Shown here: one piece after another, positions 1 through 64,000 of the stretch | Position numbering within the stretch: position 1 is the first letter of the stretch | How the letters are laid out: each line of letters opens with the position of its first letter | Source: a virus | Strand: one strand, 5' to 3' | IMG/VR virus record: IMGVR_UViG_3300043112_000040 | DNA: 64,000 bases | Position numbers and translations under genes: made by a program | Notes under the pieces: model-generated | Databases searched by the model: none | Told to the model about the DNA's origin: nothing | Seen by the model: the letters and a program-made list of their open reading frames with translations, nothing else

Positions 1-494
1 CGAAACGCAACAGAAGGAGCGCATCCGGCTTTCTTAAAATCCAAATATTTCTTGTAGGCGTAAGGAGCAAGATAAGTGTCAACTCCATTAAATGCTTGTG
101 CGCCAGAATAATCATTGGACTGACTACCAATGAAGTTGACCATGTGATTGATAGCAGAGTTAAAGTGCTTTGCTGGACCAGCCTCTACGCCCACGGAAAT
201 GCCAGTAGCAAGAAGATTTGGGAGTGAATTACCACAACAATAAGGAGTAGGAGTTCCCATGCCTAGATCGTGAATATGCACAATTCCTTTGTTGTGGAAA
301 TCAACAATTTCCTCAAACCCATTCTCTACCATTTCTTTTAATGTATTACGGCGAAGACCTTCACTACCAACCGACATAAGAAGACCCGATGGACCCTTAT
401 TCTGATTTGCGTTCTCCTTTGCAATATCTCCGTCTTCCATATATTCATTTATAATCTTACGGGCATCAATACGAACTTCTGAGCGTTTATTCAT
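1..494 (-). CDS. nrdD: Class III (anaerobic) ribonucleoside-triphosphate reductase, 5' part; runs off the window edge
   Basis: Manual translation gives MNKRSEVRIDARKIINEY...KENAN...HIHDLGMGTPTPYCCG...PAKHFNSAINHMVNF...SGAQAFNGVDTYLAPY, typical NrdD motifs. No ATP cone. Start overlaps the upstream ORF stop (ATGAATAA). Confidence 0.9.
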   Translation of the reverse strand, partial: MNKRSEVRIDARKIINEYMEDGDIAKENANQNKGPSGLLMSVGSEGLRRNTLKEMVENGFEEIVDFHNKGIVHIHDLGMGTPTPYCCGNSLPNLLATGISVGVEAGPAKHFNSAINHMVNFIGSQSNDYSGAQAFNGVDTYLAPYAYKKYLDFKKAGCAPSVAF

Positions 495-1194
495 TAGTGG
501 AGTATTCCTTATAATAGATTTTTAAATATGTAGATAGTTTTTGTTTTTTATTTTTATTTAACATATGTGGTAATAATTTATTTAAAAATATTTTATTACT
601 CTCTGTACTTTTACAACTTATTCTATAACAATTTCTATTTCCATGTTTTCTTATAGTAGATGGTACATACCATTCTTCAAGTAAGTTTTGAACGCACTCT
701 AGATATTCTTTGCTTCTGTGTGTTATTGCCCATATTAATCTTGGAGTAAGGGTATCCACACGATCTTCGATCTGAATATGTCCGTCTGCATCCAATAAAC
801 CAGCAATATATGGGATAGTATACTCAAAATTAATATTTTTAACTACTCTATCTTTCTTTTTACAAAAAATTCCATATTTATTAAATTTTTTAGAAAGTTT
901 ACTTTGAAATCGTAATTCATATACATCATTTATTGCATTAACCTTTTCACTGCTCTTTTTACCTAACTCGTAGATTGGTTTATTAGGAACCCAGTACTCT
1001 TTGAATTGCTGTATTATATGTTTTTCTGTAGAGGACACTAACATAAATGGAAACCCTCTATTTTCTATATATCCCCCATCACCAGCCAAATACCCAATAG
1101 TATAGGCTTCAAAATCATTAGTAATACTACTAAAGTTTCTAAAATAATATGTTTTTCCCCTGACAGTATGACTACTAAACTTTAATGTGTCCAT
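487..1194 (-). CDS. Free-standing LAGLIDADG homing endonuclease (two motifs)
   Basis: Motifs YTIGYLAGDGGY and YIAGLLDADGHI; has its own promoter. Confidence 0.85.
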   Translation of the reverse strand: MDTLKFSSHTVRGKTYYFRNFSSITNDFEAYTIGYLAGDGGYIENRGFPFMLVSSTEKHIIQQFKEYWVPNKPIYELGKKSSEKVNAINDVYELRFQSKLSKKFNKYGIFCKKKDRVVKNINFEYTIPYIAGLLDADGHIQIEDRVDTLTPRLIWAITHRSKEYLECVQNLLEEWYVPSTIRKHGNRNCYRISCKSTESNKIFLNKLLPHMLNKNKKQKLSTYLKIYYKEYSTNE

Positions 1195-1236
1195 TTTTGA
1201 TGTACCCTTATGTTATAGATTTAACCAATAATCGAG

Positions 1237-1265
1237 ATTATAACATAATGATATTAAAATGTCAA
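1237..1265 (-). promoter_or_regulatory. sigma70 promoter for the LAGLIDADG gene and nrdD
   Basis: TTGACA-N17-TATAAT on the minus strand. Confidence 0.8.
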
Positions 1266-1456
1266 TAGTTTTTACGCCAATATTTTATATTTTTTTAATT
1301 TATATATTGGAAAGTTCTATAATTTACGCCAAAACCACTACTCCAATATGGTATTAAAAGATTAATTAGAAGGGGAAAGAAATGCCTCTTATTTTAACCC
1401 GAACGAGTAAAGCCCATTCCATTGGTATAAGAGGCATTTTCTTAAAGTGAGATTAG

Positions 1457-1485
1457 ATTATAACAAAAAACAATATGGTTGTCAA
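1457..1485 (-). promoter_or_regulatory. sigma70 promoter followed by a hairpin rather than an ORF
   Basis: TTGACA-N17-TATAAT on the minus strand. Confidence 0.75.
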
Positions 1486-1493
1486 GGATTATA

Positions 1494-1976
1494 TTAGTCC
1501 TTCCCCGTACTACCAAACCCGCCCCGATTTTCACCAGAAAGATGTTCTACTTCAACAATATCAACATTCTTCATAGGCTCCATGATACGGAATTGACAAA
1601 TCCTATCTCCCTTCTTGATTTCTCCTTTGCGAAGAGAAAAACAAGGCCAATGCCATACATCATCTTCGCCACAATAACTGGAATCGACAACTCCCATGTG
1701 GTTTGTTTGAATAAGGCCATAATTCTTGAAGGTAGAGGACCGGGGAACAATATATGCTTCATTACCATTCAGATCAATTGAAACACCAAGATCAAACATC
1801 ATAAAAGAATTAGCCGCATACTTAAATACTTCGCCCTTGCTGAAATCAAAGGTCTTCCATTTGTTTCCGACTTGATACTTGATTTTGGAAACCCTTAGAT
1901 CAATCCAGTTTCCCTTTTCAGTCTGCTCAATCTTTGGTAAGTCTTTGTCGTGATATAATACTTTAATCTTGTTCAT
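1494..1976 (-). CDS. dut: Trimeric dUTPase
   Basis: IVPRSS, GVVDSSYCG, GDRICQ and C-terminal RGGFGSTG motifs. Confidence 0.93.
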   Translation of the reverse strand: MNKIKVLYHDKDLPKIEQTEKGNWIDLRVSKIKYQVGNKWKTFDFSKGEVFKYAANSFMMFDLGVSIDLNGNEAYIVPRSSTFKNYGLIQTNHMGVVDSSYCGEDDVWHWPCFSLRKGEIKKGDRICQFRIMEPMKNVDIVEVEHLSGENRGGFGSTGKD

Positions 1977-2203
1977 TTACTGTTTTTGTCCTATCATATT
2001 TTTAAAATTATCATTCAGTAGAGTATTTAATTTACGTTGACAGTCTCTACAAAAATCTGTATATGTAAGTGTACCACCATACCAAACATCAATAACAAGT
2101 TTTGTTGGTGCGCTTGAACAAGATTCTGACGCAACTAAACAATCGGCGTGTTCCTTACCACACAAATCACAAATAGTTTTATTGATTGTTAGTGTTTTTT
2201 TCA
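1977..2203 (-). CDS. Small hypothetical protein with CxxC pairs
   Basis: ICDLCGK...FCRDCQ; probable start MKKTL. Confidence 0.55.
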
Positions 2204-2487
2204 TTCTTCTCCCCCTGTTCCTTATGAAGTTGAATAAAATAATCTCGTAAACCATACTTATTATGATTAATACATTCCTTAATAGAATCTACTAGACTTT
2301 CCCCCACTACCCCGCCTGTATTAATGGAATCAACAAACCGTATCTTATCTAGTTCCTGCTCTAGTAGTCCAACAATACATCTATGTGCTTCGTCTAATAT
2401 ATACATTGTTTCGATACAGTCACATTCGTATAGATAATCACGAACAGATTTAACTAATTGTTCAATAAGTCTAAGACTACGCTCCAT
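2179..2487 (-). CDS. Hypothetical protein
   Basis: ORF tightly packed in the operon. Confidence 0.55.
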   Translation of the reverse strand: MERSLRLIEQLVKSVRDYLYECDCIETMYILDEAHRCIVGLLEQELDKIRFVDSINTGGVVGESLVDSIKECINHNKYGLRDYFIQLHKEQGEKNEKNTNNQ

Positions 2488-2860
2488 TCTTTATCTTCTC
2501 CTTCTGTTCCTGCAAATAAATAACTGCCGCGCAACTATAAACAATAGCACCTAGAATCTCCTTGATAGCGGCGTCATACCCAATCAGGTCAATCAGAGTA
2601 TGTGATTCCCGCAATTTCTTCTCTGCCTGTCCTGTACTATGTCCCAAACCATGCGCCCTTGTGGTTTCCATGATAGGTTGCTTTTCAAACGGAATCTGAC
2701 CGGAAGGATTGTGTCGTTCCTTGCCCTTTCCATTGGCAGACTGATCATAGGCCATGTCAAGAACTTCACGGAGTTTTTTGAATGGGTCTTTATCCTGTCC
2801 TACATACTCGTTAAGGACTTTATCAAAATCTACTTTATTAACAGCATAATATAGGGCCAT
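2477..2860 (-). CDS. Conserved phage hypothetical protein
   Basis: GKGKERH...QPI...GQAEKK pattern; operon packing. Confidence 0.6.
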   Translation of the reverse strand: MALYYAVNKVDFDKVLNEYVGQDKDPFKKLREVLDMAYDQSANGKGKERHNPSGQIPFEKQPIMETTRAHGLGHSTGQAEKKLRESHTLIDLIGYDAAIKEILGAIVYSCAAVIYLQEQKEKIKNGA

Positions 2861-2861
2861 A

Positions 2862-3770
2862 CTACTCTCCTACAAAAATATTTACAGAATCACCAACAAC
2901 CTTAAACAAAGCATCCAAAGCAATCATGCGTTGTTCCACTTCTTCACTTTGTTCATCCTCTTCCACAATCATGGCTTCATCAACAAATCCATAAATAGAA
3001 TCAAAGTTTTTCATCTTGAACGAAGCATCATAATTCTTCATAACGAACTCAACTTCACTAAAAGAATAAACCTTTTCCAAAAGACTGTCAACCATTGATT
3101 CATCATCTACCCCGGCGAATTGTACCTTTCCCTCGCCATTGGCATCAATGAGCTTGTTATCGTTGCCAACAGAAATAAGATATTTCTCTTTGTTTCGATT
3201 ATCCCAAACATCAACAGCGAAGTGATGGAAATCTGTTTCATCTAGCTTTTCTGTGATAGGATATTCTTCAAAGTTATCAATAATCAGATTTTCAAGTTCT
3301 TCAATATCCTTCTTGCTAGTAGAAGAAATATAGCCATACCCATCTGTTTTATTGATATATACATCCAGATACTTTGGAATCGCTGGCATGTCCTTTAGCA
3401 GTTTGTTTTTGATAGCATTTTTAAGTTCTCGCTTCATATCCTTTGAAGGTTTATACTCTACAACTTCACCAGAATATTCATCAATTGTTTCATTCTGCTT
3501 GATAATCTTCTTGAGTTGTTTTTCAAATTCCTTGTTAAGTAAAGTACCTGGAACAGATCGTTTATCAATCCTAAGTTTGAGGGCAAGAATTTCTTTTCCA
3601 TTAGGATATGAATAGGAAGGAGTGATAGTAGAGCCTTCATATTCTTTTGTAAAATAATCAACAAATCCAGAACAAATCTCTGCACCCTCTACTGGAAAGA
3701 AAGCCTTGAATTTGTTGCTGTCATTGTCAAAATATCGAAACCGCGTGACGTTATTCTTCTTTCCAAACAT
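2862..3770 (-). CDS. rdgC: RdgC-like recombination-associated protein
   Basis: LRIDKRSVPG...ELKNAIKNKLL segment and ~300 aa length resemble RdgC. Confidence 0.6.
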   Translation of the reverse strand: MFGKKNNVTRFRYFDNDSNKFKAFFPVEGAEICSGFVDYFTKEYEGSTITPSYSYPNGKEILALKLRIDKRSVPGTLLNKEFEKQLKKIIKQNETIDEYSGEVVEYKPSKDMKRELKNAIKNKLLKDMPAIPKYLDVYINKTDGYGYISSTSKKDIEELENLIIDNFEEYPITEKLDETDFHHFAVDVWDNRNKEKYLISVGNDNKLIDANGEGKVQFAGVDDESMVDSLLEKVYSFSEVEFVMKNYDASFKMKNFDSIYGFVDEAMIVEEDEQSEEVEQRMIALDALFKVVGDSVNIFVGE

Positions 3771-3940
3771 AATTTTAATTGTTTTCCTTTTCTACTCTTT
3801 CTACTTTTTCTTTGTTACACCAACTGCACAAATATGCTTTCTTTTTACTATAATCCTCTCCATCTACATAACTATAATAATAAATATAATTATGTTTATC
3901 AAACTTACATAGAGTTTTAGACTTAATCCAATCTACAAAA

Positions 3941-4555
3941 TCATGCCAAATGCTCATTATTAATAAACTCCTTAACCAATTTACCATTTTCAATCACAAA
4001 GTTTTTATCACTTCCATCAATAAAATCTGGAATATGTGAAACCATAATAACCTGAATACCAAGTTTATTAGAAAGCATCTTGATCATCTCAACCGCCTTT
4101 GGAACAAGGTCTTTGGAAAGAAAACGCATAGGTTCGTCAAAGATCATAACCTTTCTGGTCTTTCTTAGATTCCAAAAACTAATACGCAGGGCAAAGGAAG
4201 TAATGTCTAACAGCCCTCCACCAGAAGATGAAATGGGTTTGATCTTTTCGTTGTTCTTGATAAACCAAAAATCTGCTTCTGTTTTTCCCCTACGCTCCAC
4301 AAACTCAACCTTAAATTGAATGTCCTCTTCAAACACAGAAACAATGGCAGTAGTTACAATTGAAGAAATATGATACTCAAGCTGCTGTTGAGTCTTTCTC
4401 CCTGTGTCTTGAATTAGTGCTCTGGCCTTTAAGGAACTCTCATAGAAACGCTTTAAGTCGATTAATTGACCTTGGATAGCCTCGGACTGTTTTAGAAGCA
4501 AATCTCGCTCTGATTTGCTTGAATATATCTTTTCTTTTAATGATTGGATGTTCAT
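3941..4555 (-). CDS. sbcC: SbcC/Rad50/gp46-like ATPase, C-terminal half
   Basis: ABC signature SSSGGG, Walker B VMIFDEP, H-loop VSH; no Walker A. Confidence 0.88.
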   Translation of the reverse strand: MNIQSLKEKIYSSKSERDLLLKQSEAIQGQLIDLKRFYESSLKARALIQDTGRKTQQQLEYHISSIVTTAIVSVFEEDIQFKVEFVERRGKTEADFWFIKNNEKIKPISSSGGGLLDITSFALRISFWNLRKTRKVMIFDEPMRFLSKDLVPKAVEMIKMLSNKLGIQVIMVSHIPDFIDGSDKNFVIENGKLVKEFINNEHLA

Positions 4556-4558
4556 GTT

Positions 4559-4786
4559 TTATATTTCTACAATTTTTGCTTTTCTATTAATAAATTTTGA
4601 CCATAAACCAGGATCAACATCTAAAGGAATAAGAATAGATTGTAATACTTCTTGTACTACGTAATCCCAATTTTCAATCTTATATTTATATCTATCATCA
4701 GTAGTAACCCCGTCTTTTTGAAACTTTGTTACGGCATACATATCACCAGTAAGGGACTTTGCTACATTACATTTTTTGTCAGACAT
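4559..4786 (-). CDS. Hypothetical protein
   Basis: ORF with RBS (aggggga) in the operon. Confidence 0.6.
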   Translation of the reverse strand: MSDKKCNVAKSLTGDMYAVTKFQKDGVTTDDRYKYKIENWDYVVQEVLQSILIPLDVDPGLWSKFINRKAKIVEI

Positions 4787-4807
4787 ATTTAGTTCCCCTA
4801 TATTTAT

Positions 4808-5065
4808 TTAATCCAAAATATCATCAGGAATCATTTCAATAAGACTATTGTATTTGATTTCAAGTTCCTTTTCCATTTCTGCTTTGTTTGTTTCCATTTC
4901 CTTTAACTTTCGCTTGGCCTCTCGGATAGAATCAACCTCAAACTCTTCCTTGAGTCGCTTCATAATGGTTGCTTCTTCGCCCTCAAGTCTTGCTCGTTTC
5001 TGTTCTTGTTCTTTGATAGCCTTGGAAATAGAATCAAGCTCTCTGATAATCTTTTGTGTGTCCAT
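4808..5065 (-). CDS. Small coiled-coil protein
   Basis: Heptad-rich charged 85 aa ORF with RBS. Confidence 0.7.
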   Translation of the reverse strand: MDTQKIIRELDSISKAIKEQEQKRARLEGEEATIMKRLKEEFEVDSIREAKRKLKEMETNKAEMEKELEIKYNSLIEMIPDDILD

Positions 5066-5083
5066 GTTTAAATATAGCTCCTT

Positions 5084-5989
5084 TTAAAAAATCTTATCAA
5101 TTACAGAACAAAGATATGTGTTGTCTAAATTCCAATCTGGTTCCTTTTCCTGCTTGCGCTTTAATGCTTCTACAAAATCCATAAAATAAGCAGAATCCAC
5201 TCCAATAAGTTGATCTTCAAGAACCTCAAAATCATTCAAATCAAGTTGACTTAGTTGATACATCATTTTCAGGTATTGTCCTGCATTAATATGCCAACCT
5301 CGCTTGATAAATTTACGAGTACGAATAACAGAACAAAGGGGATACTCGGAACCACAATAATAAAGTTGTTTGCTAAGAAGAGATTCCAGTGCCTTATTAT
5401 TTGTTACTACTTTATTATCCCAACTCGTCCAATAATTTGTAGCATGAACAAAATCATAAGTTTTGTGAATATCTTCTGGTTCCCCATAAAACCTAATCAC
5501 GCATTGAATTTTATTGGCAAGAGTAATAGCATTTGGAGAAAGAAAGATAGGACGATATTTTTCACCTTTTTCTTCCAATAGTTCTTCTGAAACTTCGTCG
5601 GCATCAGAAATCACATCATAGACATCCTCAAAAGGTTGTTCAAGAATTGTATTATCTTCGGAAGACACTCCCTGAGACTTTACAAAAATCTTAATACGGC
5701 CTTCTGTTTTTGAATCCTCATTAGTGTCTTGAACTTCAATTAGATGTCTCTGTTCATTCTTCATTTTAAACTTATGAATATAATACTCTGCAACAGCCTT
5801 TGCGGTTTCTTTATTGCGAAAATAAACATCAAAATCCTTCACCTGTTCTTTAAGCAGCATAGAAGCAATTGCGCCACCTGTAAGGATAGTATTATTCTCT
5901 ACCAGCTTACGGGTTTTTTCACAATCAATAGTAGAAATCCATTCATTGAACTTCTTGTGGATAACTTTTTTAATTGTCTTTGTATTCAT
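5084..5989 (-). CDS. Pol-beta-superfamily nucleotidyltransferase-like protein
   Basis: hTGG-x10-DFDV motif (ILTGGAIASMLLKEQVKDFDVYF). Confidence 0.6.
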   Translation of the reverse strand: MNTKTIKKVIHKKFNEWISTIDCEKTRKLVENNTILTGGAIASMLLKEQVKDFDVYFRNKETAKAVAEYYIHKFKMKNEQRHLIEVQDTNEDSKTEGRIKIFVKSQGVSSEDNTILEQPFEDVYDVISDADEVSEELLEEKGEKYRPIFLSPNAITLANKIQCVIRFYGEPEDIHKTYDFVHATNYWTSWDNKVVTNNKALESLLSKQLYYCGSEYPLCSVIRTRKFIKRGWHINAGQYLKMMYQLSQLDLNDFEVLEDQLIGVDSAYFMDFVEALKRKQEKEPDWNLDNTYLCSVIDKIF

Positions 5990-5992
5990 TTC

Positions 5993-6907
5993 CTAATTCT
6001 CCTCAACACATTCCTTTAAAATTTGCATAACCTCTTCATCTGCCTCAACATTAGAAGCACTCTGCCACAGATTAGAAGTAAAGTCAAGAAGAATCTCAGT
6101 TTCAGAATCAAATCCATTCACAAAAGAAGCGATCTTTTCGTCAACCATCTTCTTGTCATCGTGGGCCTCTTTATCAATAACCAGATGTGGCTTCTTAATC
6201 GGAATTTCAATAGTCTCAACTTCTTTAGTGTCAGTATCAAAGACATAAAAAGCTGGAACATGATCAAATTGATCTACACTTGAACGCATAATAGAGCCGC
6301 AGTTATACAGCCGTTGCTTGTTCATTGGCGTGGATACTTGAAATCGTTTATGGTTGTGACCGGAGAAGACCAAGTGGTATGGAAATTCTTTTAAGAAGTC
6401 CTTGCCAGTGTACCATTTCTCATTTGTTGGGAAATTAATTGGTTTTTCACTAATACCAGTATGAGTAATCAATACATTATAACCATCGGGAAGGTCGGTT
6501 GGTATTTCTTCTCCGTAGTGTGAAAATATAATATTTACGTCACCATATTTTAAGTTATTTGTTTTTATAAGTCCAGTATTCTCTAGCAAGGAGAATGTGG
6601 TGTTTGTAGATTCCTTATCCCTCAAGAGGAGGTCATGGTTTCCGTACACTGAATTGAACCCAATACTGACGAAAGGAGTTGTTAATCCTTTAAGCAGTCC
6701 TGTTACTCTGTTGATGAAGTGAATTGGATGTTGTGGAGTTTCAAATACATCCCCTACACAAATAAACTCACTCACACCATGATTGATTCCATAATCAAAG
6801 ATCCAATTTAATTTTTTAAATTGTTCTTCAACATAATCTCCATCCATTCTGCAACGGGGTGTAGTGTTCCTTAGATGAATGTCGCCTAAAATCCCAATTT
6901 TACTCAT
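5993..6907 (-). CDS. sbcD: SbcD/Mre11/gp47-like metallophosphoesterase nuclease
   Basis: GDIHL, VGDVF, GNHD, ITH and SGHNH motifs; lies between the sbcC halves. Confidence 0.88.
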   Translation of the reverse strand: MSKIGILGDIHLRNTTPRCRMDGDYVEEQFKKLNWIFDYGINHGVSEFICVGDVFETPQHPIHFINRVTGLLKGLTTPFVSIGFNSVYGNHDLLLRDKESTNTTFSLLENTGLIKTNNLKYGDVNIIFSHYGEEIPTDLPDGYNVLITHTGISEKPINFPTNEKWYTGKDFLKEFPYHLVFSGHNHKRFQVSTPMNKQRLYNCGSIMRSSVDQFDHVPAFYVFDTDTKEVETIEIPIKKPHLVIDKEAHDDKKMVDEKIASFVNGFDSETEILLDFTSNLWQSASNVEADEEVMQILKECVEEN

Positions 6908-6918
6908 TATTTTTATCC

Positions 6919-7641
6919 TTATTGATCAACATAATCGGGTTCATGTTTTAGAATATATTCAAGGGCAGTAGACCTATACATATATTTATCAAAACCATAT
7001 TTTATCTCGGCACTTCGTCTGGCCTTTGCAGCTTCTAATTTGGTTATATATCCACCTAAGTAATACACTTTTCTATCTACCATTATTCTAGCACAATATT
7101 TAAGATTTTTGGACTGTGTGTGATTAACTCCGGTGATTCCTGTTGTGGAGTTTGATTGTAGCCCAATATTTATAGCATTACCCTGCTGAGAAATTACTCT
7201 AAGATTTTCTATTCTATTATCACTTTTAATACCATTAATATGATCTAAGTTCTTTTCTGGAAACTCATCATATACATATGCCCATATCAATCTATGAACT
7301 TTATACCACCTACCTTTATATAACAATACAATATACCCATCTTTATCTGAACTGCCTACCATCTTTCCAGCAATATTTTTATTTAAACAAGTTTCTTTCC
7401 AGTATAATATACCAGAAGAGTAATCATAATTAAATAAACTTTTTATATCTTCGCACGTAAGTGGATTTTCAGTATTTAATTTAACTAGGCGTTCTTCCTC
7501 ATAACATTTTTTACATCTAGGACGTTTCCCATTCACTCCTAATCTATGTTGGCTAAATTCGTCCCATAGTTTATATTCACCACATTTATTACATACTCTT
7601 CCTAACTCATCATAGTAATATCCATTTCTATTATAACTCAT
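6919..7641 (-). CDS. HNH homing endonuclease (N-terminal Zn finger, HNH_3, AP2-like C-terminus); cassette 1
   Basis: MSYN...CNKCG...EF...RCKKC, then HRLIW...LDHINGIKSDNRIENLR and YLGGY...AAKARR. Confidence 0.85.
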   Translation of the reverse strand: MSYNRNGYYYDELGRVCNKCGEYKLWDEFSQHRLGVNGKRPRCKKCYEEERLVKLNTENPLTCEDIKSLFNYDYSSGILYWKETCLNKNIAGKMVGSSDKDGYIVLLYKGRWYKVHRLIWAYVYDEFPEKNLDHINGIKSDNRIENLRVISQQGNAINIGLQSNSTTGITGVNHTQSKNLKYCARIMVDRKVYYLGGYITKLEAAKARRSAEIKYGFDKYMYRSTALEYILKHEPDYVDQ

Positions 7642-7670
7642 ATCAATAATTCCTTTACCAACACCATCAA

Positions 7671-7877
7671 TCAATTCTGATCTTCTGCAAACCTTTCATA
7701 AAGAGATTTAGTTTCCTGTTCCAATTGCATGAATTTTTGAACAACCCCAAAAGAGAGGTCATTCACATCACTATAAATCCACGCTGTAATTGTTTGGCGG
7801 GATTTACCAAAAATATCCACCAACATCGGTTGACGAAGATATTTATGAATAAATGGTGTTGAATCTTTAAGTGTCAT
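7671..7877 (-). CDS. Small HTH protein (cassette family A)
   Basis: QPMLVDIFGKSRQTITAW HTH-like segment; paralog of 20392 and 57524; GGAG RBS. Confidence 0.75.
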   Translation of the reverse strand: MTLKDSTPFIHKYLRQPMLVDIFGKSRQTITAWIYSDVNDLSFGVVQKFMQLEQETKSLYERFAEDQN

Positions 7878-7900
7878 AGTGTTCTCCATATGATGACGAG

Positions 7901-7929
7901 AGTATAACATTATTAAACCAGTTTGTCAA
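7901..7929 (-). promoter_or_regulatory. sigma70 promoter of cassette 1
   Basis: TTGACA-N17-TATACT. Confidence 0.75.
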
Positions 7930-7953
7930 GTCTTTTTTACTGGTTTGTTGAAT

Positions 7954-9234
7954 TTATTTCTTGTCCTTAATGTATTTACTAAGAAATTCAGCAACACAAC
8001 CTTCTTCCTTATCAAACACAAATCCGGTTGCCATACGATTCCCTTTAACATATCCTTTTTGAGTATGCCAGAAATCGCTTGCGGTAAGAGAAGGAAGAAC
8101 TTTAACCTCGACTCCATTAAAGGTGTCACCATCTGTATATTTAGTAACACGCTTCTTATGAAGGTGTCCAATATGCCACTGCATGAAGTCTACCTTGGCC
8201 CAATCCTCCTGCGCCTCTCTTGCCATAAGTAGTGGTAATTTATCATGTTTTTCTTGGTCCCCATGTGAAAACCCGATTAGTGTCTTACCATATCGGTAAT
8301 ACTTACGAGGAGTAGGATCATTATTTACATTAACGTGTTTGTCATTCCTATACCATGCAGATAAATATTCTCCAAGATAAAAACCTACCGTTCTATCATG
8401 GTTTGACTGCACAACAATAACATCCACATCCGCACATTTCCGCAATAAGTCAATAGTTTGAACAAGAATCCTACTCGCTGTAGTATATAACTTAGTCCAC
8501 CTACTATCGGTATCCTGCCGAGTTCCGCTTGTTGTCTCTGGAATAGCACCATCATATTGAAGAAAATCCTGACCTACTGGAAAAAGAATCTTTTCAATAT
8601 TAAGGTGGCTGGCCTTTGCAAGTAAATCATAGATTGCCTCCATAAATAATTCTTCCGCAATCTTTAGATCATATGATTCTCCTGTTTCCGCAGCATAGCA
8701 AAGTTTACCCAGGTGCATGTCGAATAAAGCAATCTCATACATAACAGGCTTTTTCTTTGAATCATTCTTTCGGACAATGGGAGTATACTTATTCTTCTCC
8801 CCCATCATCTTATATTGTTCCTTAATAATATCCAGTGTAATATCAGGAACCATCTTCTTGAAAACAATCTTGGTCTGCTCATTGACAAAGGGAACAACTT
8901 CCCCATCTTCATTCTTGAAAGGAGTTGTCCATTCATTCTGAGAAATAGATTGAATTGCCCAGAACCGCTTATCTAGGTTATACTTTTCAAACAGTTCATC
9001 TTCTGTTTCATATTTATCAGAAGTGTAGGCAGTAAGATTATTCTCAGTTTCAACTACTTTGTCTTTTTGTTTCTTGTTCTGCGTATCTGCTTTTTCAATA
9101 TATGTATTTAGTTTATTATAATACGAATCGATAACCCTACGAACAGAAGTTCTTGGAAGTCCTAGCTCTCTCGCTGTTCCGGCCTTGGTTCCAATCTTTT
9201 TATATGTTTCAATGATTTTATTTTTTAGGTTCAT
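7954..9234 (-). CDS. Metallophosphoesterase with N-terminal HTH
   Basis: N-terminal TARELGLPRTSVRR; DMHLG, GQD, SNHD, SHGD and GHLH motifs. Confidence 0.8.
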   Translation of the reverse strand: MNLKNKIIETYKKIGTKAGTARELGLPRTSVRRVIDSYYNKLNTYIEKADTQNKKQKDKVVETENNLTAYTSDKYETEDELFEKYNLDKRFWAIQSISQNEWTTPFKNEDGEVVPFVNEQTKIVFKKMVPDITLDIIKEQYKMMGEKNKYTPIVRKNDSKKKPVMYEIALFDMHLGKLCYAAETGESYDLKIAEELFMEAIYDLLAKASHLNIEKILFPVGQDFLQYDGAIPETTSGTRQDTDSRWTKLYTTASRILVQTIDLLRKCADVDVIVVQSNHDRTVGFYLGEYLSAWYRNDKHVNVNNDPTPRKYYRYGKTLIGFSHGDQEKHDKLPLLMAREAQEDWAKVDFMQWHIGHLHKKRVTKYTDGDTFNGVEVKVLPSLTASDFWHTQKGYVKGNRMATGFVFDKEEGCVAEFLSKYIKDKK

Positions 9235-9238
9235 AATT

Positions 9239-10438
9239 TTAACAACACTCTCCATCAAAAGGTTTATCACATACAGGACAGATTTTTACTTCCTGTTTAA
9301 TCTCTTGTTCTCTCATTCTGTGTTTATCAATTACAGACATGATCTTGTTTGCACCTTCATTGATTTCTCTCACATGGTCAATATCTCGTCCAATCTCATC
9401 AATTGAACTTTGATATTTATTTACATTCTCAACATATCCACTAACTTCGTTTAGAAGAGGTTTGCAGGAAAGCCATTGCTCTGTGTCCTGATAAGCATTT
9501 GCCCTGCGCTCATCTTGATTTAGAAGTCGATTTAGATTTAGTTCATATTCATCCATATATTTGATTTCCTTAATTAGATTAGATATTTCAGAAATAAGAC
9601 CACCACAGCTAGGAATAGCAAGGTCAGAAATTTGTCGGCGTACAACAAACAAATCATCCACAAGTCGCTGAAATTTGGAAAAGGAGGTGTCAATTTTTTG
9701 ACACTCTTCAACGGATTGATATGTTTCATTTAATTTGTTTTCATCAATATAAAAAAGGTTTGAGATTTTGTCTGAGATTTCTTCCCAAGAATAATTGAGT
9801 TGTTGCAAAATTTGCACATGCTCATTGATTTGGGATATTACTCTTTGATATTCTTCTGTTTCATTAATACTTTTAACAGCTTCATCGACCCACTTATAGT
9901 CCTCAAGAGTATTATTCTTTTCTTTAAGTTGGTCCTCGGCAGTTGCTACTTTTCGTTTGGTGTCCTTTACAATGCTTCCACTCTTATATAGAGCGGAATC
10001 AATAATACTTAATCCTACAATGCCATTTAAGGTTCGTGCAACTTCACCAGAAGATTCTTGCAAGAGATAGAATTGATCAAACTGTCCCTGCATATTGATT
10101 GGTTCAATTTTGGTTAATTCTAAAACTTTTTCGGGAACACCACTACCTAAAGCTGTTAGAATTGTCCCATTACAATCGTATTGGTTGGTTTGAGTATCTC
10201 GCTTTCTTTCAAGATAGGTTCTGTCTTCAAACACAACCTTTACAACGGTTGGTCCTTTTGAGTTATGCTTCTTAAAAGAAAATCCGGCGGGTTGATTAAA
10301 AAAGCACCAATTAAGGGCTTTGATAATTGAGCTTTTACCATTATTTGAAGAACCACTGATATTATTAATACCCTTATCAAGTTCAAGGAAAGTATCTGTA
10401 TGGGCTTCAAAGTTCTGTATATGAATTGATTTTAGCAT
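9239..10438 (-). CDS. sbcC: SbcC/Rad50/gp46-like ATPase, N-terminal half ending at the zinc hook
   Basis: MLKSIHIQNF, Walker A GSSNNGKSS, Q-loop QGQFDQ, coiled coil, terminal CPVC. Confidence 0.88.
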   Translation of the reverse strand: MLKSIHIQNFEAHTDTFLELDKGINNISGSSNNGKSSIIKALNWCFFNQPAGFSFKKHNSKGPTVVKVVFEDRTYLERKRDTQTNQYDCNGTILTALGSGVPEKVLELTKIEPINMQGQFDQFYLLQESSGEVARTLNGIVGLSIIDSALYKSGSIVKDTKRKVATAEDQLKEKNNTLEDYKWVDEAVKSINETEEYQRVISQINEHVQILQQLNYSWEEISDKISNLFYIDENKLNETYQSVEECQKIDTSFSKFQRLVDDLFVVRRQISDLAIPSCGGLISEISNLIKEIKYMDEYELNLNRLLNQDERRANAYQDTEQWLSCKPLLNEVSGYVENVNKYQSSIDEIGRDIDHVREINEGANKIMSVIDKHRMREQEIKQEVKICPVCDKPFDGECC

Positions 10439-10447
10439 ATAATCACA

Positions 10448-10657
10448 CTAACAATATTCACATTTAAGTTCTTCCATCAACTCCAAAACATTATCCTTAG
10501 TTGGTTCTGTATTATCAAGGCGTTCTACAAGAGAATTAACAAGAGAGGGTGTCTGTTTGAACACTCGGTTAATCATTGTCATTAAATGGTCAATATGGGC
10601 TTCATATTCGTCGTAATTAGTCCAGCCAAAGTCAGTAGCATCAAAGTGGTTATTCAA
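10448..10657 (-). CDS. Hypothetical protein
   Basis: ORF in the operon. Confidence 0.55.
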   Translation of the reverse strand: MNNHFDATDFGWTNYDEYEAHIDHLMTMINRVFKQTPSLVNSLVERLDNTEPTKDNVLELMEELKCEYC

Positions 10658-10674
10658 AATTTATGTCCTTAATG

Positions 10675-11052
10675 TTAGAGTAAATTTTTAGATATATGTT
10701 TCCAATCAACGCATACACGACTAAAATCTGGTAAATCTATTAAAGGACACCCATAGGCAGCATCATCAATATAAATATGTGCATATGCTTTTGGACTGTC
10801 TGTCCATTCTTGTTGTGTTGGATTTTTCTGAATACCATATAAACTAATTCCTTTATCTACAAACCAATCAATAGCATCTTGTAGAAATACCCCGCTTCGC
10901 ATAGTCCACAAAATAATTCTACATCCGGCTTCTTGTAATTTAAGTAGAGTTTCTACAGCAAGAGGAACATCTTTGCCGACATATGGGTAGCAATGATCCA
11001 CCACTGTCCCATCAAAATCCACAGCAATAACTAACCTACTTCTATCAGGCAT
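10675..11052 (-). CDS. HAD-superfamily phosphatase
   Basis: IAVDFDGTVV and YIDD motifs. Confidence 0.82.
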   Translation of the reverse strand: MPDRSRLVIAVDFDGTVVDHCYPYVGKDVPLAVETLLKLQEAGCRIILWTMRSGVFLQDAIDWFVDKGISLYGIQKNPTQQEWTDSPKAYAHIYIDDAAYGCPLIDLPDFSRVCVDWKHISKNLL

Positions 11053-11326
11053 CTGTATCCCCTAGATTCTCTTCAATATATTTAACAACTTCACTAAAAC
11101 TAACACAGTTCCATTCATAGGCATTTCTTTTATATCCATCATCAAAACAAATAACCACATTAACAGAACCATCCCAAAACAGAGAAATAACAATCTTATC
11201 TGTGTGAATCGCTTCTACATATTTTTTACCCTCAGACATTCCCCCATCTGGATATTTAATTTTATAATCAGGCCATTTAGTTGTAAACCATTCCTTCAAC
11301 ATCAATTGTTCAGTCGTGAGTTTCAT
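11045..11326 (-). CDS. Hypothetical protein
   Basis: Overlapping start/stop with neighbours. Confidence 0.55.
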   Translation of the reverse strand: MKLTTEQLMLKEWFTTKWPDYKIKYPDGGMSEGKKYVEAIHTDKIVISLFWDGSVNVVICFDDGYKRNAYEWNCVSFSEVVKYIEENLGDTDA

Positions 11327-12603
11327 TTGTTGTTCTCCATTTCCTTTTTACTGCTCACTTTGTAAAACATTGGATTAGTCAACACACCATATTTGATTTC
11401 ATCATAACGCACTTCAATGTATTTTGGAGGTCTTCGTAGATACTCTTTAGCTTTATGGTCCTTGCACATTCCTTGCCCAACAGGAATATCTTTTCCATTA
11501 TAATCACAAACAAAAACCTTAACCACTCTATGAAATCCTTCCTTGCTTCCAGTGTCTCCCCCAATTACTTCTTTTACAGGAAGGACCATTGTTTTATACT
11601 CGTTAACAAAGCACCATTCCTCTGACTTCCTAGGAATATACTTCACTAACTCATTTTTCAAAATAAGTCCAGTATTATTTAAGGGGAATCCAGAAATAAA
11701 AGTGGACATGAGTTCTTCTTTGTCTTTGAATCGAAAAGTCTGCAAGGGCTTCACATATTCAGTCTCGCCTGTTCTTTCAAGAATCTCAATTCGATCTTTT
11801 TGAAACATATCAGTGTTGGGTAGATCAAACACATAATAGACGAAATCATTATGATACTTTTCTGGAATGGACTTCATAATATCAAAGTCAACATCTTCTT
11901 CACCAGTATAATACAACACACCGTCTAGTTCATAAGGAAAAACACTCTTTCTGGTATGAAAAGAATCTTTTAATATCTCATAGAAATGCTTTATATGATC
12001 ATCCATGAATGAATATTTGTTTTGATTCTTTCCTTTAATATCAACATAGTTTCCACCAACATGCCTTAATCTAGTGCCTTTCAGAGCAAACTGTCCTACG
12101 ATGTTCTCAAATCCACCGCAACGAGCAACAAAAAGATTGATATTTGGTCCAATTTTATTATATTGTGGGAGAATATCAACCTCAATTCCGGTCTTCATCA
12201 TACCAACATTATCCATACCTAGAATAATATCATCAATATAAGCGGGACCAATTCCACATCCTAAATCTTTTTTTAGGATTCTATTGACAATATTTACAGT
12301 ATGCTCATCACAAGAACAAAGGGCAATTAATTTGAAGTAATCATCCTGCTCTGGTTCTTCTTTATGTGCAAGTTCATCTAGGAAATCAAAAATCTCCACA
12401 GAATCCTTAGCTGCTTTTATATTTGGTTGATATTTTGTTTTCTTGATACAAAATTGAATAGCGGGGTCAACCCCATATTTTAATGTCATATAGAAAGGTC
12501 TTCCTACTTTGTTGAGATACTTGTAAATAAGACGCTTTTTATGGAGTCTTCCCGACGTATGTTTAATTGCTTCTAAAGCGTTATATACTTCTGTTAGACA
12601 CAT
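11323..12603 (-). CDS. ATP-dependent DNA ligase-like protein with degenerate catalytic motifs
   Basis: T4-ligase-like N-terminus (RILKKDLGCG), ELDG, YVFDL, GLILKN and an OB-fold tail; KxDG motif altered. Confidence 0.75.
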   Translation of the reverse strand: MCLTEVYNALEAIKHTSGRLHKKRLIYKYLNKVGRPFYMTLKYGVDPAIQFCIKKTKYQPNIKAAKDSVEIFDFLDELAHKEEPEQDDYFKLIALCSCDEHTVNIVNRILKKDLGCGIGPAYIDDIILGMDNVGMMKTGIEVDILPQYNKIGPNINLFVARCGGFENIVGQFALKGTRLRHVGGNYVDIKGKNQNKYSFMDDHIKHFYEILKDSFHTRKSVFPYELDGVLYYTGEEDVDFDIMKSIPEKYHNDFVYYVFDLPNTDMFQKDRIEILERTGETEYVKPLQTFRFKDKEELMSTFISGFPLNNTGLILKNELVKYIPRKSEEWCFVNEYKTMVLPVKEVIGGDTGSKEGFHRVVKVFVCDYNGKDIPVGQGMCKDHKAKEYLRRPPKYIEVRYDEIKYGVLTNPMFYKVSSKKEMENNK

Positions 12604-12902
12604 TGTTCTTGATGATGTAAATACTTTTTAATTATAGATTCTTTTTCTTCTACATGTTTATCGATACGTTTTCCATCAATATCACCAGAGTCTTCAACTA
12701 AACAACAGGCAACACTGACATGCGCCAATTCCATTTCAAGGAGTTCCCTATTAGTTGTTTTTTCTTTATCATTTGGATTATAACTTTCATATCCATGCCT
12801 AAGAATCTTACCAATAATTTGTTGACATTCGCCCATTTCTTCTAAAAGTAAAGAAAGACGCTCTGTTTCAGCAGGGGTTAATTTATTATAGTTTTGTTCC
12901 AC
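12594..12902 (-). CDS. MazG-like NTP pyrophosphohydrolase
   Basis: LLEEMGECQQIIGKILRHG...ELAHV. Confidence 0.7.
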   Translation of the reverse strand: MEQNYNKLTPAETERLSLLLEEMGECQQIIGKILRHGYESYNPNDKEKTTNRELLEMELAHVSVACCLVEDSGDIDGKRIDKHVEEKESIIKKYLHHQEQCV

Positions 12903-12922
12903 TTTATTAAATCTCCAAATTA

Positions 12923-13273
12923 CTAAATAATTTTATCACTTTTCTTTAAGTTACACTCTGGACAAGAGCATTGTAAATTATTCATATCCCATTCATCTCC
13001 ACCCTTTGAAATAGGAAAAATATGATCTACATGATAATCATTTTCGTCTACTTTTTTACCACAAATTTGACAAATTCCTTTATCTCGTTCATATACTTTC
13101 TTTCTAACTGTGGGCCAGTGTGTTTTCATAAAAAAATCATCTAAACAATCTTGCCCACAAAAACTTGTTTTTCTACCAGTTAGTATTTTTCCACACATTC
13201 TGCATAAATAATTTCCATTTTCATCTTTTCTAATAGGAAATCTTTCATAATTACTTTTTCCACATCTACTCAT
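12923..13273 (-). CDS. Small HNH endonuclease
   Basis: RDKGICQICG...HVDHIFP...NNLQCSCPECNLKK. Confidence 0.85.
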   Translation of the reverse strand: MSRCGKSNYERFPIRKDENGNYLCRMCGKILTGRKTSFCGQDCLDDFFMKTHWPTVRKKVYERDKGICQICGKKVDENDYHVDHIFPISKGGDEWDMNNLQCSCPECNLKKSDKII

Positions 13274-13890
13274 TATTCTAAATCCAAATTATTATTCTTG
13301 ATTATCTTCTGTCTTAATTCTTTTTCATATTTTGTTCGACAATTATTATTAACAACCGTCAGCCCAATCTTACCAATAACAAAGGCATCACAATCATCAT
13401 TTGAATACCAATAATCGACAGCAACTCCAAATCTCTCTGACACTCCTTCCATAACTTCTTTTTTAGTAGCTTTTCCCTTTCCACAAGCAATCTTTTTAAC
13501 ACTAGGAGGGGCAACTGTAATAAGTCGTTGAAAAGGAAGCGGAAAGTGTTGCCACAACTTATGGGTGCAAACACCAGATTGTTCAGCAAGGCGAGACAAA
13601 GATGCTCCTCCAAATCCATATCCTTCTCTGACAACCCACTCTATATCATTGACATAATCTTGTAGTTTTGTCAAGAGTGCATTGGAAATATAATCATAGA
13701 TTTCTTGATCACACTTGAAGTCTCGATATTCTTCCTCCTCAACTCCAATATTATAGAGTCCTTTGAATTTCTTTTTGGTTGCTTTTTTGACAGGAACAAT
13801 ACCATGTTCAATTAATTTATTGGTTTCAATATCAAAAACACAATAACCAGTACATGCAATAGATAGGTCTAGTGATAGTAGGTAGGGCAT
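13273..13890 (-). CDS. ruvC: RuvC-like Holliday junction resolvase
   Basis: LSLDLSIACTGY, VREGY, PSVKKIACGKGKATK, NDDCDA. Confidence 0.85.
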   Translation of the reverse strand: MPYLLSLDLSIACTGYCVFDIETNKLIEHGIVPVKKATKKKFKGLYNIGVEEEEYRDFKCDQEIYDYISNALLTKLQDYVNDIEWVVREGYGFGGASLSRLAEQSGVCTHKLWQHFPLPFQRLITVAPPSVKKIACGKGKATKKEVMEGVSERFGVAVDYWYSNDDCDAFVIGKIGLTVVNNNCRTKYEKELRQKIIKNNNLDLE

Positions 13891-14135
13891 TATCGTTCTG
13901 CAATTAATCTTACATATTCACCAAATGCTTCCTTAAAACAATGCTGGCAAATATCAATTTCAAAATCACACATATCTCCAAACAAGGAACCATATCCTCC
14001 TTGCCAAGTATAGTAGAACCCTTCCTGATGCTCTACATAATTATCATCTGTAGGACTCAAATCTCTACCACAAACATCACAAGTAATTTTATCTATTACT
14101 TGGCGTTCTTCTGTAATTGTTTTATTTGTTCTCAT
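13890..14135 (-). CDS. Hypothetical protein with CxxC pairs
   Basis: CDVCG...DICQHC. Confidence 0.6.
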   Translation of the reverse strand: MRTNKTITEERQVIDKITCDVCGRDLSPTDDNYVEHQEGFYYTWQGGYGSLFGDMCDFEIDICQHCFKEAFGEYVRLIAER

Positions 14136-14403
14136 TTTGCTCCTCTTCCTTATTTTCAAAAGACTTCACATATTCTTCAATCTCAGCAAGAAATCGCTTT
14201 GCATCAAGGGTCATAATATCATCAAAATTCTTCTGAGCCTTTTCATAATCGTCATAACCAAAATGAATAGAAACAAACATGCCTTCATATTTAATGGTTG
14301 TCTTGATTGTCAAAACTTCTCCTTCAACATCTTCCCTTGGAGAATCAAGCTGAAAAAGAATCTGCTTATCATCGAACTCAAAAATCTTACACCATTTGGA
14401 CAT
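14122..14403 (-). CDS. Hypothetical protein
   Basis: ORF in the operon. Confidence 0.6.
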   Translation of the reverse strand: MSKWCKIFEFDDKQILFQLDSPREDVEGEVLTIKTTIKYEGMFVSIHFGYDDYEKAQKNFDDIMTLDAKRFLAEIEEYVKSFENKEEEQNENK

Positions 14404-14406
14404 AAT

Positions 14407-15483
14407 TTATTCATACCTCTTCTTTCGGGTTTTAGTCAGAGATTCTTCAACATTAAGCCATTCTTTCTCAACCATCTTAGCCAATTCTTCTTCCTTGTTG
14501 TTATCTTCAATAAACGAAATTAAAGTATCCTTGACTCCCTTAAAATCCCATTCTTCGATAATATAACTACGACCAGACTTTTGTAACACTCCCTGAGATT
14601 CAAGATAATTAATATTGGAAGTAATATCATCAATACCATAACTATCATTCACATACAGGGTTATGATACGGGACTTACCAGTAATACGATTCTTGGTTAC
14701 ATCAATCCGAACATCATGTCCAACTCTGTAGGTAGCATTTCCTTTGTTTTGTTTGTCAGTCTTTCCCTTAATAAGCCAAAATACAAGGTGACTATAATAA
14801 TCTAACGCACTTCCACCACTACGAACTTTCTTATCTTCAAACATTGTTGCGTTCATTTTCTCTTTTGCTTGAGAAATATTAACAATGATTGATCCAGTGT
14901 TGGCAATAGAACTTGCAATAGTACGAGAGAGTTCGTGGGTGAAACGAGCTTTCAAAGGATATTGGGTCATGGTAACATCTTTACCAGATTCTACTGCTTT
15001 CTGAATTTCCTTTTTTCGATCATTATCCTGCTGACAAGTAAGACCGTCAAAGGAATCAAGAATATAAAAGAAAGGAATACCTTCATCTGTCATTTTCGTG
15101 ATACGAGCATAAAAGGCTTCCATTGAGTTATCATTGTGCTTGATAAGTCTATTTTGTAGTTTTGTTCCAAAATGTTTCACTAAATCAAAAAGCGCACCAT
15201 TCTCTGTATCCTGTAGATGAAGTTCATACTCATCAAACTGAGGATCATTAGCGGCTTCGGCAAGAGCGGTCAGAGCAAGCAGGGATTTACCTGTATGTGA
15301 ATACCCTGCCGGATTCACAATCGTTCCTGTTGCAAATCCTCCATTGTATTTATCAGAAATGGCAAGATTAAGGAGAGTGCATCCAGTGGAAATATATTTT
15401 AAAATATTTGGATTTCCCATTACTTCTTCCTCATTTATTACTTCTTCTAGTTCTTCTTTTATTGTCTTTTTCTTTTTTGGCAT
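14407..15483 (-). CDS. uvsX: RecA/UvsX-like recombinase
   Basis: ISTG..LLNLAIS, Walker A GYSHTGKS, ILDS, SGGSALDYYS, KNRI. Confidence 0.9.
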   Translation of the reverse strand: MPKKKKTIKEELEEVINEEEVMGNPNILKYISTGCTLLNLAISDKYNGGFATGTIVNPAGYSHTGKSLLALTALAEAANDPQFDEYELHLQDTENGALFDLVKHFGTKLQNRLIKHNDNSMEAFYARITKMTDEGIPFFYILDSFDGLTCQQDNDRKKEIQKAVESGKDVTMTQYPLKARFTHELSRTIASSIANTGSIIVNISQAKEKMNATMFEDKKVRSGGSALDYYSHLVFWLIKGKTDKQNKGNATYRVGHDVRIDVTKNRITGKSRIITLYVNDSYGIDDITSNINYLESQGVLQKSGRSYIIEEWDFKGVKDTLISFIEDNNKEEELAKMVEKEWLNVEESLTKTRKKRYE

Positions 15484-15496
15484 TTAATCCTCTATT

Positions 15497-15727
15497 TTAA
15501 TAAAGATGATACTTCATTGTATTATCAAAAAAATCAAAATCATATTCAACAGACATTTGTTCGTCTGTATCAATAGTTAGTCCTAATGTCATAACAGGTT
15601 CTGAAAAAGAAAGGAAGGCCCACGGGAAAATTTCATCTTCTTGAAAATCTCCAATAGGTCTATTCAATGAAATGTTATAAAACATAACGCCATCTGACAT
15701 TTGTTCCATTTTTGTGTATGTGAACAT
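15497..15727 (-). CDS. Hypothetical acidic protein
   Basis: ORF with RBS. Confidence 0.55.
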   Translation of the reverse strand: MFTYTKMEQMSDGVMFYNISLNRPIGDFQEDEIFPWAFLSFSEPVMTLGLTIDTDEQMSVEYDFDFFDNTMKYHLY

Positions 15728-15801
15728 TTTAATTCCTTATATTATATTATAGAAGAATCCCCCAACCTCCTTGTCAAGGGATTCTATAATCAAACTAAAC
15801 G

Positions 15802-16971
15802 CTAGGAAACATACTCAATAACGGCTTCCTTGAACTTGTCAAAGTCATCTTCAAAATCTTCACAGAATAGTTCAATGTCATTGGCTTCACAAAAATCATC
15901 CAGTTCTTCAAGATCATTGATAGCCTTGACCTTGGCAACCTTCGGATTGTCCTTGCTTTCCTTTTCACGACTACGAGAACGAGAAGGCTTTTCCTCTTCT
16001 TCCGGCTCGTCTACATCAAAAGGAACATCATCTTCACTTTCATTTGAATTAGAACCAAAAGCCCTATCAAGTTGGTCTTCACATTCCTGTTCCATTTCTT
16101 CATCAGAACGAGAATTGTCCTGTGCTTCCTCAAACTGCTTGGTTCCTTCCATCATATCCTTGAGATCATCATAAGAAGTCTCAATAAGAACAGTTTCAAG
16201 AGCGATAGCCTGTGGAATCATATCAAACAACATATCAACAGTCTTTTCATCTCGGTCAATGAACTGAACACCGCTCACTTCTGGCCGAGTCTTTTCCTTA
16301 TCAAAGTTGCGATATTCAAAATAAATGCTCTTACCATCTTCCGGGTCAAACCACATGATAGGTTCTTTGGTCTTCGGATGCTTGTTGATAGAAAGAATCT
16401 CCTTGGGAACAAAGAACCAAGAGGTATCCCAAATAAACCACTTAGGCTTGCCATCTTCATCCTGAGCAACAATATTGAACAGAGTGCGGTTCTTGGTGTC
16501 AAGCGGAGCAACTACCGTCTTGAAGTATTCCTTGCTTTCATCGGAACCCTTTGGATAAGGCCAATTAGAAAGAAGGTTTTGCTTCTGCTCACAAATAGGA
16601 CACGGCTTTCCAAAAGTGCGAGGGCAAACAACAGAAGCCTTGTTTGGGCCTACATTGCGGTGAATCCAATAGTTAAGTTGGAAAACCCAATCCTGATTAG
16701 GCTCCTTGTCAATATAGCAGCCGTTGTTATCAAAAACCTTATCCTTCTGCTTTGCGCGAGTATCTACATCAACACTGACACCCGCAGGGATTTCAAATTG
16801 ATAAGGAAGAACATCAATAGTTGCTTCACCGTTGCCCTTCACACCATCCCACTTCATATTGAAATATTCTGGCTTGATTACCAGAAACTTACCAACACTT
16901 TCCTGCTGAGTTTTGTTTTCAGAGGAAGGTGCTTCATAATTTGCAAACATGCTTTTTCTTGTGCGTGCCAT
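15802..16971 (-). CDS. Single-stranded DNA-binding protein (gp32-like)
   Basis: HRNVG...CPRTFGKPCPICE Zn motif, long acidic tail, located next to UvsX. Confidence 0.72.
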   Translation of the reverse strand: MARTRKSMFANYEAPSSENKTQQESVGKFLVIKPEYFNMKWDGVKGNGEATIDVLPYQFEIPAGVSVDVDTRAKQKDKVFDNNGCYIDKEPNQDWVFQLNYWIHRNVGPNKASVVCPRTFGKPCPICEQKQNLLSNWPYPKGSDESKEYFKTVVAPLDTKNRTLFNIVAQDEDGKPKWFIWDTSWFFVPKEILSINKHPKTKEPIMWFDPEDGKSIYFEYRNFDKEKTRPEVSGVQFIDRDEKTVDMLFDMIPQAIALETVLIETSYDDLKDMMEGTKQFEEAQDNSRSDEEMEQECEDQLDRAFGSNSNESEDDVPFDVDEPEEEEKPSRSRSREKESKDNPKVAKVKAINDLEELDDFCEANDIELFCEDFEDDFDKFKEAVIEYVS

Positions 16972-17038
16972 TTAAGTTTTCTCCTTGAGTTGTTTTAACT
17001 TCTTCTTTGTTTTTTCAGTTGTGCTTAAAATAAAAAGG

Positions 17039-17179
17039 TTATTTGCCCTGTCCACGATAACGCTTGAAACTTCGCTTTTTATTCTTGTTCTTTGGTCGGC
17101 TGTTATTAGACATTCCGATAGAAGTTCGTTTGTTGTTAGATTTAAACTTTGTTCTCTTTTCGTTAGTTGCTTTAGCCAA
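17039..17179 (-). CDS. 46-aa very basic peptide (not in the ORF track)
   Basis: TTG start with GAGG RBS: MAKATNEKRTKFKSNNKRTSIGMSNNSRPKNKNKKRSFKRYRGQGK. Confidence 0.65.
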   Translation of the reverse strand: MAKATNEKRTKFKSNNKRTSIGMSNNSRPKNKNKKRSFKRYRGQGK

Positions 17180-17184
17180 TTTGT

Positions 17185-17370
17185 TTAATCCTCTTGTTCT
17201 TCTAGTGCTTTTGCGCGGTCAATACTTTCAGAATCGCCCGCCTTCTTATACCAATAAATAGCCTGTTCCTTATTCTTTTCAACACCATTGCCAAACTCAT
17301 ATGCGTAAGCAACATCAATCATCATTGGTTTAATTCCCATTTTCGCCATTTGATAAATTTCGTCAAACAT
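17185..17370 (-). CDS. Single Sel1-repeat protein
   Basis: VAYAYEFGNGVEKNKEQAIYWYKKA is the Sel1 consensus. Confidence 0.75.
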   Translation of the reverse strand: MFDEIYQMAKMGIKPMMIDVAYAYEFGNGVEKNKEQAIYWYKKAGDSESIDRAKALEEQED

Positions 17371-17374
17371 AATT

Positions 17375-17584
17375 TTAATCCTCTTCTGGTTCTACTTCAT
17401 TTCGTGTTACAAGAACTGTAATCTCTTCATGCTTGTATTCCCGTTCTTCTCCTGTGCAAACATTTACGTGAACAGGAATCTTAGAAATAAATGTCATATA
17501 CATTTCGTTAGTGTTCTGTTGCCTCATTCCTTTCAGAATAGAACAAATAGTATGATCATTTTGAACTTGATATTCTCCGCCCAT
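17375..17584 (-). CDS. Hypothetical protein
   Basis: ORF in the operon. Confidence 0.5.
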   Translation of the reverse strand: MGGEYQVQNDHTICSILKGMRQQNTNEMYMTFISKIPVHVNVCTGEEREYKHEEITVLVTRNEVEPEED

Positions 17585-17586
17585 AA

Positions 17587-17949
17587 TTAATCTCCTTCTT
17601 CATATTGCATTTCTATTGCTTGCTCCCAACCTTTTTGCTTATAATACTCAGCAAGATTGGGCATACTACACCAACTTGTTCCGTTCCAATAGTGCCAATT
17701 CCCTTTGTTATCTACTGCATGATAGGTTCCGCAATTATCTAGTTTACCCAATCCCTGTGGTCCTGCTTTTTGTAATTCATCCTTAATTTTTTTACAAATA
17801 ATTTTAAGGGGATTTTCGTAATAAGTTTTTAAGGTTACTTTTGTATAGGAAGTATAAGTAGGCATACCAAAAGTTCGTTCAATTTCTGCATTAAGAGTTG
17901 GATTTCCAATAATCCAGTCTTCCAAATTATCATAAAATTTTTGATGCAT
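17587..17949 (-). CDS. Hypothetical protein
   Basis: ORF in the operon. Confidence 0.55.
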   Translation of the reverse strand: MHQKFYDNLEDWIIGNPTLNAEIERTFGMPTYTSYTKVTLKTYYENPLKIICKKIKDELQKAGPQGLGKLDNCGTYHAVDNKGNWHYWNGTSWCSMPNLAEYYKQKGWEQAIEMQYEEGD

Positions 17950-17955
17950 TTAATT

Positions 17956-18441
17956 CTAATCCTCTTCTTCATTGTTAATAGGTTTTCTACGTCTTCCAAC
18001 ACTATTCATGCGCTCATTCAACACACTCACAGACTCCGCAGACAAGGATTGATCTGCCCAATATCCGGTTAGGAATAACTGAACTAGGTTTCCAAGAGCA
18101 GATCGCTTCGCCTGTAATGCGGTCAATGTAGCGGCATTGTAACTCACTTCACTACTAATGTCAACAAGTTTATCACTTTCTTTCTGATATTTTTCATTTG
18201 TTTTGATAAAAGAATCTGCTTGCGCCACAGTGGGAGATTTATCAAACCCTAATTCCTGCCAATTCTTACGAAGTTCTGTTTGAAGTTCTGCTTCAAGGAC
18301 TTCTAGTTTTAGTTTCTGCTTGTCCTTGCGCTTAACTGCCTCTGAGTGCTGTTCGCCATAGTCTTGCAGTTGCATGGCGATATTAACCAACCCTTCGTCT
18401 AGCTTGAATTTGTTGATATAAAGTTCTTCTTTAATACTCAT
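17956..18441 (-). CDS. UvsY-like recombination mediator (coiled coil)
   Basis: All-helical ~160 aa, size and pattern similar to UvsY, near UvsX and SSB. Confidence 0.5.
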   Translation of the reverse strand: MSIKEELYINKFKLDEGLVNIAMQLQDYGEQHSEAVKRKDKQKLKLEVLEAELQTELRKNWQELGFDKSPTVAQADSFIKTNEKYQKESDKLVDISSEVSYNAATLTALQAKRSALGNLVQLFLTGYWADQSLSAESVSVLNERMNSVGRRRKPINNEEED

Positions 18442-18884
18442 CCTACAATTTCTCCTTCTTCATTTAAGAATTTAATGGGGATATTCCATTCCTTTGCATA
18501 AGCAATCTCTACCGCGACACCCTTACTTTCATCCCATCCATCAAGCATCAAAACATAAACATGCGTACAAAAATCGATGATCTGAAGGTCACGCGATAAC
18601 CAGAAACTAAATGAAGTTTGAAGGTCTTCCTCCATATGAGATACAAGGGCATGACTGTGTGTTAGTGGTGAAAATACATTGTTTCTGTCCTCCATTAACA
18701 TTGCTGCCACTTTGGTTGCCTTCTGTGTTCTGTCCTCCATTACAGATTCATATTTATGGGTGTATGGACAGGCAAGGTAGATTAACTTTCCGTTGCTACT
18801 TGAATAGTCCACTTTGTTCAGTAGTTCTTTGCCGTTTAGTTTTGATTTGTAGGTCATTTTTTGGTCCTTTTTATTAAATTTCAT
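18438..18884 (-). CDS. DUF1937 / nucleoside deoxyribosyltransferase-like protein
   Basis: LIYLACPYTH, VFSPLTHSH, WDESKGVAVEI; true start probably 18884 or 18857. Confidence 0.7.
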   Translation of the reverse strand: MKFNKKDQKMTYKSKLNGKELLNKVDYSSSNGKLIYLACPYTHKYESVMEDRTQKATKVAAMLMEDRNNVFSPLTHSHALVSHMEEDLQTSFSFWLSRDLQIIDFCTHVYVLMLDGWDESKGVAVEIAYAKEWNIPIKFLNEEGEIVG

Positions 18885-19428
18885 TCCCCCAACAATCCCA
18901 ACCAACTGTTTTATTTCGGGCAAATAATTCGATTCTAGGCAAATCTCCAACAAGTTCCACAATTCTATCCCGAACAACCTGTGGCTTTTTTGAATGTTTT
19001 TCAATTGGAGTATCTACTACAGAATGAACTCCCGCATTAATTCTTTTTGGCTTTCCTCTAGTACCCATTAGACACAATTCAGCATTTGCTCTTGTCCACC
19101 TACCCATTCCCCAAAACCACGAATCTGATTTTTTATTCTTTTTAACCCATGTAAATGCACAAGTTTTATATTCAAACCCCCATTTATCAAAAAGTTCCCA
19201 ACATTCATTTAATTTAGGCATTGTAACCCATAGAAATAAAATTGAATTATCAGACGCAATTTGTTTTACGGGCAGATTATCAATCCATTCTTTAGATTGT
19301 ACTACATATTTACACCCTGCCCCCCTATTTCCTGCAAGGGCTTTATCTCTATAACTCCACGGCGGGTCAGCATAAATAATATCATACTTTTTGTCAAGCG
19401 GAAAATCAACATATTCAAAAGTATTCAT
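18874..19428 (-). CDS. MT-A70 family adenine methyltransferase
   Basis: IIYADPPW, FLWVT, AFTWVK, HSKKP, RIELFAR. Confidence 0.9.
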   Translation of the reverse strand: MNTFEYVDFPLDKKYDIIYADPPWSYRDKALAGNRGAGCKYVVQSKEWIDNLPVKQIASDNSILFLWVTMPKLNECWELFDKWGFEYKTCAFTWVKKNKKSDSWFWGMGRWTRANAELCLMGTRGKPKRINAGVHSVVDTPIEKHSKKPQVVRDRIVELVGDLPRIELFARNKTVGWDCWGNEI

Positions 19429-19444
19429 TTCAATCTAAACTCCT

Positions 19445-20350
19445 TTATTTCTTTAAGTATTTATCCAAAGCCCATTCTGGAACTTCGTTTAAGTCAATTC
19501 CTTTTTCTTGCAGTTCTTTAATCATTTCTTGTGAGGCTTTTCTTAGTTCTGGTAAAGTACAGCCTGATATTGAATGTGCCTTTTTATCATGTTCTTCACA
19601 CAACGTAAATGCTCCGTCCATATCATTCTCAAACATCTTGCAAGTAGCAAAGGGATCGCTGTGATGTACTGTTAAATTATCTGTTGACCCGCAGATGACA
19701 CATTGATGGTTGTCCCTTTCTAGGACCATATTGCGGAAATCAGCAGGGAAAGATCGTTTTATGGTGTTTGGAGATATAACTCCTTTAGGATGTACTGTTT
19801 GATTATATGTCGGACATAATTCTTTGCACTTCTCTGAACAATATATTTTAGATTCTCCTGCTTGCTTACCATTAAGCGCATTTATTCTATTCCGTACTTG
19901 TTGATTTGTTGGAATAAAATACTTGTTACATAAAGCACACCTAACTTCTAAATATCCAGTATCTGTTTCTCTAGCATCTTCTTCAATTGTTAATTTGGGC
20001 CCATATGTTTTATATAATGCCTGTAGATTTAAGTAATATCTTCCATATTCCCGGCGACTTTCTATAGTTTTTTCTTTATTATCTAAATAATACTGTTTTT
20101 TATATTCAGATATCTCTGTTTTTTTAATTATACGATATTCTTTTTGTTTTTTGATTCTATTTTCCGTATCTGATAAATATATTTTTTTATTATATAAACT
20201 GCGGCATCTATTACAGTGGGCATGCCTTCCAAATACTCCCCCTTTCTTTTTATTAAATTCCCAATAGTATCGGAACCATCCACACTTTGTACATTCTTTC
20301 CCTCCCCATTCTCCTTCTACATAATAAATTTTTTTCCTATTATATGGCAT
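19445..20350 (-). CDS. HNH endonuclease, cassette 2 (type A nuclease domain)
   Basis: MPYN...EWGGKECTKCGWFR Zn finger, YCSEKC, RDNHQCVICG...VHH. Confidence 0.85.
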   Translation of the reverse strand: MPYNRKKIYYVEGEWGGKECTKCGWFRYYWEFNKKKGGVFGRHAHCNRCRSLYNKKIYLSDTENRIKKQKEYRIIKKTEISEYKKQYYLDNKEKTIESRREYGRYYLNLQALYKTYGPKLTIEEDARETDTGYLEVRCALCNKYFIPTNQQVRNRINALNGKQAGESKIYCSEKCKELCPTYNQTVHPKGVISPNTIKRSFPADFRNMVLERDNHQCVICGSTDNLTVHHSDPFATCKMFENDMDGAFTLCEEHDKKAHSISGCTLPELRKASQEMIKELQEKGIDLNEVPEWALDKYLKK

Positions 20351-20391
20351 ATAAATAACTCCTATAACAACACTAACAATAAAAAATCTAA

Positions 20392-20598
20392 TTACTTATT
20401 ATTTTCTCTAAACTCTTCGCACATGGATTTAAGTTGTGCCTCTAGCTTCATAAAATCTGATACTGTCTTATAAGAAAGATTGTCGAGTTTAGCATTTTGC
20501 CACGCCGAAATAGTTTGCCTTGTTCTATTAAACATAAAAGCAAGGGCGGCTTGAGTAAGATAGTTTTTTATTGTTGGCGTTGCCTCGTTTAAAGTCAT
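20392..20598 (-). CDS. Small HTH protein (cassette family A)
   Basis: QAALAFMFNRTRQTISAW; paralog of 7671 and 57524. Confidence 0.75.
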   Translation of the reverse strand: MTLNEATPTIKNYLTQAALAFMFNRTRQTISAWQNAKLDNLSYKTVSDFMKLEAQLKSMCEEFRENNK

Positions 20599-20621
20599 GA
20601 AATCCTCCATGTGATATTCGT

Positions 20622-20650
20622 ATTATAACAAAATCAAATACAAATGTCAA
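20622..20650 (-). promoter_or_regulatory. sigma70 promoter of cassette 2
   Basis: TTGACA-N17-TATAAT. Confidence 0.8.
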
Positions 20651-20674
20651 GTCTTTTTTTTATTATTTGTAAAA

Positions 20675-23266
20675 TTATTTAGTAGGAACCCATATTCCAT
20701 TCTCATCTCGGTTCCACCCTTCGACATCGTACCAGCTTCCGCCAACGGGACTTACTTCGGTATCAACAGTCAAAGGAATATCACACCATGTATATTTTTC
20801 ATTAAGCCTATCTGTCATAATCCAATGTCCGTGTTCTAGTACCTCTTGTAATTCCTCATCTTTGACTATATGCACTATGTCATCATGGATTTGAAAAGCC
20901 AGATAACTGTCTAATTTATTTGATCTAAACCACTCATCCAATGCTACATACGAGTCCAATACAATCTGAAATCCCAAGCCCTGGGCCGGGGAGTTGATAA
21001 CTTGATTGGGTGTAATCCATCCTCCTCTACGGAATCCAAATGGATTGGAAATAAAGCCTTTCTCAAAGTATTCTTGTTCCTTAGTTGATTGATAATCATG
21101 GAAAACAGAGAATCTCTCCCACATTTCCTCTGCTTTCTCAATACAGTGATCTCTTAAATCAAAGTAGTTCTTGATGCCATTGATAGCATAATGTTCTTTA
21201 AGTGTAAACCCATCTCCGGTTATTAAATGTTCCCATTGCTCCATGATACGCTTTGCGCTAGATGAAGGATACCCTTTATAGAATAATAGGAAAGTCCACG
21301 CTAACTTTGTGAATTGTCTAATCTTTTTAGTAACTTGCTCATCATTCATCATGTAGGCCAGTTTAGCATTATCGTGGTGTGGGTCTGCTCCATCCCTAAT
21401 ATATTGCTTTAGAACTGGATCATTAGAACAAAGGGCATTAGTTGAAACCTCCACGCTACCTAAATCTCGACAAACAAATCTATACCCCTCTGGTGCTTTA
21501 AACGCTTTTCTGACACGCTTAGTTAATTCTTTTCGTTTAGGGATTTGTTGAATATTTACTACACCAAAAGCATTAGACCTACCAGAACGTGCGTGAGAAA
21601 TCCCGATCTCAGGATATATTCTACCATTTAAGTGAGAATGAAGAATTTTTGATACAAAATCATTTCTGTGTTTTTCGACTGTCTTAGCATACAACAAGTC
21701 GTCGATGAAGTCAATTTGTAATTCTTGTAATGCTTCCTTTGTTGCCTGTCCCTTACCTGTAGGTGTTTTTCGCAAAGGCTCAATATCCATAAACTCATAA
21801 ACAAGCCTAGCAATCTCATTGTTATTAGTGATTTCTAAATCTTGACCTGTCTTCTTTTTATAGAGTCTTCCTGCATCTGAATCATGTACTTTTTTGATAT
21901 ATTCATCTCTTAGATCATAAAGATACTTTTCTTCTTCTCTCAAAAAGTCTACATCAATATCGATACCCTTTCTATGGGAACGACAAAGGGCTTTATATCC
22001 TGCTTGATATAAGTCAGCACACTCTCTTTGTTTTGATTTACGCTTGGTATAGTATTTTAGTTCTTTGTAAATGTCCTGATACAGCCAGTATCCACCAAGG
22101 GTATCAATGCCGTTGTATAGTAAAAGTTTATTTGTGGGGCATTTATGGATTTGGTTATATGAGTTTATATCAGGTGGAATCAGAAAATGCGATGTTTCCC
22201 CATCATATTCCTCAATACCATATCTAATAGACAACTGATATTTTAATCCTTTTGTGCCGGGAGTAACATCAAGTTGGTGACACGCAACCATTGTATCGAA
22301 ATAGTTATCTACATCAACACCATAATAGTTTGCATCGTAGTTGTACTCCAACGCCATGTTATGTACTACTTTTAATATAGTAGGTCTGGAAATAATTTTA
22401 CACCATAATTCTTTAATATGGTGTAGTTGTTTTCTTGTGAACATCCCTTTTCTGTCATAAGGAAATGCCCATACAATATCAGGAGAATCTGTTACTGCAA
22501 TGGTTTCAACTCTGATTTCTGGAAGAAAACTAGAAGCAGTATTTGTTTCGTAGTCATATGCTATAACTTCTTTATTCCTTTCCAGAATCCCTTCCAGCAT
22601 AGAAACAATATCATTATAGTTTGTGAGAATTTGTACTTTTGATTGAACATTATGATAGTCTGGCATTTCCTTTTCATTAAAAGAAATCACATTGGCAACC
22701 ATTCTTTTGAAGAAAGCCATGTAATACTTATCATCATAAAGAGTATTACCATAATCATCTTCTAGTAATAGAGAAGCAGGATGGGGGAGTGCTCCTACCC
22801 AACAATTATGTTTATAATCAGGATATACCTTTCCTTGATATGCTTCAATATTAACATCAGACATTCTACCCTTGGCAATCTGATTCAAAGCAACAGAACC
22901 CAAACAAATAATAAGTTCTGGCTTTAGTTTTTTGATTACCCTTTCAACTCTAGGGTAACAGTGCTGCGCGTCCTTGTCAGTTCTAATCTTTGTTCTATTT
23001 GTTTTGCAACCCAAAGCACTCACAATCCAACAATCTCTCTCTAAATCAATTCCAACCTCTTTCAGTTCTTTTCTTAGTATATTGGTTGCCTCTCCCACAA
23101 ACAAATCACCGGACTTGTCTTGAGCAGAAGAGGGAGCCTTGGAGAGCAACAGAATCTTCTTTCTGCCCTCTCCCTGAAATCCCATGCGCGGATTGGTGGA
23201 CTTCTTGAAAAGACCACACTTACCACACTGAGGATTGTTATTTTGAATTGTTGTAAAGAATCCCAT
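20675..23266 (-). CDS. polA: Family A DNA polymerase with N-terminal uracil-DNA-glycosylase-like domain and 3'-5' exonuclease
   Basis: N-terminal CGKC...C...C and HPA (family 4 UDG-like); exonuclease DYE, HN, YNGID; polymerase NIQQIP, DLGSVE, K..FLLFY, QIHDD. Confidence 0.93.
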   Translation of the reverse strand: MGFFTTIQNNNPQCGKCGLFKKSTNPRMGFQGEGRKKILLLSKAPSSAQDKSGDLFVGEATNILRKELKEVGIDLERDCWIVSALGCKTNRTKIRTDKDAQHCYPRVERVIKKLKPELIICLGSVALNQIAKGRMSDVNIEAYQGKVYPDYKHNCWVGALPHPASLLLEDDYGNTLYDDKYYMAFFKRMVANVISFNEKEMPDYHNVQSKVQILTNYNDIVSMLEGILERNKEVIAYDYETNTASSFLPEIRVETIAVTDSPDIVWAFPYDRKGMFTRKQLHHIKELWCKIISRPTILKVVHNMALEYNYDANYYGVDVDNYFDTMVACHQLDVTPGTKGLKYQLSIRYGIEEYDGETSHFLIPPDINSYNQIHKCPTNKLLLYNGIDTLGGYWLYQDIYKELKYYTKRKSKQRECADLYQAGYKALCRSHRKGIDIDVDFLREEEKYLYDLRDEYIKKVHDSDAGRLYKKKTGQDLEITNNNEIARLVYEFMDIEPLRKTPTGKGQATKEALQELQIDFIDDLLYAKTVEKHRNDFVSKILHSHLNGRIYPEIGISHARSGRSNAFGVVNIQQIPKRKELTKRVRKAFKAPEGYRFVCRDLGSVEVSTNALCSNDPVLKQYIRDGADPHHDNAKLAYMMNDEQVTKKIRQFTKLAWTFLLFYKGYPSSSAKRIMEQWEHLITGDGFTLKEHYAINGIKNYFDLRDHCIEKAEEMWERFSVFHDYQSTKEQEYFEKGFISNPFGFRRGGWITPNQVINSPAQGLGFQIVLDSYVALDEWFRSNKLDSYLAFQIHDDIVHIVKDEELQEVLEHGHWIMTDRLNEKYTWCDIPLTVDTEVSPVGGSWYDVEGWNRDENGIWVPTK

Positions 23267-23268
23267 GA

Positions 23269-23490
23269 TTATTTGATATGTTTAATATGCTTAACAGGAG
23301 GAATAGGATAGTAACAACCAATAATTTTGGCACATCTGTTAAATAAATTATTAATATTTTTCCAATTTAAATAGGTATTACATCTTTTTTGTGCTAACTT
23401 TAAATAATTATATGCAACCGTGTAGTGTTCTTTGGTTTCACAAGAATCATAAATCTTCTGACATTTAATTACCAATGCTGCTTCATTCAT
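23269..23490 (-). CDS. Hypothetical protein
   Basis: ORF with RBS. Confidence 0.5.
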   Translation of the reverse strand: MNEAALVIKCQKIYDSCETKEHYTVAYNYLKLAQKRCNTYLNWKNINNLFNRCAKIIGCYYPIPPVKHIKHIK

Positions 23491-23492
23491 AA

Positions 23493-23723
23493 TTACTCCT
23501 TCTCCAATTTCTTTGCCAATTCAATAATAAATTGTTTTGGCAATTCTAATTCTCTATATTGTTCCCATCCATCTTCTGTATATTGAATAAAACTCCAATC
23601 AGAGTTTTCGATAAAATCTGAAACCTTGATTTGAAAATCATCACCATAATAAGTATATGCTGTTTCCCACATCACTATCTCCAAATTTTTAAAATGGGAA
23701 ATCCATTTGGATGGGTATTCCAT
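23493..23723 (-). CDS. Hypothetical protein
   Basis: ORF in the operon. Confidence 0.5.
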   Translation of the reverse strand: MEYPSKWISHFKNLEIVMWETAYTYYGDDFQIKVSDFIENSDWSFIQYTEDGWEQYRELELPKQFIIELAKKLEKE

Positions 23724-23917
23724 GTGTCAGAACTTGTATCCTGATTTACCAGCTTTCCCGTGATTACATAATAAAATTCATTTGATTTGTAGTTATATAT
23801 TTCGTCAAATTCTTCTGAAATTTCAAACATAAACTCACTATTTGTATTAAATTCAATAGTGTCATAATATTTTCCACTCCGTTTAAAACGCCAGATTTCC
23901 ATTTGGTATTTATACAT
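23675..23917 (-). CDS. Hypothetical protein
   Basis: ORF in the operon (FKRSGKYY motif). Confidence 0.55.
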   Translation of the reverse strand: MYKYQMEIWRFKRSGKYYDTIEFNTNSEFMFEISEEFDEIYNYKSNEFYYVITGKLVNQDTSSDTWNTHPNGFPILKIWR

Positions 23918-23920
23918 AAC

Positions 23921-24424
23921 TTAATCCCACCATCCCTTACAATATTTAAGAGTATCAAACAAAACTTCAATATCCTGCTTTTCCAACATTCTTTTATGTT
24001 CCAAACACCTTCGACATTCTTTTCTTTCTTGTTCTACTTCATTTTTGGTGTTGGCATTTGGCCTATGAAAAATCATCTGACAGGTATTTTCACTATATTC
24101 TTCAAACCAAGTTCTGAGTTCTCCCCATTTTCTATCGTGATGTTTGAAGGCATTTTCGTGGTATTCATCCGCAATAATTCTATTCAAACACTCAATACAA
24201 ATGGTCATTCTCTTAACGTCTTTTTCATATCCAACATGAGTTTTGTTATCATCAATCACCTTTCTAAGATCAGTGAGGCTCTTTTTAAGAACAATCAAGG
24301 TGTAGTGGGAATCCCAATTTCTATGATTCCAAATAACAGGAAACCAAGAAATAAGGTTGCTAACTCCATAAGGAAAATCATAGCGGAAAAAGTCATAAAT
24401 TTTAGTAATCCATTTCATCTTCAC
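23921..24424 (-). CDS. Conserved phage hypothetical protein
   Basis: NLISWFPVIWNHRNWD...KGWWD pattern. Confidence 0.65.
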   Translation of the reverse strand: MKMKWITKIYDFFRYDFPYGVSNLISWFPVIWNHRNWDSHYTLIVLKKSLTDLRKVIDDNKTHVGYEKDVKRMTICIECLNRIIADEYHENAFKHHDRKWGELRTWFEEYSENTCQMIFHRPNANTKNEVEQERKECRRCLEHKRMLEKQDIEVLFDTLKYCKGWWD

Positions 24425-24690
24425 TTCAACCCCATCTCCTTCAACAATTTATCCTGTCCATAAATCAAAATAAACTGCCTTGCGTGTTGCTCGTTAAGGT
24501 GTTCAACTGACATTACCCGTTCCAGAAGTTGAGTGTTACACCAGTCTTTATTTTTAGTCAAGTAAAAAGTTGGTGGATGAATTAGTTCTGAAACTTCATT
24601 CGCAATTCGGGAATCAAGAACATTTAATTCCTGGACAATTTTGAAATTCTTTCGGGATAAAGTAGATAAACGCCGTTGGTAAAAGTTCAT
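24421..24690 (-). CDS. Hypothetical protein
   Basis: ATGA overlap with the neighbour. Confidence 0.55.
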   Translation of the reverse strand: MNFYQRRLSTLSRKNFKIVQELNVLDSRIANEVSELIHPPTFYLTKNKDWCNTQLLERVMSVEHLNEQHARQFILIYGQDKLLKEMGLK

Positions 24691-24692
24691 AA

Positions 24693-24989
24693 TTATTTAT
24701 AACAATCCTCAGCAAGCCTCTTATAACGCAGGGATTTAGCAATAAACTTACATCGCCTAAAATCCCCCACATCCAATTGACTTGCCATATTCATAAGATA
24801 CCACGCCACATTAAGATATTTATTCTTTTTACTAATATCCTTAGTAATTGTTTTTGCAGCAATAGCAATTATATCAGTTGTTTCTTTTCCTAGAAAAATC
24901 ATTTCTTCTGTATTTCTGTATTCTAAATTATCCAAAAAAGATTTAAACTGCTCATAATAATTATTCATTACTATTCTCCTTCTCCTCAA
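24693..24989 (-). CDS. Hypothetical protein
   Basis: ORF in the operon; start uncertain. Confidence 0.5.
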   Translation of the reverse strand: MRRRRIVMNNYYEQFKSFLDNLEYRNTEEMIFLGKETTDIIAIAAKTITKDISKKNKYLNVAWYLMNMASQLDVGDFRRCKFIAKSLRYKRLAEDCYK

Positions 24990-25151
24990 ATCTACATTCT
25001 TTCAAACTACATCTATGAACATCAAGCATTGTTCCATCTATAATCCAAGGAAATAAATAACTTGCTGGTTGAGATTCTGTTATCATATATTTACAAATTG
25101 GACACTTCATAGTTTTAATCTTCTGTGGCTTTTGTTTTTCTTGCATTATTT

Positions 25152-25406
25152 TTACTCTTTTGGCTCCCATTCTTCCGAATACTGATAACAATTGGCACAT
25201 CGGGGACTAAACTCACTAAACATTCCCTCAATACAAGTGCTACATAGAGTTGGAAAAATATCTTCATCCATTAGTGCTTTCATAATCTCTTCTTCTGACT
25301 GCTCTATTTCAATCGGTTCCCAATCAGAATAATTTCTACAAAAATCACATTCCAGATGATTAATAAATTTCATATGACAACAAGTCGAACAATCTTTTTT
25401 AAACAC
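25152..25406 (-). CDS. Small Cys-rich protein
   Basis: Two CxxC...CxxC repeats. Confidence 0.55.
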   Translation of the reverse strand: MFKKDCSTCCHMKFINHLECDFCRNYSDWEPIEIEQSEEEIMKALMDEDIFPTLCSTCIEGMFSEFSPRCANCYQYSEEWEPKE

Positions 25407-25408
25407 AA

Positions 25409-26305
25409 TTATCCCCTCAATTTAGGATTCTTTCCATCCATAATAATCAACTCTATGCATAATCCAACGAAGTTAATCACCTTGTCAATCACAGTCTCAT
25501 TTCTAGCATACCATTCTGAAACTGTCAAGCACTTTTCAAGTTGATTTGAAGCCACAAAAGCATCAATAAACATTCGATAATATAAATCAAAATTAACGAT
25601 AGTTTCAGACAATCTAAGAATTGATTCTACATCCCCTTTCTGTATATATTTAGCAAGTCTACTGAAATTATACTCAAAATCTGAAACATCTTCTTGTAGT
25701 GATAATCTACCACTAACTGATGAATATTCAAGGAGATTTATACAAGAGCGAATATCTGGATAGGTTAATTCAACAACCTTCTTAATTGTCTCATTATCAT
25801 ATTCAACCTCTTCCTTGTCCAAAATACTCTTGCACAGACTGATACAAGACCTTTTAGGAAATTGTTCAAATGATAGCGCAATACACCGACTTTTAATCGC
25901 TTTAGTGAATTTATAAACACTGTTTCCTGTAAAAATAAATCTAGTAGTGTCGTGGTACTTCTCAATGGTCGTCTTTAGGGCATCCTGAGCTTCTGGTGTT
26001 AATCCGTCTGCCTCATCTATGAAGACCACGTTGATATTTTTTGAGTATGAACACGCAAAATCCACAACCTTTGTCTTCATGGTTTCAATTCCCCTGTCTT
26101 TTGAACTGCCATTTAGTTCTAGGACCGTGCAGGGAATTTTGGATGTAATAATCTTGGCAATGGTTGTCTTTCCGCTTCCGGGGTTTCCCACTAGAAGTAG
26201 ATTTGGAATTTCCTGTTTAGATATGATTGAATTTAGATAATCTCGTGTATCTTTTTTGAGAGATAACTCATTAAACTCTGTTGGTCTGTGTTTGGAGAAC
26301 CACAT
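25409..26305 (-). CDS. Clamp loader subunit (RFC small / T4 gp44-like AAA+)
   Basis: KHRP, GNPGSGKTT, FIDEAD, SRC motifs. Confidence 0.9.
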   Translation of the reverse strand: MWFSKHRPTEFNELSLKKDTRDYLNSIISKQEIPNLLLVGNPGSGKTTIAKIITSKIPCTVLELNGSSKDRGIETMKTKVVDFACSYSKNINVVFIDEADGLTPEAQDALKTTIEKYHDTTRFIFTGNSVYKFTKAIKSRCIALSFEQFPKRSCISLCKSILDKEEVEYDNETIKKVVELTYPDIRSCINLLEYSSVSGRLSLQEDVSDFEYNFSRLAKYIQKGDVESILRLSETIVNFDLYYRMFIDAFVASNQLEKCLTVSEWYARNETVIDKVINFVGLCIELIIMDGKNPKLRG

Positions 26306-26605
26306 TTAATAATCAATTCCTTTAACCAAATCATCATTATGGTCTTTCATCAAATCCATAGGTTCAGGGATATCTCTAGGTTTTCCCTGAGACTTAACAG
26401 CATACGGTTTTTCACACTCATAAAAAACTTTTAAAATTTCATCCGCATATTCTCCAACAGGAACATTATCTTCCCAATTATTCCTCCATGAATGAAGAAG
26501 AGAACCTGCCCACCAAAGACGATAATAAGAACATCTTTCGCAGGAACCATCACCTTCCATTCCGTTCATAAATTCACAGGTATCACATGGATTATGTATA
26601 TTCAT
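26306..26605 (-). CDS. Hypothetical protein
   Basis: ORF in the operon. Confidence 0.5.
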   Translation of the reverse strand: MNIHNPCDTCEFMNGMEGDGSCERCSYYRLWWAGSLLHSWRNNWEDNVPVGEYADEILKVFYECEKPYAVKSQGKPRDIPEPMDLMKDHNDDLVKGIDY

Positions 26606-26608
26606 ATT

Positions 26609-27271
26609 CTACTCCACTACAGTTTTAATAGCATAAAAAACATCATCAGTAGTTACCATAATAGCATCCGTAACTGAATCACTAAACTTGATATTAAGCT
26701 CCTGCGACTTCTTCAAAACATTCACAAGAGTTTCCTTGTTCACTCGCATCTCAATACCTTCATCAAGTCCGGTTTCAATCTCATAAGAAATCATATGCTC
26801 ATTATCGGTTCCAGCATGAATACCAACACTATCAAACTTAACAGAACTAGCTTGAGTGGTAGCAAGAAGATTCTGAATAATACCCTTGGTTTCCTTGTCA
26901 ATATAACACCGCTTGTCAAACATAGAAACCATCTTGAAAGGATCAATCTCCATTTCAGGACGAGTAGAAACCCACCTTGGCGAAATGGCCTTATATTCAA
27001 GAGTTCCTTTTCCCTTGATAATAATGCGGTCTGTGAAGGTAATATCTACTTCATCCTGGCCTTTCAGATAATTACAAATAGAATTGATGTTTAGTCCAAG
27101 AGGTTCTTCTTGACTCCAAAATTCTTCATACATGCCAAAAACAATCAAATCGTTGTCGTTAGCCAGAATATACATCTGTTCATCTTTTTCTTCAATAACA
27201 ATTTCTTCAATGCGTTTGGTGAATTGAAACCGCTTGAGAAAAAACATAAGGTCTTGTGCGTTGATTTTCAT
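26609..27271 (-). CDS. Putative sliding clamp (gp45/PCNA-like)
   Basis: 220 aa acidic alpha/beta pattern near the clamp loader; inferred from size and context. Confidence 0.45.
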   Translation of the reverse strand: MKINAQDLMFFLKRFQFTKRIEEIVIEEKDEQMYILANDNDLIVFGMYEEFWSQEEPLGLNINSICNYLKGQDEVDITFTDRIIIKGKGTLEYKAISPRWVSTRPEMEIDPFKMVSMFDKRCYIDKETKGIIQNLLATTQASSVKFDSVGIHAGTDNEHMISYEIETGLDEGIEMRVNKETLVNVLKKSQELNIKFSDSVTDAIMVTTDDVFYAIKTVVE

Positions 27272-27274
27272 AAT

Positions 27275-27583
27275 CTAATTTTGCTCCATTTCTTCAACTT
27301 CATATACTTTTAAAACAAGTTTTTTGCCAATAATTTTACCTAAGTTTTCAACAAATTCTTTTTCAAAAACAGCATCGTTTTCTATTTCCGAATCGCCAGA
27401 AAAATCATAATCAAGTTCATGAACAGTATCGTCCAGTAAAACACCCAACTCCGAAAAAATTTGAGAAATCTTAGGAAAACGCTTAATCACGGCCCCCTCA
27501 TTAGCCACATTTTGAATACATTCCAGCATTTGAAAATGGCAATAATTCCAATGCCCTCCACTCATTTTAGCCTTCCCCTTCAA
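27275..27583 (-). CDS. Hypothetical protein
   Basis: MSGGHWNY motif; start probably ~27565. Confidence 0.6.
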   Translation of the reverse strand: MKGKAKMSGGHWNYCHFQMLECIQNVANEGAVIKRFPKISQIFSELGVLLDDTVHELDYDFSGDSEIENDAVFEKEFVENLGKIIGKKLVLKVYEVEEMEQN

Positions 27584-28121
27584 TATACATTTGATATTTG
27601 TTATAGAAATCCTCAGTTGTTCCCCTGCCCAAATGAGTGTTATAGTATTTCTTCCACACCCAAGCCAACTCCCACGGTTCGTTCTTTATTCTATACAATC
27701 TATTTCCAAGTTTGTCAACATAATAAATCAAGGCCAAAAGTGCTTGAAACTCAACTATACTTTGTAGTTGTTTTGAATTATAATAACTAACATACTTATC
27801 GTAAACTCGCTTAAACACTTTCATCTTAGGCTTAAATAAAACTCTGTTAACAATGTCTTTCTTTGTATGTTTATTAATCTGAAACAATCCCCTATCATGT
27901 AACTGATTGCCAAAATTTCTGCCGAGGTCCGTTTCAACTGCTGCCGTTCCTAATAGCAAGTTTACAAGGGTTTGATTCTGATTTGGGTCAATTTGTGTTT
28001 GCACCATAACAGAATGGACCGCTCTTGTCAACACTTTTATATCAATCGGCTCGTTAGGAGGATGATAAGTTGCTGGCAAGAGGATAGTTGTTGTTAAGAA
28101 TAGGGATATTAGTGTGTTCAC
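27567..28121 (-). CDS. Lysozyme/transglycosylase-like protein with N-terminal signal peptide
   Basis: Hydrophobic N-terminus; LLGTAAVET...GLFQI resembles the lysozyme-fold catalytic Glu and GxxQ motif. Confidence 0.55.
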   Translation of the reverse strand: MNTLISLFLTTTILLPATYHPPNEPIDIKVLTRAVHSVMVQTQIDPNQNQTLVNLLLGTAAVETDLGRNFGNQLHDRGLFQINKHTKKDIVNRVLFKPKMKVFKRVYDKYVSYYNSKQLQSIVEFQALLALIYYVDKLGNRLYRIKNEPWELAWVWKKYYNTHLGRGTTEDFYNKYQMYIEGEG

Positions 28122-29714
28122 TTATCCTCTCCTTCTTCCACTCTTGTTATTACCATTCTTCAAATCATTTCTAGCCTTTACAATCTTTGCTTTATCATCA
28201 TGCTCAACAAAATAACTGTCATGGCAGAAGGTTCCGTGGTCAAGGCACTGATATAGATATGCAAATTCTGTTTTCTTATAACCCCCGAAACGATCTGCAA
28301 GTTTGCGAAATCTCACCACCCCATATGCGTTTAATTCAGGAGTAGTATCAATAGCAACCATATTTGTAACTGTGTTAAAAATTGCTTTAGCCTCAGACAC
28401 ATGAACGGGTGTCAACTCCATGTCTGTCATACCAGAAGCATTAGCATGAAGCGGAGAAATAATAGCAATATTATATTCATCTGCCATTCTTTTTGCCGTG
28501 TTCCACTCATCAATGATAGCCAATCGTTGCTCTTTATTACCTGTTAACTTATGAGCATTAACATAATCATCAACAATCAAAGATATATCAATGCCTTCCA
28601 CATTTCGTAGATGATCCATAGTGGCCTGAACATCTCGGAAATTAGCAGAGAATTGAGGATATGCAGCAATATGTAACCTATTTCCCCCTTCATATTTAAG
28701 CCACTTCTTGAGCCTCCGTTTAGCGTATTCAGGAGTCAGAATAGGACGATATACTCCTTCTGTATGAAAGTCAATTTGAAAAGTAGAACCTCCATCCTTA
28801 CAAGCAGAACAAGGTTTATAGTCTGGATTTACCTCTTCCTGCCCAACCCTGCCAATTAAATAAGCCTCTTTGTTGGTTCTTTGGGCAAGACGGCATTGGT
28901 TTAGCTTGTTTAGTTTACAGTCAAGTTGAGCATATTCCCCCATAGTACCAGATTCTTTATATGGTCTACGAGTAAGCATATGAATGATACGTTCTCTAAC
29001 CTCAACTTCATTCATCTCATGCGACGATACCAATGTGTGATAGCCTCTTTTGACAGCCTCTAGTGCGAGTTCCAAGGCACAAAAAGATTTACCTCCCTTA
29101 CCAGTAGCAAGGATAGCATGAACGCCGCTTCTGCGGATTGGTCCCATTATCCCACCAATAATTCCGGGATAAGTGAATAATTCATATGATTCCCTGTTGA
29201 AAACACCATCAACAACAGAATCAACGTCTGTCATGTCTCCAATAAAAGAAGTTTCCTTAGCAACAGTATTATAACTAAGCAGGGACCGTTCTGCCTCGTC
29301 AACCCTGCCAAGTTTTATATTGTTACTAATATTTTCAGCAATTGTTTTTAGACTGTTCTTTTTTATATATTCAAGGGTTTTATCGGTCCAATACTTACTA
29401 TTAAAAGAATTATTATTTTCTTCATCACTATCACTGTCTAAAGATAGATTCAATAGTAATGCTTCAATAAGAGTTTTTTCATCTTCATCCAAATGCTCGG
29501 ATTCTGTATTATATGTCTGAGTAATTAAATCATTTATTGGTTTATTATACTTGTTAAAATGCTCAATCGCCCATTTAGCAACCTTTTGAGCAAAAGAAGC
29601 TGACAAAATAGTTGGATTAAGAATCTTGCAAATATTATTACAGTAATCCTGATCAGTAATTAGTCCGATCAGGATTTTTTTCTCAATTTCATTATTTACT
29701 TGTGATACTGGCAT
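28122..29714 (-). CDS. dnaB: DnaB-like replicative helicase
   Basis: Walker A ATGKGGKS, SHEM, IVDDY, SPLHAN, VSEAK. Confidence 0.85.
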   Translation of the reverse strand: MPVSQVNNEIEKKILIGLITDQDYCNNICKILNPTILSASFAQKVAKWAIEHFNKYNKPINDLITQTYNTESEHLDEDEKTLIEALLLNLSLDSDSDEENNNSFNSKYWTDKTLEYIKKNSLKTIAENISNNIKLGRVDEAERSLLSYNTVAKETSFIGDMTDVDSVVDGVFNRESYELFTYPGIIGGIMGPIRRSGVHAILATGKGGKSFCALELALEAVKRGYHTLVSSHEMNEVEVRERIIHMLTRRPYKESGTMGEYAQLDCKLNKLNQCRLAQRTNKEAYLIGRVGQEEVNPDYKPCSACKDGGSTFQIDFHTEGVYRPILTPEYAKRRLKKWLKYEGGNRLHIAAYPQFSANFRDVQATMDHLRNVEGIDISLIVDDYVNAHKLTGNKEQRLAIIDEWNTAKRMADEYNIAIISPLHANASGMTDMELTPVHVSEAKAIFNTVTNMVAIDTTPELNAYGVVRFRKLADRFGGYKKTEFAYLYQCLDHGTFCHDSYFVEHDDKAKIVKARNDLKNGNNKSGRRRG

Positions 29715-29716
29715 AT

Positions 29717-30301
29717 TTATATATTACTTCTGTTTTCATTAATTTTAGCAAGCCCATCCCGCAGTTTTTGCTTATGCTCCTCGGTTAATTGCCTACTAGA
29801 CCAGGGATTACCACCGTAACGGTAAGGCCAAAGAAAACAATCCACTGCCGTACAACTTTTTACTTCAACAAGGGTTTGACTGCCTTGACACATTTTACAG
29901 AAAGTTGTAATAGCGGATTTCAAAGTCAGTTTCTTAGTGCCTTTAGGCATGTATCGTTGACTTCCCCTATACACATTCAATGGACATGATTCTAAACCAC
30001 CATTAGGTGAAGGTTCTCCTGTCCACCTATTAGGACAATCAATTTTATGACCACCACTTCTTTGCTGTAAATTACAATCTTTACAATAACATTTCACTGC
30101 GATCTTACGAGAATAATCTACTCTAGGCTTTCCTTTCTGTTTGAGCCAACCCGCTTCATCCTCAAAAGTTGCTTCTAGATTTCCAGTTACTTCTCTGAGT
30201 TTATTTAGATACATTTCTTCATTTCTTGCACGAATATAATCCGCAGAAGCAAGACCAGATGTTCCTGCTTCGTAGGGGATTTTTGATTTGTTATTTGTCA
30301 T
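29717..30301 (-). CDS. Cys-rich hypothetical protein with duplicated Zn motifs
   Basis: AVKCYCKDC and AITTFCKMC...CTAVDCFLWPYR. Confidence 0.65.
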   Translation of the reverse strand: MTNNKSKIPYEAGTSGLASADYIRARNEEMYLNKLREVTGNLEATFEDEAGWLKQKGKPRVDYSRKIAVKCYCKDCNLQQRSGGHKIDCPNRWTGEPSPNGGLESCPLNVYRGSQRYMPKGTKKLTLKSAITTFCKMCQGSQTLVEVKSCTAVDCFLWPYRYGGNPWSSRQLTEEHKQKLRDGLAKINENRSNI

Positions 30302-30307
30302 ATTATT

Positions 30308-30673
30308 TTACATCTCCCTAAAATTACCATTTCCATCAGAATAAAATATTTTTTTAATACCCAAATCCCGCATCATATTCATACATGCCTCACAAGGTTT
30401 AGCCAACAAGAAATCTCCTTTCTCATTAACCCTGCCCACATATACCACAGAGTTGTTCGCTTTGTCAAGCAGTTTCAGCAAAGCCATTCGCTCCGCACAA
30501 ACTGTTCCCTCTCTCCGTTGCCAAGATCGTTTTGGTAGAAAAGCATGTCTACGCTGATTATGTGCAGACGCAAGGACTCTGTTGCCCTTTAAGACAACAC
30601 ATCCGAGCTTATGCCGCATATCACAACAACTAGCCTCTTTCCTAATGATCTTCTGAGCCAACGGCAACACCAT
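30308..30673 (-). CDS. Cytidine/dCMP deaminase-like zinc deaminase
   Basis: HKLGCV, CAE and PCEAC motifs. Confidence 0.82.
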   Translation of the reverse strand: MVLPLAQKIIRKEASCCDMRHKLGCVVLKGNRVLASAHNQRRHAFLPKRSWQRREGTVCAERMALLKLLDKANNSVVYVGRVNEKGDFLLAKPCEACMNMMRDLGIKKIFYSDGNGNFREM

Positions 30674-30685
30674 AATTTTTATTCC

Positions 30686-31024
30686 TTATTTTTTGTTCAA
30701 CATATTTTCTATATATTTATTTGCTTCTTCTTCATCCAACACTTCAAAAACACAATCAACATCTTTTAACTTTTTATAAAATCCATTAATAATAGATTGC
30801 CCATAAGCAGAAATTCCATATCCAGATTTATAACATCCATAACAAGAACCAGATTCTCCGTGGAAAATATAATAATCTTCTTTGTCTTCAATCTCAGTGA
30901 TTCCAGAATTAAGTCTCCATGCTGAACCATCAAGATAACTTGAATACCAACTACCAAAAATCTTGTGAGTTGGTATTCCTTGATATTCTGTTTTTATGAT
31001 AAGCCAACAATCAGGGTAATACAT
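30686..31024 (-). CDS. Conserved phage hypothetical protein
   Basis: YPDCW...SWYSSYLDGSAWRLNSGI. Confidence 0.65.
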   Translation of the reverse strand: MYYPDCWLIIKTEYQGIPTHKIFGSWYSSYLDGSAWRLNSGITEIEDKEDYYIFHGESGSCYGCYKSGYGISAYGQSIINGFYKKLKDVDCVFEVLDEEEANKYIENMLNKK

Positions 31025-31041
31025 AATTAAACTCTTTTATC

Positions 31042-31593
31042 TTATATATTTTCTACTTCATTGCCCCAAACATCCCAGCCTTCTTTGGGGAAACGACAAA
31101 ACAATTCAATTCGGGGAACATCCCCACACAACTCAACAATAGCATCTCTTATTTCGTCAGGTTTTCGGCTATGTTCTCTCTTCTGGTGATGTTGCATCTG
31201 CCTGACACTTGCACTAACCCTCTTGGGATTTCCTTTTGTAGCCAGTAAACACATTTCTGGATTTTTCCTCGTCCACATACCTACACCAAAATGGTCTTTG
31301 CCAGTTATGGTCAATTTATTCCAAGTAAAGGCAACAGTTTTATACTTAAAACCCCAAGAGTCAATAACTTCCTTGGCATCAAATAATTGTGTGTCAACTA
31401 CCCACAAGAACAAAACACAATGTTCATCTGTTATGGATGTAACAGGCAATCTTTTTATATCATCTAAAGTCATTAAAGGATAATGCTGTTTATTGCCTTT
31501 TTTCTTGTCTCTTCCAAACTGAGAATTACTATCCCAAGGCGGGTCTGCATAAATAATCTGATATTTCTTATTCGGAAATGGTATATGTTCCAT
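31042..31593 (-). CDS. MT-A70 family adenine methyltransferase (second paralog)
   Basis: IIYADPPW, FLWV, AFTWNK, HSRKP, RIELF. Confidence 0.9.
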   Translation of the reverse strand: MEHIPFPNKKYQIIYADPPWDSNSQFGRDKKKGNKQHYPLMTLDDIKRLPVTSITDEHCVLFLWVVDTQLFDAKEVIDSWGFKYKTVAFTWNKLTITGKDHFGVGMWTRKNPEMCLLATKGNPKRVSASVRQMQHHQKREHSRKPDEIRDAIVELCGDVPRIELFCRFPKEGWDVWGNEVENI

Positions 31594-31738
31594 CTTTCAA
31601 CTCCTTAACTATTTTATTGTTTGCATCAAAAATCTTTTGCATATCCTAAACGAATATCTCTTTTTCCAAAGGCTCGAAGAAATAAACCTTCTCATCCTCT
31701 GTTTGGAAATACTCTTTCGTTACCTTTATCACTTTCAT
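31568..31738 (-). pseudogene. Small ORF interrupted by an in-frame TAG
   Basis: AAGGAG RBS; MKVIKVTKEYFQTEDEKVYFFEPLEKEIFV*DMQKIFDANNKIVKELKDGTYTISE*; TAG at 31646-31648. Confidence 0.4.
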
Positions 31739-31913
31739 ATTTCACTCCTTAAATATAATACATTTCAGGTTAAAAAGCAAGTGATTTTAACCAATTTCGT
31801 TTGATTTTGTTTGTTTGTTTTAATTTAATATAATTGCCTCATAGGGCGATAATGAAGTAAAATCGCTTCATAGGGCGATAATTGGATTTTCATAAGCAGT
31901 TATAACCTTGTTT

Positions 31914-32081
31914 TTAAGCAGACCACATAGAATCAATCCATTCATCAACATCATCATCCTGAATACCAAAATAATCCCATAGAAGCTCATTGATATCAGC
32001 AAGGAAAGTTGCATTAGGATAATCAAATTCTTTCTTAGAATGTTTAATCAAAATTTCCATAATTTCTTTTTCAATAGACAT
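31914..32081 (-). CDS. 55-aa acidic hypothetical protein (not in the ORF track)
   Basis: MSIEKEIMEILIKHSKKEFDY...DEWIDSMWSA; follows a GGAGG RBS. Confidence 0.55.
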   Translation of the reverse strand: MSIEKEIMEILIKHSKKEFDYPNATFLADINELLWDYFGIQDDDVDEWIDSMWSA

Positions 32082-32086
32082 ATTAT

Positions 32087-32365
32087 TTATTGTCCTCCTA
32101 ACACTTTCTTTGCAATTTCAATTTCATAAGTTTCATCCGGCATTGACTCACCACACTTTATGATTTCTTCAAGAACTTCTTTAAGTTTCCTGTTCTCTTT
32201 TTTAAGATCATCCATAACTTTTCTTTGTAGTTTAAGGCCAATTTCTTGATACAACACTTTTTCTTCAAGTTTATTATATTCTTCACTAAGTCTATATGGA
32301 CATGTTTCTTTGTGGTGATCACTGACAGATGTTTTTGTTAAGCAGTTGCAAAGAAGTTTTTTCAT
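32087..32365 (-). CDS. Hypothetical coiled-coil protein
   Basis: Start MKKLL after GAGGGG. Confidence 0.55.
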   Translation of the reverse strand: MKKLLCNCLTKTSVSDHHKETCPYRLSEEYNKLEEKVLYQEIGLKLQRKVMDDLKKENRKLKEVLEEIIKCGESMPDETYEIEIAKKVLGGQ

Positions 32366-32456
32366 TTTTATTCCCCTCTTATTTTTCAAGCACCATATAT
32401 CAAATCCGAGAAGATGTCAAGAGAATTGTCGTACTTCCATACCCGTTATTTTTTAA

Positions 32457-34589
32457 TTATTTACTCAAAACCATGTCCCAAATCTTATCAGAAAACAAAT
32501 GTCCTCTCGATAAAACAACCTTCTCTTCCTTGTTCATCTCCACAACCTTATTATAAATGTCCTGAATAACATCACATAACATATTATAAGGAACCTCGTC
32601 AACATCATTCTCAAAATCAAGATATTCATTAACATCCATCCCAATCCAGTCAATCCACTTGTCACAAATAATATTCCAGTCAGACCAACCAAAAGGCAAT
32701 CCACTCACAGAATCCACAATATGCTCTTTATAATAACAAAACCATGTGAAGTAGAACGCTTTAGATTTAACCCCAACTTTCAAAGAACTCTCGTCAAATT
32801 TACCAGTGCTAAAAAATTCATTATACAAGGGAAGCAACCAATTTGGCATTTCCTCATACTCAATATTATATTTTTCCTTGTACTCGGTCTTAGGATCATT
32901 CTTCAAGTTACCTATCTTCCTTGGTTCTTTCATAAATTGAATGAAAAGACTTTTGTTGGAAAGGGTGACATCAAAGAAGAACTTAGACAATGTGCGGCGG
33001 TTCTCAATCCAGTTTTTATGCAAGGGTTCATATTCAGGATCGAAGGCCAGCTTGAAATTGTCAAACACCTTTTTGATCTCCGCCACAGAATAGGGACGAT
33101 TATATTGATCCATTCCATCAAGGTTACAAAAAAACTCATTGGCTTGAATCTTTCGGAAAACCTTAAGAGCTTCCTTGAAAGTTTTTGTGTCTGGTTTGTG
33201 AGCAGGAAATCCAAGTTCAACCCAATAATCATAAATCTGCATGAAGTCGGGTTCAGCCTCCCTCAATTTGCGTAACTGCTCGTGATACTTGAGTTTGTTT
33301 GATTCTGCCCTGTTTTTTGCGGTAGATTTGTTATTTTTTTTGCTAAACATTTCCATATCTTGCAACTCCGTTTGGTATTGTATTGATATTTTTTCCTCGG
33401 ATTTCGCATTTTGGGTGCTTTGGGCTACCCTAGGTCGATTTTTGTCGTAGGATGCGTTCTCTGTCTCTGTGGCTTCTACTATTGGGTCTAAACGAGCATG
33501 TGCGTGTTGGGGTAGGGAAGGGGTTTCCTCCATATAGATATTCTCATAATCAACATCCCACCCAAACTCATACTCGGAACCAGCACATTTGTCAAGAATT
33601 TCGGCGGGGGCGGGCGCGGCATTATACTCACTATTTAGATTATTAGACAGAGGAAGAAATGTAAGATTTGAAATAGAGCAAGGATTCTTAGTTCTATTTA
33701 TTCTTTTATTCTTTTTATACTTTAATCCTTCCTTTTTATCGTTAGTTAAAATATTAGTAGAAGAATTTAAACAAGAGGAACTCTTGCTTGTATTCTTTAC
33801 TTGATATTTATTCCAATCAACGAGACAAGGACTCTTCTTTTCTTCCTCTTCTGAATTTATAAAGATATTTTCAACAGCAACAAAATCCTCCGGTGAGTGA
33901 AACGAAACCGGGGGTTTTGTCATATTCGTTAGAATATTTTTTTCTTTTAAATCTTTTCTTTTAAGAGTATATTCTTTTAAGGGTAAAGAAATTTGCCCCG
34001 GGGGGGTTAAAAAATTTGCCCCGGGGGGGTAAAGAATTTTAACGGGGGGTACTTCATAAATATCCTTATAGGGGGGGTTAAATTTCTTTACTAGGGGGGG
34101 TAAATAAATTTGCCCCGGGTCATTTGTATTACCCGCTGATTTATTTGAATTTTTCACTTTCTTGCTAAATGTTTTTCGTGTTTTTACTATCTCAGGGCAG
34201 ATCGCGTCCATATTCTTTTTTGTGGTAGGAATCCCCTCACTAGATAACTTTTTCCACGCTAATTTGTCTTCTTCAATTAAAAGATCAAGTAAAGTCACAT
34301 TTACCTTGTAATAGGCTTTTTCAAATCCTTTTTTGCCTTTCAGTTTTTTTTCTACAATTCCACAATTAACCAGTTTATTAATTATATTTGTAATTGTAGG
34401 TTTAGAAATCCGAAGATTATATTCAAAATCTTTTATGGTTACATATACCCATTTCTCTGCCGGGTTGTTACTAGTAATGCTTACCCATTTGTTGAGTATA
34501 AATCCAAAAACAATGCTAGCATTTGGATTCTCAAATAATCTAAATGTTGTGTGATAAATCTTTAGAAAGATTCCGTCTGGTGATTTCAT
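32457..34589 (-). CDS. Putative replication initiator (N-terminal winged HTH, internal iterons)
   Basis: ISKPTITNIINKLVNCGIVEKK wHTH, followed by a Pro-rich repeat-encoded linker as in lambda O-type initiators. Confidence 0.6.
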   Translation of the reverse strand: MKSPDGIFLKIYHTTFRLFENPNASIVFGFILNKWVSITSNNPAEKWVYVTIKDFEYNLRISKPTITNIINKLVNCGIVEKKLKGKKGFEKAYYKVNVTLLDLLIEEDKLAWKKLSSEGIPTTKKNMDAICPEIVKTRKTFSKKVKNSNKSAGNTNDPGQIYLPPLVKKFNPPYKDIYEVPPVKILYPPGANFLTPPGQISLPLKEYTLKRKDLKEKNILTNMTKPPVSFHSPEDFVAVENIFINSEEEEKKSPCLVDWNKYQVKNTSKSSSCLNSSTNILTNDKKEGLKYKKNKRINRTKNPCSISNLTFLPLSNNLNSEYNAAPAPAEILDKCAGSEYEFGWDVDYENIYMEETPSLPQHAHARLDPIVEATETENASYDKNRPRVAQSTQNAKSEEKISIQYQTELQDMEMFSKKNNKSTAKNRAESNKLKYHEQLRKLREAEPDFMQIYDYWVELGFPAHKPDTKTFKEALKVFRKIQANEFFCNLDGMDQYNRPYSVAEIKKVFDNFKLAFDPEYEPLHKNWIENRRTLSKFFFDVTLSNKSLFIQFMKEPRKIGNLKNDPKTEYKEKYNIEYEEMPNWLLPLYNEFFSTGKFDESSLKVGVKSKAFYFTWFCYYKEHIVDSVSGLPFGWSDWNIICDKWIDWIGMDVNEYLDFENDVDEVPYNMLCDVIQDIYNKVVEMNKEEKVVLSRGHLFSDKIWDMVLSK
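33989..34120. repeat. Iteron-like repeats (putative replication origin)
   Basis: AAATTTGCCCCGGG three times, and G6-7T tracts at ~34000, 34023, 34044, 34071 and 34094, flanked by AT-rich DNA. Confidence 0.7.
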
Positions 34590-35476
34590 TTTAAACTCTC
34601 TTGTATGTTATTGTTTGTTTCCATATATTTCTCAACTGCCCAATCAGGGATTTCATGAGGGTCAATTCCCTTATCATCTAAATCTTGCTTGATTCTTTGA
34701 GAACAGGAGGCTAGTTCCTGTAACCCGCAACCCGGTAATTTGTGAACTTTCTTGTGACACTTCTTACATAGTGTAATTCCATTATCCACATCATTACTGA
34801 GCATTGGATGAGTTGAGCCGGGATAAATATGATGTGCCTGTAAGCGGTGGGTTCCCCCGCAGATTTGGCATTTATAGTTATCTCTTTTAAAGATTTCATC
34901 CCTTACGAAAGCAGGAAATTCTGTGCCATTGGGCTTTGTTTTGAATCCTTTTGGGTATTTCCTTTGTCTATATAGAGAACATTCGTGTTTACATTTCTCT
35001 GAACAATATAAACGAGACTCTCCATTTATTTGCCCTTTTAATGCCTGTATTCTACTTTGTATTTGTTGATTTGTTGGAATAAAATATTCTCTGCACTCAG
35101 AATTAGCACATTTAACTTCTAAAAATCCTTCAACTGTTTCTCTTGGCTGTTCTTCTATTGTTAGTTGATTGCTATATATATTGAATAGTGCAGGAGACTC
35201 TTTATATTCTTTTTGATATTCTTTTTTATCTAAATTATATTCTTTTTGATATTTTAGTTTATCTTCTCTATGATCTAAATAATATTTTTTATGTATATCT
35301 TCTCGTTTCTCCACGTAATATTTCTTAGTACATTCCCTACATCTATTTTGATATCCTTTAAATCCTTTTTTATTTATATTAAATTCCCACCAATTTCTAA
35401 ACCAACCACATTTAATGCAGACTTTTCCTCCCCACTCTCCTTCAATAAAATATGTTTTGTGTTTATTATATGACAT
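34586..35476 (-). CDS. HNH endonuclease, cassette 3 (type B nuclease domain)
   Basis: MSYN...EWGGKVCIKCGWFR; RDNYKCQICG...AHHIYP...NGITLCKKCHKKVH. Confidence 0.88.
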   Translation of the reverse strand: MSYNKHKTYFIEGEWGGKVCIKCGWFRNWWEFNINKKGFKGYQNRCRECTKKYYVEKREDIHKKYYLDHREDKLKYQKEYNLDKKEYQKEYKESPALFNIYSNQLTIEEQPRETVEGFLEVKCANSECREYFIPTNQQIQSRIQALKGQINGESRLYCSEKCKHECSLYRQRKYPKGFKTKPNGTEFPAFVRDEIFKRDNYKCQICGGTHRLQAHHIYPGSTHPMLSNDVDNGITLCKKCHKKVHKLPGCGLQELASCSQRIKQDLDDKGIDPHEIPDWAVEKYMETNNNIQESLK

Positions 35477-35478
35477 AC

Positions 35479-35691
35479 TTATTCATCCTTTTTTAAATCA
35501 TTATCTTCTTTTAGTCGCTCAACCCATACTGTATTTGTGCGACCATTCCTATATCCGCTGTTATTAGGTTTATTCTCGTCATTCCATGTTGTAGCCCTAC
35601 ACTTCGGGCATGTTTTTGGCAGTTCTTGCTTCCTTTTAATCCAAGTATAATTACAACGGAAGCATTTTAAAACGTAAGTGTCAGTATTCAT
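35479..35691 (-). CDS. Small Zn-ribbon protein (cassette family B)
   Basis: CFRCNYTW...PKTCPKCRATTW; AAGGAG RBS. Confidence 0.75.
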   Translation of the reverse strand: MNTDTYVLKCFRCNYTWIKRKQELPKTCPKCRATTWNDENKPNNSGYRNGRTNTVWVERLKEDNDLKKDE

Positions 35692-35716
35692 ATAGTTCTC
35701 CTTTAATGTAGAAGTG

Positions 35717-35745
35717 ATTATAACAAGATTAATCCCAAAAGTCAA
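35717..35745 (-). promoter_or_regulatory. sigma70 promoter of cassette 3
   Basis: TTGACT-N17-TATAAT; 27/29 identical to the promoter at 41346. Confidence 0.8.
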
Positions 35746-35787
35746 GCATTATTTTCACTTTTATCAAAAATAATTTATAAGTTGTTG

Positions 35788-36567
35788 TTATAGTTCAACA
35801 TTATAAGCCGAAACATGTTCTTCTGATTCGAGGCCAAGGTACCTGAACGTATCCCTAGTTGTGTAATGGCCTAGAATCTCTTGCAAAACTTCAATTCTGA
35901 CGCCACCCTTCCAAGCATGATAACAAAAACTCTTCCTCAAAGACCGTTGTTTTAATACAATGCCAATTTTACGTCCAACCTTACGGAGCATAAATCTGAA
36001 GTAGTCCAGGGTCAGTTTTTTATGACAATTCCTTGCAATAGTCTTTTGATCTCCTCTCGCAGAACAGAAAATGTATCCATCTTGCCATCCCCTAATTTCA
36101 ATCCACTCCACAAGGGCATCAATGGCAGCTTGATTTAGATAGATGCGCCGCTTCTTTTTGGTCTTTTTCTCTGAAATTACGAAACTCATTCCTGCTGTAA
36201 AAGCCTCCGGTCCATTAAAAGGAAGATCAAAATCTTCCATGCGAAGTGAAATCAAATCAGAGCCACGAAGTCCTGTATTGATTCCCATTACAATATAAGC
36301 CTTGTTGCGTATGCCAGTGTTTGAAGTAAAGGCTACAGAAACAAACTCCTTTAGCTTCTGTAAATCTTCTCTGGAATAAACTGGCAGAGCAAACGTTGTC
36401 ATCCCCTTGGTGCTAGGCCGCTGCTCTCCCTTCTTATAAATGAATCTAAGATCACATTTATGTTCAGCCCTTTCGCTCTCATACATCCACACTCCACACT
36501 TCTTGCACTCTACAAAACCCGATTCAACCAACTGTTCTTGAATTGCTTTATTAGCGGCTATTTCCAT
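35788..36567 (-). CDS. Tyrosine recombinase/integrase
   Basis: NTGLRGSD (R), KT.K, RSLRK, LGH and RYLG (Y) motifs. Confidence 0.88.
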   Translation of the reverse strand: MEIAANKAIQEQLVESGFVECKKCGVWMYESERAEHKCDLRFIYKKGEQRPSTKGMTTFALPVYSREDLQKLKEFVSVAFTSNTGIRNKAYIVMGINTGLRGSDLISLRMEDFDLPFNGPEAFTAGMSFVISEKKTKKKRRIYLNQAAIDALVEWIEIRGWQDGYIFCSARGDQKTIARNCHKKLTLDYFRFMLRKVGRKIGIVLKQRSLRKSFCYHAWKGGVRIEVLQEILGHYTTRDTFRYLGLESEEHVSAYNVEL

Positions 36568-36583
36568 TTTTTATTCCTCCTCC

Positions 36584-37108
36584 TTAAACCCATTCAGGTC
36601 TATTTCTATTAGTCCACTTGTCCATAGGCTTCATGTTTTTATCAAACAATTTCTCCCTGCGGTAATATTCTCTATATGCTTCAACTGCGTCCTCACACTT
36701 ATACACATCCGGCATGACTTGAGCAAAGGGAGTTAGTCCGTGTTTTTTAAATTTCCAAAATGTACTTTCCAAATTACACCACTCATTGAATGTATCCCAA
36801 AGCCTTTTCTGAGTCAAATGGATTTTACCAGACCTATAATAAAACTCGTCACACAAAGCAGAAAACAATTCAAACAACCAGACAAAATTAGAATAACTTT
36901 CCCTTGCCCAAATCATACAAGGATGATTCATGTGTGTAAACTTATAGATATTGTCTGTCTTAAAGGCTGTCTCTGCATAGTCACAATCTTTGATCCAGAT
37001 TGTAGTGGAAAGCATTTGTGCGCTTTCCATTATGAGTTTTCGACAGTGAACATCATGGTGATATTGAGCCGCGAGTTTGGGGTCTTTATCTAATACGAAG
37101 ATATTCAT
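36584..37108 (-). CDS. Pyrimidine-dimer DNA glycosylase / DenV-family protein
   Basis: MNIFVLDKDP...D.HCRKLIMESAQMLS...HPCMIWARES. Confidence 0.8.
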   Translation of the reverse strand: MNIFVLDKDPKLAAQYHHDVHCRKLIMESAQMLSTTIWIKDCDYAETAFKTDNIYKFTHMNHPCMIWARESYSNFVWLFELFSALCDEFYYRSGKIHLTQKRLWDTFNEWCNLESTFWKFKKHGLTPFAQVMPDVYKCEDAVEAYREYYRREKLFDKNMKPMDKWTNRNRPEWV

Positions 37109-37435
37109 TTAGATTTCTCCTATAAGTTTATTTAAGGACTTTTGTGACTCTTTAATATATTTATTTTTTCTATCTTCTTTATTATCAAACCATGAAATAA
37201 GTTGTTTTACTCCGTTATTCCCCAATTTATCATGCAGTATTACAAGTTCCTTCCAATATCTACGTTCTTGTCTAAGTTCTTTAATCTTCTTTGCTACTTT
37301 AATCATTTTGACTGCATCTATCCTACAGTCTTCAAGAATATGTAAACAATCATTAATTTGACTTTGAAGCTGGCACATTCTTTGTTTAGCACTAGAAAGA
37401 TGTCCTACTTCTAATGTGTGTTTTGTTTGTTTCAC
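37109..37435 (-). CDS. Hypothetical coiled-coil protein
   Basis: GTG start with GGAG RBS, downstream of the promoter at 37484-37512. Confidence 0.6.
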   Translation of the reverse strand: MKQTKHTLEVGHLSSAKQRMCQLQSQINDCLHILEDCRIDAVKMIKVAKKIKELRQERRYWKELVILHDKLGNNGVKQLISWFDNKEDRKNKYIKESQKSLNKLIGEI

Positions 37436-37544
37436 TTATATATCTCCTTTATTTGTTTCTATTTAATCCTCAAAACCAATCTCTATATAACCGAGTTACG
37501 ATGATATGTCAAGCAACAAAGTTAAAAATCCACACAAAAAGTGA

Positions 37545-37580
37545 AAGCCCTTGCCTGAACTAAATCAAACAAGGGCTTTC
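37545..37580 (-). terminator. Rho-independent terminator after the tRNAs
   Basis: aaagcccttg...caagggcttt inverted repeat. Confidence 0.6.
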
Positions 37581-37645
37581 TTGGAGAGGGAAACGAATGA
37601 ACAGAAACAAACCAAACAAACCAGACAAACAAAAGGGAAATTTCT

Positions 37646-37738
37646 TGGTGGACATACCTTGAATCGAACAAGGGCTAACCGCTAATCTGGCGTTCGAGTT
37701 TATAAGACTCGTCGTGCTTCCAATTACACTATATGTCC
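37646..37738 (-). tRNA. tRNA with UAU anticodon (Ile-type) and a long variable arm, 93 nt
   Basis: GGACATA/TATGTCC acceptor stem, CGAGT-CTTATAA-ACTCG anticodon arm, 21-nt variable region, CCTTG-TTCGATT-CAAGG T arm, encoded ACCA. Confidence 0.85.
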
Positions 37739-37739
37739 G

Positions 37740-37815
37740 TGGTGCCGATAGAAAGATTCGAACTTTCACTTGACAGGGCTTAAACCTGTTGCCTCTTCCG
37801 TTGGGCTATATCGGC
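37740..37815 (-). tRNA. tRNA-Leu(UAA) with a short variable loop, 76 nt
   Basis: GCCGATA/TATCGGC acceptor stem, ACAGG-TTTAAGC-CCTGT anticodon arm, GAAAG-TTCGAAT-CTTTC T arm, encoded ACCA. Confidence 0.88.
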
Positions 37816-37819
37816 AAAA

Positions 37820-38152
37820 TTAGGTTTAAGGAATTTACACAAAACAGATCAAACCTAAAACCATCTGCTCGGAACGCTTCGTTTTAAAGGGTAACTGAGC
37901 TTAACCCATCTGAAATTTCAAGAGATAAATACCCACCTATTTATCTCGCAATCCACCCGAATACGCTAGCTTTGGATTGCTCCCATTTTTATTCACAACA
38001 CTGTCTATGCGTTTAAGACTCTCACCGAGCCTCCAGTAGATATATTAATCAGTTTTGACATACTGAACCCATCAAAATAGGGCAGGGATGTTACTGGACG
38101 TATGTTATGCCTCAGACAGTAAGGCGCGTCACCTTTCTTCCGCTGTTGTGAA
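37820..38152 (-). ncRNA. Highly structured non-coding RNA upstream of the tRNAs
   Basis: No credible ORF; promoter at 38157-38185; multiple long helices (TTCACAACA/TGTTGTGAA, CTGTCT/AGACAG, TCCAGTA/TACTGGA, GCAATCCA/TGGATTGC, GAGATAAATA/TATTTATCTC). Confidence 0.55.
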
Positions 38153-38156
38153 ATAT

Positions 38157-38185
38157 CTTATAACAAAAATTAAACTAAATGTCAA
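38157..38185 (-). promoter_or_regulatory. sigma70 promoter (ncRNA-tRNA operon)
   Basis: TTGACA-N17-TATAAG. Confidence 0.75.
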
Positions 38186-38189
38186 GAGA

Positions 38190-38281
38190 AATTTTGAGCC
38201 TTTTTGATTCTTGCTCAGGAATTGTAAATAATTGTTAGCGCAATCATTTACGGGGTTGTAGCCATTGTCGAGTGGTACATT
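38190..38281 (-). ncRNA. Putative ~90 nt small RNA
   Basis: Promoter TTGACT-N17-TATAAG at 38288-38316; 11-bp hairpin GTAAATGATTG/CAATTATTTAC; terminal TGAGC/GCTCA hairpin. Confidence 0.45.
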
Positions 38282-38321
38282 AAAAATCTTATAACAAAGA
38301 TCAAACTAAAAGTCAATAGAA

Positions 38322-38393
38322 AATTTGGGCGAATTTAACTACGTGGGTTTCGCCCGGACCTCGATAGAACCATCACCGCTTGGCAATGCTTTC
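38322..38393 (-). ncRNA. Putative ~70 nt small RNA
   Basis: Promoter TTGACA-N17-TATATA at 38400-38428; ends in a GGGCGAA/TTCGCCC hairpin followed by AAATTTT. Confidence 0.4.
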
Positions 38394-38424
38394 ATTCTTT
38401 ATATAACAAATGTTGAGGTAATTG

Positions 38425-38601
38425 TCAAGAGTTTTTTAATTTAATTTCAATATAAAAACCAGGCCATTCAGGATCACACCAGCGAGATTCATAAAAACTC
38501 ATCAACGCATTTTGAATTGCATGTGCCTCATTCAAGGCTACTCCTTCCCAACTTTTCCTGAGATCAGTTTCATAATAAAAATTAACTGCATATTCAAACA
38601 T
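38425..38601 (-). CDS. Small hypothetical protein
   Basis: GGAGG RBS before MFEYAVNF. Confidence 0.55.
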   Translation of the reverse strand: MFEYAVNFYYETDLRKSWEGVALNEAHAIQNALMSFYESRWCDPEWPGFYIEIKLKNS

Positions 38602-38660
38602 GACCAATATCCTCCATTTGTTTTTGTTGAAATACTTATTATACTGAATTGAGAAGAATG

Positions 38661-39563
38661 TCAAGAAAAAACTTCACTTCTAATCTCATCAACTTTCTCC
38701 AAACCACATTCCCCTACATCCTTCATAACATCATCTTTATCCCAAATAAAAATATTAGTTTGAACACCTAACAAAGAAATCTTATTAGCAACATTCTCAG
38801 CCTGTACCTTACCGGGACCATCATTGTCAAACAAAACTGTCACCTTCTCAACTCCTTGCCTTTTCAGAAATGCTATTTGCTTATTTGTGACTTCAACTCC
38901 CATGGTAGCAATTGCCCCACTTCCAAACGTCCAGCGGTCCATTAAACCTTCCACAAGAACGGCATGAGAACCAACCTCGTCAATACCATACAAGCACTGA
39001 GCGGCAGGAATAAGAGAATCCTCGGCGGCGGCGTTTTTGTAGCGTATTTTTTCCTGCTTATATATTGTTCTGCCAACATAAGACGCAAGGATATTGTTCA
39101 TATAAATAGGAATAATAATTCTATACGCCCAATGAGGATTTAGATTTGTGAATGATTTCAGATCATAGCGAGTTTCTAAGTATTCTGGATCAAATCCTCT
39201 TTGTTTAAGATACTGCTTGTGTGGATTTTCCAAGTGATTAATCATGCCCATTGGGAATTTGAATGTTCCTTTTATTTGTTGGTGTTGGTAAGGTGTGAAA
39301 TCTTTTTTAGAATTTTTATATTCCTTGTAGACTTCTTTTATTGGTGCAGAGGATTGTTCTTTTACGTATTCATAAATGTTTGATTTAAAAGAACATACCC
39401 AACAGTGTGTAACTCCGGTGATTGTGTTTACACCATAGCAATTCCACGCCCTGCCACAAGAAGGACAAACAGGAAGACCAAGCCATCCTTTACCAACATT
39501 TTGTGATCCAGATTCTTGGTATGGAATATTGAATTTGTCAAGAAATGATCTGACGTTAATCAT
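38661..39563 (-). CDS. dnaG: DNA primase (DnaG-like; Zn finger plus TOPRIM)
   Basis: CPSC...HCWVC, VLVEGLMD and LFDND motifs. Confidence 0.88.
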   Translation of the reverse strand: MINVRSFLDKFNIPYQESGSQNVGKGWLGLPVCPSCGRAWNCYGVNTITGVTHCWVCSFKSNIYEYVKEQSSAPIKEVYKEYKNSKKDFTPYQHQQIKGTFKFPMGMINHLENPHKQYLKQRGFDPEYLETRYDLKSFTNLNPHWAYRIIIPIYMNNILASYVGRTIYKQEKIRYKNAAAEDSLIPAAQCLYGIDEVGSHAVLVEGLMDRWTFGSGAIATMGVEVTNKQIAFLKRQGVEKVTVLFDNDGPGKVQAENVANKISLLGVQTNIFIWDKDDVMKDVGECGLEKVDEIRSEVFS

Positions 39564-40162
39564 TATGTAATCCTTCTGGCAACTCTTGTTTTCTCATTAA
39601 CCAATCCAAGAATATAAGTATCTAAACTATCTGGTATATAATATACTTTTATAAGACATTCTTCTGCTTGTCCTACTCTATGGATTCTGTCTTCTGCTTG
39701 AGACATAACAATGGCTTCCCAATGGATTTCAGCTTGCAGCATAACATGAGATTTTGTCAGTGTCAAGCCCTCTTTACCTGCCCCATAACTAAGTATAATA
39801 ACTGGTCTTTTTCCAACTTGAAAACCTTTTACTGCTTTATCTCTTTCCTTAATATTTGTCTGACCTGTTATTACATAACAATCATTTCCGAAGTGCTTTT
39901 TATACTCTTTGACTACTTGATGGTGTTCAACGAATAAAACAACAGATTTATTTTCTTTAATATATAATTTTGCATCATTAATAACAGTGGGAACCTTTAG
40001 GAGTCCTAGGTCAATACGCAATCTAGCAATGGATTTGTCTGCTCGTAGTTTTGGTGGAATTTGATTTAACTTATTAAAAGAAGATAGACGAGTCAAGAAT
40101 TTTTTATTATCTTGCTTTATCTTTTCTTTATCAATTGTATTTTGGAAGAATGATTTATTCAT
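39563..40162 (-). CDS. SNF2-family helicase, C-terminal (HELICc) half
   Basis: VVLFVEH, ITGQT, GKEGLTLT and QAEDRIHRVGQ motifs. Confidence 0.88.
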   Translation of the reverse strand: MNKSFFQNTIDKEKIKQDNKKFLTRLSSFNKLNQIPPKLRADKSIARLRIDLGLLKVPTVINDAKLYIKENKSVVLFVEHHQVVKEYKKHFGNDCYVITGQTNIKERDKAVKGFQVGKRPVIILSYGAGKEGLTLTKSHVMLQAEIHWEAIVMSQAEDRIHRVGQAEECLIKVYYIPDSLDTYILGLVNEKTRVARRIT

Positions 40163-41120
40163 TTAGACTATATTCATTATTATTTGGTTTCATATATTTC
40201 TCAACTGCCCAATCAGGGATTTCGTGAGGATCAATTCCCTTATCATCCAAGTCTTGCTTAATCCTTTGTGAACAGGCAGCAATTTCATGCAAACCACAAC
40301 CGGGAAGTTTGTGAACTTTCTTATGACACTTCTTACATAACGTGATTCCGTTATCAACGTCATTACTAAGCATTGGATGAGTTGAGCCGGGATAAATGTG
40401 ATGTGCCTGTAAGCGGTGGGTTTCCCCGCAGATTTGGCACTTGTAGTTATCTCTTTCTAGGATTTTGTCTCTTATAAATTTGGGGAACTCTGTGCCAGTA
40501 GGTTTTGTTTTAAAACCTTTTGGATATTTTTGTTGTCTATATAATGAGCACTCTTGTTTGCATTTTTCTGAGCAATAAAGGCGAAGTTCTCCCATACCCC
40601 CATTTAGTGCTTTTATTCTATTTTGAACTTGTAGATTTGTTGGTATAAAATAATCCCTGCACGCTGAATTAGCACACTTAACTTCTAAATATCCATTTTC
40701 TGTTTCTCTTGGTTGTTCTTCTATAGTTAATTGATGACCAAATGTACTAAATAATGCAGGAGCTATTGCATATTCTTTTTTCTGTTCTAATAGATCATCT
40801 CGTTTTTCTATATAATATTCTTTTTGTTTGTTTATTATAGCATCTCGCTTTTCCATATAACGTTTTTTTCGGTATTTTAATCTATCTTCTCTATGATCTA
40901 TATGATATTCTTTTTTTTGTTCTAGAATATCATCTCGTTTCTCTATATAATATTCTTTGTGATATTTTTGATCACATTTTCTACATCTTGGTCGTATCCC
41001 CTTAAAACAAGCTTTTTGATTACTAAATTCCCACCAGTGTCTGAACCAACCACATTCAGTGCATATTTTTCCTCCCCATTCCCCATCAATATAATAAACT
41101 TTTCTTTTGTTATATGGCAT
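40155..41120 (-). CDS. HNH endonuclease, cassette 4 (type B), inserted between the SNF2 halves
   Basis: Near-identical C-terminal domain to 34586..35476. Confidence 0.88.
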   Translation of the reverse strand: MPYNKRKVYYIDGEWGGKICTECGWFRHWWEFSNQKACFKGIRPRCRKCDQKYHKEYYIEKRDDILEQKKEYHIDHREDRLKYRKKRYMEKRDAIINKQKEYYIEKRDDLLEQKKEYAIAPALFSTFGHQLTIEEQPRETENGYLEVKCANSACRDYFIPTNLQVQNRIKALNGGMGELRLYCSEKCKQECSLYRQQKYPKGFKTKPTGTEFPKFIRDKILERDNYKCQICGETHRLQAHHIYPGSTHPMLSNDVDNGITLCKKCHKKVHKLPGCGLHEIAACSQRIKQDLDDKGIDPHEIPDWAVEKYMKPNNNEYSLNE

Positions 41121-41125
41121 CTCTA

Positions 41126-41320
41126 TTAATCCTTTTCTTTAGATTGTTGTCGAATTTCGTGGACGGATGTTTTATTTCCATCTTTAAGTCCCATTCTGTT
41201 TTCCCTTGGTTTCCACCATATTTTAGATTTACAACGTGGACATATTTTAATATCTTTGTTGCGCGGGAACCATTCATAAGAACACCTTTGGCATATAAGA
41301 CCTTTAAGTGAATGTTTCAT
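41126..41320 (-). CDS. Small Zn-ribbon protein (cassette family B)
   Basis: CQRCSYEW...KICPRCKSKIWW; paralog of 35479. Confidence 0.75.
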   Translation of the reverse strand: MKHSLKGLICQRCSYEWFPRNKDIKICPRCKSKIWWKPRENRMGLKDGNKTSVHEIRQQSKEKD

Positions 41321-41345
41321 TCTACTAACCTCCTAGGTAAGTTGT

Positions 41346-41374
41346 ATTATAACAAGATTAATTCAAAAAGTCAA
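41346..41374 (-). promoter_or_regulatory. sigma70 promoter of cassette 4
   Basis: TTGACT-N17-TATAAT. Confidence 0.8.
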
Positions 41375-41482
41375 GTGTTATTTTGATTTATACTAAATGT
41401 TTTTTAATATTCGTATTTAAGTACCTAAAATTACTGACTTAAAATTTTCTTACTCGGAACTGAGATACTATATATGTATATA

Positions 41483-42604
41483 TTATATATTAACAGATAT
41501 GTATTCTACAGTCTTCTTCGGTAATTGTTCCAGCACTTGCCCTTTCTTGCGTCTAATATAGTAGTGCATCCTGAGTATTCGTCTCAACAATCTCTGATTA
41601 CTAAATCCTGTTGAGTCATAGCCATATTCTGTCTTAACTCGATTACAAAAAACATCCTCATAAAGAACTTTATCCTGCCAAACAAAATCAGGGTCTATCA
41701 GATAAAGCAAGAATCGCAAGTCCCTAATGTAGTTCTTAATTGCTGTTCCTGTCAACAACAAAGTAAACTTACTATTATGACAAATATCTTTTAATGTCCT
41801 TGCCCTCTTGCTGTTGTTGTTTGATATGTTATGGGCCTCGTCAACAATAACAAGATCAGGTCCAAATTGCAAGATGTTCTTCTTCTGCTTCGCTAAATTA
41901 TTAAAGTTGCAAATCAAAATTTCTGCCCCGTCGAGGTCCGAGGGTTTGGAATTTGCTGTTAATATATTCACTTGGGGGTTTGCGCGTGTGCCTTTATAGA
42001 ACTCTTGTTGCCAATTTTTTAAAAGACTGTTAGGTGTAACTACAATTGCTCGTGTCAAGTGTTTTTTTGGGTTTTTCTCAAAATATTTTACAAGTCCATT
42101 TTTGTCATTTGTCTTATTATAAGAAAACTTATTAGTAAATTGACAATCTAGTTTATCTTTATTAAACATGGAAAAGAAAGAATAAACACCAATAGCCTGG
42201 AATGTCTTGCCCAATCCGGCAACATCAGATAGCATACATCCTCTAAACCCCTGTTTATATCGTGTCAGAATCTCTTCTACGCCACTTTTCTGATATGGTA
42301 GGGGGGTCATATCATTTGAACAAGGAAAATCGAAATTAGAGGCAATAGAATCAAAATTTAGGGCATTGGCTTTTAATTCCCTGTAGTGTTCCCTCACATC
42401 TTTATATCGTGGAGATTTGAGCAAAGTAGAGGCAAGGGCAGGATAATACTTGAAAACGGCTTTATAAACCGTTTCCAGGTGAAATATTGGTATAATGTAG
42501 TCCTGATACTGTAGACGATATTGAACACCAAAAAGGGAAACTAGCTCTTTATGTAAAGGACTAATTAACCCTTTTTTTGGTAGGGATAGGGAGAAGGATT
42601 TCAT
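41483..42604 (-). CDS. SNF2-family helicase, N-terminal ATPase half
   Basis: LPYQKSGV, DVAGLGKT, IVDEAH, LLTGT, RRKKGQVLEQLPKK. Confidence 0.9.
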   Translation of the reverse strand: MKSFSLSLPKKGLISPLHKELVSLFGVQYRLQYQDYIIPIFHLETVYKAVFKYYPALASTLLKSPRYKDVREHYRELKANALNFDSIASNFDFPCSNDMTPLPYQKSGVEEILTRYKQGFRGCMLSDVAGLGKTFQAIGVYSFFSMFNKDKLDCQFTNKFSYNKTNDKNGLVKYFEKNPKKHLTRAIVVTPNSLLKNWQQEFYKGTRANPQVNILTANSKPSDLDGAEILICNFNNLAKQKKNILQFGPDLVIVDEAHNISNNNSKRARTLKDICHNSKFTLLLTGTAIKNYIRDLRFLLYLIDPDFVWQDKVLYEDVFCNRVKTEYGYDSTGFSNQRLLRRILRMHYYIRRKKGQVLEQLPKKTVEYISVNI

Positions 42605-42615
42605 TTACTATATAA

Positions 42616-42798
42616 TTAATAATTTTTTATTAGTTCTTTGGCTTCTTCATGTTCAGTGTTTGTTAGTGGCTTATAGCAAGGATATAAAGGTTTAAAGTTT
42701 TTATCAAATTTAAAACCTAAAGAGCAATATTCAAAATGAGGTCTATACATCATCAATGCTTTACATCTATCACACGTTCTTTTTTTACTTAATTTCAT
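42616..42798 (-). CDS. Small Cys-containing protein
   Basis: CDRC...CSLG...PCYKP. Confidence 0.55.
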   Translation of the reverse strand: MKLSKKRTCDRCKALMMYRPHFEYCSLGFKFDKNFKPLYPCYKPLTNTEHEEAKELIKNY

Positions 42799-42822
42799 GT
42801 ATTTTATCCATATATTTAATTA

Positions 42823-42957
42823 TTAGTATATAAACCTATTAACTATTTTCTCCCAAACATAACACAACTTAGTAGCAATCCCTTTGCTAATGCCGATTCG
42901 CTGGCATAGGCAATAAACATGCAGGGCGTTTAAGTGATGCTGTAGGAATGATTTCAT
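42823..42957 (-). CDS. 44-aa hypothetical peptide (not in the ORF track)
   Basis: MKSFLQHHLNALHVYCLCQRIGISKGIATKLCYVWEKIVNRFIY. Confidence 0.5.
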   Translation of the reverse strand: MKSFLQHHLNALHVYCLCQRIGISKGIATKLCYVWEKIVNRFIY

Positions 42958-42962
42958 TTTAT

Positions 42963-43250
42963 TTATTCTTCCCATTCAATCCCAAGATCATTAAGTTTCT
43001 TTTGAAATTCAGTGGGAGAATATTTATCTTTATTCAAGAGCTTAAAGCAAACAGATTGATAGTGATACATCTTGTCTGCCATGTCCTCTATTTTCTTTTC
43101 CATTTCTTCATAGTCCTGTTGATACTGCTTTTCCTCTTCTTCCATATCCCTTTGATAACCTTCAATATCATCTTCAAGGGATTCAATCTTTTCTTCTAAT
43201 TCTTCAATAAATTCAACAAGTTCTTCTTTGGTTAATTCCATATAAGACAT
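42963..43250 (-). CDS. Acidic coiled-coil protein
   Basis: GAGGAAGG RBS; Glu-rich. Confidence 0.65.
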   Translation of the reverse strand: MSYMELTKEELVEFIEELEEKIESLEDDIEGYQRDMEEEEKQYQQDYEEMEKKIEDMADKMYHYQSVCFKLLNKDKYSPTEFQKKLNDLGIEWEE

Positions 43251-43353
43251 TTTCTAACCTTCCTCTATATTGGTATTATCAATAAAAGAATAACAAGAAA
43301 GCCAAGACAACCCCAACAAATTAGAATTGCCTTGGCCTAGTTATATACATCAA

Positions 43354-43680
43354 TTATTCGCCCTTGTCAAGTTCTTCCCTGATAACCTTGATAAAAACCT
43401 TCTTTTGCTCCCGGTCATAGGCAGTCTTGAGCTTGATTCCTTCGTGTCGCTTGCTCCATCCGAAAAGAGTAGTACGAAGCGTTGCAGCTTTCTTGTCATT
43501 TTCCACGGTAAAGGTTGCCAGCTCATCCGGGGTAAGGTCTGCCAGGAAATCATACTTGGAACGCTTGGAAAAACCCTTTCGGCTTACTTCGGGAAGATTG
43601 CCCTTGGTCACTTCCATACCAGGAATGATAGGGTTATTTTTGGTTTCCATTGCCTTGGTGGTCTTGGTGGTCTTGGTCAT
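43354..43680 (-). CDS. Small basic protein, possibly DNA-binding
   Basis: AGGAG RBS; Lys/Arg-rich. Confidence 0.6.
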   Translation of the reverse strand: MTKTTKTTKAMETKNNPIIPGMEVTKGNLPEVSRKGFSKRSKYDFLADLTPDELATFTVENDKKAATLRTTLFGWSKRHEGIKLKTAYDREQKKVFIKVIREELDKGE

Positions 43681-43761
43681 TTTGTTTTTCTCCTGTTTTA
43701 AAAGGTGTTGTTTGTTTCAATCTGTTTTTAGTTTCTAGTCTAAATTTGTTGTTCTGTCAAG

Positions 43762-43899
43762 TTATTTTTTAAATTCCTCTTTGAACATTTGCTTACATTC
43801 TTTAATGGTGTAATCGTAATAAGTACGGCTTACAAGATAACCGTCAATAATATCTGAGACAGTGATGGAACCATTCACCGGGTTTTTCGTGATACTCAT
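43762..43899 (-). CDS. 45-aa hypothetical peptide (not in the ORF track)
   Basis: GGAGG RBS; MSITKNPVNGSITVSDIIDGYLVSRTYY... Confidence 0.6.
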   Translation of the reverse strand: MSITKNPVNGSITVSDIIDGYLVSRTYYDYTIKECKQMFKEEFKK

Positions 43900-44121
43900 T
43901 TTATAAACCTCCATTTAAAGTTTGTTTTTTGTTTCTGTCTCAATCAATGTGAAACCCTTATAGGCATAAAATTGAAATAATGTCAACAGAAAAATAAAAA
44001 AAAATTGAAACCACAAAAATATATAAAATTGTGTTGACATTATGAAGGATATGGACTAAGACAAGGGCAGGAATCGAGGGGAAATAACCTGAAACAAATG
44101 TTACAAAATAAAAAAAAACAA

Positions 44122-44155
44122 CTTGACAACAAACCAAAAATAGCATAAAACAAAA
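44122..44155 (+). promoter_or_regulatory. Early-type promoter, repeated at 45711-45744
   Basis: cTTGACAacaaaccaaaaatag(c/a)ata(a/g)aacaaaa occurs twice, each upstream of small genes. Confidence 0.6.
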
Positions 44156-44208
44156 ATCAAGTTGAACACAAAAACAATCAACAAATAAAAAACAAAAGGA
44201 GAGACAAG

Positions 44209-44628
44209 ATGTATAAGTTGATCATGATTGATGGAGAGGTAAGGGAAGTTGAAGAAATTCATAATTATGGCTACCTTACACTTTTGCAAATTGGAAAAGA
44301 AGAATACTATATCGCAGAGAATAGAGAAGCGGCAGGGGAGGCTTGCCGGGAGTATTGGGAGGACATGGCAGAAAATGACCCAAAGGAATTTGCTTGTTTG
44401 GTAGGAGAGGAGACTTTAATTAAGTGGGCGTTGAATCAATATGCGGGTCCGGGAAGTGTGCAAGTAAGAAACCTTGACGAATGGCTTGACCTGGTTGCTG
44501 ATTATCCCGAGGAGCAATGGGCCGGTTATGATGGTGTTGAAATTGAGGGAGTACAGTTCAATAAGAATTTAGCCGAAGAGCTTGGATTTTCTGCCGGGGA
44601 TGATGTTGTTTTGTATCGAAATAACTAG
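44209..44628 (+). CDS. Acidic early-region hypothetical protein
   Basis: AAGGAG RBS; first gene after the strand switch. Confidence 0.75.
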   Translation: MYKLIMIDGEVREVEEIHNYGYLTLLQIGKEEYYIAENREAAGEACREYWEDMAENDPKEFACLVGEETLIKWALNQYAGPGSVQVRNLDEWLDLVADYPEEQWAGYDGVEIEGVQFNKNLAEELGFSAGDDVVLYRNN

Positions 44629-44725
44629 AATAATTTTCCGCTTGACAGATAGGACTATTTGATATAAAGATAGTCCTATCAAATCAAGTTGAAAATAAAA
44701 AAACAAAAAAAGAGAGGGAAAGAGA

Positions 44726-45037
44726 ATGGCAAAAAAGTATTACTATATAGTTGAAAGTCAGTTTTGTTGTTTCGGTGGAGTAGGTAGCTGTCGCCGGGTT
44801 GCGGGGTATTATACCAACAAAAAAGAGGCCCAAAAAATAATCAATGCGCTTAGAAAACAAGCCGATAAGCATAAAATCTATTGGATTGATTTTGCATGGG
44901 AACCGCCGGTATTATCAGATTTATTGACTGTCGCTGAAAATATGGTTAATAATGACGCTCCCGCAAATTTCCAGGCCGATTATATTAGGCTTCGGCAAGC
45001 AATAGTTGAGGATTTTAGTTCTTATGAGGAGGAATAA
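44726..45037 (+). CDS. Hypothetical protein
   Basis: RBS, in the early cluster. Confidence 0.65.
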   Translation: MAKKYYYIVESQFCCFGGVGSCRRVAGYYTNKKEAQKIINALRKQADKHKIYWIDFAWEPPVLSDLLTVAENMVNNDAPANFQADYIRLRQAIVEDFSSYEEE

Positions 45038-45042
45038 ACAAA

Positions 45043-45288
45043 ATGCCTAATTATAACGAAATGAAACACAAGGTTTTTGCAAGGGCAAGTGTTCCCGATG
45101 GATATTCTGGCAATCGTGCAAACATTGAACTTGCCTTTGATGAAAAGAGCGGGAAAACCATTGCTATTTGCGATTCTGGATGCTTTACAACGCATGTTCC
45201 CCAGGCATTGAGCAAAGAGGAAAGTTTGTGGCTGATTAAGAATAATCCTACTTGTTATAAACATTTTCAGAATGTAGTGGAGGTTTAG
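45043..45288 (+). CDS. Hypothetical protein
   Basis: GAGGAGG RBS. Confidence 0.65.
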   Translation: MPNYNEMKHKVFARASVPDGYSGNRANIELAFDEKSGKTIAICDSGCFTTHVPQALSKEESLWLIKNNPTCYKHFQNVVEV

Positions 45289-45291
45289 AAA

Positions 45292-45615
45292 ATGAAAAAG
45301 ACAATCACATTCATGATCCTTATTCTGGCAATGGTTTTTAATATCAGCACAACAAACAATGCTCTTGCACAAGATAATCGTTGCGAGAAAATTTCAAGAA
45401 TGGCATATCTTATTATGCAAAAGCGACAACAGGAGTTTTCTAGGGTACGTCTTGAGCAAATACTTGAAGAAACTGTACCGGATGAAAAGGAACAGGCCGC
45501 AATTAGACAGTTGATTAAGATGGCATATGAATATCCGCGATTCTATACTGAAGAAAATCAGGAAGAAGCAGCAAGGAAGTTTGCTAATGATGTATATGGG
45601 GTTTGTGTAGACTAG
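45292..45615 (+). CDS. Secreted/periplasmic small protein
   Basis: Signal peptide MKK...ALA; two Cys residues flanking the mature domain. Confidence 0.7.
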   Translation: MKKTITFMILILAMVFNISTTNNALAQDNRCEKISRMAYLIMQKRQQEFSRVRLEQILEETVPDEKEQAAIRQLIKMAYEYPRFYTEENQEEAARKFANDVYGVCVD

Positions 45616-45793
45616 GCTTAGAATCAATTTTCAACCATTGAATTTCTAAGTTATTGAAATCTAAGACGATTTTTTCTAACTCACAACTGACATATTATAT
45701 ATACATAATGCTTGACAACAAACCAAAAATAGAATAGAACAAAAGACACAAGAGGAAAGGAAAACAAACCAACAAGCAAAAGGAAAAACAGAA

Positions 45794-45982
45794 ATGGAAA
45801 CTTTACTTCAAACCATCATGCGCCGGGACATCCTCACAGAAAACGAAGCAAACGAGGTTATCAACGAAGTCCGAGAGATCATGCAGGATGCAATTGACCA
45901 AGGGAATTTTATGGAAGCGGAGGAAATCTTTCAAAGTGAATTGGGAATTGAACCTGATTATATTATGGACCTCTACTACTAA
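45794..45982 (+). CDS. Small acidic hypothetical protein
   Basis: MRRD...EFQSELGIEPDYI; downstream of the repeated promoter. Confidence 0.7.
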   Translation: METLLQTIMRRDILTENEANEVINEVREIMQDAIDQGNFMEAEEIFQSELGIEPDYIMDLYY

Positions 45983-46035
45983 TAAAAACAGAAAAGAAAA
46001 ACAAACCACAAACCAAACCAAAACCACAACACCAA

Positions 46036-46072
46036 AAGGGCAGGAGAATCAAACCTCTTGCCCTTTTCTTTT
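46036..46072 (+). terminator. Rho-independent terminator
   Basis: aaagggcaggag-N8-ctcttgcccttt followed by a T-tract. Confidence 0.75.
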
Positions 46073-46279
46073 ATCAAACAACAATCAAACAACCCCACAA
46101 CAAAAAGCCCTTGCCAGCACAAAAAAGAAAACCCGCCGAGTCATAAAATAATTCACAGCGGGGCGGGAGCAAACAAGAAACTGTCGCATTATATATCGCA
46201 CAGGGTTATTCCAGATTTCCGTGTAACATGAACGCCGGGGCTTTTTCAAGACTTTGGGCGGTGAAAATCATTCTCAATT

Positions 46280-46326
46280 GATATTGATTATCATTTTCAT
46301 TTCAATTGATATTGATTATCATTTTC
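46280..46326. promoter_or_regulatory. Two tandem Fur-box-like sites
   Basis: Minus strand GAAAATGATAATCAATATC twice, each 17/19 to GATAATGATAATCATTATC. Confidence 0.55.
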
Positions 46327-46762
46327 AATCGGCGTGATTCTGGCCTAAAGAAAAACCGATATTGACTGTCAACCAAAAGTAAACAATAGGGCCATTCGAT
46401 AGGCGCAAGCAAAGACAATGCCAGAAAACAGGCAATGGGTAAAAAATCATATGCGAATGTGAAAGAACAAGCTCCAGGCATAATCCGGCGGCAATGTCAA
46501 GGGAACATAGGGGAAAATGGTAAGAAAGTCAAGGATTATTGCGATGCACAATAAAGAAACAATGTCAAGCGAAAAAATGGCATAGTAGCAAAAAAATAAC
46601 GTCCGATCATTACAATATACAGGAAAGGGAAGAAAACAGAAAAAAACCAGGCAATGTAAAAAAAGTGAAAAAATCACTTGACGGGAAAAACGGAAGGGAA
46701 TAGAACAATTTTCAGGCAAGGGAAAAACGGAACGGAAACAATAAAACAAGGGGGAACAAAAA

Positions 46763-46855
46763 ATGACAATCAAAGAATTTGTAATTTGTGCTTTACAGGT
46801 GGCTGCGCTTGGCATAATGTTTTATGCGTTGGCCGTGATCGGCTTTTGTCTGTAA
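46763..46855 (+). CDS. 30-aa single-TM membrane peptide (not in the ORF track)
   Basis: GGGGGA RBS; MTIKEFVICALQVAALGIMFYALAVIGFCL. Confidence 0.55.
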   Translation: MTIKEFVICALQVAALGIMFYALAVIGFCL

Positions 46856-46889
46856 ATCAATAAAAATAAAAAAACGGGAGAAAAGAACA

Positions 46890-47192
46890 ATGGAAAATAT
46901 TCGAATCATTACCAATAACCAATGGCGTCCCTTGCTTTATTTGTCTGATTTGTCCGAAGGTGAACAATCCCAGGTTGCAAGTGATTACGATTGGATGGAT
47001 AGTTTAGAATTGGATGGATGGATTAAGTATCGTGGCATGATTTTTCACTTGTCCGATTTTTTGCGCCTTGATTCTAGTGATACTTTTGGCGGAAACTGGC
47101 ACGGTTATTTTTCTGCCGGTTTTTTTGACGGATATTTGATTGAGTTGTCCGATTGCGGTGAATCATATCGCATTGCCCACTATATCGGCTAA
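46890..47192 (+). CDS. Hypothetical protein
   Basis: GGGAG RBS; early cluster. Confidence 0.7.
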   Translation: MENIRIITNNQWRPLLYLSDLSEGEQSQVASDYDWMDSLELDGWIKYRGMIFHLSDFLRLDSSDTFGGNWHGYFSAGFFDGYLIELSDCGESYRIAHYIG

Positions 47193-47224
47193 CAAGCAAA
47201 GAAAACAAAAAAGGAAAAAACACT

Positions 47225-47509
47225 ATGACCTACCATGTAATGGAATTGCGTTCGATTGATGCCTGGCGCGAGCATGAAGGGGGCTGGACCTGGAACGCCT
47301 CATATCAATTGGAATCCGGCATTGTTTTCGGCGATAATGCTTTAACGCCTAGAAAGATACTCCGAGCCTTGAGGGAATGGAATTATTTGTCCGACTATTC
47401 CAAGGGGCGATTGCGCGTGGTGGAGGAATGGCCGTTAATTGAGATACAGGAAAAAAACACAGGCAAGCCTTTACTGGCATTGATACTTGAAAAGAGCATC
47501 GAAGAGTAA
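47225..47509 (+). CDS. Hypothetical protein
   Basis: Preceded by the repeated A-rich RBS module. Confidence 0.7.
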   Translation: MTYHVMELRSIDAWREHEGGWTWNASYQLESGIVFGDNALTPRKILRALREWNYLSDYSKGRLRVVEEWPLIEIQEKNTGKPLLALILEKSIEE

Positions 47510-47542
47510 CAAGCAAAAGAAAACAAAAAAGGAAAAAAGACA

Positions 47543-47728
47543 ATGCAAGAAAATAATACCACTTTTGAGACAATCGAAGACGAGTTGAACTACCTGGACA
47601 CAAACGAAAAAACAGTTTACAAAACCCTGGAATTGATTGATCATCGGTACCTTGAAGCGGAAGCGGAAGAAAATAAAGCATATTGTGAGGCAATTTATAA
47701 TCATATCAATATGGGAGTGAGGTATTAA
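47543..47728 (+). CDS. Small acidic hypothetical protein
   Basis: Preceded by the repeated RBS module. Confidence 0.65.
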   Translation: MQENNTTFETIEDELNYLDTNEKTVYKTLELIDHRYLEAEAEENKAYCEAIYNHINMGVRY

Positions 47729-47772
47729 GAAAATGAAAACAAATACTCAAATAAACAAAGAGGAAAAAAACA

Positions 47773-48030
47773 ATGCGATATATCTACTTTGACAAGCCGG
47801 GAAAGATGGATTTGAATGAAAAGGCGATATTATTCACTTCGCAAAGAAAAAAGAGAAAAAATGATACAATATTTCACCGAAACGATATTAATAATCGAAT
47901 TGCAGTCCCGTCCGAAACATTGAAATATTACTTTACCTATGACAGAAACACAGGCATATACAAAAGCCAATGCAAATGGGGAACCCTTGTTTATGGCGGG
48001 GATGTTAAAATTGAAACGGAAACATACTAA
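47773..48030 (+). CDS. Hypothetical protein
   Basis: GAGG RBS. Confidence 0.6.
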   Translation: MRYIYFDKPGKMDLNEKAILFTSQRKKRKNDTIFHRNDINNRIAVPSETLKYYFTYDRNTGIYKSQCKWGTLVYGGDVKIETETY

Positions 48031-48051
48031 ACAAAAAAAGGAAAACAAAAA

Positions 48052-48321
48052 ATGAATAATAACTATATCCAGTCCGGCGCATTTGTAGCAATCGAAACAA
48101 AGTACCTCGCGCCTACTAATACCAAAGGCGCAAGGGTAAAGGCGATCAAGCGCGACCACAACAAAATCAGCGTGACAATCAATTGGGACTATGCAAAAAC
48201 CGACAAGCAAAACCACGAAACGGCATGTAAAGCATTACTCGAAAAAATGGGCAATCCTGGCAAGAGCTGGCGCGGTGGATGGACAGACACGGGCATGGTT
48301 TTTGTGCATGTAGTGGATTAA
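48052..48321 (+). CDS. Conserved phage early protein
   Basis: IETKYLAPTNTKGARVKA motif. Confidence 0.7.
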   Translation: MNNNYIQSGAFVAIETKYLAPTNTKGARVKAIKRDHNKISVTINWDYAKTDKQNHETACKALLEKMGNPGKSWRGGWTDTGMVFVHVVD

Positions 48322-48348
48322 TCAAAAAATAAAAAAGGAAAGTAAAAA

Positions 48349-48663
48349 ATGACTAACTATTATAAAAAGCAATTGGAAAAAATCGATACAAAAAATGAAT
48401 ATGCACCGACGATATTAATACAGGATGCAAATGGCAATAAAACAAAGTATCTTAATCTCAATCAGGAAAGCGCAAGAGTTTTGATTGAATGGTTGCAAGA
48501 GAATTTTAAGCAAGAGCAAAAAAGAGAATATGAAACAAGCCTGGAAAACAAAGTAAGCCGATTGCAGGACATGATGAACAAGGGAAAGAACGGGCAGAAC
48601 ATTGCAAGGCTTGCCCGATTGATTGCACAACAGGCGGAACACCTGGAAGCAAGGGGATATTGA
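48349..48663 (+). CDS. Hypothetical protein
   Basis: AAGG RBS; followed by a terminator. Confidence 0.65.
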   Translation: MTNYYKKQLEKIDTKNEYAPTILIQDANGNKTKYLNLNQESARVLIEWLQENFKQEQKREYETSLENKVSRLQDMMNKGKNGQNIARLARLIAQQAEHLEARGY

Positions 48664-48690
48664 GCTGAAACGATATAAAAAACCAAGCAA

Positions 48691-48730
48691 TAGCCGGGCC
48701 GGGAGAAGATCCTAGTCCGGCTTTTCTCTT
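48691..48730 (+). terminator. Rho-independent terminator
   Basis: agccgggccggg-N7-cctagtccggct followed by TTTCTCTTT. Confidence 0.65.
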
Positions 48731-49020
48731 TGCCTGTTGTCCCATACCAAATAAACAAAAAACCATACGCCAACAAAACGCCCAAAAACAGCCATAGAAC
48801 GCAAGCAAGCCTTTAAACCATATCAACACAAGGGGAAGGTTTAAAATGGCTTTAAAGGGCAATTACGGGAAAAATAAGAGGGACAGTAGGTAGCAGGGAA
48901 GAAAAGGACAAGGACAAATGGAAGGAAAGGGAACAAAAGAAAAGCAATTGATAATGAAAATCAATCTCAATATAAAGAGAAAAGAAAAGCCCGACTATTT
49001 AAAGCTGGGCTTGTTATGGA

Positions 49021-49314
49021 CTATCCTTCGAATATTTTACGCAATGCTGTATCAATATGGGAATCGTTCAATCCCTCATAATAAAGGCGAGTTGAAAAGC
49101 GACCAAGTGAATATTTCCTTGCATACTCTTTATCCATGCCCCAAAAGAAATCCCAGCGGCATTGTTCTTTTGATAATCCTATACTTTCGTAGTGTTCATA
49201 TGCTGATTTAGGTAACAGCGGAAAATTGTCTGATCTGCTATCGTCTGTAAAGGACATAATAAAGGAAAGCATTTCATTTTGCAGCTCGGTGAAGGTTTCT
49301 TTTTTCATTTTCAT
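49021..49314 (-). CDS. Hypothetical protein
   Basis: GAGGA RBS; ...YEGLNDSHIDTALRKI. Confidence 0.7.
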   Translation of the reverse strand: MKMKKETFTELQNEMLSFIMSFTDDSRSDNFPLLPKSAYEHYESIGLSKEQCRWDFFWGMDKEYARKYSLGRFSTRLYYEGLNDSHIDTALRKIFEG

Positions 49315-49340
49315 TTTAGTGTGTCCTCTTTGTTATAGAT

Positions 49341-49586
49341 TTAAATGGACGGGGCGTTATTATATACAGTTCGAGCAATAATATATCCGGGTTGATTTTT
49401 TTGTATGATTGCTTTTATTTGACCATTCACATCCATGATCGTAATAGTTTCGCACGCGCTCATTTCATATATAAATTTTCCGCCTGCTACGCTCTTTTTT
49501 TGGTTGGTCATGATCTTTATCCTTTTGTTAAATGATTGTTCCGTTCGTCTGATTAAGATATTATTCTTTTCATCATATGCCGTCAA
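49341..49586 (-). CDS. Hypothetical protein
   Basis: ORF upstream of 49021 on the same strand; start uncertain. Confidence 0.45.
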   Translation of the reverse strand: MTAYDEKNNILIRRTEQSFNKRIKIMTNQKKSVAGGKFIYEMSACETITIMDVNGQIKAIIQKNQPGYIIARTVYNNAPSI

Positions 49587-49704
49587 TACTTTTTTACATT
49601 TTTTATTTCAATATAACTCAGTTACTTACGAACTATATAACTATATCAAGATATATTGATATAGTGTAATTCCCGCGATCCGCTTTCGTTTAGGCACCAA
49701 TACA

Positions 49705-49795
49705 AAAGTACAAATTTTTGTACTTTGAAGTTCAAAAATTTGTACCGATATGAAAGTACAAAAATTTGTACTTTGAAGTTCAAAAATTTGTACCG
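49705..49795. repeat. Two 43-bp direct repeats, each made of two palindromic 18-mers
   Basis: AAAGTACAAA(T/A)(T/A)TTTGTACTTTGAAGTTCAAAAATTTGTACCG at 49705 and 49753. Confidence 0.85.
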
Positions 49796-50397
49796 CGAAG
49801 TTACCTCCTAAACACAAGACAGTAACTTCATATTTCAGGCGACCGACCACCTACCATAAAACATAGCAATATCAATGGCTTATGCCTATAGTGTTTTACT
49901 CTTTATACAATATTTCTCTTGTGTTTAGTTTTTTTAAACCTTCCTTTTATCGTTTTATCTATCATAACGCCCCATTTTGTTGCGAATGAGAATCATTTTC
50001 AATGATATTGAGAACCATTATCAGCCCGCCCCCTCGTTTCGATCTGGACCCTCCGGGGGGTTTTCTCACGATACAGGGACTTAACCACAAATTTTTTTCA
50101 AATTTTCAAAACCTCAAAACCACTTTCCCTTGCAAAATCAAATCGTGTTACTCAAAACTTCAAAACTCACTATATGAGACTCTTTTTCATAACTAATAAA
50201 ATCAACAACTTATTAAAATCACCTAAAAAATCCCCATTTCCTTGTTTTCGTGTATTCGTATGCAGTGTGTGTTACGTTTTATAAAATTTGTAACACGATT
50301 CCCCAAATAACCTCCCTAATTCATCTCTAATTTCCCCTTGACAACTTCCCAATCTTCCTATATGCTCTGTTTCTAAATCACATCAAAGGAGAGTCTA

Positions 50398-50667
50398 ATG
50401 TCTAAACAAAAGCGTCTTACTACACAAAGATTATCAGACATAGCACAAGAATGGGCAAATAAATCAAATAATGCCGAAACAAAAAGAGTTCTAATAGAAA
50501 TGTCCAAACGACTACAACAATATGTTTATTTGAGCAGGGATAGAAGGCGTTTTGAAGAAGAAAAAAGAGCCTATTATAGAGAAAGGGCAATGTTACAGGA
50601 ATTAATAGATATGGCAGATAGAACTGGAAAATTTTCACCAGCGGAAATAGAAAAAAGAAGAATATAA
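50398..50667 (+). CDS. Hypothetical protein
   Basis: Promoter TTGACA-N17-TATGCT at 50338-50366 and AAGGAG RBS. Confidence 0.7.
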   Translation: MSKQKRLTTQRLSDIAQEWANKSNNAETKRVLIEMSKRLQQYVYLSRDRRRFEEEKRAYYRERAMLQELIDMADRTGKFSPAEIEKRRI

Positions 50668-50681
50668 AGGAGAAACCTAAA

Positions 50682-51338
50682 ATGGAACTAGAAACAGCAA
50701 TTGATGTTATTGAAAGCGTGTCTGGATTTGACGATGAATCCACTTCTGTTGGTGAGGCCTGGCAAACAATTCTTAATCATCTAAATCCTCACATTGGAAG
50801 TTCTTTTGATTCTTATTTGTTGGAAGAGTGTCAGGAGGAGAACAAACAACTCAGGGAGGCAATCAAGCAGGGTAAGTCCTTGTTGATTCAGGCCAAGGGG
50901 GAGATCAAACTGCATAAGGATAATTTCCGAGCCTTGAAAGAGGAATATAAACCAGAAAGGGCAAGACGAGCAACAGAGAAAAAGCGCAGACAGAAGTTGC
51001 GTAGAAAGATTGATAACTTGAAAGAAGAAAACAAACAACTCAAAGCTGATATTGAAGATATGCAGACCGTCATGATGGCAGCGGCAGTTGAAATAAAGAA
51101 TAATTGGGACGCACATAGTGACGAAGACGGGCACGGTCCTTGTAATCTTATATTTCGTCTTGAAAATGGAATTGCAACAAAATATAATTATGATTCAAAT
51201 ACGATTAAAAGATATTCGGACAGAATTATTGGTTTGTCACAGGAGAACCGGGAACTAAAAGAAGCGTTGAATGAGATTTTGGAGATAAATGATGAGGTGT
51301 GTTCGCCAATTGCCAGAAAAGCACTCTCAAACACATAA
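50682..51338 (+). CDS. Coiled-coil hypothetical protein
   Basis: AAGGAG RBS; heptad repeats (EENKQL). Confidence 0.7.
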   Translation: MELETAIDVIESVSGFDDESTSVGEAWQTILNHLNPHIGSSFDSYLLEECQEENKQLREAIKQGKSLLIQAKGEIKLHKDNFRALKEEYKPERARRATEKKRRQKLRRKIDNLKEENKQLKADIEDMQTVMMAAAVEIKNNWDAHSDEDGHGPCNLIFRLENGIATKYNYDSNTIKRYSDRIIGLSQENRELKEALNEILEINDEVCSPIARKALSNT

Positions 51339-51548
51339 CTCCATCGCTCCCAAACACCCCTATTAAGAAGTGAGAATCATCATAGAACGCATTTTGAGTT
51401 GATTTCCTTGTCTGTGTTAGGGTTGAATGTTTAGAATGCTTTTTAGAAGTGTTATTTGTTTATAAAATCAGTTATTCAATAATTCTTAATAACTGGCTTG
51501 ACAAATTGTTGTTTTGGTGTTATGGTTTTCATATATAAGTTAAAGGAG

Positions 51549-51809
51549 ATGAAAATGGTGTTAAGTCCAGATTGTATCCCGATTGAAGAAGAATTGCGAT
51601 GTTTAGAAGAAGATTATGCCGAAATTCGTGCATTATGTGCTGAGTTGTATAAAGCACTCATAGATGTTGAATTTTCTTGTTACGACGATAATGCCCATTG
51701 TCCATCATGTGGTAATATGCCTGATGAGGGACATGATGAGGATGATTGTTTAGTTGGTCCTGCACTCGCCAAATACCAACAATTTGTAGAGGAAGAGTAT
51801 AATGATTGA
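51549..51809 (+). CDS. Hypothetical protein with CxxC
   Basis: Promoter TTGACA-N17-TATGGT at 51498-51526; HCPSCG. Confidence 0.65.
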   Translation: MKMVLSPDCIPIEEELRCLEEDYAEIRALCAELYKALIDVEFSCYDDNAHCPSCGNMPDEGHDEDDCLVGPALAKYQQFVEEEYND

Positions 51810-52092
51810 GTGTATGAAGTGTGGAACTGATTTTGAAGAAACAGATTGGAGTAACAGTCCTTGCCCTGAGTGTGGAACAAAACATGGATATGATGAGGGA
51901 TTCTTTGCACATGATGTAGACAGTGTTTATAAGAAGTATAACAGGCTCCTTTCTCTTTGTGAAAAGCTCTATGCCGCTAGATGGTGTAATGATTGTTCTG
52001 CTTATGAGGAAGAAGGAGAGTTGGCGTGTGAAGGTTGTGTGGCTGAAAATGCTTATGATGAATATAAAAAATTTAAAGAGGAAAGTGAGTAA
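51802..52092 (+). CDS. Zn-ribbon hypothetical protein
   Basis: CMKCG...CPECG, CNDC, CEGC. Confidence 0.65.
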   Translation: MIECMKCGTDFEETDWSNSPCPECGTKHGYDEGFFAHDVDSVYKKYNRLLSLCEKLYAARWCNDCSAYEEEGELACEGCVAENAYDEYKKFKEESE

Positions 52093-52342
52093 TTGTGGAA
52101 CACCATCCAATGGATATATTTATAAATATGATAACATGTCATTATCCGGGGTATATTTTAGATTTTATTTCAATAGATGAAATTTTTAAATTAATAGAAG
52201 AGGAAGAGAATGAATATGAAAACTAAACTACAAAACCTAGTTGATAATACTATCTGGTGGAGTCTGGACAAACAAACCTGTTTCCTTGTGTTCTTTGTTG
52301 GGCTTGTTTTTGGTGCTGTTTTGTTTTAAATGAGATATTATT

Positions 52343-53065
52343 ATGAAAATAAAAGTTTGGTCTGATTTGCATTTGGAGTTTGGATTTGATCCATCCTTTT
52401 TATTTGAAGGTTGGATTGATTGTGATGTTCTCGTTTTGGCAGGAGATATTTCAAACAGTCGTGGAGCAGTAAAAAGTATAGAATATATTAAGAGCAGGAT
52501 TCCAGAGCATGTTGAGATTGTGTATGTTCTTGGAAACCATGAATTTTATTTTGGAAGTTTCAACAAGACCGCAGAAGATATTAAATGGGATTTGCATAAA
52601 AAATTTTCAGAAAAGGTTCATGTTCTTCACAGAGATGTTGTTTTTATTGATGGTGTTTCTTTTGGTGGGTGCGTTGGTTGGTGTGATTTGAGTTATGGTG
52701 AAAAATTCTATCCAGAGAGAATTTCTGATTTCAGATTGATTGATGGATTTAATTGGAATGAGTGTGTTAGTGTTGGAAAAGAGGATAGAAAGTTTCTTGA
52801 GACAAATAAAAGTGATGTTGTTGTGACACACAATGGGTGTTCAGGACAATCCATTTCTCCTATTTATGCAGACAACTTGTTGAATAGTTTTTTTGTCAAT
52901 GATTATAGTGATATTATTGAAAAGAACAAACCAAAGTTGTGGATTCATGGGCATACTCATTCTAATTTTGAGTATAAATTGTTTAATACTAAGGTGGTGT
53001 GTAATCCTCTTGGTTATGTAGGCGAGAATAATTTTTTTGATGAAAACTTTGTTATTGAAATTTAA
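52343..53065 (+). CDS. Calcineurin-like metallophosphoesterase
   Basis: SDLHLE, LAGD, GNHE, VTH and HGHTH motifs. Confidence 0.88.
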   Translation: MKIKVWSDLHLEFGFDPSFLFEGWIDCDVLVLAGDISNSRGAVKSIEYIKSRIPEHVEIVYVLGNHEFYFGSFNKTAEDIKWDLHKKFSEKVHVLHRDVVFIDGVSFGGCVGWCDLSYGEKFYPERISDFRLIDGFNWNECVSVGKEDRKFLETNKSDVVVTHNGCSGQSISPIYADNLLNSFFVNDYSDIIEKNKPKLWIHGHTHSNFEYKLFNTKVVCNPLGYVGENNFFDENFVIEI

Positions 53066-53082
53066 GTAAAAGGCGTAGGGAT

Positions 53083-53346
53083 ATGTATAAAACTGAAATT
53101 GATAGGTTGCAATGGAATGATGTTGCAAAGGATAAAAAACCAATCGGACAGTTCACCCTGTTGGCAAGGGGATATTTGTCATACTCTCCTGTTATTTGCA
53201 AATATGATGATGTCAGGGATCAGTTTGTTGCTGTGTATGGTGGACATGCTGTTGATATTGATAAGTGGGTGTATTTGAGTGAAGTTTTTAACGCAATAGA
53301 TGACAATACCATTGAAAAATATAAAAAGGATTTTCAATGCGGATAA
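53083..53346 (+). CDS. Hypothetical protein
   Basis: ORF in the operon. Confidence 0.55.
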   Translation: MYKTEIDRLQWNDVAKDKKPIGQFTLLARGYLSYSPVICKYDDVRDQFVAVYGGHAVDIDKWVYLSEVFNAIDDNTIEKYKKDFQCG

Positions 53347-53654
53347 AGAACGACCACTCCCTTGTTGATTTGAATGATGAATCAAATCTGGATAATGATT
53401 TTGAACTATTAGGAGAACCCGAAGAGTTCAAAGATGTGATGGATAAACAGGCCGCACAGCGCATGGAAGCCTATGATTGGTTTTTATATAAGTTGGCCCC
53501 TAAGTTGACATATAGACAAGCATTGAATTTGGTGACTGTGCCTGTTGGGGAATTGAGAGAACTGAGAATCAGAAGAATTGTTATTGCCAAAGAGAGATTG
53601 AGTGAGGATGGTGTTTATTCATGGGAACAACTAGAGATTCCAAAACAGAAGTAG
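53337..53654 (+). CDS. Hypothetical protein
   Basis: Overlapping ORF in the operon. Confidence 0.5.
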   Translation: MRIKNDHSLVDLNDESNLDNDFELLGEPEEFKDVMDKQAAQRMEAYDWFLYKLAPKLTYRQALNLVTVPVGELRELRIRRIVIAKERLSEDGVYSWEQLEIPKQK

Positions 53655-54577
53655 AAAAGAATAGCGCACAACAATTATTAGAGCAATATTTTGATACAGA
53701 TCCAATTGAATTTGTTGAACCGGAACCAACTGATGAGTTATGTTCTGTTGAATGGTGCGACTTCCTTGCAACTCCAACTGGATTCTGCACAAAGCATCAA
53801 CGATATTTTGAGCAGGGACTTGTCTTTAAAAACCAATTTGAACAGATTGCCTATGAGGAACGACTTAAAGGCAAGCGTTGTGCTTTCGGAAAATGCCAGA
53901 ATAAAACACAGGGAACGAGAAAGTATTGTTCAGTCCATGAAACTGAGTTGGTATGTTATGGAGAATTTAAATATAACATAGATGGGAGCCACAAGGTAAG
54001 CATATTCAAAGGAACAGAATTTAAGCATAGAATTGTAAGAGCTTTTGTTAGGAATATTGATAGCTTTATCGAAGTGGTTGTTGACAAAGACCAAGTAGAT
54101 AAGATAAGATATGCTAAGTTTCATGTTAGTAAAAAGAATGGAAAATTATATATAAGAGTAGTTGGAAAACTTAGATTACTACTGTATTACTTGTTTGGCA
54201 AGGGTAAAAGATTCATTCCCACAAGCAAGTTTGATTGTGACAGAAGTGATATAATAAAAATAAATGGTGGAATGTGGGATTTCAGAAGAGAAAGTTATAT
54301 CGAGTTACAACCAAAAGTCTATAATCATCTTATAAACTCTAGACCTGATCTGTGGCCTTGCGGGTATAAATGTGTTAGTTATGACGAAAAGAAACGACAA
54401 TGGAAGTTTCAAATTAGAATAACCAAACCAAGAATAGGCCATACAAAGTATTTTTATAGCATGGAAGAAGCAGTTATATATAGAGATATTGTTCATAAGG
54501 CTTTGTTTGGTGAAGAGTTTGTGAAAGTTTTTCCCCGTTATAATGATGAAGAACCAATAAAGAGGAAATTAAAATAG
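53621..54577 (+). CDS. Protein with C-terminal AP2-like DNA-binding domain (possibly a degenerate homing endonuclease)
   Basis: YKCVSYDEKKRQWKFQI...YFYSMEEAVIYRD; no intact HNH motif seen. Confidence 0.55.
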   Translation: MGTTRDSKTEVEKNSAQQLLEQYFDTDPIEFVEPEPTDELCSVEWCDFLATPTGFCTKHQRYFEQGLVFKNQFEQIAYEERLKGKRCAFGKCQNKTQGTRKYCSVHETELVCYGEFKYNIDGSHKVSIFKGTEFKHRIVRAFVRNIDSFIEVVVDKDQVDKIRYAKFHVSKKNGKLYIRVVGKLRLLLYYLFGKGKRFIPTSKFDCDRSDIIKINGGMWDFRRESYIELQPKVYNHLINSRPDLWPCGYKCVSYDEKKRQWKFQIRITKPRIGHTKYFYSMEEAVIYRDIVHKALFGEEFVKVFPRYNDEEPIKRKLK

Positions 54578-54578
54578 G

Positions 54579-54791
54579 ATGGACCAAGAAGAAAAACAAC
54601 CTTACGAAATCAAATCTAAATGGTGGGCAAGACCCTATTGGTTTCTGTTTCATTTTTATATAATTGCATATACACTTGTTAGCATGACTCATGGAGCATT
54701 TAATGTATTATTGTTTGGAGACTTGAGTTCCATTTATGATGTAGATGATTTTGAGTTTGTTGAAGACGACGAGGACGATGATTGTGAGTGA
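54579..54791 (+). CDS. Small membrane protein
   Basis: One hydrophobic segment and an acidic tail. Confidence 0.55.
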   Translation: MDQEEKQPYEIKSKWWARPYWFLFHFYIIAYTLVSMTHGAFNVLLFGDLSSIYDVDDFEFVEDDEDDDCE

Positions 54792-55296
54792 TGATAAAAG
54801 AAAATATGAAACCCCTGTTATCCCCAAATTAAAACACACAGAGATTGCAAATCGTGATGTGTCTGTTTTGTTTTGGGAAGCAACCCATAAGTGTGACGAG
54901 AAATGTCCTGTATATGAGGAGTGTCCCTATGCAGGAGATTCTTTGAAGTGTGATTTATGTTACAGATTTCTTAACAATATTAAAGAAGCGACTATTCAGG
55001 CTCTTGGCGAAAAGCAAGTGAATGAGTTTCAGAAACACATGCTTGGAACCGGAGTTTTTTCTTTATGGAATCAGTTCTTGCAATTCGAGATTATCAGAAT
55101 TTCACTTGGTATGGATGAATTATTCTCACAAACAAGAAGTGGGGCAAAAGTTCATCCTGTATTTGCAGAACAACGAAAAGTGTTTGATGCTATTCGTAAA
55201 TTATATGAATCAGTGTTTGGTAAAGAAAACGCAGTCAATTTTTTGGATAAGACTGTGGATGTTAACGAATTTGAAAAAGCCCTGAGAGGCGAGTAA
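54745..55296 (+). CDS. Putative terminase small subunit
   Basis: Position two genes upstream of TerL; helical, with a KVHP motif; inference only. Confidence 0.4.
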   Translation: MILSLLKTTRTMIVSDDKRKYETPVIPKLKHTEIANRDVSVLFWEATHKCDEKCPVYEECPYAGDSLKCDLCYRFLNNIKEATIQALGEKQVNEFQKHMLGTGVFSLWNQFLQFEIIRISLGMDELFSQTRSGAKVHPVFAEQRKVFDAIRKLYESVFGKENAVNFLDKTVDVNEFEKALRGE

Positions 55297-55301
55297 ATGT
55301 A

Positions 55302-55484
55302 ATGGAAGAATACTATTCAGAATTAGTGGAAATCTATATTGATAAGCTGAATGAGGCTTTTCAAATGGAGGGTTATCCACGACAAATTACAATGGAAAAT
55401 GAGAATGGAGATGTTCTCTGTTATGTGTTGGATGAAGAATATCTTGAAAATCAAAGTTATTTAGAAGATGACAAAGAAGACTAG
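55302..55484 (+). CDS. Small acidic protein
   Basis: ORF overlapping the TerL start. Confidence 0.5.
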   Translation: MEEYYSELVEIYIDKLNEAFQMEGYPRQITMENENGDVLCYVLDEEYLENQSYLEDDKED

Positions 55485-57444
55485 AACTCCTAAAGCAACA
55501 ATTACTGCCGAAGAATATATAAAACAAAGGGATTTCCTTGTTAGCAATTTGGAGTCAGGTAATCTGCCGGAAGAAGAGTTTAACAAGAAGATTCAGGTTT
55601 TATATGCAAAGAGACTTCCAGTATATAGAAATGGTGGGGATGGGTTTATTGCATGGGCTGAAGAGAATGTTTGTGTAGATGCCTATATACCTGGAACTTC
55701 TATCAAAAAGCCTACATATCTATCTGACCTATCGAGAGAGCCTGAACCGGAAACGGGAAAGACTTGGTGGGATTTATGGTGCTGGCAACGCAGTGAAATA
55801 AAAAAAGCACTGGTACTGCGAGAAGACGGACGCTTAAAGCATAACTTAGTTGTATTTTGCACGGAGCGCGGAGAGGGCAAATCATTTATGGCCGTGCTTA
55901 TTGTGTTATGGAAGTTCTGTTGTCTTGCTGGTCAACGTATATTTCTTGCTGCTAACTCTAAAGAACAATCCTCCTTTGCTCATCGAGAGGAGATTGATAA
56001 GATTGTTCGTATCAGTCCTGTATTATTAGGATTGATTGGCGGTGAAAAGGCAATTAAGCAAAGAGAACTCGCCATTTATGATAGCAAGGGTAGGAAGATC
56101 AGTTTTATCACGACTGTTTCTACATTCACAGGTGTTTTATCCAATGCAACGGGTTTCACGTTTTCGGAGTTCTTTGCATCGCCGCCAGATGGTCGATTTT
56201 TTTCTGAAATTTATGGTTCAATGCGTAATACTCCTAATGCTTTGGGAGTTATTGACTCCACTGTGTCTACAAGGGACCACCGACTTTATAGAATTTATGA
56301 AAACATACAAAAGGGACTGCCGGGAACAGAAACACAATACTTCTTATTTAAATCAAATCCGGGGGCTAAAATCGAGAATTATTATTCCCCTGCCAATACT
56401 CAATCACAACTAGATGCTTTTAGAACTACCTTTACACCGGGGGAGTTCCAGATGTTTTTTGAGAACACCTGGGATTCAGCTACATCCGGTCTTTTTAGTG
56501 ATACGGATATTGAAATTGCAGATGTGCTTGGTATGAACGGTGCAATGCTGAACCACGAAGAAATTAAAGAAGTGGTAGAAGCATGTAAGCAAAAAGAAAG
56601 TATTCCAGATAGAATCCAAGGAAGTGACATGGGCGTAACTGCTGATTATGAAGCAATTGCAGAAATGAAACGGCCCTTTGTTCCTGTAAGTAGATATTTA
56701 TCTAATATTGATGAACATAATTTTTATATTCCAACAGAAGAGTTAGAAGAACTTGGAAACATATTAGATACAGATTGGTGTATTGGTATAGGAGTAGATA
56801 GAGCAGATACTATTAAGACTACTACTGGCGCACAGTCAGCGTTGGTATGTGTGGCAAAAGGTCTTCCCGGTAGTAGAAGTAATCCATATCTTTATCTTGT
56901 TGATGGAGGGGAAGGTAAATCTCCTGACTACATTTATATTCCTGTTGGCGTATATGTGACGGACTTCGGAGCTGCTAACGAAATACAGGCTATCATTCAA
57001 GAATGGCATAGTCAGTATAATGGGATTGAGGGGTTTGCGGCAGACAAATTTGGTATGCAGGATCTTCCCGGCTGGTTGATTGAACAAGAATTAATTGATA
57101 AACCAGAAGTGCTACAGTTTTCTTATAATGTTCAAAGGGCTGTTATGATGATGCTGTTTAATGCTCTAAAAAGAGGTAGATTCAAAAAGCCAAATATTAA
57201 TATTCCGGGTGTTAGGGGAAGTGATATTTTAGTAGAACAAATGAAGCACTATGTTCATCGCAGTGTTAATGGAACTAGATTTGAGTTTTCCTCCGATGAA
57301 AAAGGAAAGAAAGGCGGGGTACAGGATGATACCTTAGAAGCATTGGCCCTTGCTATTTATTCTGTTCGTATGAAAGGGCTAGATAGTTTTAAAAGTATTA
57401 GGGCTAAATCATTTTTCGGAGAGTATGTTCCTCCTTCAAATTAG
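55468..57444 (+). CDS. terL: Terminase large subunit
   Basis: Walker A ERGEGKS, AANSKEQ, RNase H-like IGVDRA, DKFG and QDD motifs; upstream of the portal. Confidence 0.85.
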   Translation: MTKKTRTPKATITAEEYIKQRDFLVSNLESGNLPEEEFNKKIQVLYAKRLPVYRNGGDGFIAWAEENVCVDAYIPGTSIKKPTYLSDLSREPEPETGKTWWDLWCWQRSEIKKALVLREDGRLKHNLVVFCTERGEGKSFMAVLIVLWKFCCLAGQRIFLAANSKEQSSFAHREEIDKIVRISPVLLGLIGGEKAIKQRELAIYDSKGRKISFITTVSTFTGVLSNATGFTFSEFFASPPDGRFFSEIYGSMRNTPNALGVIDSTVSTRDHRLYRIYENIQKGLPGTETQYFLFKSNPGAKIENYYSPANTQSQLDAFRTTFTPGEFQMFFENTWDSATSGLFSDTDIEIADVLGMNGAMLNHEEIKEVVEACKQKESIPDRIQGSDMGVTADYEAIAEMKRPFVPVSRYLSNIDEHNFYIPTEELEELGNILDTDWCIGIGVDRADTIKTTTGAQSALVCVAKGLPGSRSNPYLYLVDGGEGKSPDYIYIPVGVYVTDFGAANEIQAIIQEWHSQYNGIEGFAADKFGMQDLPGWLIEQELIDKPEVLQFSYNVQRAVMMMLFNALKRGRFKKPNINIPGVRGSDILVEQMKHYVHRSVNGTRFEFSSDEKGKKGGVQDDTLEALALAIYSVRMKGLDSFKSIRAKSFFGEYVPPSN

Positions 57445-57467
57445 TTTCATAGAACATCAAAAAAGAC

Positions 57468-57496
57468 TTGACAAATCATTATCATTCTGCTATAAT
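57468..57496 (+). promoter_or_regulatory. sigma70 promoter of cassette 5
   Basis: TTGACA-N17-TATAAT. Confidence 0.8.
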
Positions 57497-57523
57497 AATT
57501 ATTAACACTAAGGAGAAGACTAC

Positions 57524-57727
57524 ATGCTACTAAAAGAAACAATACCAACCATTCGTAAGTATATCACGCAGGAATTTCTTTCTGATGTATTTGGGTGTAG
57601 TCGCGTAACGATTTCCCGCTGGTATAATTCTGATCTTAATGCCCTTTCCTACAAAACTGTTTCTGAGGTTCAAAAACTAGAACAGTCATTGAAGGAGTTT
57701 TATAAGAATTTTAAGGATCAGATTTAG
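57524..57727 (+). CDS. Small HTH protein (cassette family A)
   Basis: QEFLSDVFGCSRVTISRW; LSYKTVS shared with 20392. Confidence 0.78.
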   Translation: MLLKETIPTIRKYITQEFLSDVFGCSRVTISRWYNSDLNALSYKTVSEVQKLEQSLKEFYKNFKDQI

Positions 57728-57759
57728 GTTTGTGTTGGTATTGTTATAGGAATTTTGTT

Positions 57760-58650
57760 ATGCCTTATAATCATATGGATATTTACTATGTTGAAGGAGA
57801 GTGGGGAGGCAGAGAGTGTATTTGTTGTGGTTGGTTTAGGAACTGGTGGGAGTTTAATAAAAATAAACAAGGATTTAAAGGGCATCAAAATAAGTGTAAA
57901 AATTGTTGTAATAAATATCGCAAAAAACACTACGTGGAGAAACGAGAACATATTTTACAACAGCAAAAAGGATATCGCTTAGATAACCGAGAAGATATAT
58001 TAGAGCAGAAAAAAGAACATGCAGCGTCTTTTGCATTATTTAATACATATGGATATCAACTGACAATAGAAGAAGATGCAAGGGAAACAGTTGAAGGATA
58101 CCTAGAAGTAAAATGCGCCCACTCTGAGTGTAGGAAGTATTTTATTCCGACAAATAAGCAAGTACATAATAGAATACAGGCATTAAATGGAAATATACCA
58201 GGAGAATCTCGTCTTTATTGCTCGGAAAACTGTAAAGAATCATGTTCCCTTTATCAACAACGTAAATATCCAAAAGGATTTAAAAATTCTAACACCATAA
58301 AACGATCTTTCCCTGCCGAGTTTCGTAATATGGTATTAGAAAGAGACAACCATCAATGTGTTATATGCGGTTCAACAGATAATTTAACAGTACATCACAG
58401 CGATCCCTTTGCTACCTGTAAGATGTTTGAGAATGACATGGATGGAGCATTTACCTTATGCGAAGAACATGATAAAAATGCCCATTCAATATCAGGCTGT
58501 ACTTTACCAGAATTAAGAAAAGCCTCACAAGAAATGTTAAAGGAGTTACAGGAAAGAGGAATCAACCTAAATGAAGTCCCTGATTGGGCCATTAACAAAT
58601 ACCTTAAACCCTCCCAACCCCCAACTATAAGAGAAAAACCTAATGATTAA
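57760..58650 (+). CDS. HNH endonuclease, cassette 5 (type A)
   Basis: MPYN start after a TATAGGA RBS; C-terminal domain nearly identical to 19445..20350. Confidence 0.85.
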   Translation: MPYNHMDIYYVEGEWGGRECICCGWFRNWWEFNKNKQGFKGHQNKCKNCCNKYRKKHYVEKREHILQQQKGYRLDNREDILEQKKEHAASFALFNTYGYQLTIEEDARETVEGYLEVKCAHSECRKYFIPTNKQVHNRIQALNGNIPGESRLYCSENCKESCSLYQQRKYPKGFKNSNTIKRSFPAEFRNMVLERDNHQCVICGSTDNLTVHHSDPFATCKMFENDMDGAFTLCEEHDKNAHSISGCTLPELRKASQEMLKELQERGINLNEVPDWAINKYLKPSQPPTIREKPND

Positions 58651-59836
58651 GCACTTCGTACTCGATACAAACATTCTTATTGACAATCCCAACGCTATTA
58701 TGCTCCTGCGAAATGGAAAAGACGAAGGCGATATAAATAGGATATTTATTCCTGAAACTGTTATCCAAGAACTTGATAAACTAAAACGCAAAGATAGTAT
58801 TAAACATATAATCAGTAAGATTGTTGATAATTTACACGAACAACTTGAATACTACACTGTTATCCCTAGAATTGATTTAGAATATATAGAGAATCCAGAT
58901 GATCGAATTTTACAGGAAATCCTTTGGTTAGAAGAGAGTTTTGAGGTTGACAATCTTATCTTCGTAACCAATGACAGACTCCTTGCTCTAAAAGCCAAAT
59001 TAGAGGATATTGACACCCAAGAGTTCAAAGAAAGCCTTCCTTTCAAAACAGAAGCAGAAGTATATACCGGAATTATCAAATCAGAGGAAGAGAAAGTTTT
59101 TAATAGTTTCTTTTGGGATAGTGGTAGACTACATAGGGTTATTCCAGGGGGAGCAGTAGAAATTCGACGTGATAATAAAATCTGGAATACAACCCCACGA
59201 CATTATACTCAAAATGCTGCTATGGAACTACTACTTGACCCTGATATTAATATCTTATCCTTATCATCTAGTGCCGGATATGGTAAAACCCATATTGCTG
59301 TAGCGGGAGCCTTACATAGCGTTCTTCAAAAGAAATTATTCAAAAAGATTTATGTATTTAAAACCGTAGAGGATATTGGTCCATCAATCGGATTCCTGCC
59401 CGGTTCATTACAAGAAAAAATTGATCCATATATGAAATATATCAAGACAATGTTCCAGAAACTTCATGAAGGGCGCAAGGGCAATAATGATTTATTCTTA
59501 GAAGATGGAGAACTTAACCCTAAATATGTAGAAGTTTTGCCCCTCACCTATATTCGGGGAATGAATATTGATGATGCTTACGTTATTATTGATGAAGCAC
59601 AGAATATATCCAGACTCCAAATGCGCTCCTTGCTTACTCGTATGGGTGATAATGTGAAAGTTATCCTTTGTGGTGACCCAAACCAAGTAGATAATCCTAA
59701 TCTAAACTCCCAAAACAACGGTCTGAATTGGTGTGTTAGGTTATTTAAGGGAGAAAAGAACTACGGCCATATTACCCTTGGTGGCAGTAAAAGCCGAGGT
59801 CCAATTTGTGATTTAGTACATAAAAAAGGATTATAA
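58643..59836 (+). CDS. phoH: PIN-PhoH (PhoH2-like) protein
   Basis: PIN domain FVLDTNIL, ELDKLK, DDRIL, VTND; PhoH SAGYGKT, RGMNI, IDEAQN, GDPNQVD. Confidence 0.92.
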   Translation: MIKHFVLDTNILIDNPNAIMLLRNGKDEGDINRIFIPETVIQELDKLKRKDSIKHIISKIVDNLHEQLEYYTVIPRIDLEYIENPDDRILQEILWLEESFEVDNLIFVTNDRLLALKAKLEDIDTQEFKESLPFKTEAEVYTGIIKSEEEKVFNSFFWDSGRLHRVIPGGAVEIRRDNKIWNTTPRHYTQNAAMELLLDPDINILSLSSSAGYGKTHIAVAGALHSVLQKKLFKKIYVFKTVEDIGPSIGFLPGSLQEKIDPYMKYIKTMFQKLHEGRKGNNDLFLEDGELNPKYVEVLPLTYIRGMNIDDAYVIIDEAQNISRLQMRSLLTRMGDNVKVILCGDPNQVDNPNLNSQNNGLNWCVRLFKGEKNYGHITLGGSKSRGPICDLVHKKGL

Positions 59837-59868
59837 ATTGAAAAAATAATAAAAATAACAAAAAAGAC

Positions 59869-59897
59869 TTGACTTTTTAATAAAAAAACTGTATAAT
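59869..59897 (+). promoter_or_regulatory. sigma70 promoter upstream of the portal
   Basis: TTGACT-N17-TATAAT. Confidence 0.7.
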
Positions 59898-59958
59898 CTG
59901 ACAAATTATGCAGTTTTTCTATTTTATTTATAAATTTTAAACAAAGGAAAAAGAGAAA

Positions 59959-61578
59959 GTGGACCAAAATAAAACAGATATAATGGCTTTTGACGAAAGG
60001 CTAAATAAATTAGATGCAATGTCAGACGATGAGTTGCAGAATTATCAATTTGCTCTCGTAAGAAATCCCGGTAGACCGGACGAATATCCTGCCGACCTGA
60101 GAACCTTTGGAACTCCTAACTATTACAACAATATGTCAGTTAGGGAACTTCAAGAGGCTCTTTGGCTTGAGTTTAACAACAATCCCTTACTCAATTCCTC
60201 TGTCCGAGACTATGTAGGAAGAATGTGTGGACAGGGCTTTGAAACCTATTCTGAGATTCCACAGATTCAGGAAAAGATTGACGAGATTTATTACGACTAT
60301 CGAAATCGTCTTCATACAATGCTTCCTAAATATATTGGGAGAAGTAATGTAGAGGGTGAACTGTTTGTTGTATTGACTGTTCATACTGATGGGTTTGTTG
60401 AAATTGATTTTCGTGATCCTTCAACACTTGACCATATTGGAACTGATGACTCTGGTATTATTTTTCATCCCACTAAGCCTTCCATGCCGATTGCGTATCA
60501 GTTTGTATATGAAGGAGAGGATAATAAACAGCATTATGAACTAATTCCTTCTATTTATGTTGCTCGTTATCCCGAACTTATTAAATATCTTGAGCAACAC
60601 CCAAACTATATGGAATCCTATTTAAAACAAGCAAAGGATTCTCGTCCAAAATATAAGAATATTGGAGGGTTCAAGAAGTTTGTTGTGCAATGGGATAAGG
60701 GTTGGCTAACTACTCGTAATCTTTCTCATATTCGTACTGTATTAACATGGATGAGTTATTACAACGACCTAAAGCGATATGAGATTGAACACAAGAAGAG
60801 CAGTGGTTCATATCTTTGGGTAATTGAAGTTGAAGACCCTAAAGCATTTAGAAGTTGGCTTGCTCTGACTCCCGAACAAAAAGAGTCCACCGGAGTAATG
60901 GCAAAAAAGGATGCTGGCGGTACTTTAATGCTTCCTCCGGGCATGAAACTAAAGTCTGTTAATCCACAACTTCCTCGTATTTCTGATAGTGATACTGATA
61001 TTCTTGATTTAGTCTCTGCGGGATTAAATACCACAGACGATGTAATGATGGGACGTTCAAACAGAAACAAATCAAGCCTAGATGCAACAAAAGGAACACA
61101 AACAGACAGAATTGCAGATCAGATTGCAGAACTAGAGAAATTCCTGCGATTTGATTTTTGGGGTAACATCTTATTCCTTGCCTCAAAAGTGTCTTCTTTT
61201 AAATACGAATACAAGGTTAAGAAAGCAGTAGATTTTGATAAGAATAAAGAACCTATTTTTAAGTTTAAGAAGTATACTGCTGAACATCTGGTTAATTTTA
61301 CTTTCCCTGTCTCTCAAAATGCAGACCTAGAGGGAATGTCAAGGGCATTACTTGGGGTAAAGCATGGGGCATTAAATGCTTGTTTGGGGGTTCCTAATGA
61401 AGAAATTGCTCGTAGACTTGGTTTTTCGTCTTATAAGGAAATGCGACTCAAACAGGCACAGGAAAATGTAACGTATCCTGAACTCCAAATTGATGCTGAC
61501 GCAGAAACCGAACAAGAGAATCAAATAGAAAACGAAGACAACACTCAGGACTCTAACAACGATAATGGTGCTAATTAA
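59959..61578 (+). CDS. Portal protein (probable)
   Basis: 539 aa between TerL and the prohead protease; GELF...F, LMLPPG patterns. Confidence 0.7.
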   Translation: MDQNKTDIMAFDERLNKLDAMSDDELQNYQFALVRNPGRPDEYPADLRTFGTPNYYNNMSVRELQEALWLEFNNNPLLNSSVRDYVGRMCGQGFETYSEIPQIQEKIDEIYYDYRNRLHTMLPKYIGRSNVEGELFVVLTVHTDGFVEIDFRDPSTLDHIGTDDSGIIFHPTKPSMPIAYQFVYEGEDNKQHYELIPSIYVARYPELIKYLEQHPNYMESYLKQAKDSRPKYKNIGGFKKFVVQWDKGWLTTRNLSHIRTVLTWMSYYNDLKRYEIEHKKSSGSYLWVIEVEDPKAFRSWLALTPEQKESTGVMAKKDAGGTLMLPPGMKLKSVNPQLPRISDSDTDILDLVSAGLNTTDDVMMGRSNRNKSSLDATKGTQTDRIADQIAELEKFLRFDFWGNILFLASKVSSFKYEYKVKKAVDFDKNKEPIFKFKKYTAEHLVNFTFPVSQNADLEGMSRALLGVKHGALNACLGVPNEEIARRLGFSSYKEMRLKQAQENVTYPELQIDADAETEQENQIENEDNTQDSNNDNGAN

Positions 61579-61616
61579 AAACCAATAAAAAAGTTTAAAA
61601 AACATCAAAATAACTA

Positions 61617-61645
61617 TTGACTTTTCTTTCAAATATGTGTATAAT
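61617..61645 (+). promoter_or_regulatory. sigma70 promoter upstream of the head genes
   Basis: TTGACT-N17-TATAAT. Confidence 0.7.
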
Positions 61646-61695
61646 ATGATTTCAATAAAACACGCTCCAATTTTTTAAATAAGGAAAATAAAAAT

Positions 61696-62856
61696 ATGGC
61701 AAAGAAACTCAAACAAGTACCAAAGAACGCCTTTGCTTTCTTGTCTGATGTAACCCCCGAATGTTCTTTTGAAGAAGGTTCAGAGGATATTTCAGGTTTC
61801 AAGATGGTAGGATATAGTGGTAAGGAGATTAAAGATCACTGGTATTGGGGAAATCTGGCCTTTGATCTAAATGGTTTCAAATTTAATAAGGATAAATTCC
61901 CTGTTCTTTGGAGCCATGATTCTTTTGACATGGATAATATTCTTGGTTTCAGCACTGGCCCTTCTATCACTGATGAGGGTTTGGTTTTTACCGAACAAGA
62001 TACAACTTTTGTTGATAATGAACGCACCAAGCAATTCAGGGAATACTCAAAGAAGGGTGTTCCATTTCAGGCTTCCATCCGAGGCAATCCCACAAAGATT
62101 GAATATGTGCCGGAAGGAGAATCCGTTGAAGTCAATGGTTTTCAACTCAACGGTCCCGGTCACGTTTGGAGAGAAACTGAATTAGTAGAATGTAGTGTCT
62201 GCATGTTTGGTGCTGATTCTCATACAAGTTCTAAAATGTTTACAGAGGCGGGAGAAGAGATGGTAAATCTATCTGAATCAGTATTTGTCTCTAACCCAAA
62301 TGAAAATGAAAACCAAAATCAAAATAAAACGGAGATCAATATGGATTATCTAGTGTTTCGCAAAGAGCACCCCGAAGAAGCGAAGAAGTTTGCTGATCTG
62401 GTGCTTGAAGATGCCAATAAGAAGTTTGAATCTGAAAAGAAAGAACTGATTGAGGCCAATGATGAAAAGGAAAAGGCTTTCAATGAAAAGATTGAAGCCC
62501 TTGAAAATCAGGTAAAGGAATTTGAGAAGGCCGCTGTTATTGCAGAAGAAGCCGCTCGTAAGGAATTTGCTGAAAAGACTTGGAATGAGAAACTAAAGGA
62601 TGCTTCTATCCCTGAACGCCTCCATGAAAAGGTTAAGGCTTTTGTTTCTGCTGAAAAGTTTGTTGGTGAAGATGGTTTCGACAAGGAAGCCTTTGAAGCC
62701 GCTGTGGTTAAGGAAATTAAGTTTTGGGCAGAAACCAAGGAAGAAGAAAAGATTCAGGGTTCTGGTTCCTTCTCCAAGAAATCTGCTGGTGAAAACGAAT
62801 TTAGCGAAAAAGAAGCAGAAGAAGCCGCTGACGCTCTGCTTTCCTTCGTGCGCTAA
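61696..62856 (+). CDS. Prohead protease / scaffold fusion
   Basis: PVLWSHD, FQASI and LVECSVCMFGAD protease motifs; acidic coiled-coil C-terminus. Confidence 0.8.
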   Translation: MAKKLKQVPKNAFAFLSDVTPECSFEEGSEDISGFKMVGYSGKEIKDHWYWGNLAFDLNGFKFNKDKFPVLWSHDSFDMDNILGFSTGPSITDEGLVFTEQDTTFVDNERTKQFREYSKKGVPFQASIRGNPTKIEYVPEGESVEVNGFQLNGPGHVWRETELVECSVCMFGADSHTSSKMFTEAGEEMVNLSESVFVSNPNENENQNQNKTEINMDYLVFRKEHPEEAKKFADLVLEDANKKFESEKKELIEANDEKEKAFNEKIEALENQVKEFEKAAVIAEEAARKEFAEKTWNEKLKDASIPERLHEKVKAFVSAEKFVGEDGFDKEAFEAAVVKEIKFWAETKEEEKIQGSGSFSKKSAGENEFSEKEAEEAADALLSFVR

Positions 62857-62875
62857 TATATAAAGGAGAATAATT

Positions 62876-63562
62876 ATGGCTATTACTGTTGCTGATGTTG
62901 TGACCTACGGCGATACCCCACAGATTAATCGTGGTGTGCAGTACGATCAGGTTCATCTATATACTGATGGTTTCCCCAATGACGCTACCATGTTCGCGTC
63001 TATCAAGATGAAAGCCGGCTACGGTTGGATTGAGGCTGGCACTGTTGTTGCTGAAACCGCCTCTGGTGAGTTTGTGCCTTACGTGCCTACCACCTATTCC
63101 GATAACGTGGCTGTTTCCCCTCTAGTTGCTGATCATACTGCTGAGACTAATACTGTTCAGGTTTCCGAACTTGAGTCTGGCAAGTATGCTGTTGGTGATG
63201 TTCTTATTCTTGCCAACGATGATCCCGATTACCTTGATGGTGGTGCTATTACTGACATTACTGTTGCTAATGGTATTGCTACCATCACTTTCACTACTGC
63301 TTCTGGTCTGGCTGCTGATTTCACTACCGCCAAGAACGCACACATTTATGTGAAGTCTGGTGCTTCTGGTAAGTTCTCTACCGCGCTCTGCATCATTGAT
63401 AAGCCAGTTGATACTGGTGTTGGTGATGATGCTCTAGGCGCACAGGCTTCCGCTGTTATTGCCAATGCCGTTATGTATGCGGCTCCTATGTTCAACCTCG
63501 ATTCTGCTGCTCTCACCGCTCTAGGCGTAGTTAAGTTCAGCAATCGTGCCTATATTAAGTAA
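62876..63562 (+). CDS. Head decoration protein
   Basis: AGTVVA...FVPY pattern; directly upstream of the MCP. Confidence 0.65.
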   Translation: MAITVADVVTYGDTPQINRGVQYDQVHLYTDGFPNDATMFASIKMKAGYGWIEAGTVVAETASGEFVPYVPTTYSDNVAVSPLVADHTAETNTVQVSELESGKYAVGDVLILANDDPDYLDGGAITDITVANGIATITFTTASGLAADFTTAKNAHIYVKSGASGKFSTALCIIDKPVDTGVGDDALGAQASAVIANAVMYAAPMFNLDSAALTALGVVKFSNRAYIK

Positions 63563-63574
63563 GGAGATATAAAC

Positions 63575-64000
63575 ATGAGTAAAGGAAATATCATCCCCGA
63601 ACTTCACCTGAGTACTCTCCAGAAGTTCATTGAACGTAGCACCACTCCTCCCTCTATGGTGCTATCAAATATGTTCCCTGTGAACAATGCGCCTAGCGAT
63701 ACTATCGAGTGGGAGAGCCGTTACGGTTCTGCTGAAATGATTCCCTTCGTTGCTCGCGGTTCCCGTGGTCCTAGCTTCGGTGACGATGGTGTTGGCAAGC
63801 ACTCCATGAAAGCGGCATACTTTGCTTCAGACCGCTTCTTTGGAGAGGAGTTCCTTAATAACCTCCGCAAGCCCGGTACTCGTCAAGAAAAAATGTCCGG
63901 TCAGTCTGAAATTGCCCGTGCTATGTCTCGCATGTTAAACTCTGTTGATCGTCGCAGGGAGTACATGTTCAGTAAAATGCTGTTTGACGGATCAATGTCC
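63575..64000 (+). CDS. Major capsid protein (lambda gpE-like), 5' part; runs off the window edge
   Basis: AAGGAG RBS; MSKGNIIPELHLSTLQKF...MIPFVARGS...VDRRREYMFSKMLFDG. Confidence 0.8.
   Translation, partial: MSKGNIIPELHLSTLQKFIERSTTPPSMVLSNMFPVNNAPSDTIEWESRYGSAEMIPFVARGSRGPSFGDDGVGKHSMKAAYFASDRFFGEEFLNNLRKPGTRQEKMSGQSEIARAMSRMLNSVDRRREYMFSKMLFDGSMS

Follow-up and report, generated by a model that had tools for sequence, protein, structure and literature searches.

The usual view of homing endonuclease genes is that of selfish elements made up of one gene, which borrow their expression from the programme of the host phage or have it squeezed into that programme. The free-standing homing endonuclease genes (HEGs) of the T-even/ICP1 type, which include mob/seg, HNH-AP2/IPA-HNH and CapR-zinc-finger genes, serve as the comparison system for the locus described here (PMC2988022, PMC10448857). 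The homing endonuclease I-TevI is autorepressed: its DNA-binding domain has a double use, in homing and in repression of its own promoter, and a cost has been stated for the promoters that invading endonuclease genes bring with them (PMC2988022). In anti-CRISPR operons, the small helix-turn-helix (HTH) protein Aca represses its own strong promoter, sparing the neighbouring genes. No HTH-plus-HNH homing cassette was found described in the open-access literature.

The window, which is the whole 64,000-nt stretch of uncultured phage DNA that was analysed, contains three cassettes (A1, A2 and A3) composed of a promoter, an HTH gene and an HNH gene. The open reading frames were found at the three places where the sequence-only reading had located a three-part unit. 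The earlier count of three copies holds for the HTH-led cassettes; two further paralogous HNH cassettes (B1 and B2) are led by a Zn-ribbon gene. The features are as follows.

7901..7930, minus strand: A1 promoter, TTGACA-N17-TATACT, with a TG extension and an upstream A-tract
At the A1 promoter: inverted repeat of 8 bp, AAACCAGT/ACTGGTTT, flanking the -35 element
7671-7877, minus strand: HTH1, 68 aa, XRE-like helix-turn-helix
6919-7641, minus strand: HNH1, 240 aa, with N-terminal Zn finger, HNH_3 nuclease and AP2-like tail
20622..20651, minus strand: A2 promoter, 12/12 consensus match
At the A2 promoter: inverted repeat of 7 bp, TACAAAT/ATTTGTA, flanking the -35 element
20392-20598, minus strand: HTH2, 68 aa
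19445-20350, minus strand: HNH2, 301 aa, with Zn finger, repeat linker, Cys-rich middle domain and McrA-type HNH
57467..57496, plus strand: A3 promoter, 12/12 consensus match
57524-57727, plus strand: HTH3, 67 aa
57760-58650, plus strand: HNH3, 296 aa
34586..35746, minus strand: B1 cassette, with promoter, Zn-ribbon gene (35479-35691) and HNH4 (34586-35476)
40155..41375, minus strand: B2 cassette, with promoter, Zn-ribbon gene (41126-41320) and HNH5 (40155-41120)

The start of HTH1 was set at MTLK, with a GGAG Shine-Dalgarno sequence located 5' of it. The cassettes are closely packed against phage genes: HNH1 ends 11 nt from an sbcD-like gene (5993-6907), HNH2 ends 16 nt from an MT-A70 methylase gene, and the stop of HNH3 overlaps the start of phoH (58643). 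HTH and HNH are encoded as separate genes, without covalent linkage, in all three window copies, and each of the three HNH genes lies in the +2 frame relative to its own HTH. A programmed HTH-HNH frameshift was considered and rejected, as each HNH has a Shine-Dalgarno sequence and an ATG of its own and the reading frame across the conserved spacer differs between copies. The spacers had been described as alike, and the quoted sequences are present; because the frames differ between the copies, the likeness is one of DNA, in the Shine-Dalgarno region, and not of coding sequence. No consensus RNA structure was found in the HTH-HNH spacer, which leaves a T4-style sequestered ribosome-binding site unsupported.

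All the HNH proteins have in common an N-terminal zinc finger, M[SP]YN...CxxC...CxxC, as had been noted for their starts. In Pfam this finger is not DUF723/CapR and matches Stc1 weakly. The nuclease domain of HNH1 matches Pfam HNH_3 at 2e-13 and I-HmuI (1u3e) at an E-value of 0.005. The HNH_3 part of the HNH_3-AP2 assignment made earlier is thereby secured; for the other part, an AP2-like motif is visible at residues ~170-225, the protein matches PHROG 99, and the C-terminus gives no Pfam AP2 match at E<=1. HNH2 and HNH3 are 66% identical and neither has a Pfam match of its own, while their family profile matches the GVE2 HNH endonuclease (7.5e-6) and McrA, and PHROGs labels both as HNH endonuclease. 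Both carry a variant HNH motif, in which HH is retained, N is changed to G, and CxxC-H to CxxH-D.

The HTH proteins form a narrow family. HTH1, HTH2 and HTH3 match one another with E-values of 1e-15 to 1e-18 and 44-48% identity, and a six-frame search of the window with the three proteins gave no other match, in agreement with their description as ~68-aa paralogs (67-68 aa). Among 1.84 billion (1.84e9) representative proteins, the family amounts to about ten small-protein clusters. Larger proteins that matched the HTH profile were set aside as generic multi-HTH_3 proteins, which are not nucleases, and a profile search over metagenome contigs and genome contigs found no relatives. The stand-alone members that could be placed come from 12 contigs and represent 9 non-redundant loci; the phage lineages number at least six. 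The placed copies are the three of the window and those of L002, L005, L006/7, L003/4, L012, L013-15, L016 and L017. For every placed stand-alone HTH, a TTGACA-N17-TATAAT promoter lies ~25 nt upstream and an HNH gene follows after 2-41 nt. The sequence-only reading had made the pairing depend on HTH homologs being linked to HNH genes elsewhere, and all placed homologues are so linked.

Matches of HTH to the Pfam HTH families all remain under the gathering scores (HTH_3 at 0.0055, below the cut-off), and Foldseek against PDB and Swiss-Prot gave nothing better than E ~1. The AF2 model of HTH3 (pLDDT 95) has five helices. Its best solved neighbours are Aca7 (Z 6.0), Aca11, C.EcoT38IS (Z 5.0), HipB and C.AhdI, with HigA also found; all the top neighbours are lambda-repressor-like domains, and Z values of 5-6 are common for small helical domains. 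The model points to an XRE-like fold, nearest to the Aca, C-protein and HipB regulators.

A consensus sigma70 promoter had been assigned to each cassette, and the matches are indeed near-consensus. The window contains 8 matches to CTTGAC-N16-18-TATAMT, where 0.05 would be expected, and five of the eight head HNH cassettes. A promoter of equal strength precedes the LAGLIDADG gene at 487-1194, which lacks a regulator gene, and the phage's own portal promoter resembles the A-type promoter. The inverted repeats of A1 and A2 have the same geometry around the -35 element and differ in sequence; in L002, a perfect 14-bp inverted repeat extends across both -35 and -10. The longest inverted repeat at cassette promoters averages 7.8 bp, compared with 5.9 bp in shuffled sequences, a value reached in 0/4000 shuffles. 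This enrichment is not specific: in these phages, strong promoters that lack an HTH have long inverted repeats as well, with a mean of 6.9 bp and a length of 14 bp in L008. No operator motif common to the cassette promoters could be defined.

The cassette loci are variable among relatives, and not invariant. In L009 TerL adjoins phoH and in L008 it adjoins the portal gene, in both cases with no A3 cassette. At the helicase locus, the window itself is empty.

28121..28122, minus strand: empty site, at which a DnaB-like helicase gene borders directly on its neighbour

Between the orthologues of these two genes, L013 and L017 have a cassette of promoter, HTH and HNH; in L012 such a cassette lies one gene farther along. 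B2 is located between the two halves of an SNF2 helicase, and in L020 the entire unit is missing. Promoter, HTH and HNH occur or are lacking as one block at the TerL/phoH, helicase and SNF2 loci. This linkage, together with the locus variation among relatives, bears out the view of the unit as a recurrent mobile cassette of a promoter and two genes.

Conservation is unevenly distributed within the cassette. Compared with L005, nucleotide identity is 93-98% in the promoter and HTH1, 75-88% in HNH1 and 45-65% in sbcD; HTH1 shows 7 synonymous and 0 non-synonymous changes (100% aa identity), against 59 synonymous and 73 non-synonymous changes in HNH1. Compared with L003, the promoter and HTH2 are 96-100% identical and the nuclease is replaced. 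The identity of promoter, HTH and the first ~100 nt of HNH is 92-100%, after which the nuclease is of a different lineage, which supports the earlier idea of a module in which promoter, HTH and Zn finger move together. Between orthologous loci, promoter and HTH are therefore the best-conserved part, and the nuclease diverges or is swapped. The partner type is not strictly tied to the nuclease subtype: in L003, HTH2 goes together with a nuclease domain of type B.

Tracts of differing identity make a mosaic around the cassettes. A blastn search of INPHARED found no close phage for any cassette. At the Rfam gathering threshold, no group I or II intron was found, the only matches being two tRNAs; the cassette genes have their own starts and Shine-Dalgarno sites and are not carried in an intron or intein. 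The nuclease domains, the intergenic position that varies among relatives and the lack of an intron or intein suggest that the cassettes are free-standing homing endonuclease genes, presumably active in homing, of which the mosaic tracts are indirect evidence.

Close HNH relatives stand alone in sister phages (L024, L026 and L029), one of them at the same TerL/phoH junction. The HTH profile has no match at these solo loci, and the consensus promoter is absent (L026, L029) or weaker (L024). Therefore, HTH is not needed by the nuclease and goes with the promoter, and a role of HTH as a necessary partner of this nuclease family is not supported. In the sister cassettes, likewise, the Zn-ribbon leader retains its promoter in L020 and L022, where HNH is missing.

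We propose that HTH is a controller-type protein that regulates the cassette promoter and thereby its own synthesis, and consider the chances of this to be even. A free-standing HNH homing-endonuclease gene would bring along a strong promoter of the host type (sigma70) and a small HTH gene of XRE fold, the whole being co-transcribed, with transcription continuing into the downstream phage genes. HTH would bind inverted repeats overlapping the -35/-10 region, as a putative operator, and would cap or stop transcription after an early burst. Such capping would limit both the nuclease dose and the disturbance of neighbouring essential genes by the consensus promoter, much as C proteins do in restriction-modification systems or Aca repressors in anti-CRISPR operons. 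The linkage of HTH to the promoter, the block-wise presence and absence, the conserved core of promoter and HTH, the inverted repeats as candidate operators, and the XRE-like fold make this the most likely reading, for which the autorepression of I-TevI is a precedent. In addition, HNH has no evident need for an extra DNA-binding subunit, judging from its own 1-4 Zn-finger modules. Against autoregulation, the HTH-nuclease fusions described below fit the role of a DNA-binding domain at least as well as a regulatory one, and the LAGLIDADG gene does without a regulator. Among the three roles suggested in the sequence-only reading, that of an autorepressor appears to fit best, a targeting factor may be possible, and an antitoxin seems to fit worst.

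The targeting role corresponds to a two-component homing endonuclease, in which HTH would be a detachable, locus-specific subunit for DNA recognition or tethering that guides a swappable HNH to the homing site; we regard this as unlikely. It draws on two loci (L016 and L019) that encode HTH as a covalent C-terminal extension of a NUMOD4/HNH_3 endonuclease, in a reading frame that is open and diverged between the two samples. HTH occupies there the same position as the DNA-binding HTH in I-TevI and I-HmuI-type enzymes. Nevertheless, a separate HTH gene precedes the fusion ORF in L016. (P0009, first taken for a solo HTH beside RtcB, was rejected as such; it is the C-terminal portion of a fusion ORF that is truncated where the contig stops.) The pattern of divergence also suits two components: HTH is diverged between loci (44-48%) and conserved at orthologous loci (94-100%; 94% aa identity between HTH2 and L003/L004), with its variable positions located in the recognition helix, while the nuclease domains are homogenised between loci (88-95% nt identity between HNH2 and HNH3) or replaced. 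A fast-diversifying HTH subunit might then give locus specificity in trans and interchangeable HNH modules might cleave, although such a division of labour is improbable. At the A1 locus, the HTH alleles of different relatives share merely 51-54% identity. Moreover, intact solo copies, including the one at the TerL/phoH junction, suggest that the HNH relatives work as single genes; the HNH proteins have Zn-finger arrays of their own; and the presence of HTH follows the promoter rather than the nuclease type. A complex prediction for HTH3 with HNH3 scored 0.00, a value that, obtained without controls, is uninformative either way. Were the two-component reading true, one phage could run several homing systems that share or exchange nuclease domains without cross-targeting.

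It is quite unlikely that promoter and small gene are a resident operon-leader regulator of this phage group, downstream of which HNH lands or survives with guaranteed expression. Zn-ribbon leaders with a promoter and without any HNH are found in L020/L021 and L022/L023, directly before an initiator-like gene; the A-type promoter is like the phage's own portal promoter; and HNH is frameshifted, with HTH intact, in L003/L004. For a homing element, loss of HNH from a fixed cassette is the route of decay to be expected. None of the placeable stand-alone loci has an HTH-family gene without HNH, the three components come and go together at the TerL/phoH, helicase and SNF2 loci, and one genome carries three paralogous copies at unrelated loci, all of which speak against a resident leader.

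An antitoxin-like inhibitor, in which HTH would neutralise HNH and repress its own synthesis, protecting the carrier phage or making the cassette addictive, is very unlikely. The gene order and the tight coupling of HTH and HNH (2-3 nt in L012, L013 and L017) do resemble type II toxin-antitoxin operons, and HipB and HigA are among the structural neighbours of HTH. A toxin always accompanied by its antitoxin is, however, not what is seen in L024, L026 and L029, where HNH relatives stand without HTH; HTH is fused in cis to a nuclease in L016/L019; and a genome that carries an HEG is normally immune, its target having been removed by the insertion. Least probable is that HTH is a hitch-hiker serving the phage independently of the nuclease, for example as an early regulator of host or competitor genes: the strong purifying selection on HTH and the early-type promoter would suit it, but the strict HNH adjacency across divergent lineages and the fusion would be left unexplained.

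If the autoregulator reading is correct, there would be an HEG family with its own consensus promoter and a dedicated small DNA-binding protein, in which the promoter-regulator part outlasts the nuclease. Selfish nucleases could then bring a self-limiting expression switch, as restriction-modification systems and anti-CRISPR operons do, and the cassettes may be domesticated as promoters for essential phage genes such as sbcD, the methylase gene, phoH and those of the head. With its three diverged pairs of HTH and promoter, a single genome would also offer a compact natural set for testing the orthogonality of small repressors.

The cassettes resemble the T-even/ICP1-type HEGs in several ways: their HNH is inserted between conserved essential genes (polymerase, terminase, helicase, sbcD), relatives may have or lack them, identity near the insertion is mosaic, a host gene can be split, and the architecture is modular, like "beads on a string", with Zn fingers that are repeated. 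Unlike these single genes, the cassette includes a separate HTH gene and a consensus promoter, both better conserved than the nuclease. The linkage of an HTH module to a homing nuclease is shared with the I-TevI/I-HmuI-type enzymes, whose architecture is that of the L016/L019 fusion; the window HTH differs in being a separate polypeptide encoded upstream and is not of the NUMOD1 type by Pfam. The C proteins (C.AhdI, C.EcoT38IS, C.Esp1396I) offer a parallel in that a small HTH gene, here of XRE-like fold, lies immediately upstream of an endonuclease gene, with which it would be co-transcribed; alignment of the HTH model with them gives Z 4.2-5.0, and inverted repeats are present at the promoter. 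In contrast to the C-protein systems, the cassette HTH lacks sequence membership, a recognisable C-box and a methylase partner, and its nuclease, an HNH of the homing type, belongs to an operon of a lytic phage. The Aca operons differ in that the cassette places HTH first, the order being reversed, carries a nuclease rather than an anti-CRISPR as cargo, and has no sequence relationship to them. Nevertheless, the Aca repressors (Aca1, Aca7, Aca11) are the best structural neighbours of HTH (Z 6.0 and 5.1), and they likewise belong to mobile phage cassettes that combine a very strong promoter with a tiny HTH.

The window is an AT-rich (GC 35.7%) part of an uncultured tailed phage genome; it is completely covered by oil-field metagenome runs, and the phage collection contains nothing closely related to it. 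One repeated unit, consisting of a promoter, a 67-68-aa helix-turn-helix (HTH) gene and an HNH nuclease gene, is present with all its parts at each of the three places where the sequence-only reading had put it. Two sister cassettes carry the same type of promoter and paralogous HNH genes, with a CxxC...CPxC Zn-ribbon leader of 64-70 aa rather than an HTH protein.

6919-7930 (-), cassette A1 (HTH1, HNH1), running directly into an sbcD-like phosphoesterase gene
19445-20651 (-), cassette A2 (HTH2, HNH2), running directly into an MT-A70 methylase gene
57467-58650 (+), cassette A3 (HTH3, HNH3), running directly into phoH
34586-35746 (-), sister cassette B1
40155-41375 (-), sister cassette B2, with one half of an SNF2 helicase on either side

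The cassette promoter is near-consensus (A-tract, TTGACA, 17 bp with a TG extension, TATAAT or TATACT). The small gene begins ~25 nt past it, preceded by a GGAG Shine-Dalgarno sequence, and in A1-A3 the HNH gene starts 29-41 nt beyond the small-gene stop. The consensus promoter pattern, for which 0.05 occurrences are expected in the window, is present 8 times; five of these copies stand at the head of HNH cassettes. We also note that a LAGLIDADG endonuclease gene (487-1194) has two tandem consensus promoters upstream (1195-1486, -); behind the first comes a strong hairpin without an ORF, possibly representing an attenuator or a small RNA.

The three HTH proteins are 44-48% identical pairwise (E 1e-15 to 1e-18) in a six-frame search of the window, where they match nothing beyond one another. 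The model comprises five helices (pLDDT 95), and its best solved neighbours are all lambda-repressor-like small regulators, namely Aca7 (Z 6.0), Aca11, C.EcoT38IS (Z 5.0), HipB and C.AhdI; these Z scores, in the range usual for small helical domains, identify a fold class, not a family.

HNH1 is built from an N-terminal Zn finger, an HNH_3 domain (Pfam, 2e-13) and an AP2-like tail; Pfam bears out the first half of its earlier HNH_3-AP2 label and leaves the tail unconfirmed. In HNH2 and HNH3 the same Zn finger leads, via a repeat linker and a Cys-rich middle domain, to a McrA/GVE2-type HNH domain whose motif retains HH, with N replaced by G and CxxC-H by CxxH-D. One HTH family does, as had been read, stand beside two nuclease types. 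The nuclease-domain DNA of HNH2 (19445-19800) and HNH3 (58300-58650), two copies 37 kb apart and mutually inverted, is 88-95% identical versus 50-70% for the rest of the cassettes, which indicates recent gene conversion between A2 and A3. The HNH family is a broad one of 173 clusters, many of which begin with NUMOD3 or NUMOD4; the HNH proteins of the cassettes and their solo relatives themselves contain between one and four Zn-finger modules. Zn finger and middle domain are linked by a varying number of 'REDILEQKKEYY'-like repeats, from 2 to >10 (window 57900-58050; related-phage loci L003 3400-3900, L026 and L029), and metagenome unitigs contain a 154-nt length variant in the HNH3 linker (57877-58032).

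The HTH family, in contrast to these nucleases, is tiny. Among 1.84 billion representative proteins its profile found 19 matches, about ten of them small proteins of the HTH1-3 type and the remainder generic multi-HTH_3 proteins. Every stand-alone member that could be placed lies behind a consensus promoter and is followed, 2-41 nt later, by an HNH gene, so the proposed linkage to HNH genes holds elsewhere: at loci syntenic with A1 (L002, L005, L006/7) or A2 (L003/4), and in more distant phages (L012, L013-15, L016, L017). P0009, a hit beside RtcB considered as an HTH without HNH, was rejected, since it is the C-terminus of an ORF truncated at a contig edge. In L016 the full protein (413 aa) consists of NUMOD4, HNH_3 and then an HTH of this family (hhalign probability 97.5%), and the same fusion frame is open in L019; the HTH thus occurs in two settings, encoded immediately ahead of an HNH gene or as part of an HNH fusion protein. 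The L016 cassette (5001-6447) holds two HTH copies, one stand-alone and a paralogous one ending the NUMOD4/HNH_3 endonuclease.

Across relatives the cassette is either there or missing as a block, and the loci vary as follows. A3 is absent from L009, where phoH lies 10 nt after TerL, and from L008, where the portal promoter comes next after TerL. L013 and L017 carry promoter-HTH-HNH between a DnaB-like helicase gene and the next gene, and L012 one gene further along; in the window these two genes abut (28121/28122). B2 is absent from L020. There the SNF2 helicase (window 39563-42604) is still two ORFs, an N-half and Helicase_C, 62 nt apart (L020 1-845), so the split is not simply due to the present insertion. 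The TerL/phoH junction, a hot spot, is found empty (L009 4046-4056), with a solo HNH of another lineage (L026 2499-3473) or with promoter-HTH-HNH (window 57444-58650). Unitigs of an independent aquatic study span TerL, the promoter and HTH3, with the HNH part patchily covered.

Identity within the cassettes is mosaic. Against L005 it is 93-98% for promoter and HTH, 75-88% for HNH1, ~85% for the upstream gene and 45-65% for sbcD; HTH1 differs by 7 synonymous and 0 non-synonymous changes, HNH1 by 59 and 73. Against L003, the promoter, HTH and first ~100 nt of the HNH gene (Zn finger) are 92-100% identical and the adjoining polymerase 3' end 62-84%; past the Zn finger the L003 nuclease belongs to another lineage, nearest to the window's type-B copies. 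This supports the reading that promoter, HTH and Zn finger travel as a module. The L003/L004 HNH frame is off by one base, identically in two samples, in an A-run right after MPYNKKK behind the HTH2 orthologue (L003 3248-3364, one base shorter); this may reflect decay, expression that depends on slippage, or an assembly error common to both.

We infer that the cassette is most likely a homing-endonuclease gene with its own self-regulated promoter. The HTH protein would bind at its own cassette promoter, where it would cap transcription or turn it off in the style of a C protein or Aca repressor, which would limit both nuclease dose and consensus-promoter read-through into neighbouring essential genes. 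The cost of such read-through is raised explicitly in the T4 literature, and I-TevI meets a related problem by autorepression (PMC2988022). Inverted repeats bracket the -35 in A1 and A2 with the same geometry and different sequences, and L002 has a perfect 14-bp repeat that spans the -35 and reaches slightly beyond the -10. At cassette promoters the longest repeats exceed all 4000 shuffles; long inverted repeats also occur at other strong promoters in these phages, so these candidate operators are only suggestive.

The foremost alternative is a two-component endonuclease with the HTH providing targeting in trans, consistent with the L016/L019 fusion and with an HTH conserved at a locus while the nuclease is swapped. 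Sister ~84-kb phages have intact HNH relatives without any HTH, and the HTH profile found nothing at these solo loci. In L024/25 the HNH gene follows a polymerase and has only a weaker promoter; in L026-28 it lies between TerL (1 nt away) and phoH, and in L029 behind a capsid gene, lacking a promoter in both places. The nuclease therefore does not require the small gene, and the dedicated partner proposed earlier is not supported in the sense of a necessary one; an antitoxin neutralising the nuclease is likewise less likely. In L020 and L022 the Zn-ribbon leader retains its promoter without HNH, so this promoter-leader module survives without a nuclease; a wHTH initiator-like gene follows it immediately (L020 4001-5081, L022 872-2029). 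Together with the solo HNH genes, this argues that it is the strong promoter, not the nuclease, that the small gene accompanies. A resident leader, with promoter and small gene native to the phage group and HNH separate, is less likely than self-regulation, as is a phage function of the HTH unrelated to the nuclease.

The cassette is real, cleanly delimited and limited to one group of uncultured phages. In the open-access literature we did not find any homing endonuclease gene described as having an upstream HTH gene dedicated to it. The closest known kind is the free-standing HNH homing endonuclease gene, including the T4 mob genes and, in ICP1-type phages, the 'beads on a string' genes with HNH-AP2 or Zn-finger domains (PMC10448857). 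In its probable mode of working, the cassette most resembles C-protein-controlled restriction genes and Aca-controlled anti-CRISPR operons.

Follow-up and report, generated by a model that had tools for sequence, protein, structure and literature searches.

A modular non-coding leader at the head of a tRNA unit in an uncultured phage

Organisation of the tRNA unit

The 64,000-nt stretch of DNA analysed here in full (IMG/VR record IMGVR_UViG_3300043112_000040; hereafter the window) derives from an uncultured phage with a GC content of 36%, whose DNA polymerase finds its closest match in a cultured phage at just 24% identity. From position 1 to ~43 kb of the window all genes lie on the minus strand, and the RNA that had been flagged for follow-up is to be read on the minus strand as well, like both tRNAs and every neighbouring gene. 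Downstream of a primase gene (39563-38661, minus strand) lies an array of strong promoters of one type (TTGACA, 17 nt, TGnTATAAT-like), one of which, P4, leads into the tRNA genes. In the direction of transcription, the features are as follows:

P1, minus strand: first promoter of the array, driving a 58-codon ORF
38428-38400, minus strand: promoter P2, driving sRNA-A (70 nt, terminator-ended)
38325-38395, minus strand: sRNA-A, ~70 nt, promoter-to-terminator, from promoter P2
38316-38288, minus strand: promoter P3, driving sRNA-B
38190-38285, minus strand: sRNA-B, ~95 nt, with an 11-bp hairpin, from promoter P3
38157-38185, minus strand: promoter P4, with -35 TTGACA (38185-38180), a 17-nt spacer ending in TGT (TGn extended -10) and -10 TATAAG (38162-38157)
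37992-38152, minus strand: 5' domain (161 nt), a multi-branched fold with a 9-bp closing stem, found in this phage only
37948-37980, minus strand: hairpin H2, a 7-8 bp stem with conserved loop GCUAGCGUAUUCGGG containing the palindrome GCUAGC
37922-37947, minus strand: hairpin H3, a 9-10 bp stem with conserved loop AGGYGGGK
37908-37921, minus strand: AU-rich single-stranded linker UUGAAAUUUCAGAU, which in relatives forms the leader immediately ahead of tRNA-Thr or tRNA-Lys
37820-37907, minus strand: M3, an H-type pseudoknot element of ~90 nt adjoining tRNA-Leu
37740-37815, minus strand: tRNA-Leu(UAA), 4 nt past M3
37646-37738, minus strand: tRNA with UAU anticodon (tRNA-Ile) and a long variable arm, 93 nt
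37543-37580, minus strand: intrinsic terminator closing the tRNA unit

P4 fits a promoter consensus that is seen phage-wide (~15 other promoters in the window), which bears out the consensus promoter placed directly ahead of the RNA in an earlier note on this DNA. With a predicted transcription start near 38150, the unit reads, in order, 341-nt non-coding leader, tRNA-Leu, tRNA-Ile and terminator, for a precursor of ~610 nt. The transcribed strand of the leader holds no ORF of at least 30 aa, and the tRNAs and terminator follow on the same strand, so that the description of a non-coding RNA heading a tRNA unit stands. Folded whole and compared with shuffled sequences, the leader gives z = -1.13 and its 3' half z = -0.62.

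The RNA had not been matched to a known family in the earlier note, and the Rfam search agrees: tRNAs were the only matches in the window at gathering threshold, whilst searches at E up to 10 (with 1.3 kb and with 351 nt) returned tRNAs and chance-level matches only, and no 6S, GOLLD, ROOL, tmRNA or ribozyme model matched the leader even at E up to 10. A blastn search with the region matched nothing but tRNAs in 50,697 phage records; when the leader was compared with the T5 tRNA region, no match fell below E = 2; ARAGORN at 85% and 70% thresholds placed nothing in the leader on its transcribed strand; and blast of the leader against the window itself yielded no second copy. Among the candidates rejected were the Lacto-3/Ref68 RNA (RF02840), which covered H2-H3 at 10.3 bits and E 6.9 against a gathering threshold of 44 bits and had no match in the counterpart from the relative L036, and the sole tmRNA call made by ARAGORN, a permuted artefact spanning the tRNAs.

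Near-consensus promoters of a single type (TTGACA, 17 nt, TGTTATAAT), some 15-20 in number, are scattered over both strands of the phage, for example at 1265, 1485, 20650, 35745, 41374, 57468, 59869 and 61617. Such a phage-wide promoter type suggests that the host uses sigma70-type promoters and is not a member of the Bacteroidota.

Modules of the leader in related phages

Relatives were gathered through the adjacent primase, by way of IMG/VR, a protein search and the contigs encoding the matches (numbered here with the prefix L). Contigs encoding identical proteins (L019, L040, L041) are 100% identical in DNA. The closest relatives that are not identical, L020-L022, come from three different samples, carry a primase of the same 90% identity cluster and have flanking DNA 93-96% identical to the window; in more distant relatives the primase is 54-65% identical and pieces of the leader are shared in other contexts.

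Both hairpins in the middle of the leader recur with altered stems. In L004 the stem of H2 is changed in sequence yet perfectly paired, around an identical 15-nt loop. H3 is known with four different and perfectly paired stems (the window, L004, L001/L003 and L036), and in the relatives a tRNA (UAU, Thr or Lys) lies 12-24 nt downstream of it: H2 and H3 together precede the UAU tRNA in L004, and H3 stands before tRNA-Thr in L001 and L003 and before tRNA-Lys in L036. A T-box-like pairing of the H3 loop with tRNA 3' ends was considered and dropped, being inconsistent across relatives when compared by eye. Additional matches to the H2 loop in a pattern scan of IMG/VR were at chance level.

The earlier note had described four consecutive hairpins here. 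H2 and H3 are real and covary, whereas the remaining two are parts of a single pseudoknotted element, M3, made up as follows:

37907-37889, minus strand: P0, a small hairpin
Within 37888-37871, minus strand: conserved single strand AAAACGAAGCGUUCC, consensus AAAACRAAGYGUUCC, 15 nt, almost invariant
37870-37863 with 37849-37842, minus strand: stem S1, 8 bp
37858-37851 with 37827-37820, minus strand: pseudoknot, in which the S1 loop pairs with a downstream segment

Comparison of versions adds an optional extra hairpin to this architecture. M3 recurs in L003, L020-L022, L023-L032, L036 and L038, before tRNA-Leu or the UAU tRNA, and five distinct versions occur among the relatives. The S1 and pseudoknot pairings are kept across three unrelated sequences (UUAGGUUU/AAACCUAA, GCGGUU/AACCGC and AUUAUGGU/ACCAUAAU), and shuffling of the M3 tail reached the observed complement in 3, 34 and 1 of 5000 trials. 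Pairs in M3 and H3 were tabulated directly by script, since MAFFT alignments mis-registered the 3' strands. These compensatory changes show, at the level of sequence comparison, that H2, H3 and M3 are under selection for structure; the base for this consists of five distinct M3 and four H3 sequences, small counts that are also phylogenetically linked, as all come from a single small clade of uncultured phages. Covarying homologues, a check proposed in the earlier note, exist for these three modules, and only identical copies exist for the 5' domain. On this comparative evidence, H3 and M3 are two well-supported RNA motifs that are not catalogued.

By pattern scans of IMG/VR and GTDB, M3 is confined to this phage clade. 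Scanning 185,579 species genomes of GTDB for M3 gave 90 matches, about the chance expectation, none of them with the M3 flank, and hence neither a prophage copy nor a clue to the host. The IMG/VR pattern scans (H2 loop, UAU tRNA and M3) recovered only four contigs, all of them already found through the primase, and a metagenome scan with the tRNA pattern recovered one contig, already among the known relatives. The possibility that the M3 single strand pairs with the UAU tRNA was also dropped as inconsistent across relatives, again by eye. In L036, direct repeats of ~30 bp (AATAGTTTAGCCTGTTCTATTCAAAAACAGG; 3298-3330 and 3459-3490) flank M3, with a 99-aa HNH-type ORF adjoining (2921-3220), and these repeats suggest that M3 was inserted or duplicated by recombination.

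The modules do not travel together. L020-L022 are without ~390 nt that in the window comprise sRNA-B, P4, the entire 5' domain, H2 and H3, of which a residual H3 tail remains. At their junction (...AAAATTTCTCTTGA followed directly by AATTTCAG...) the upstream half of a promoter cassette runs into the final bases of H3 through a CTCTTGA common to both, and the gap looks like a deletion in the L020-L022 lineage at this microhomology; if so, the removed parts are dispensable. From H3 into M3, the window matches the tRNA-Thr leader of L001 together with the first 16 nt of that tRNA, up to the GGUUAnGCUCAGUU shared with M3, and the present leader looks like a former tRNA-Thr leader that became fused to an M3-tRNA-Leu unit. 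It is close to certain from these comparisons that the leader is a mosaic in which each of the linked modules has had its own evolutionary history, and the idea of one ornate RNA of ~330 nt, with which the analysis began, does not survive.

A type I hammerhead (RF00163) with a complete core lies at 3915-3963 of L023 and is also present in L024-L027, L030 and L031. In these leaders, homologous to that of the window, M3 lies upstream of it and a strongly folded 146-nt domain (z -4.41), followed by the UAU tRNA, downstream; its score is 31.7 bits (local E 3.6e-6), the gathering score being 34. L028, L029 and L032 encode the same primase protein as the L023-type phages, and the ~230-nt hammerhead insert is absent from them; the window itself has no match to the hammerhead model or to its core, CUGAUGA...GAAA. 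From the predicted hammerhead, present in L023-type leaders and absent in the L028 type, we infer that this phage group cuts its tRNA leaders between modules and that modules come and go.

With a hammerhead already present in the same leader of this phage group, M3 or another module might itself be a new self-cleaving ribozyme, or else a polymerase-modifying antitermination RNA, for phage tRNA operons; we consider this improbable. Like small ribozymes, M3 is compact and pseudoknotted and has unpaired nucleotides that do not vary, and it ends 4-5 nt before tRNA-Leu in three lineages (the window, L020 and L003), but across the relatives its distance to the tRNA ranges from 4 to about 230 nt. HDV-like theta ribozymes beside phage tRNAs, proposed to process the precursor at 3' trailers, have been published (PMC10879173), and M3 resembles them as a small pseudoknotted RNA right beside phage tRNAs; theta ribozymes, however, act on 3' trailers whereas M3 lies 5' of the tRNA, and the nested double pseudoknot of HDV (P1, P1.1, P2, P3, P4) differs from the simple H-type of M3, whose S1 loop has no room for P3. 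The want of any ribozyme family match at E up to 10 also speaks against self-cleavage. As for antitermination, the put RNAs of phage HK022 sit directly after promoters, and M3 likewise begins a few bases from the predicted transcription start in L003 and L023/L028; yet there is no internal terminator in need of read-through.

The 5' domain

The 5' part of the leader had been described as a domain of ~160 nt closed by a 9-bp stem around nested helices. Read on the minus strand, the minimum-energy fold contains the closing stem (38152-38144 paired to 38000-37992) as well as both nested helices, CUGUCU/AGACAG and UCCAGUA/UACUGGA, so that the helices stand at the positions first given for them; their support is nonetheless modest. 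Taken alone, the domain folds with z = -2.30 and two of 200 shuffles fold equally well, and 18% of shuffled leaders contain a perfect 9-bp stem. The centroid coincides with the minimum-energy structure, a multi-branch junction with four inner hairpins, and the GC content, 44% as against 36% for the window, is near tRNA level. Beyond the window, the domain is present only in the identical copies L019 and L040, which, being identical, carry no covariation information; it is missing from L020-L022 and all other relatives, and has no homologue in phage records, IMG/VR or the fetched loci. Its structure is accordingly a thermodynamic prediction with modest support.

The domain had been called 6S-like, with a decoy for sigma70 RNA polymerase in mind, and the whole might alternatively be one large ornate RNA of the GOLLD or ROOL type. 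6S RNA is a rod-like duplex, ~180-200 nt long, that opens into a large central bubble and ends in a terminal loop. The 5' domain shares with it (RF00013 and related) that it is non-coding, has its ends paired in a closing stem and contains internal loops, but its fold is multi-branched and not a rod with a central bubble, no 6S model matches it, and it is neither conserved nor present in close relatives, making it the sole part of the leader that comparison does not support. Large RNAs adjoining phage tRNAs do exist (PMC12286853); however, GOLLD and ROOL are longer than 500 nt with a conserved multi-domain fold, far above the 341 nt of a leader whose parts are inherited separately, and neither family matched at E up to 10. 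Both ideas now have next to no likelihood, and the 6S-like one should be dropped.

A rather unlikely but more serious alternative is that the 5' domain is functionless recombination filler in a hypervariable region rich in homing endonucleases, with an incidental fold. Its absence from the closest relatives, in three independent samples, the failure to find a homologue in any of the collections searched and the frequency of the 9-bp stem among shuffles all fit this reading, as does the H3-to-M3 junction, which itself resembles a tRNA-Thr leader fused to M3. Filler would not, however, be expected to have a strong promoter of its own, a GC content at tRNA-like level and a well-defined fold, with centroid and minimum-energy structure in agreement. 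It would also leave aside that L004 and L036 carry other structured segments, unrelated to it, at the same position. The counterpart domains of L004, L036 and L001, when folded, revealed no common architecture, and a relaxed ARAGORN search for decayed tRNAs in the 5' domain found none. On the reading that we favour overall, the domain is instead an accessory module, one that close relatives have lost, and possibly a 5' stabiliser: the predicted transcription start coincides with its first base or lies just a few bases away, and it would lock the 5' end of the transcript in a stem.

Closest known RNAs and likely roles

Stable RNAs from the tRNA regions of T5 and T4 provide, by analogy, the closest known kind. 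The T5 record (AY543070.1) annotates RNAX, RNA2H, RNAI, RNAIII, RNAIV and RNA1-3 as 'stable RNA with unknown functions'. Like the leader, these are non-coding; at ~70-720 nt they are interspersed with tRNA genes, HNH homing-endonuclease genes and numerous promoters, and RNAX (719 nt), between promoter P16-17 and tRNA-Arg, has the same layout as P4, leader and tRNA-Leu. They differ in having no sequence similarity to the leader and in having been seen experimentally as stable species, whereas the leader is known from sequence alone and consists of modules shared piecemeal with relatives. The T4 tRNA region gives rise to RNAC and RNAD (species 1 and 2 RNAs), for which no biological role is known (PMC3014915; PMC9697503). 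They resemble the leader as small RNAs from the tRNA region of a lytic phage, but the phage-record search found no homology between them and it. In T4, RNAC and RNAD stand at the ends of tRNA subclusters and not as a promoter-proximal leader. The leader falls in with these RNAs as a kind, and not as a sequence family, in that it is non-coding, heads a phage tRNA unit and shares its strand with promoter and tRNA.

On balance we favour a reading in which the leader of the ~610-nt tRNA precursor is made of independently folding and independently inherited modules, which give rise to processed pieces and in which H3 and M3 act in cis. Host RNase P would cut at the 5' end of tRNA-Leu (37816/37815) and free the leader; host endonucleases are likely to cut at the AU-rich single-stranded linkers that separate the modules, and it is at such a linker position that one relative has its predicted hammerhead ribozyme; released pieces could then persist as small stable RNAs, as those of the T5 and T4 tRNA regions do. 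For H3 and M3 a role in cis is the most likely one, affecting how the precursor folds, how stable it is or how it is processed: every relative that carries them has them in tRNA 5' leaders, and in several M3 stands at the transcript start. This role is read from their position only. Any single cis model fits the L020-type phages poorly, since M3 there comes after a terminator and lacks a good promoter of its own. The functional part of this explanation is much less certain than the mosaic nature of the leader. It comes close to the deflationary view, already allowed for in the earlier note, of an RNA that is only a processed leader, yet the 3' modules covary.

Trans action by the modules is less likely, although it deserves some weight: they would be small regulators, decoys or anti-defence RNAs for which the tRNA precursor is a vehicle of expression and processing, with the M3 single strand AAAACGAAGCGUUCC and the loops of H2 and H3 as interaction surfaces. 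Consistent with this, conservation in the loops and in the 15-nt single strand far exceeds that of the stems, and sRNA-A and sRNA-B are stand-alone RNAs, promoter to terminator, in the same array; the hammerhead of the relatives would free M3 as a separate RNA, and RNAs of this sort accumulate in T5 and T4. The position of the modules right at tRNA 5' ends is explained equally well by a role in cis. A bolder combination is to our minds a long shot: M3 with H3 would form a new functional RNA class of phage tRNA operons, either self-cleaving or nuclease-directing and so setting tRNA 5' ends independently of host processing, or polymerase-modifying, and the 5' domain and H2 would be exchangeable cargo acting in trans during infection.

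Extra stable RNAs of phage tRNA regions (T4 RNAC and RNAD, T5 RNAX and others) have been known for decades and their roles are still unknown. At present the leader is a modest addition to this recurring pattern. It does offer a small and tractable case, with two uncatalogued motifs, the H3 hairpin and the M3 pseudoknot, that show clear compensatory changes and are tied to tRNA 5' leaders, with natural deletion and swap variants, and with a relative that has a hammerhead at a module boundary. Were M3 or H3 found to direct the processing or stability of the precursor, the association of such RNAs with phage tRNAs would have an explanation.

Several observations concern the neighbourhood of the leader. 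sRNA-A is conserved in L001 (92%), L004 (83%), L020-L022, L035 and L036, with a 5' hairpin and a terminator stem that change in sequence and keep their pairing (GGGCGAA/UUCGCCC vs GGGAGU/ACUCCC); it carries an invariant UCUAUCGARGUCC and matches no Rfam family. sRNA-B (fold z -3.39, reached by 0/200 shuffles) occurs in this phage only and is lost in L020-L022 along with the 5' domain. The long-armed UAU tRNA is 90-98% identical across phages with primases 54-65% identical, far above its surroundings, and L020-L022 have in its place a short-armed, low-scoring UAU tRNA (25.5 bits). Between promoter and UAU tRNA in L001 (5700-5815) there are T-arm-like pieces and the 3' end of a tRNA-Leu that is intact in L003 (...GACTCCCGCCGCCGCTAG), and the stretch appears to be a decayed tRNA gene. 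Upstream of the primase in the window, an SNF2 helicase (39563-42604) is split around an HNH gene; in L020 (1095-2874) the helicase consists of two ORFs (373 and 198 aa) with the HNH gene absent, and in L033 (567-2222) it is one protein of 551 aa.
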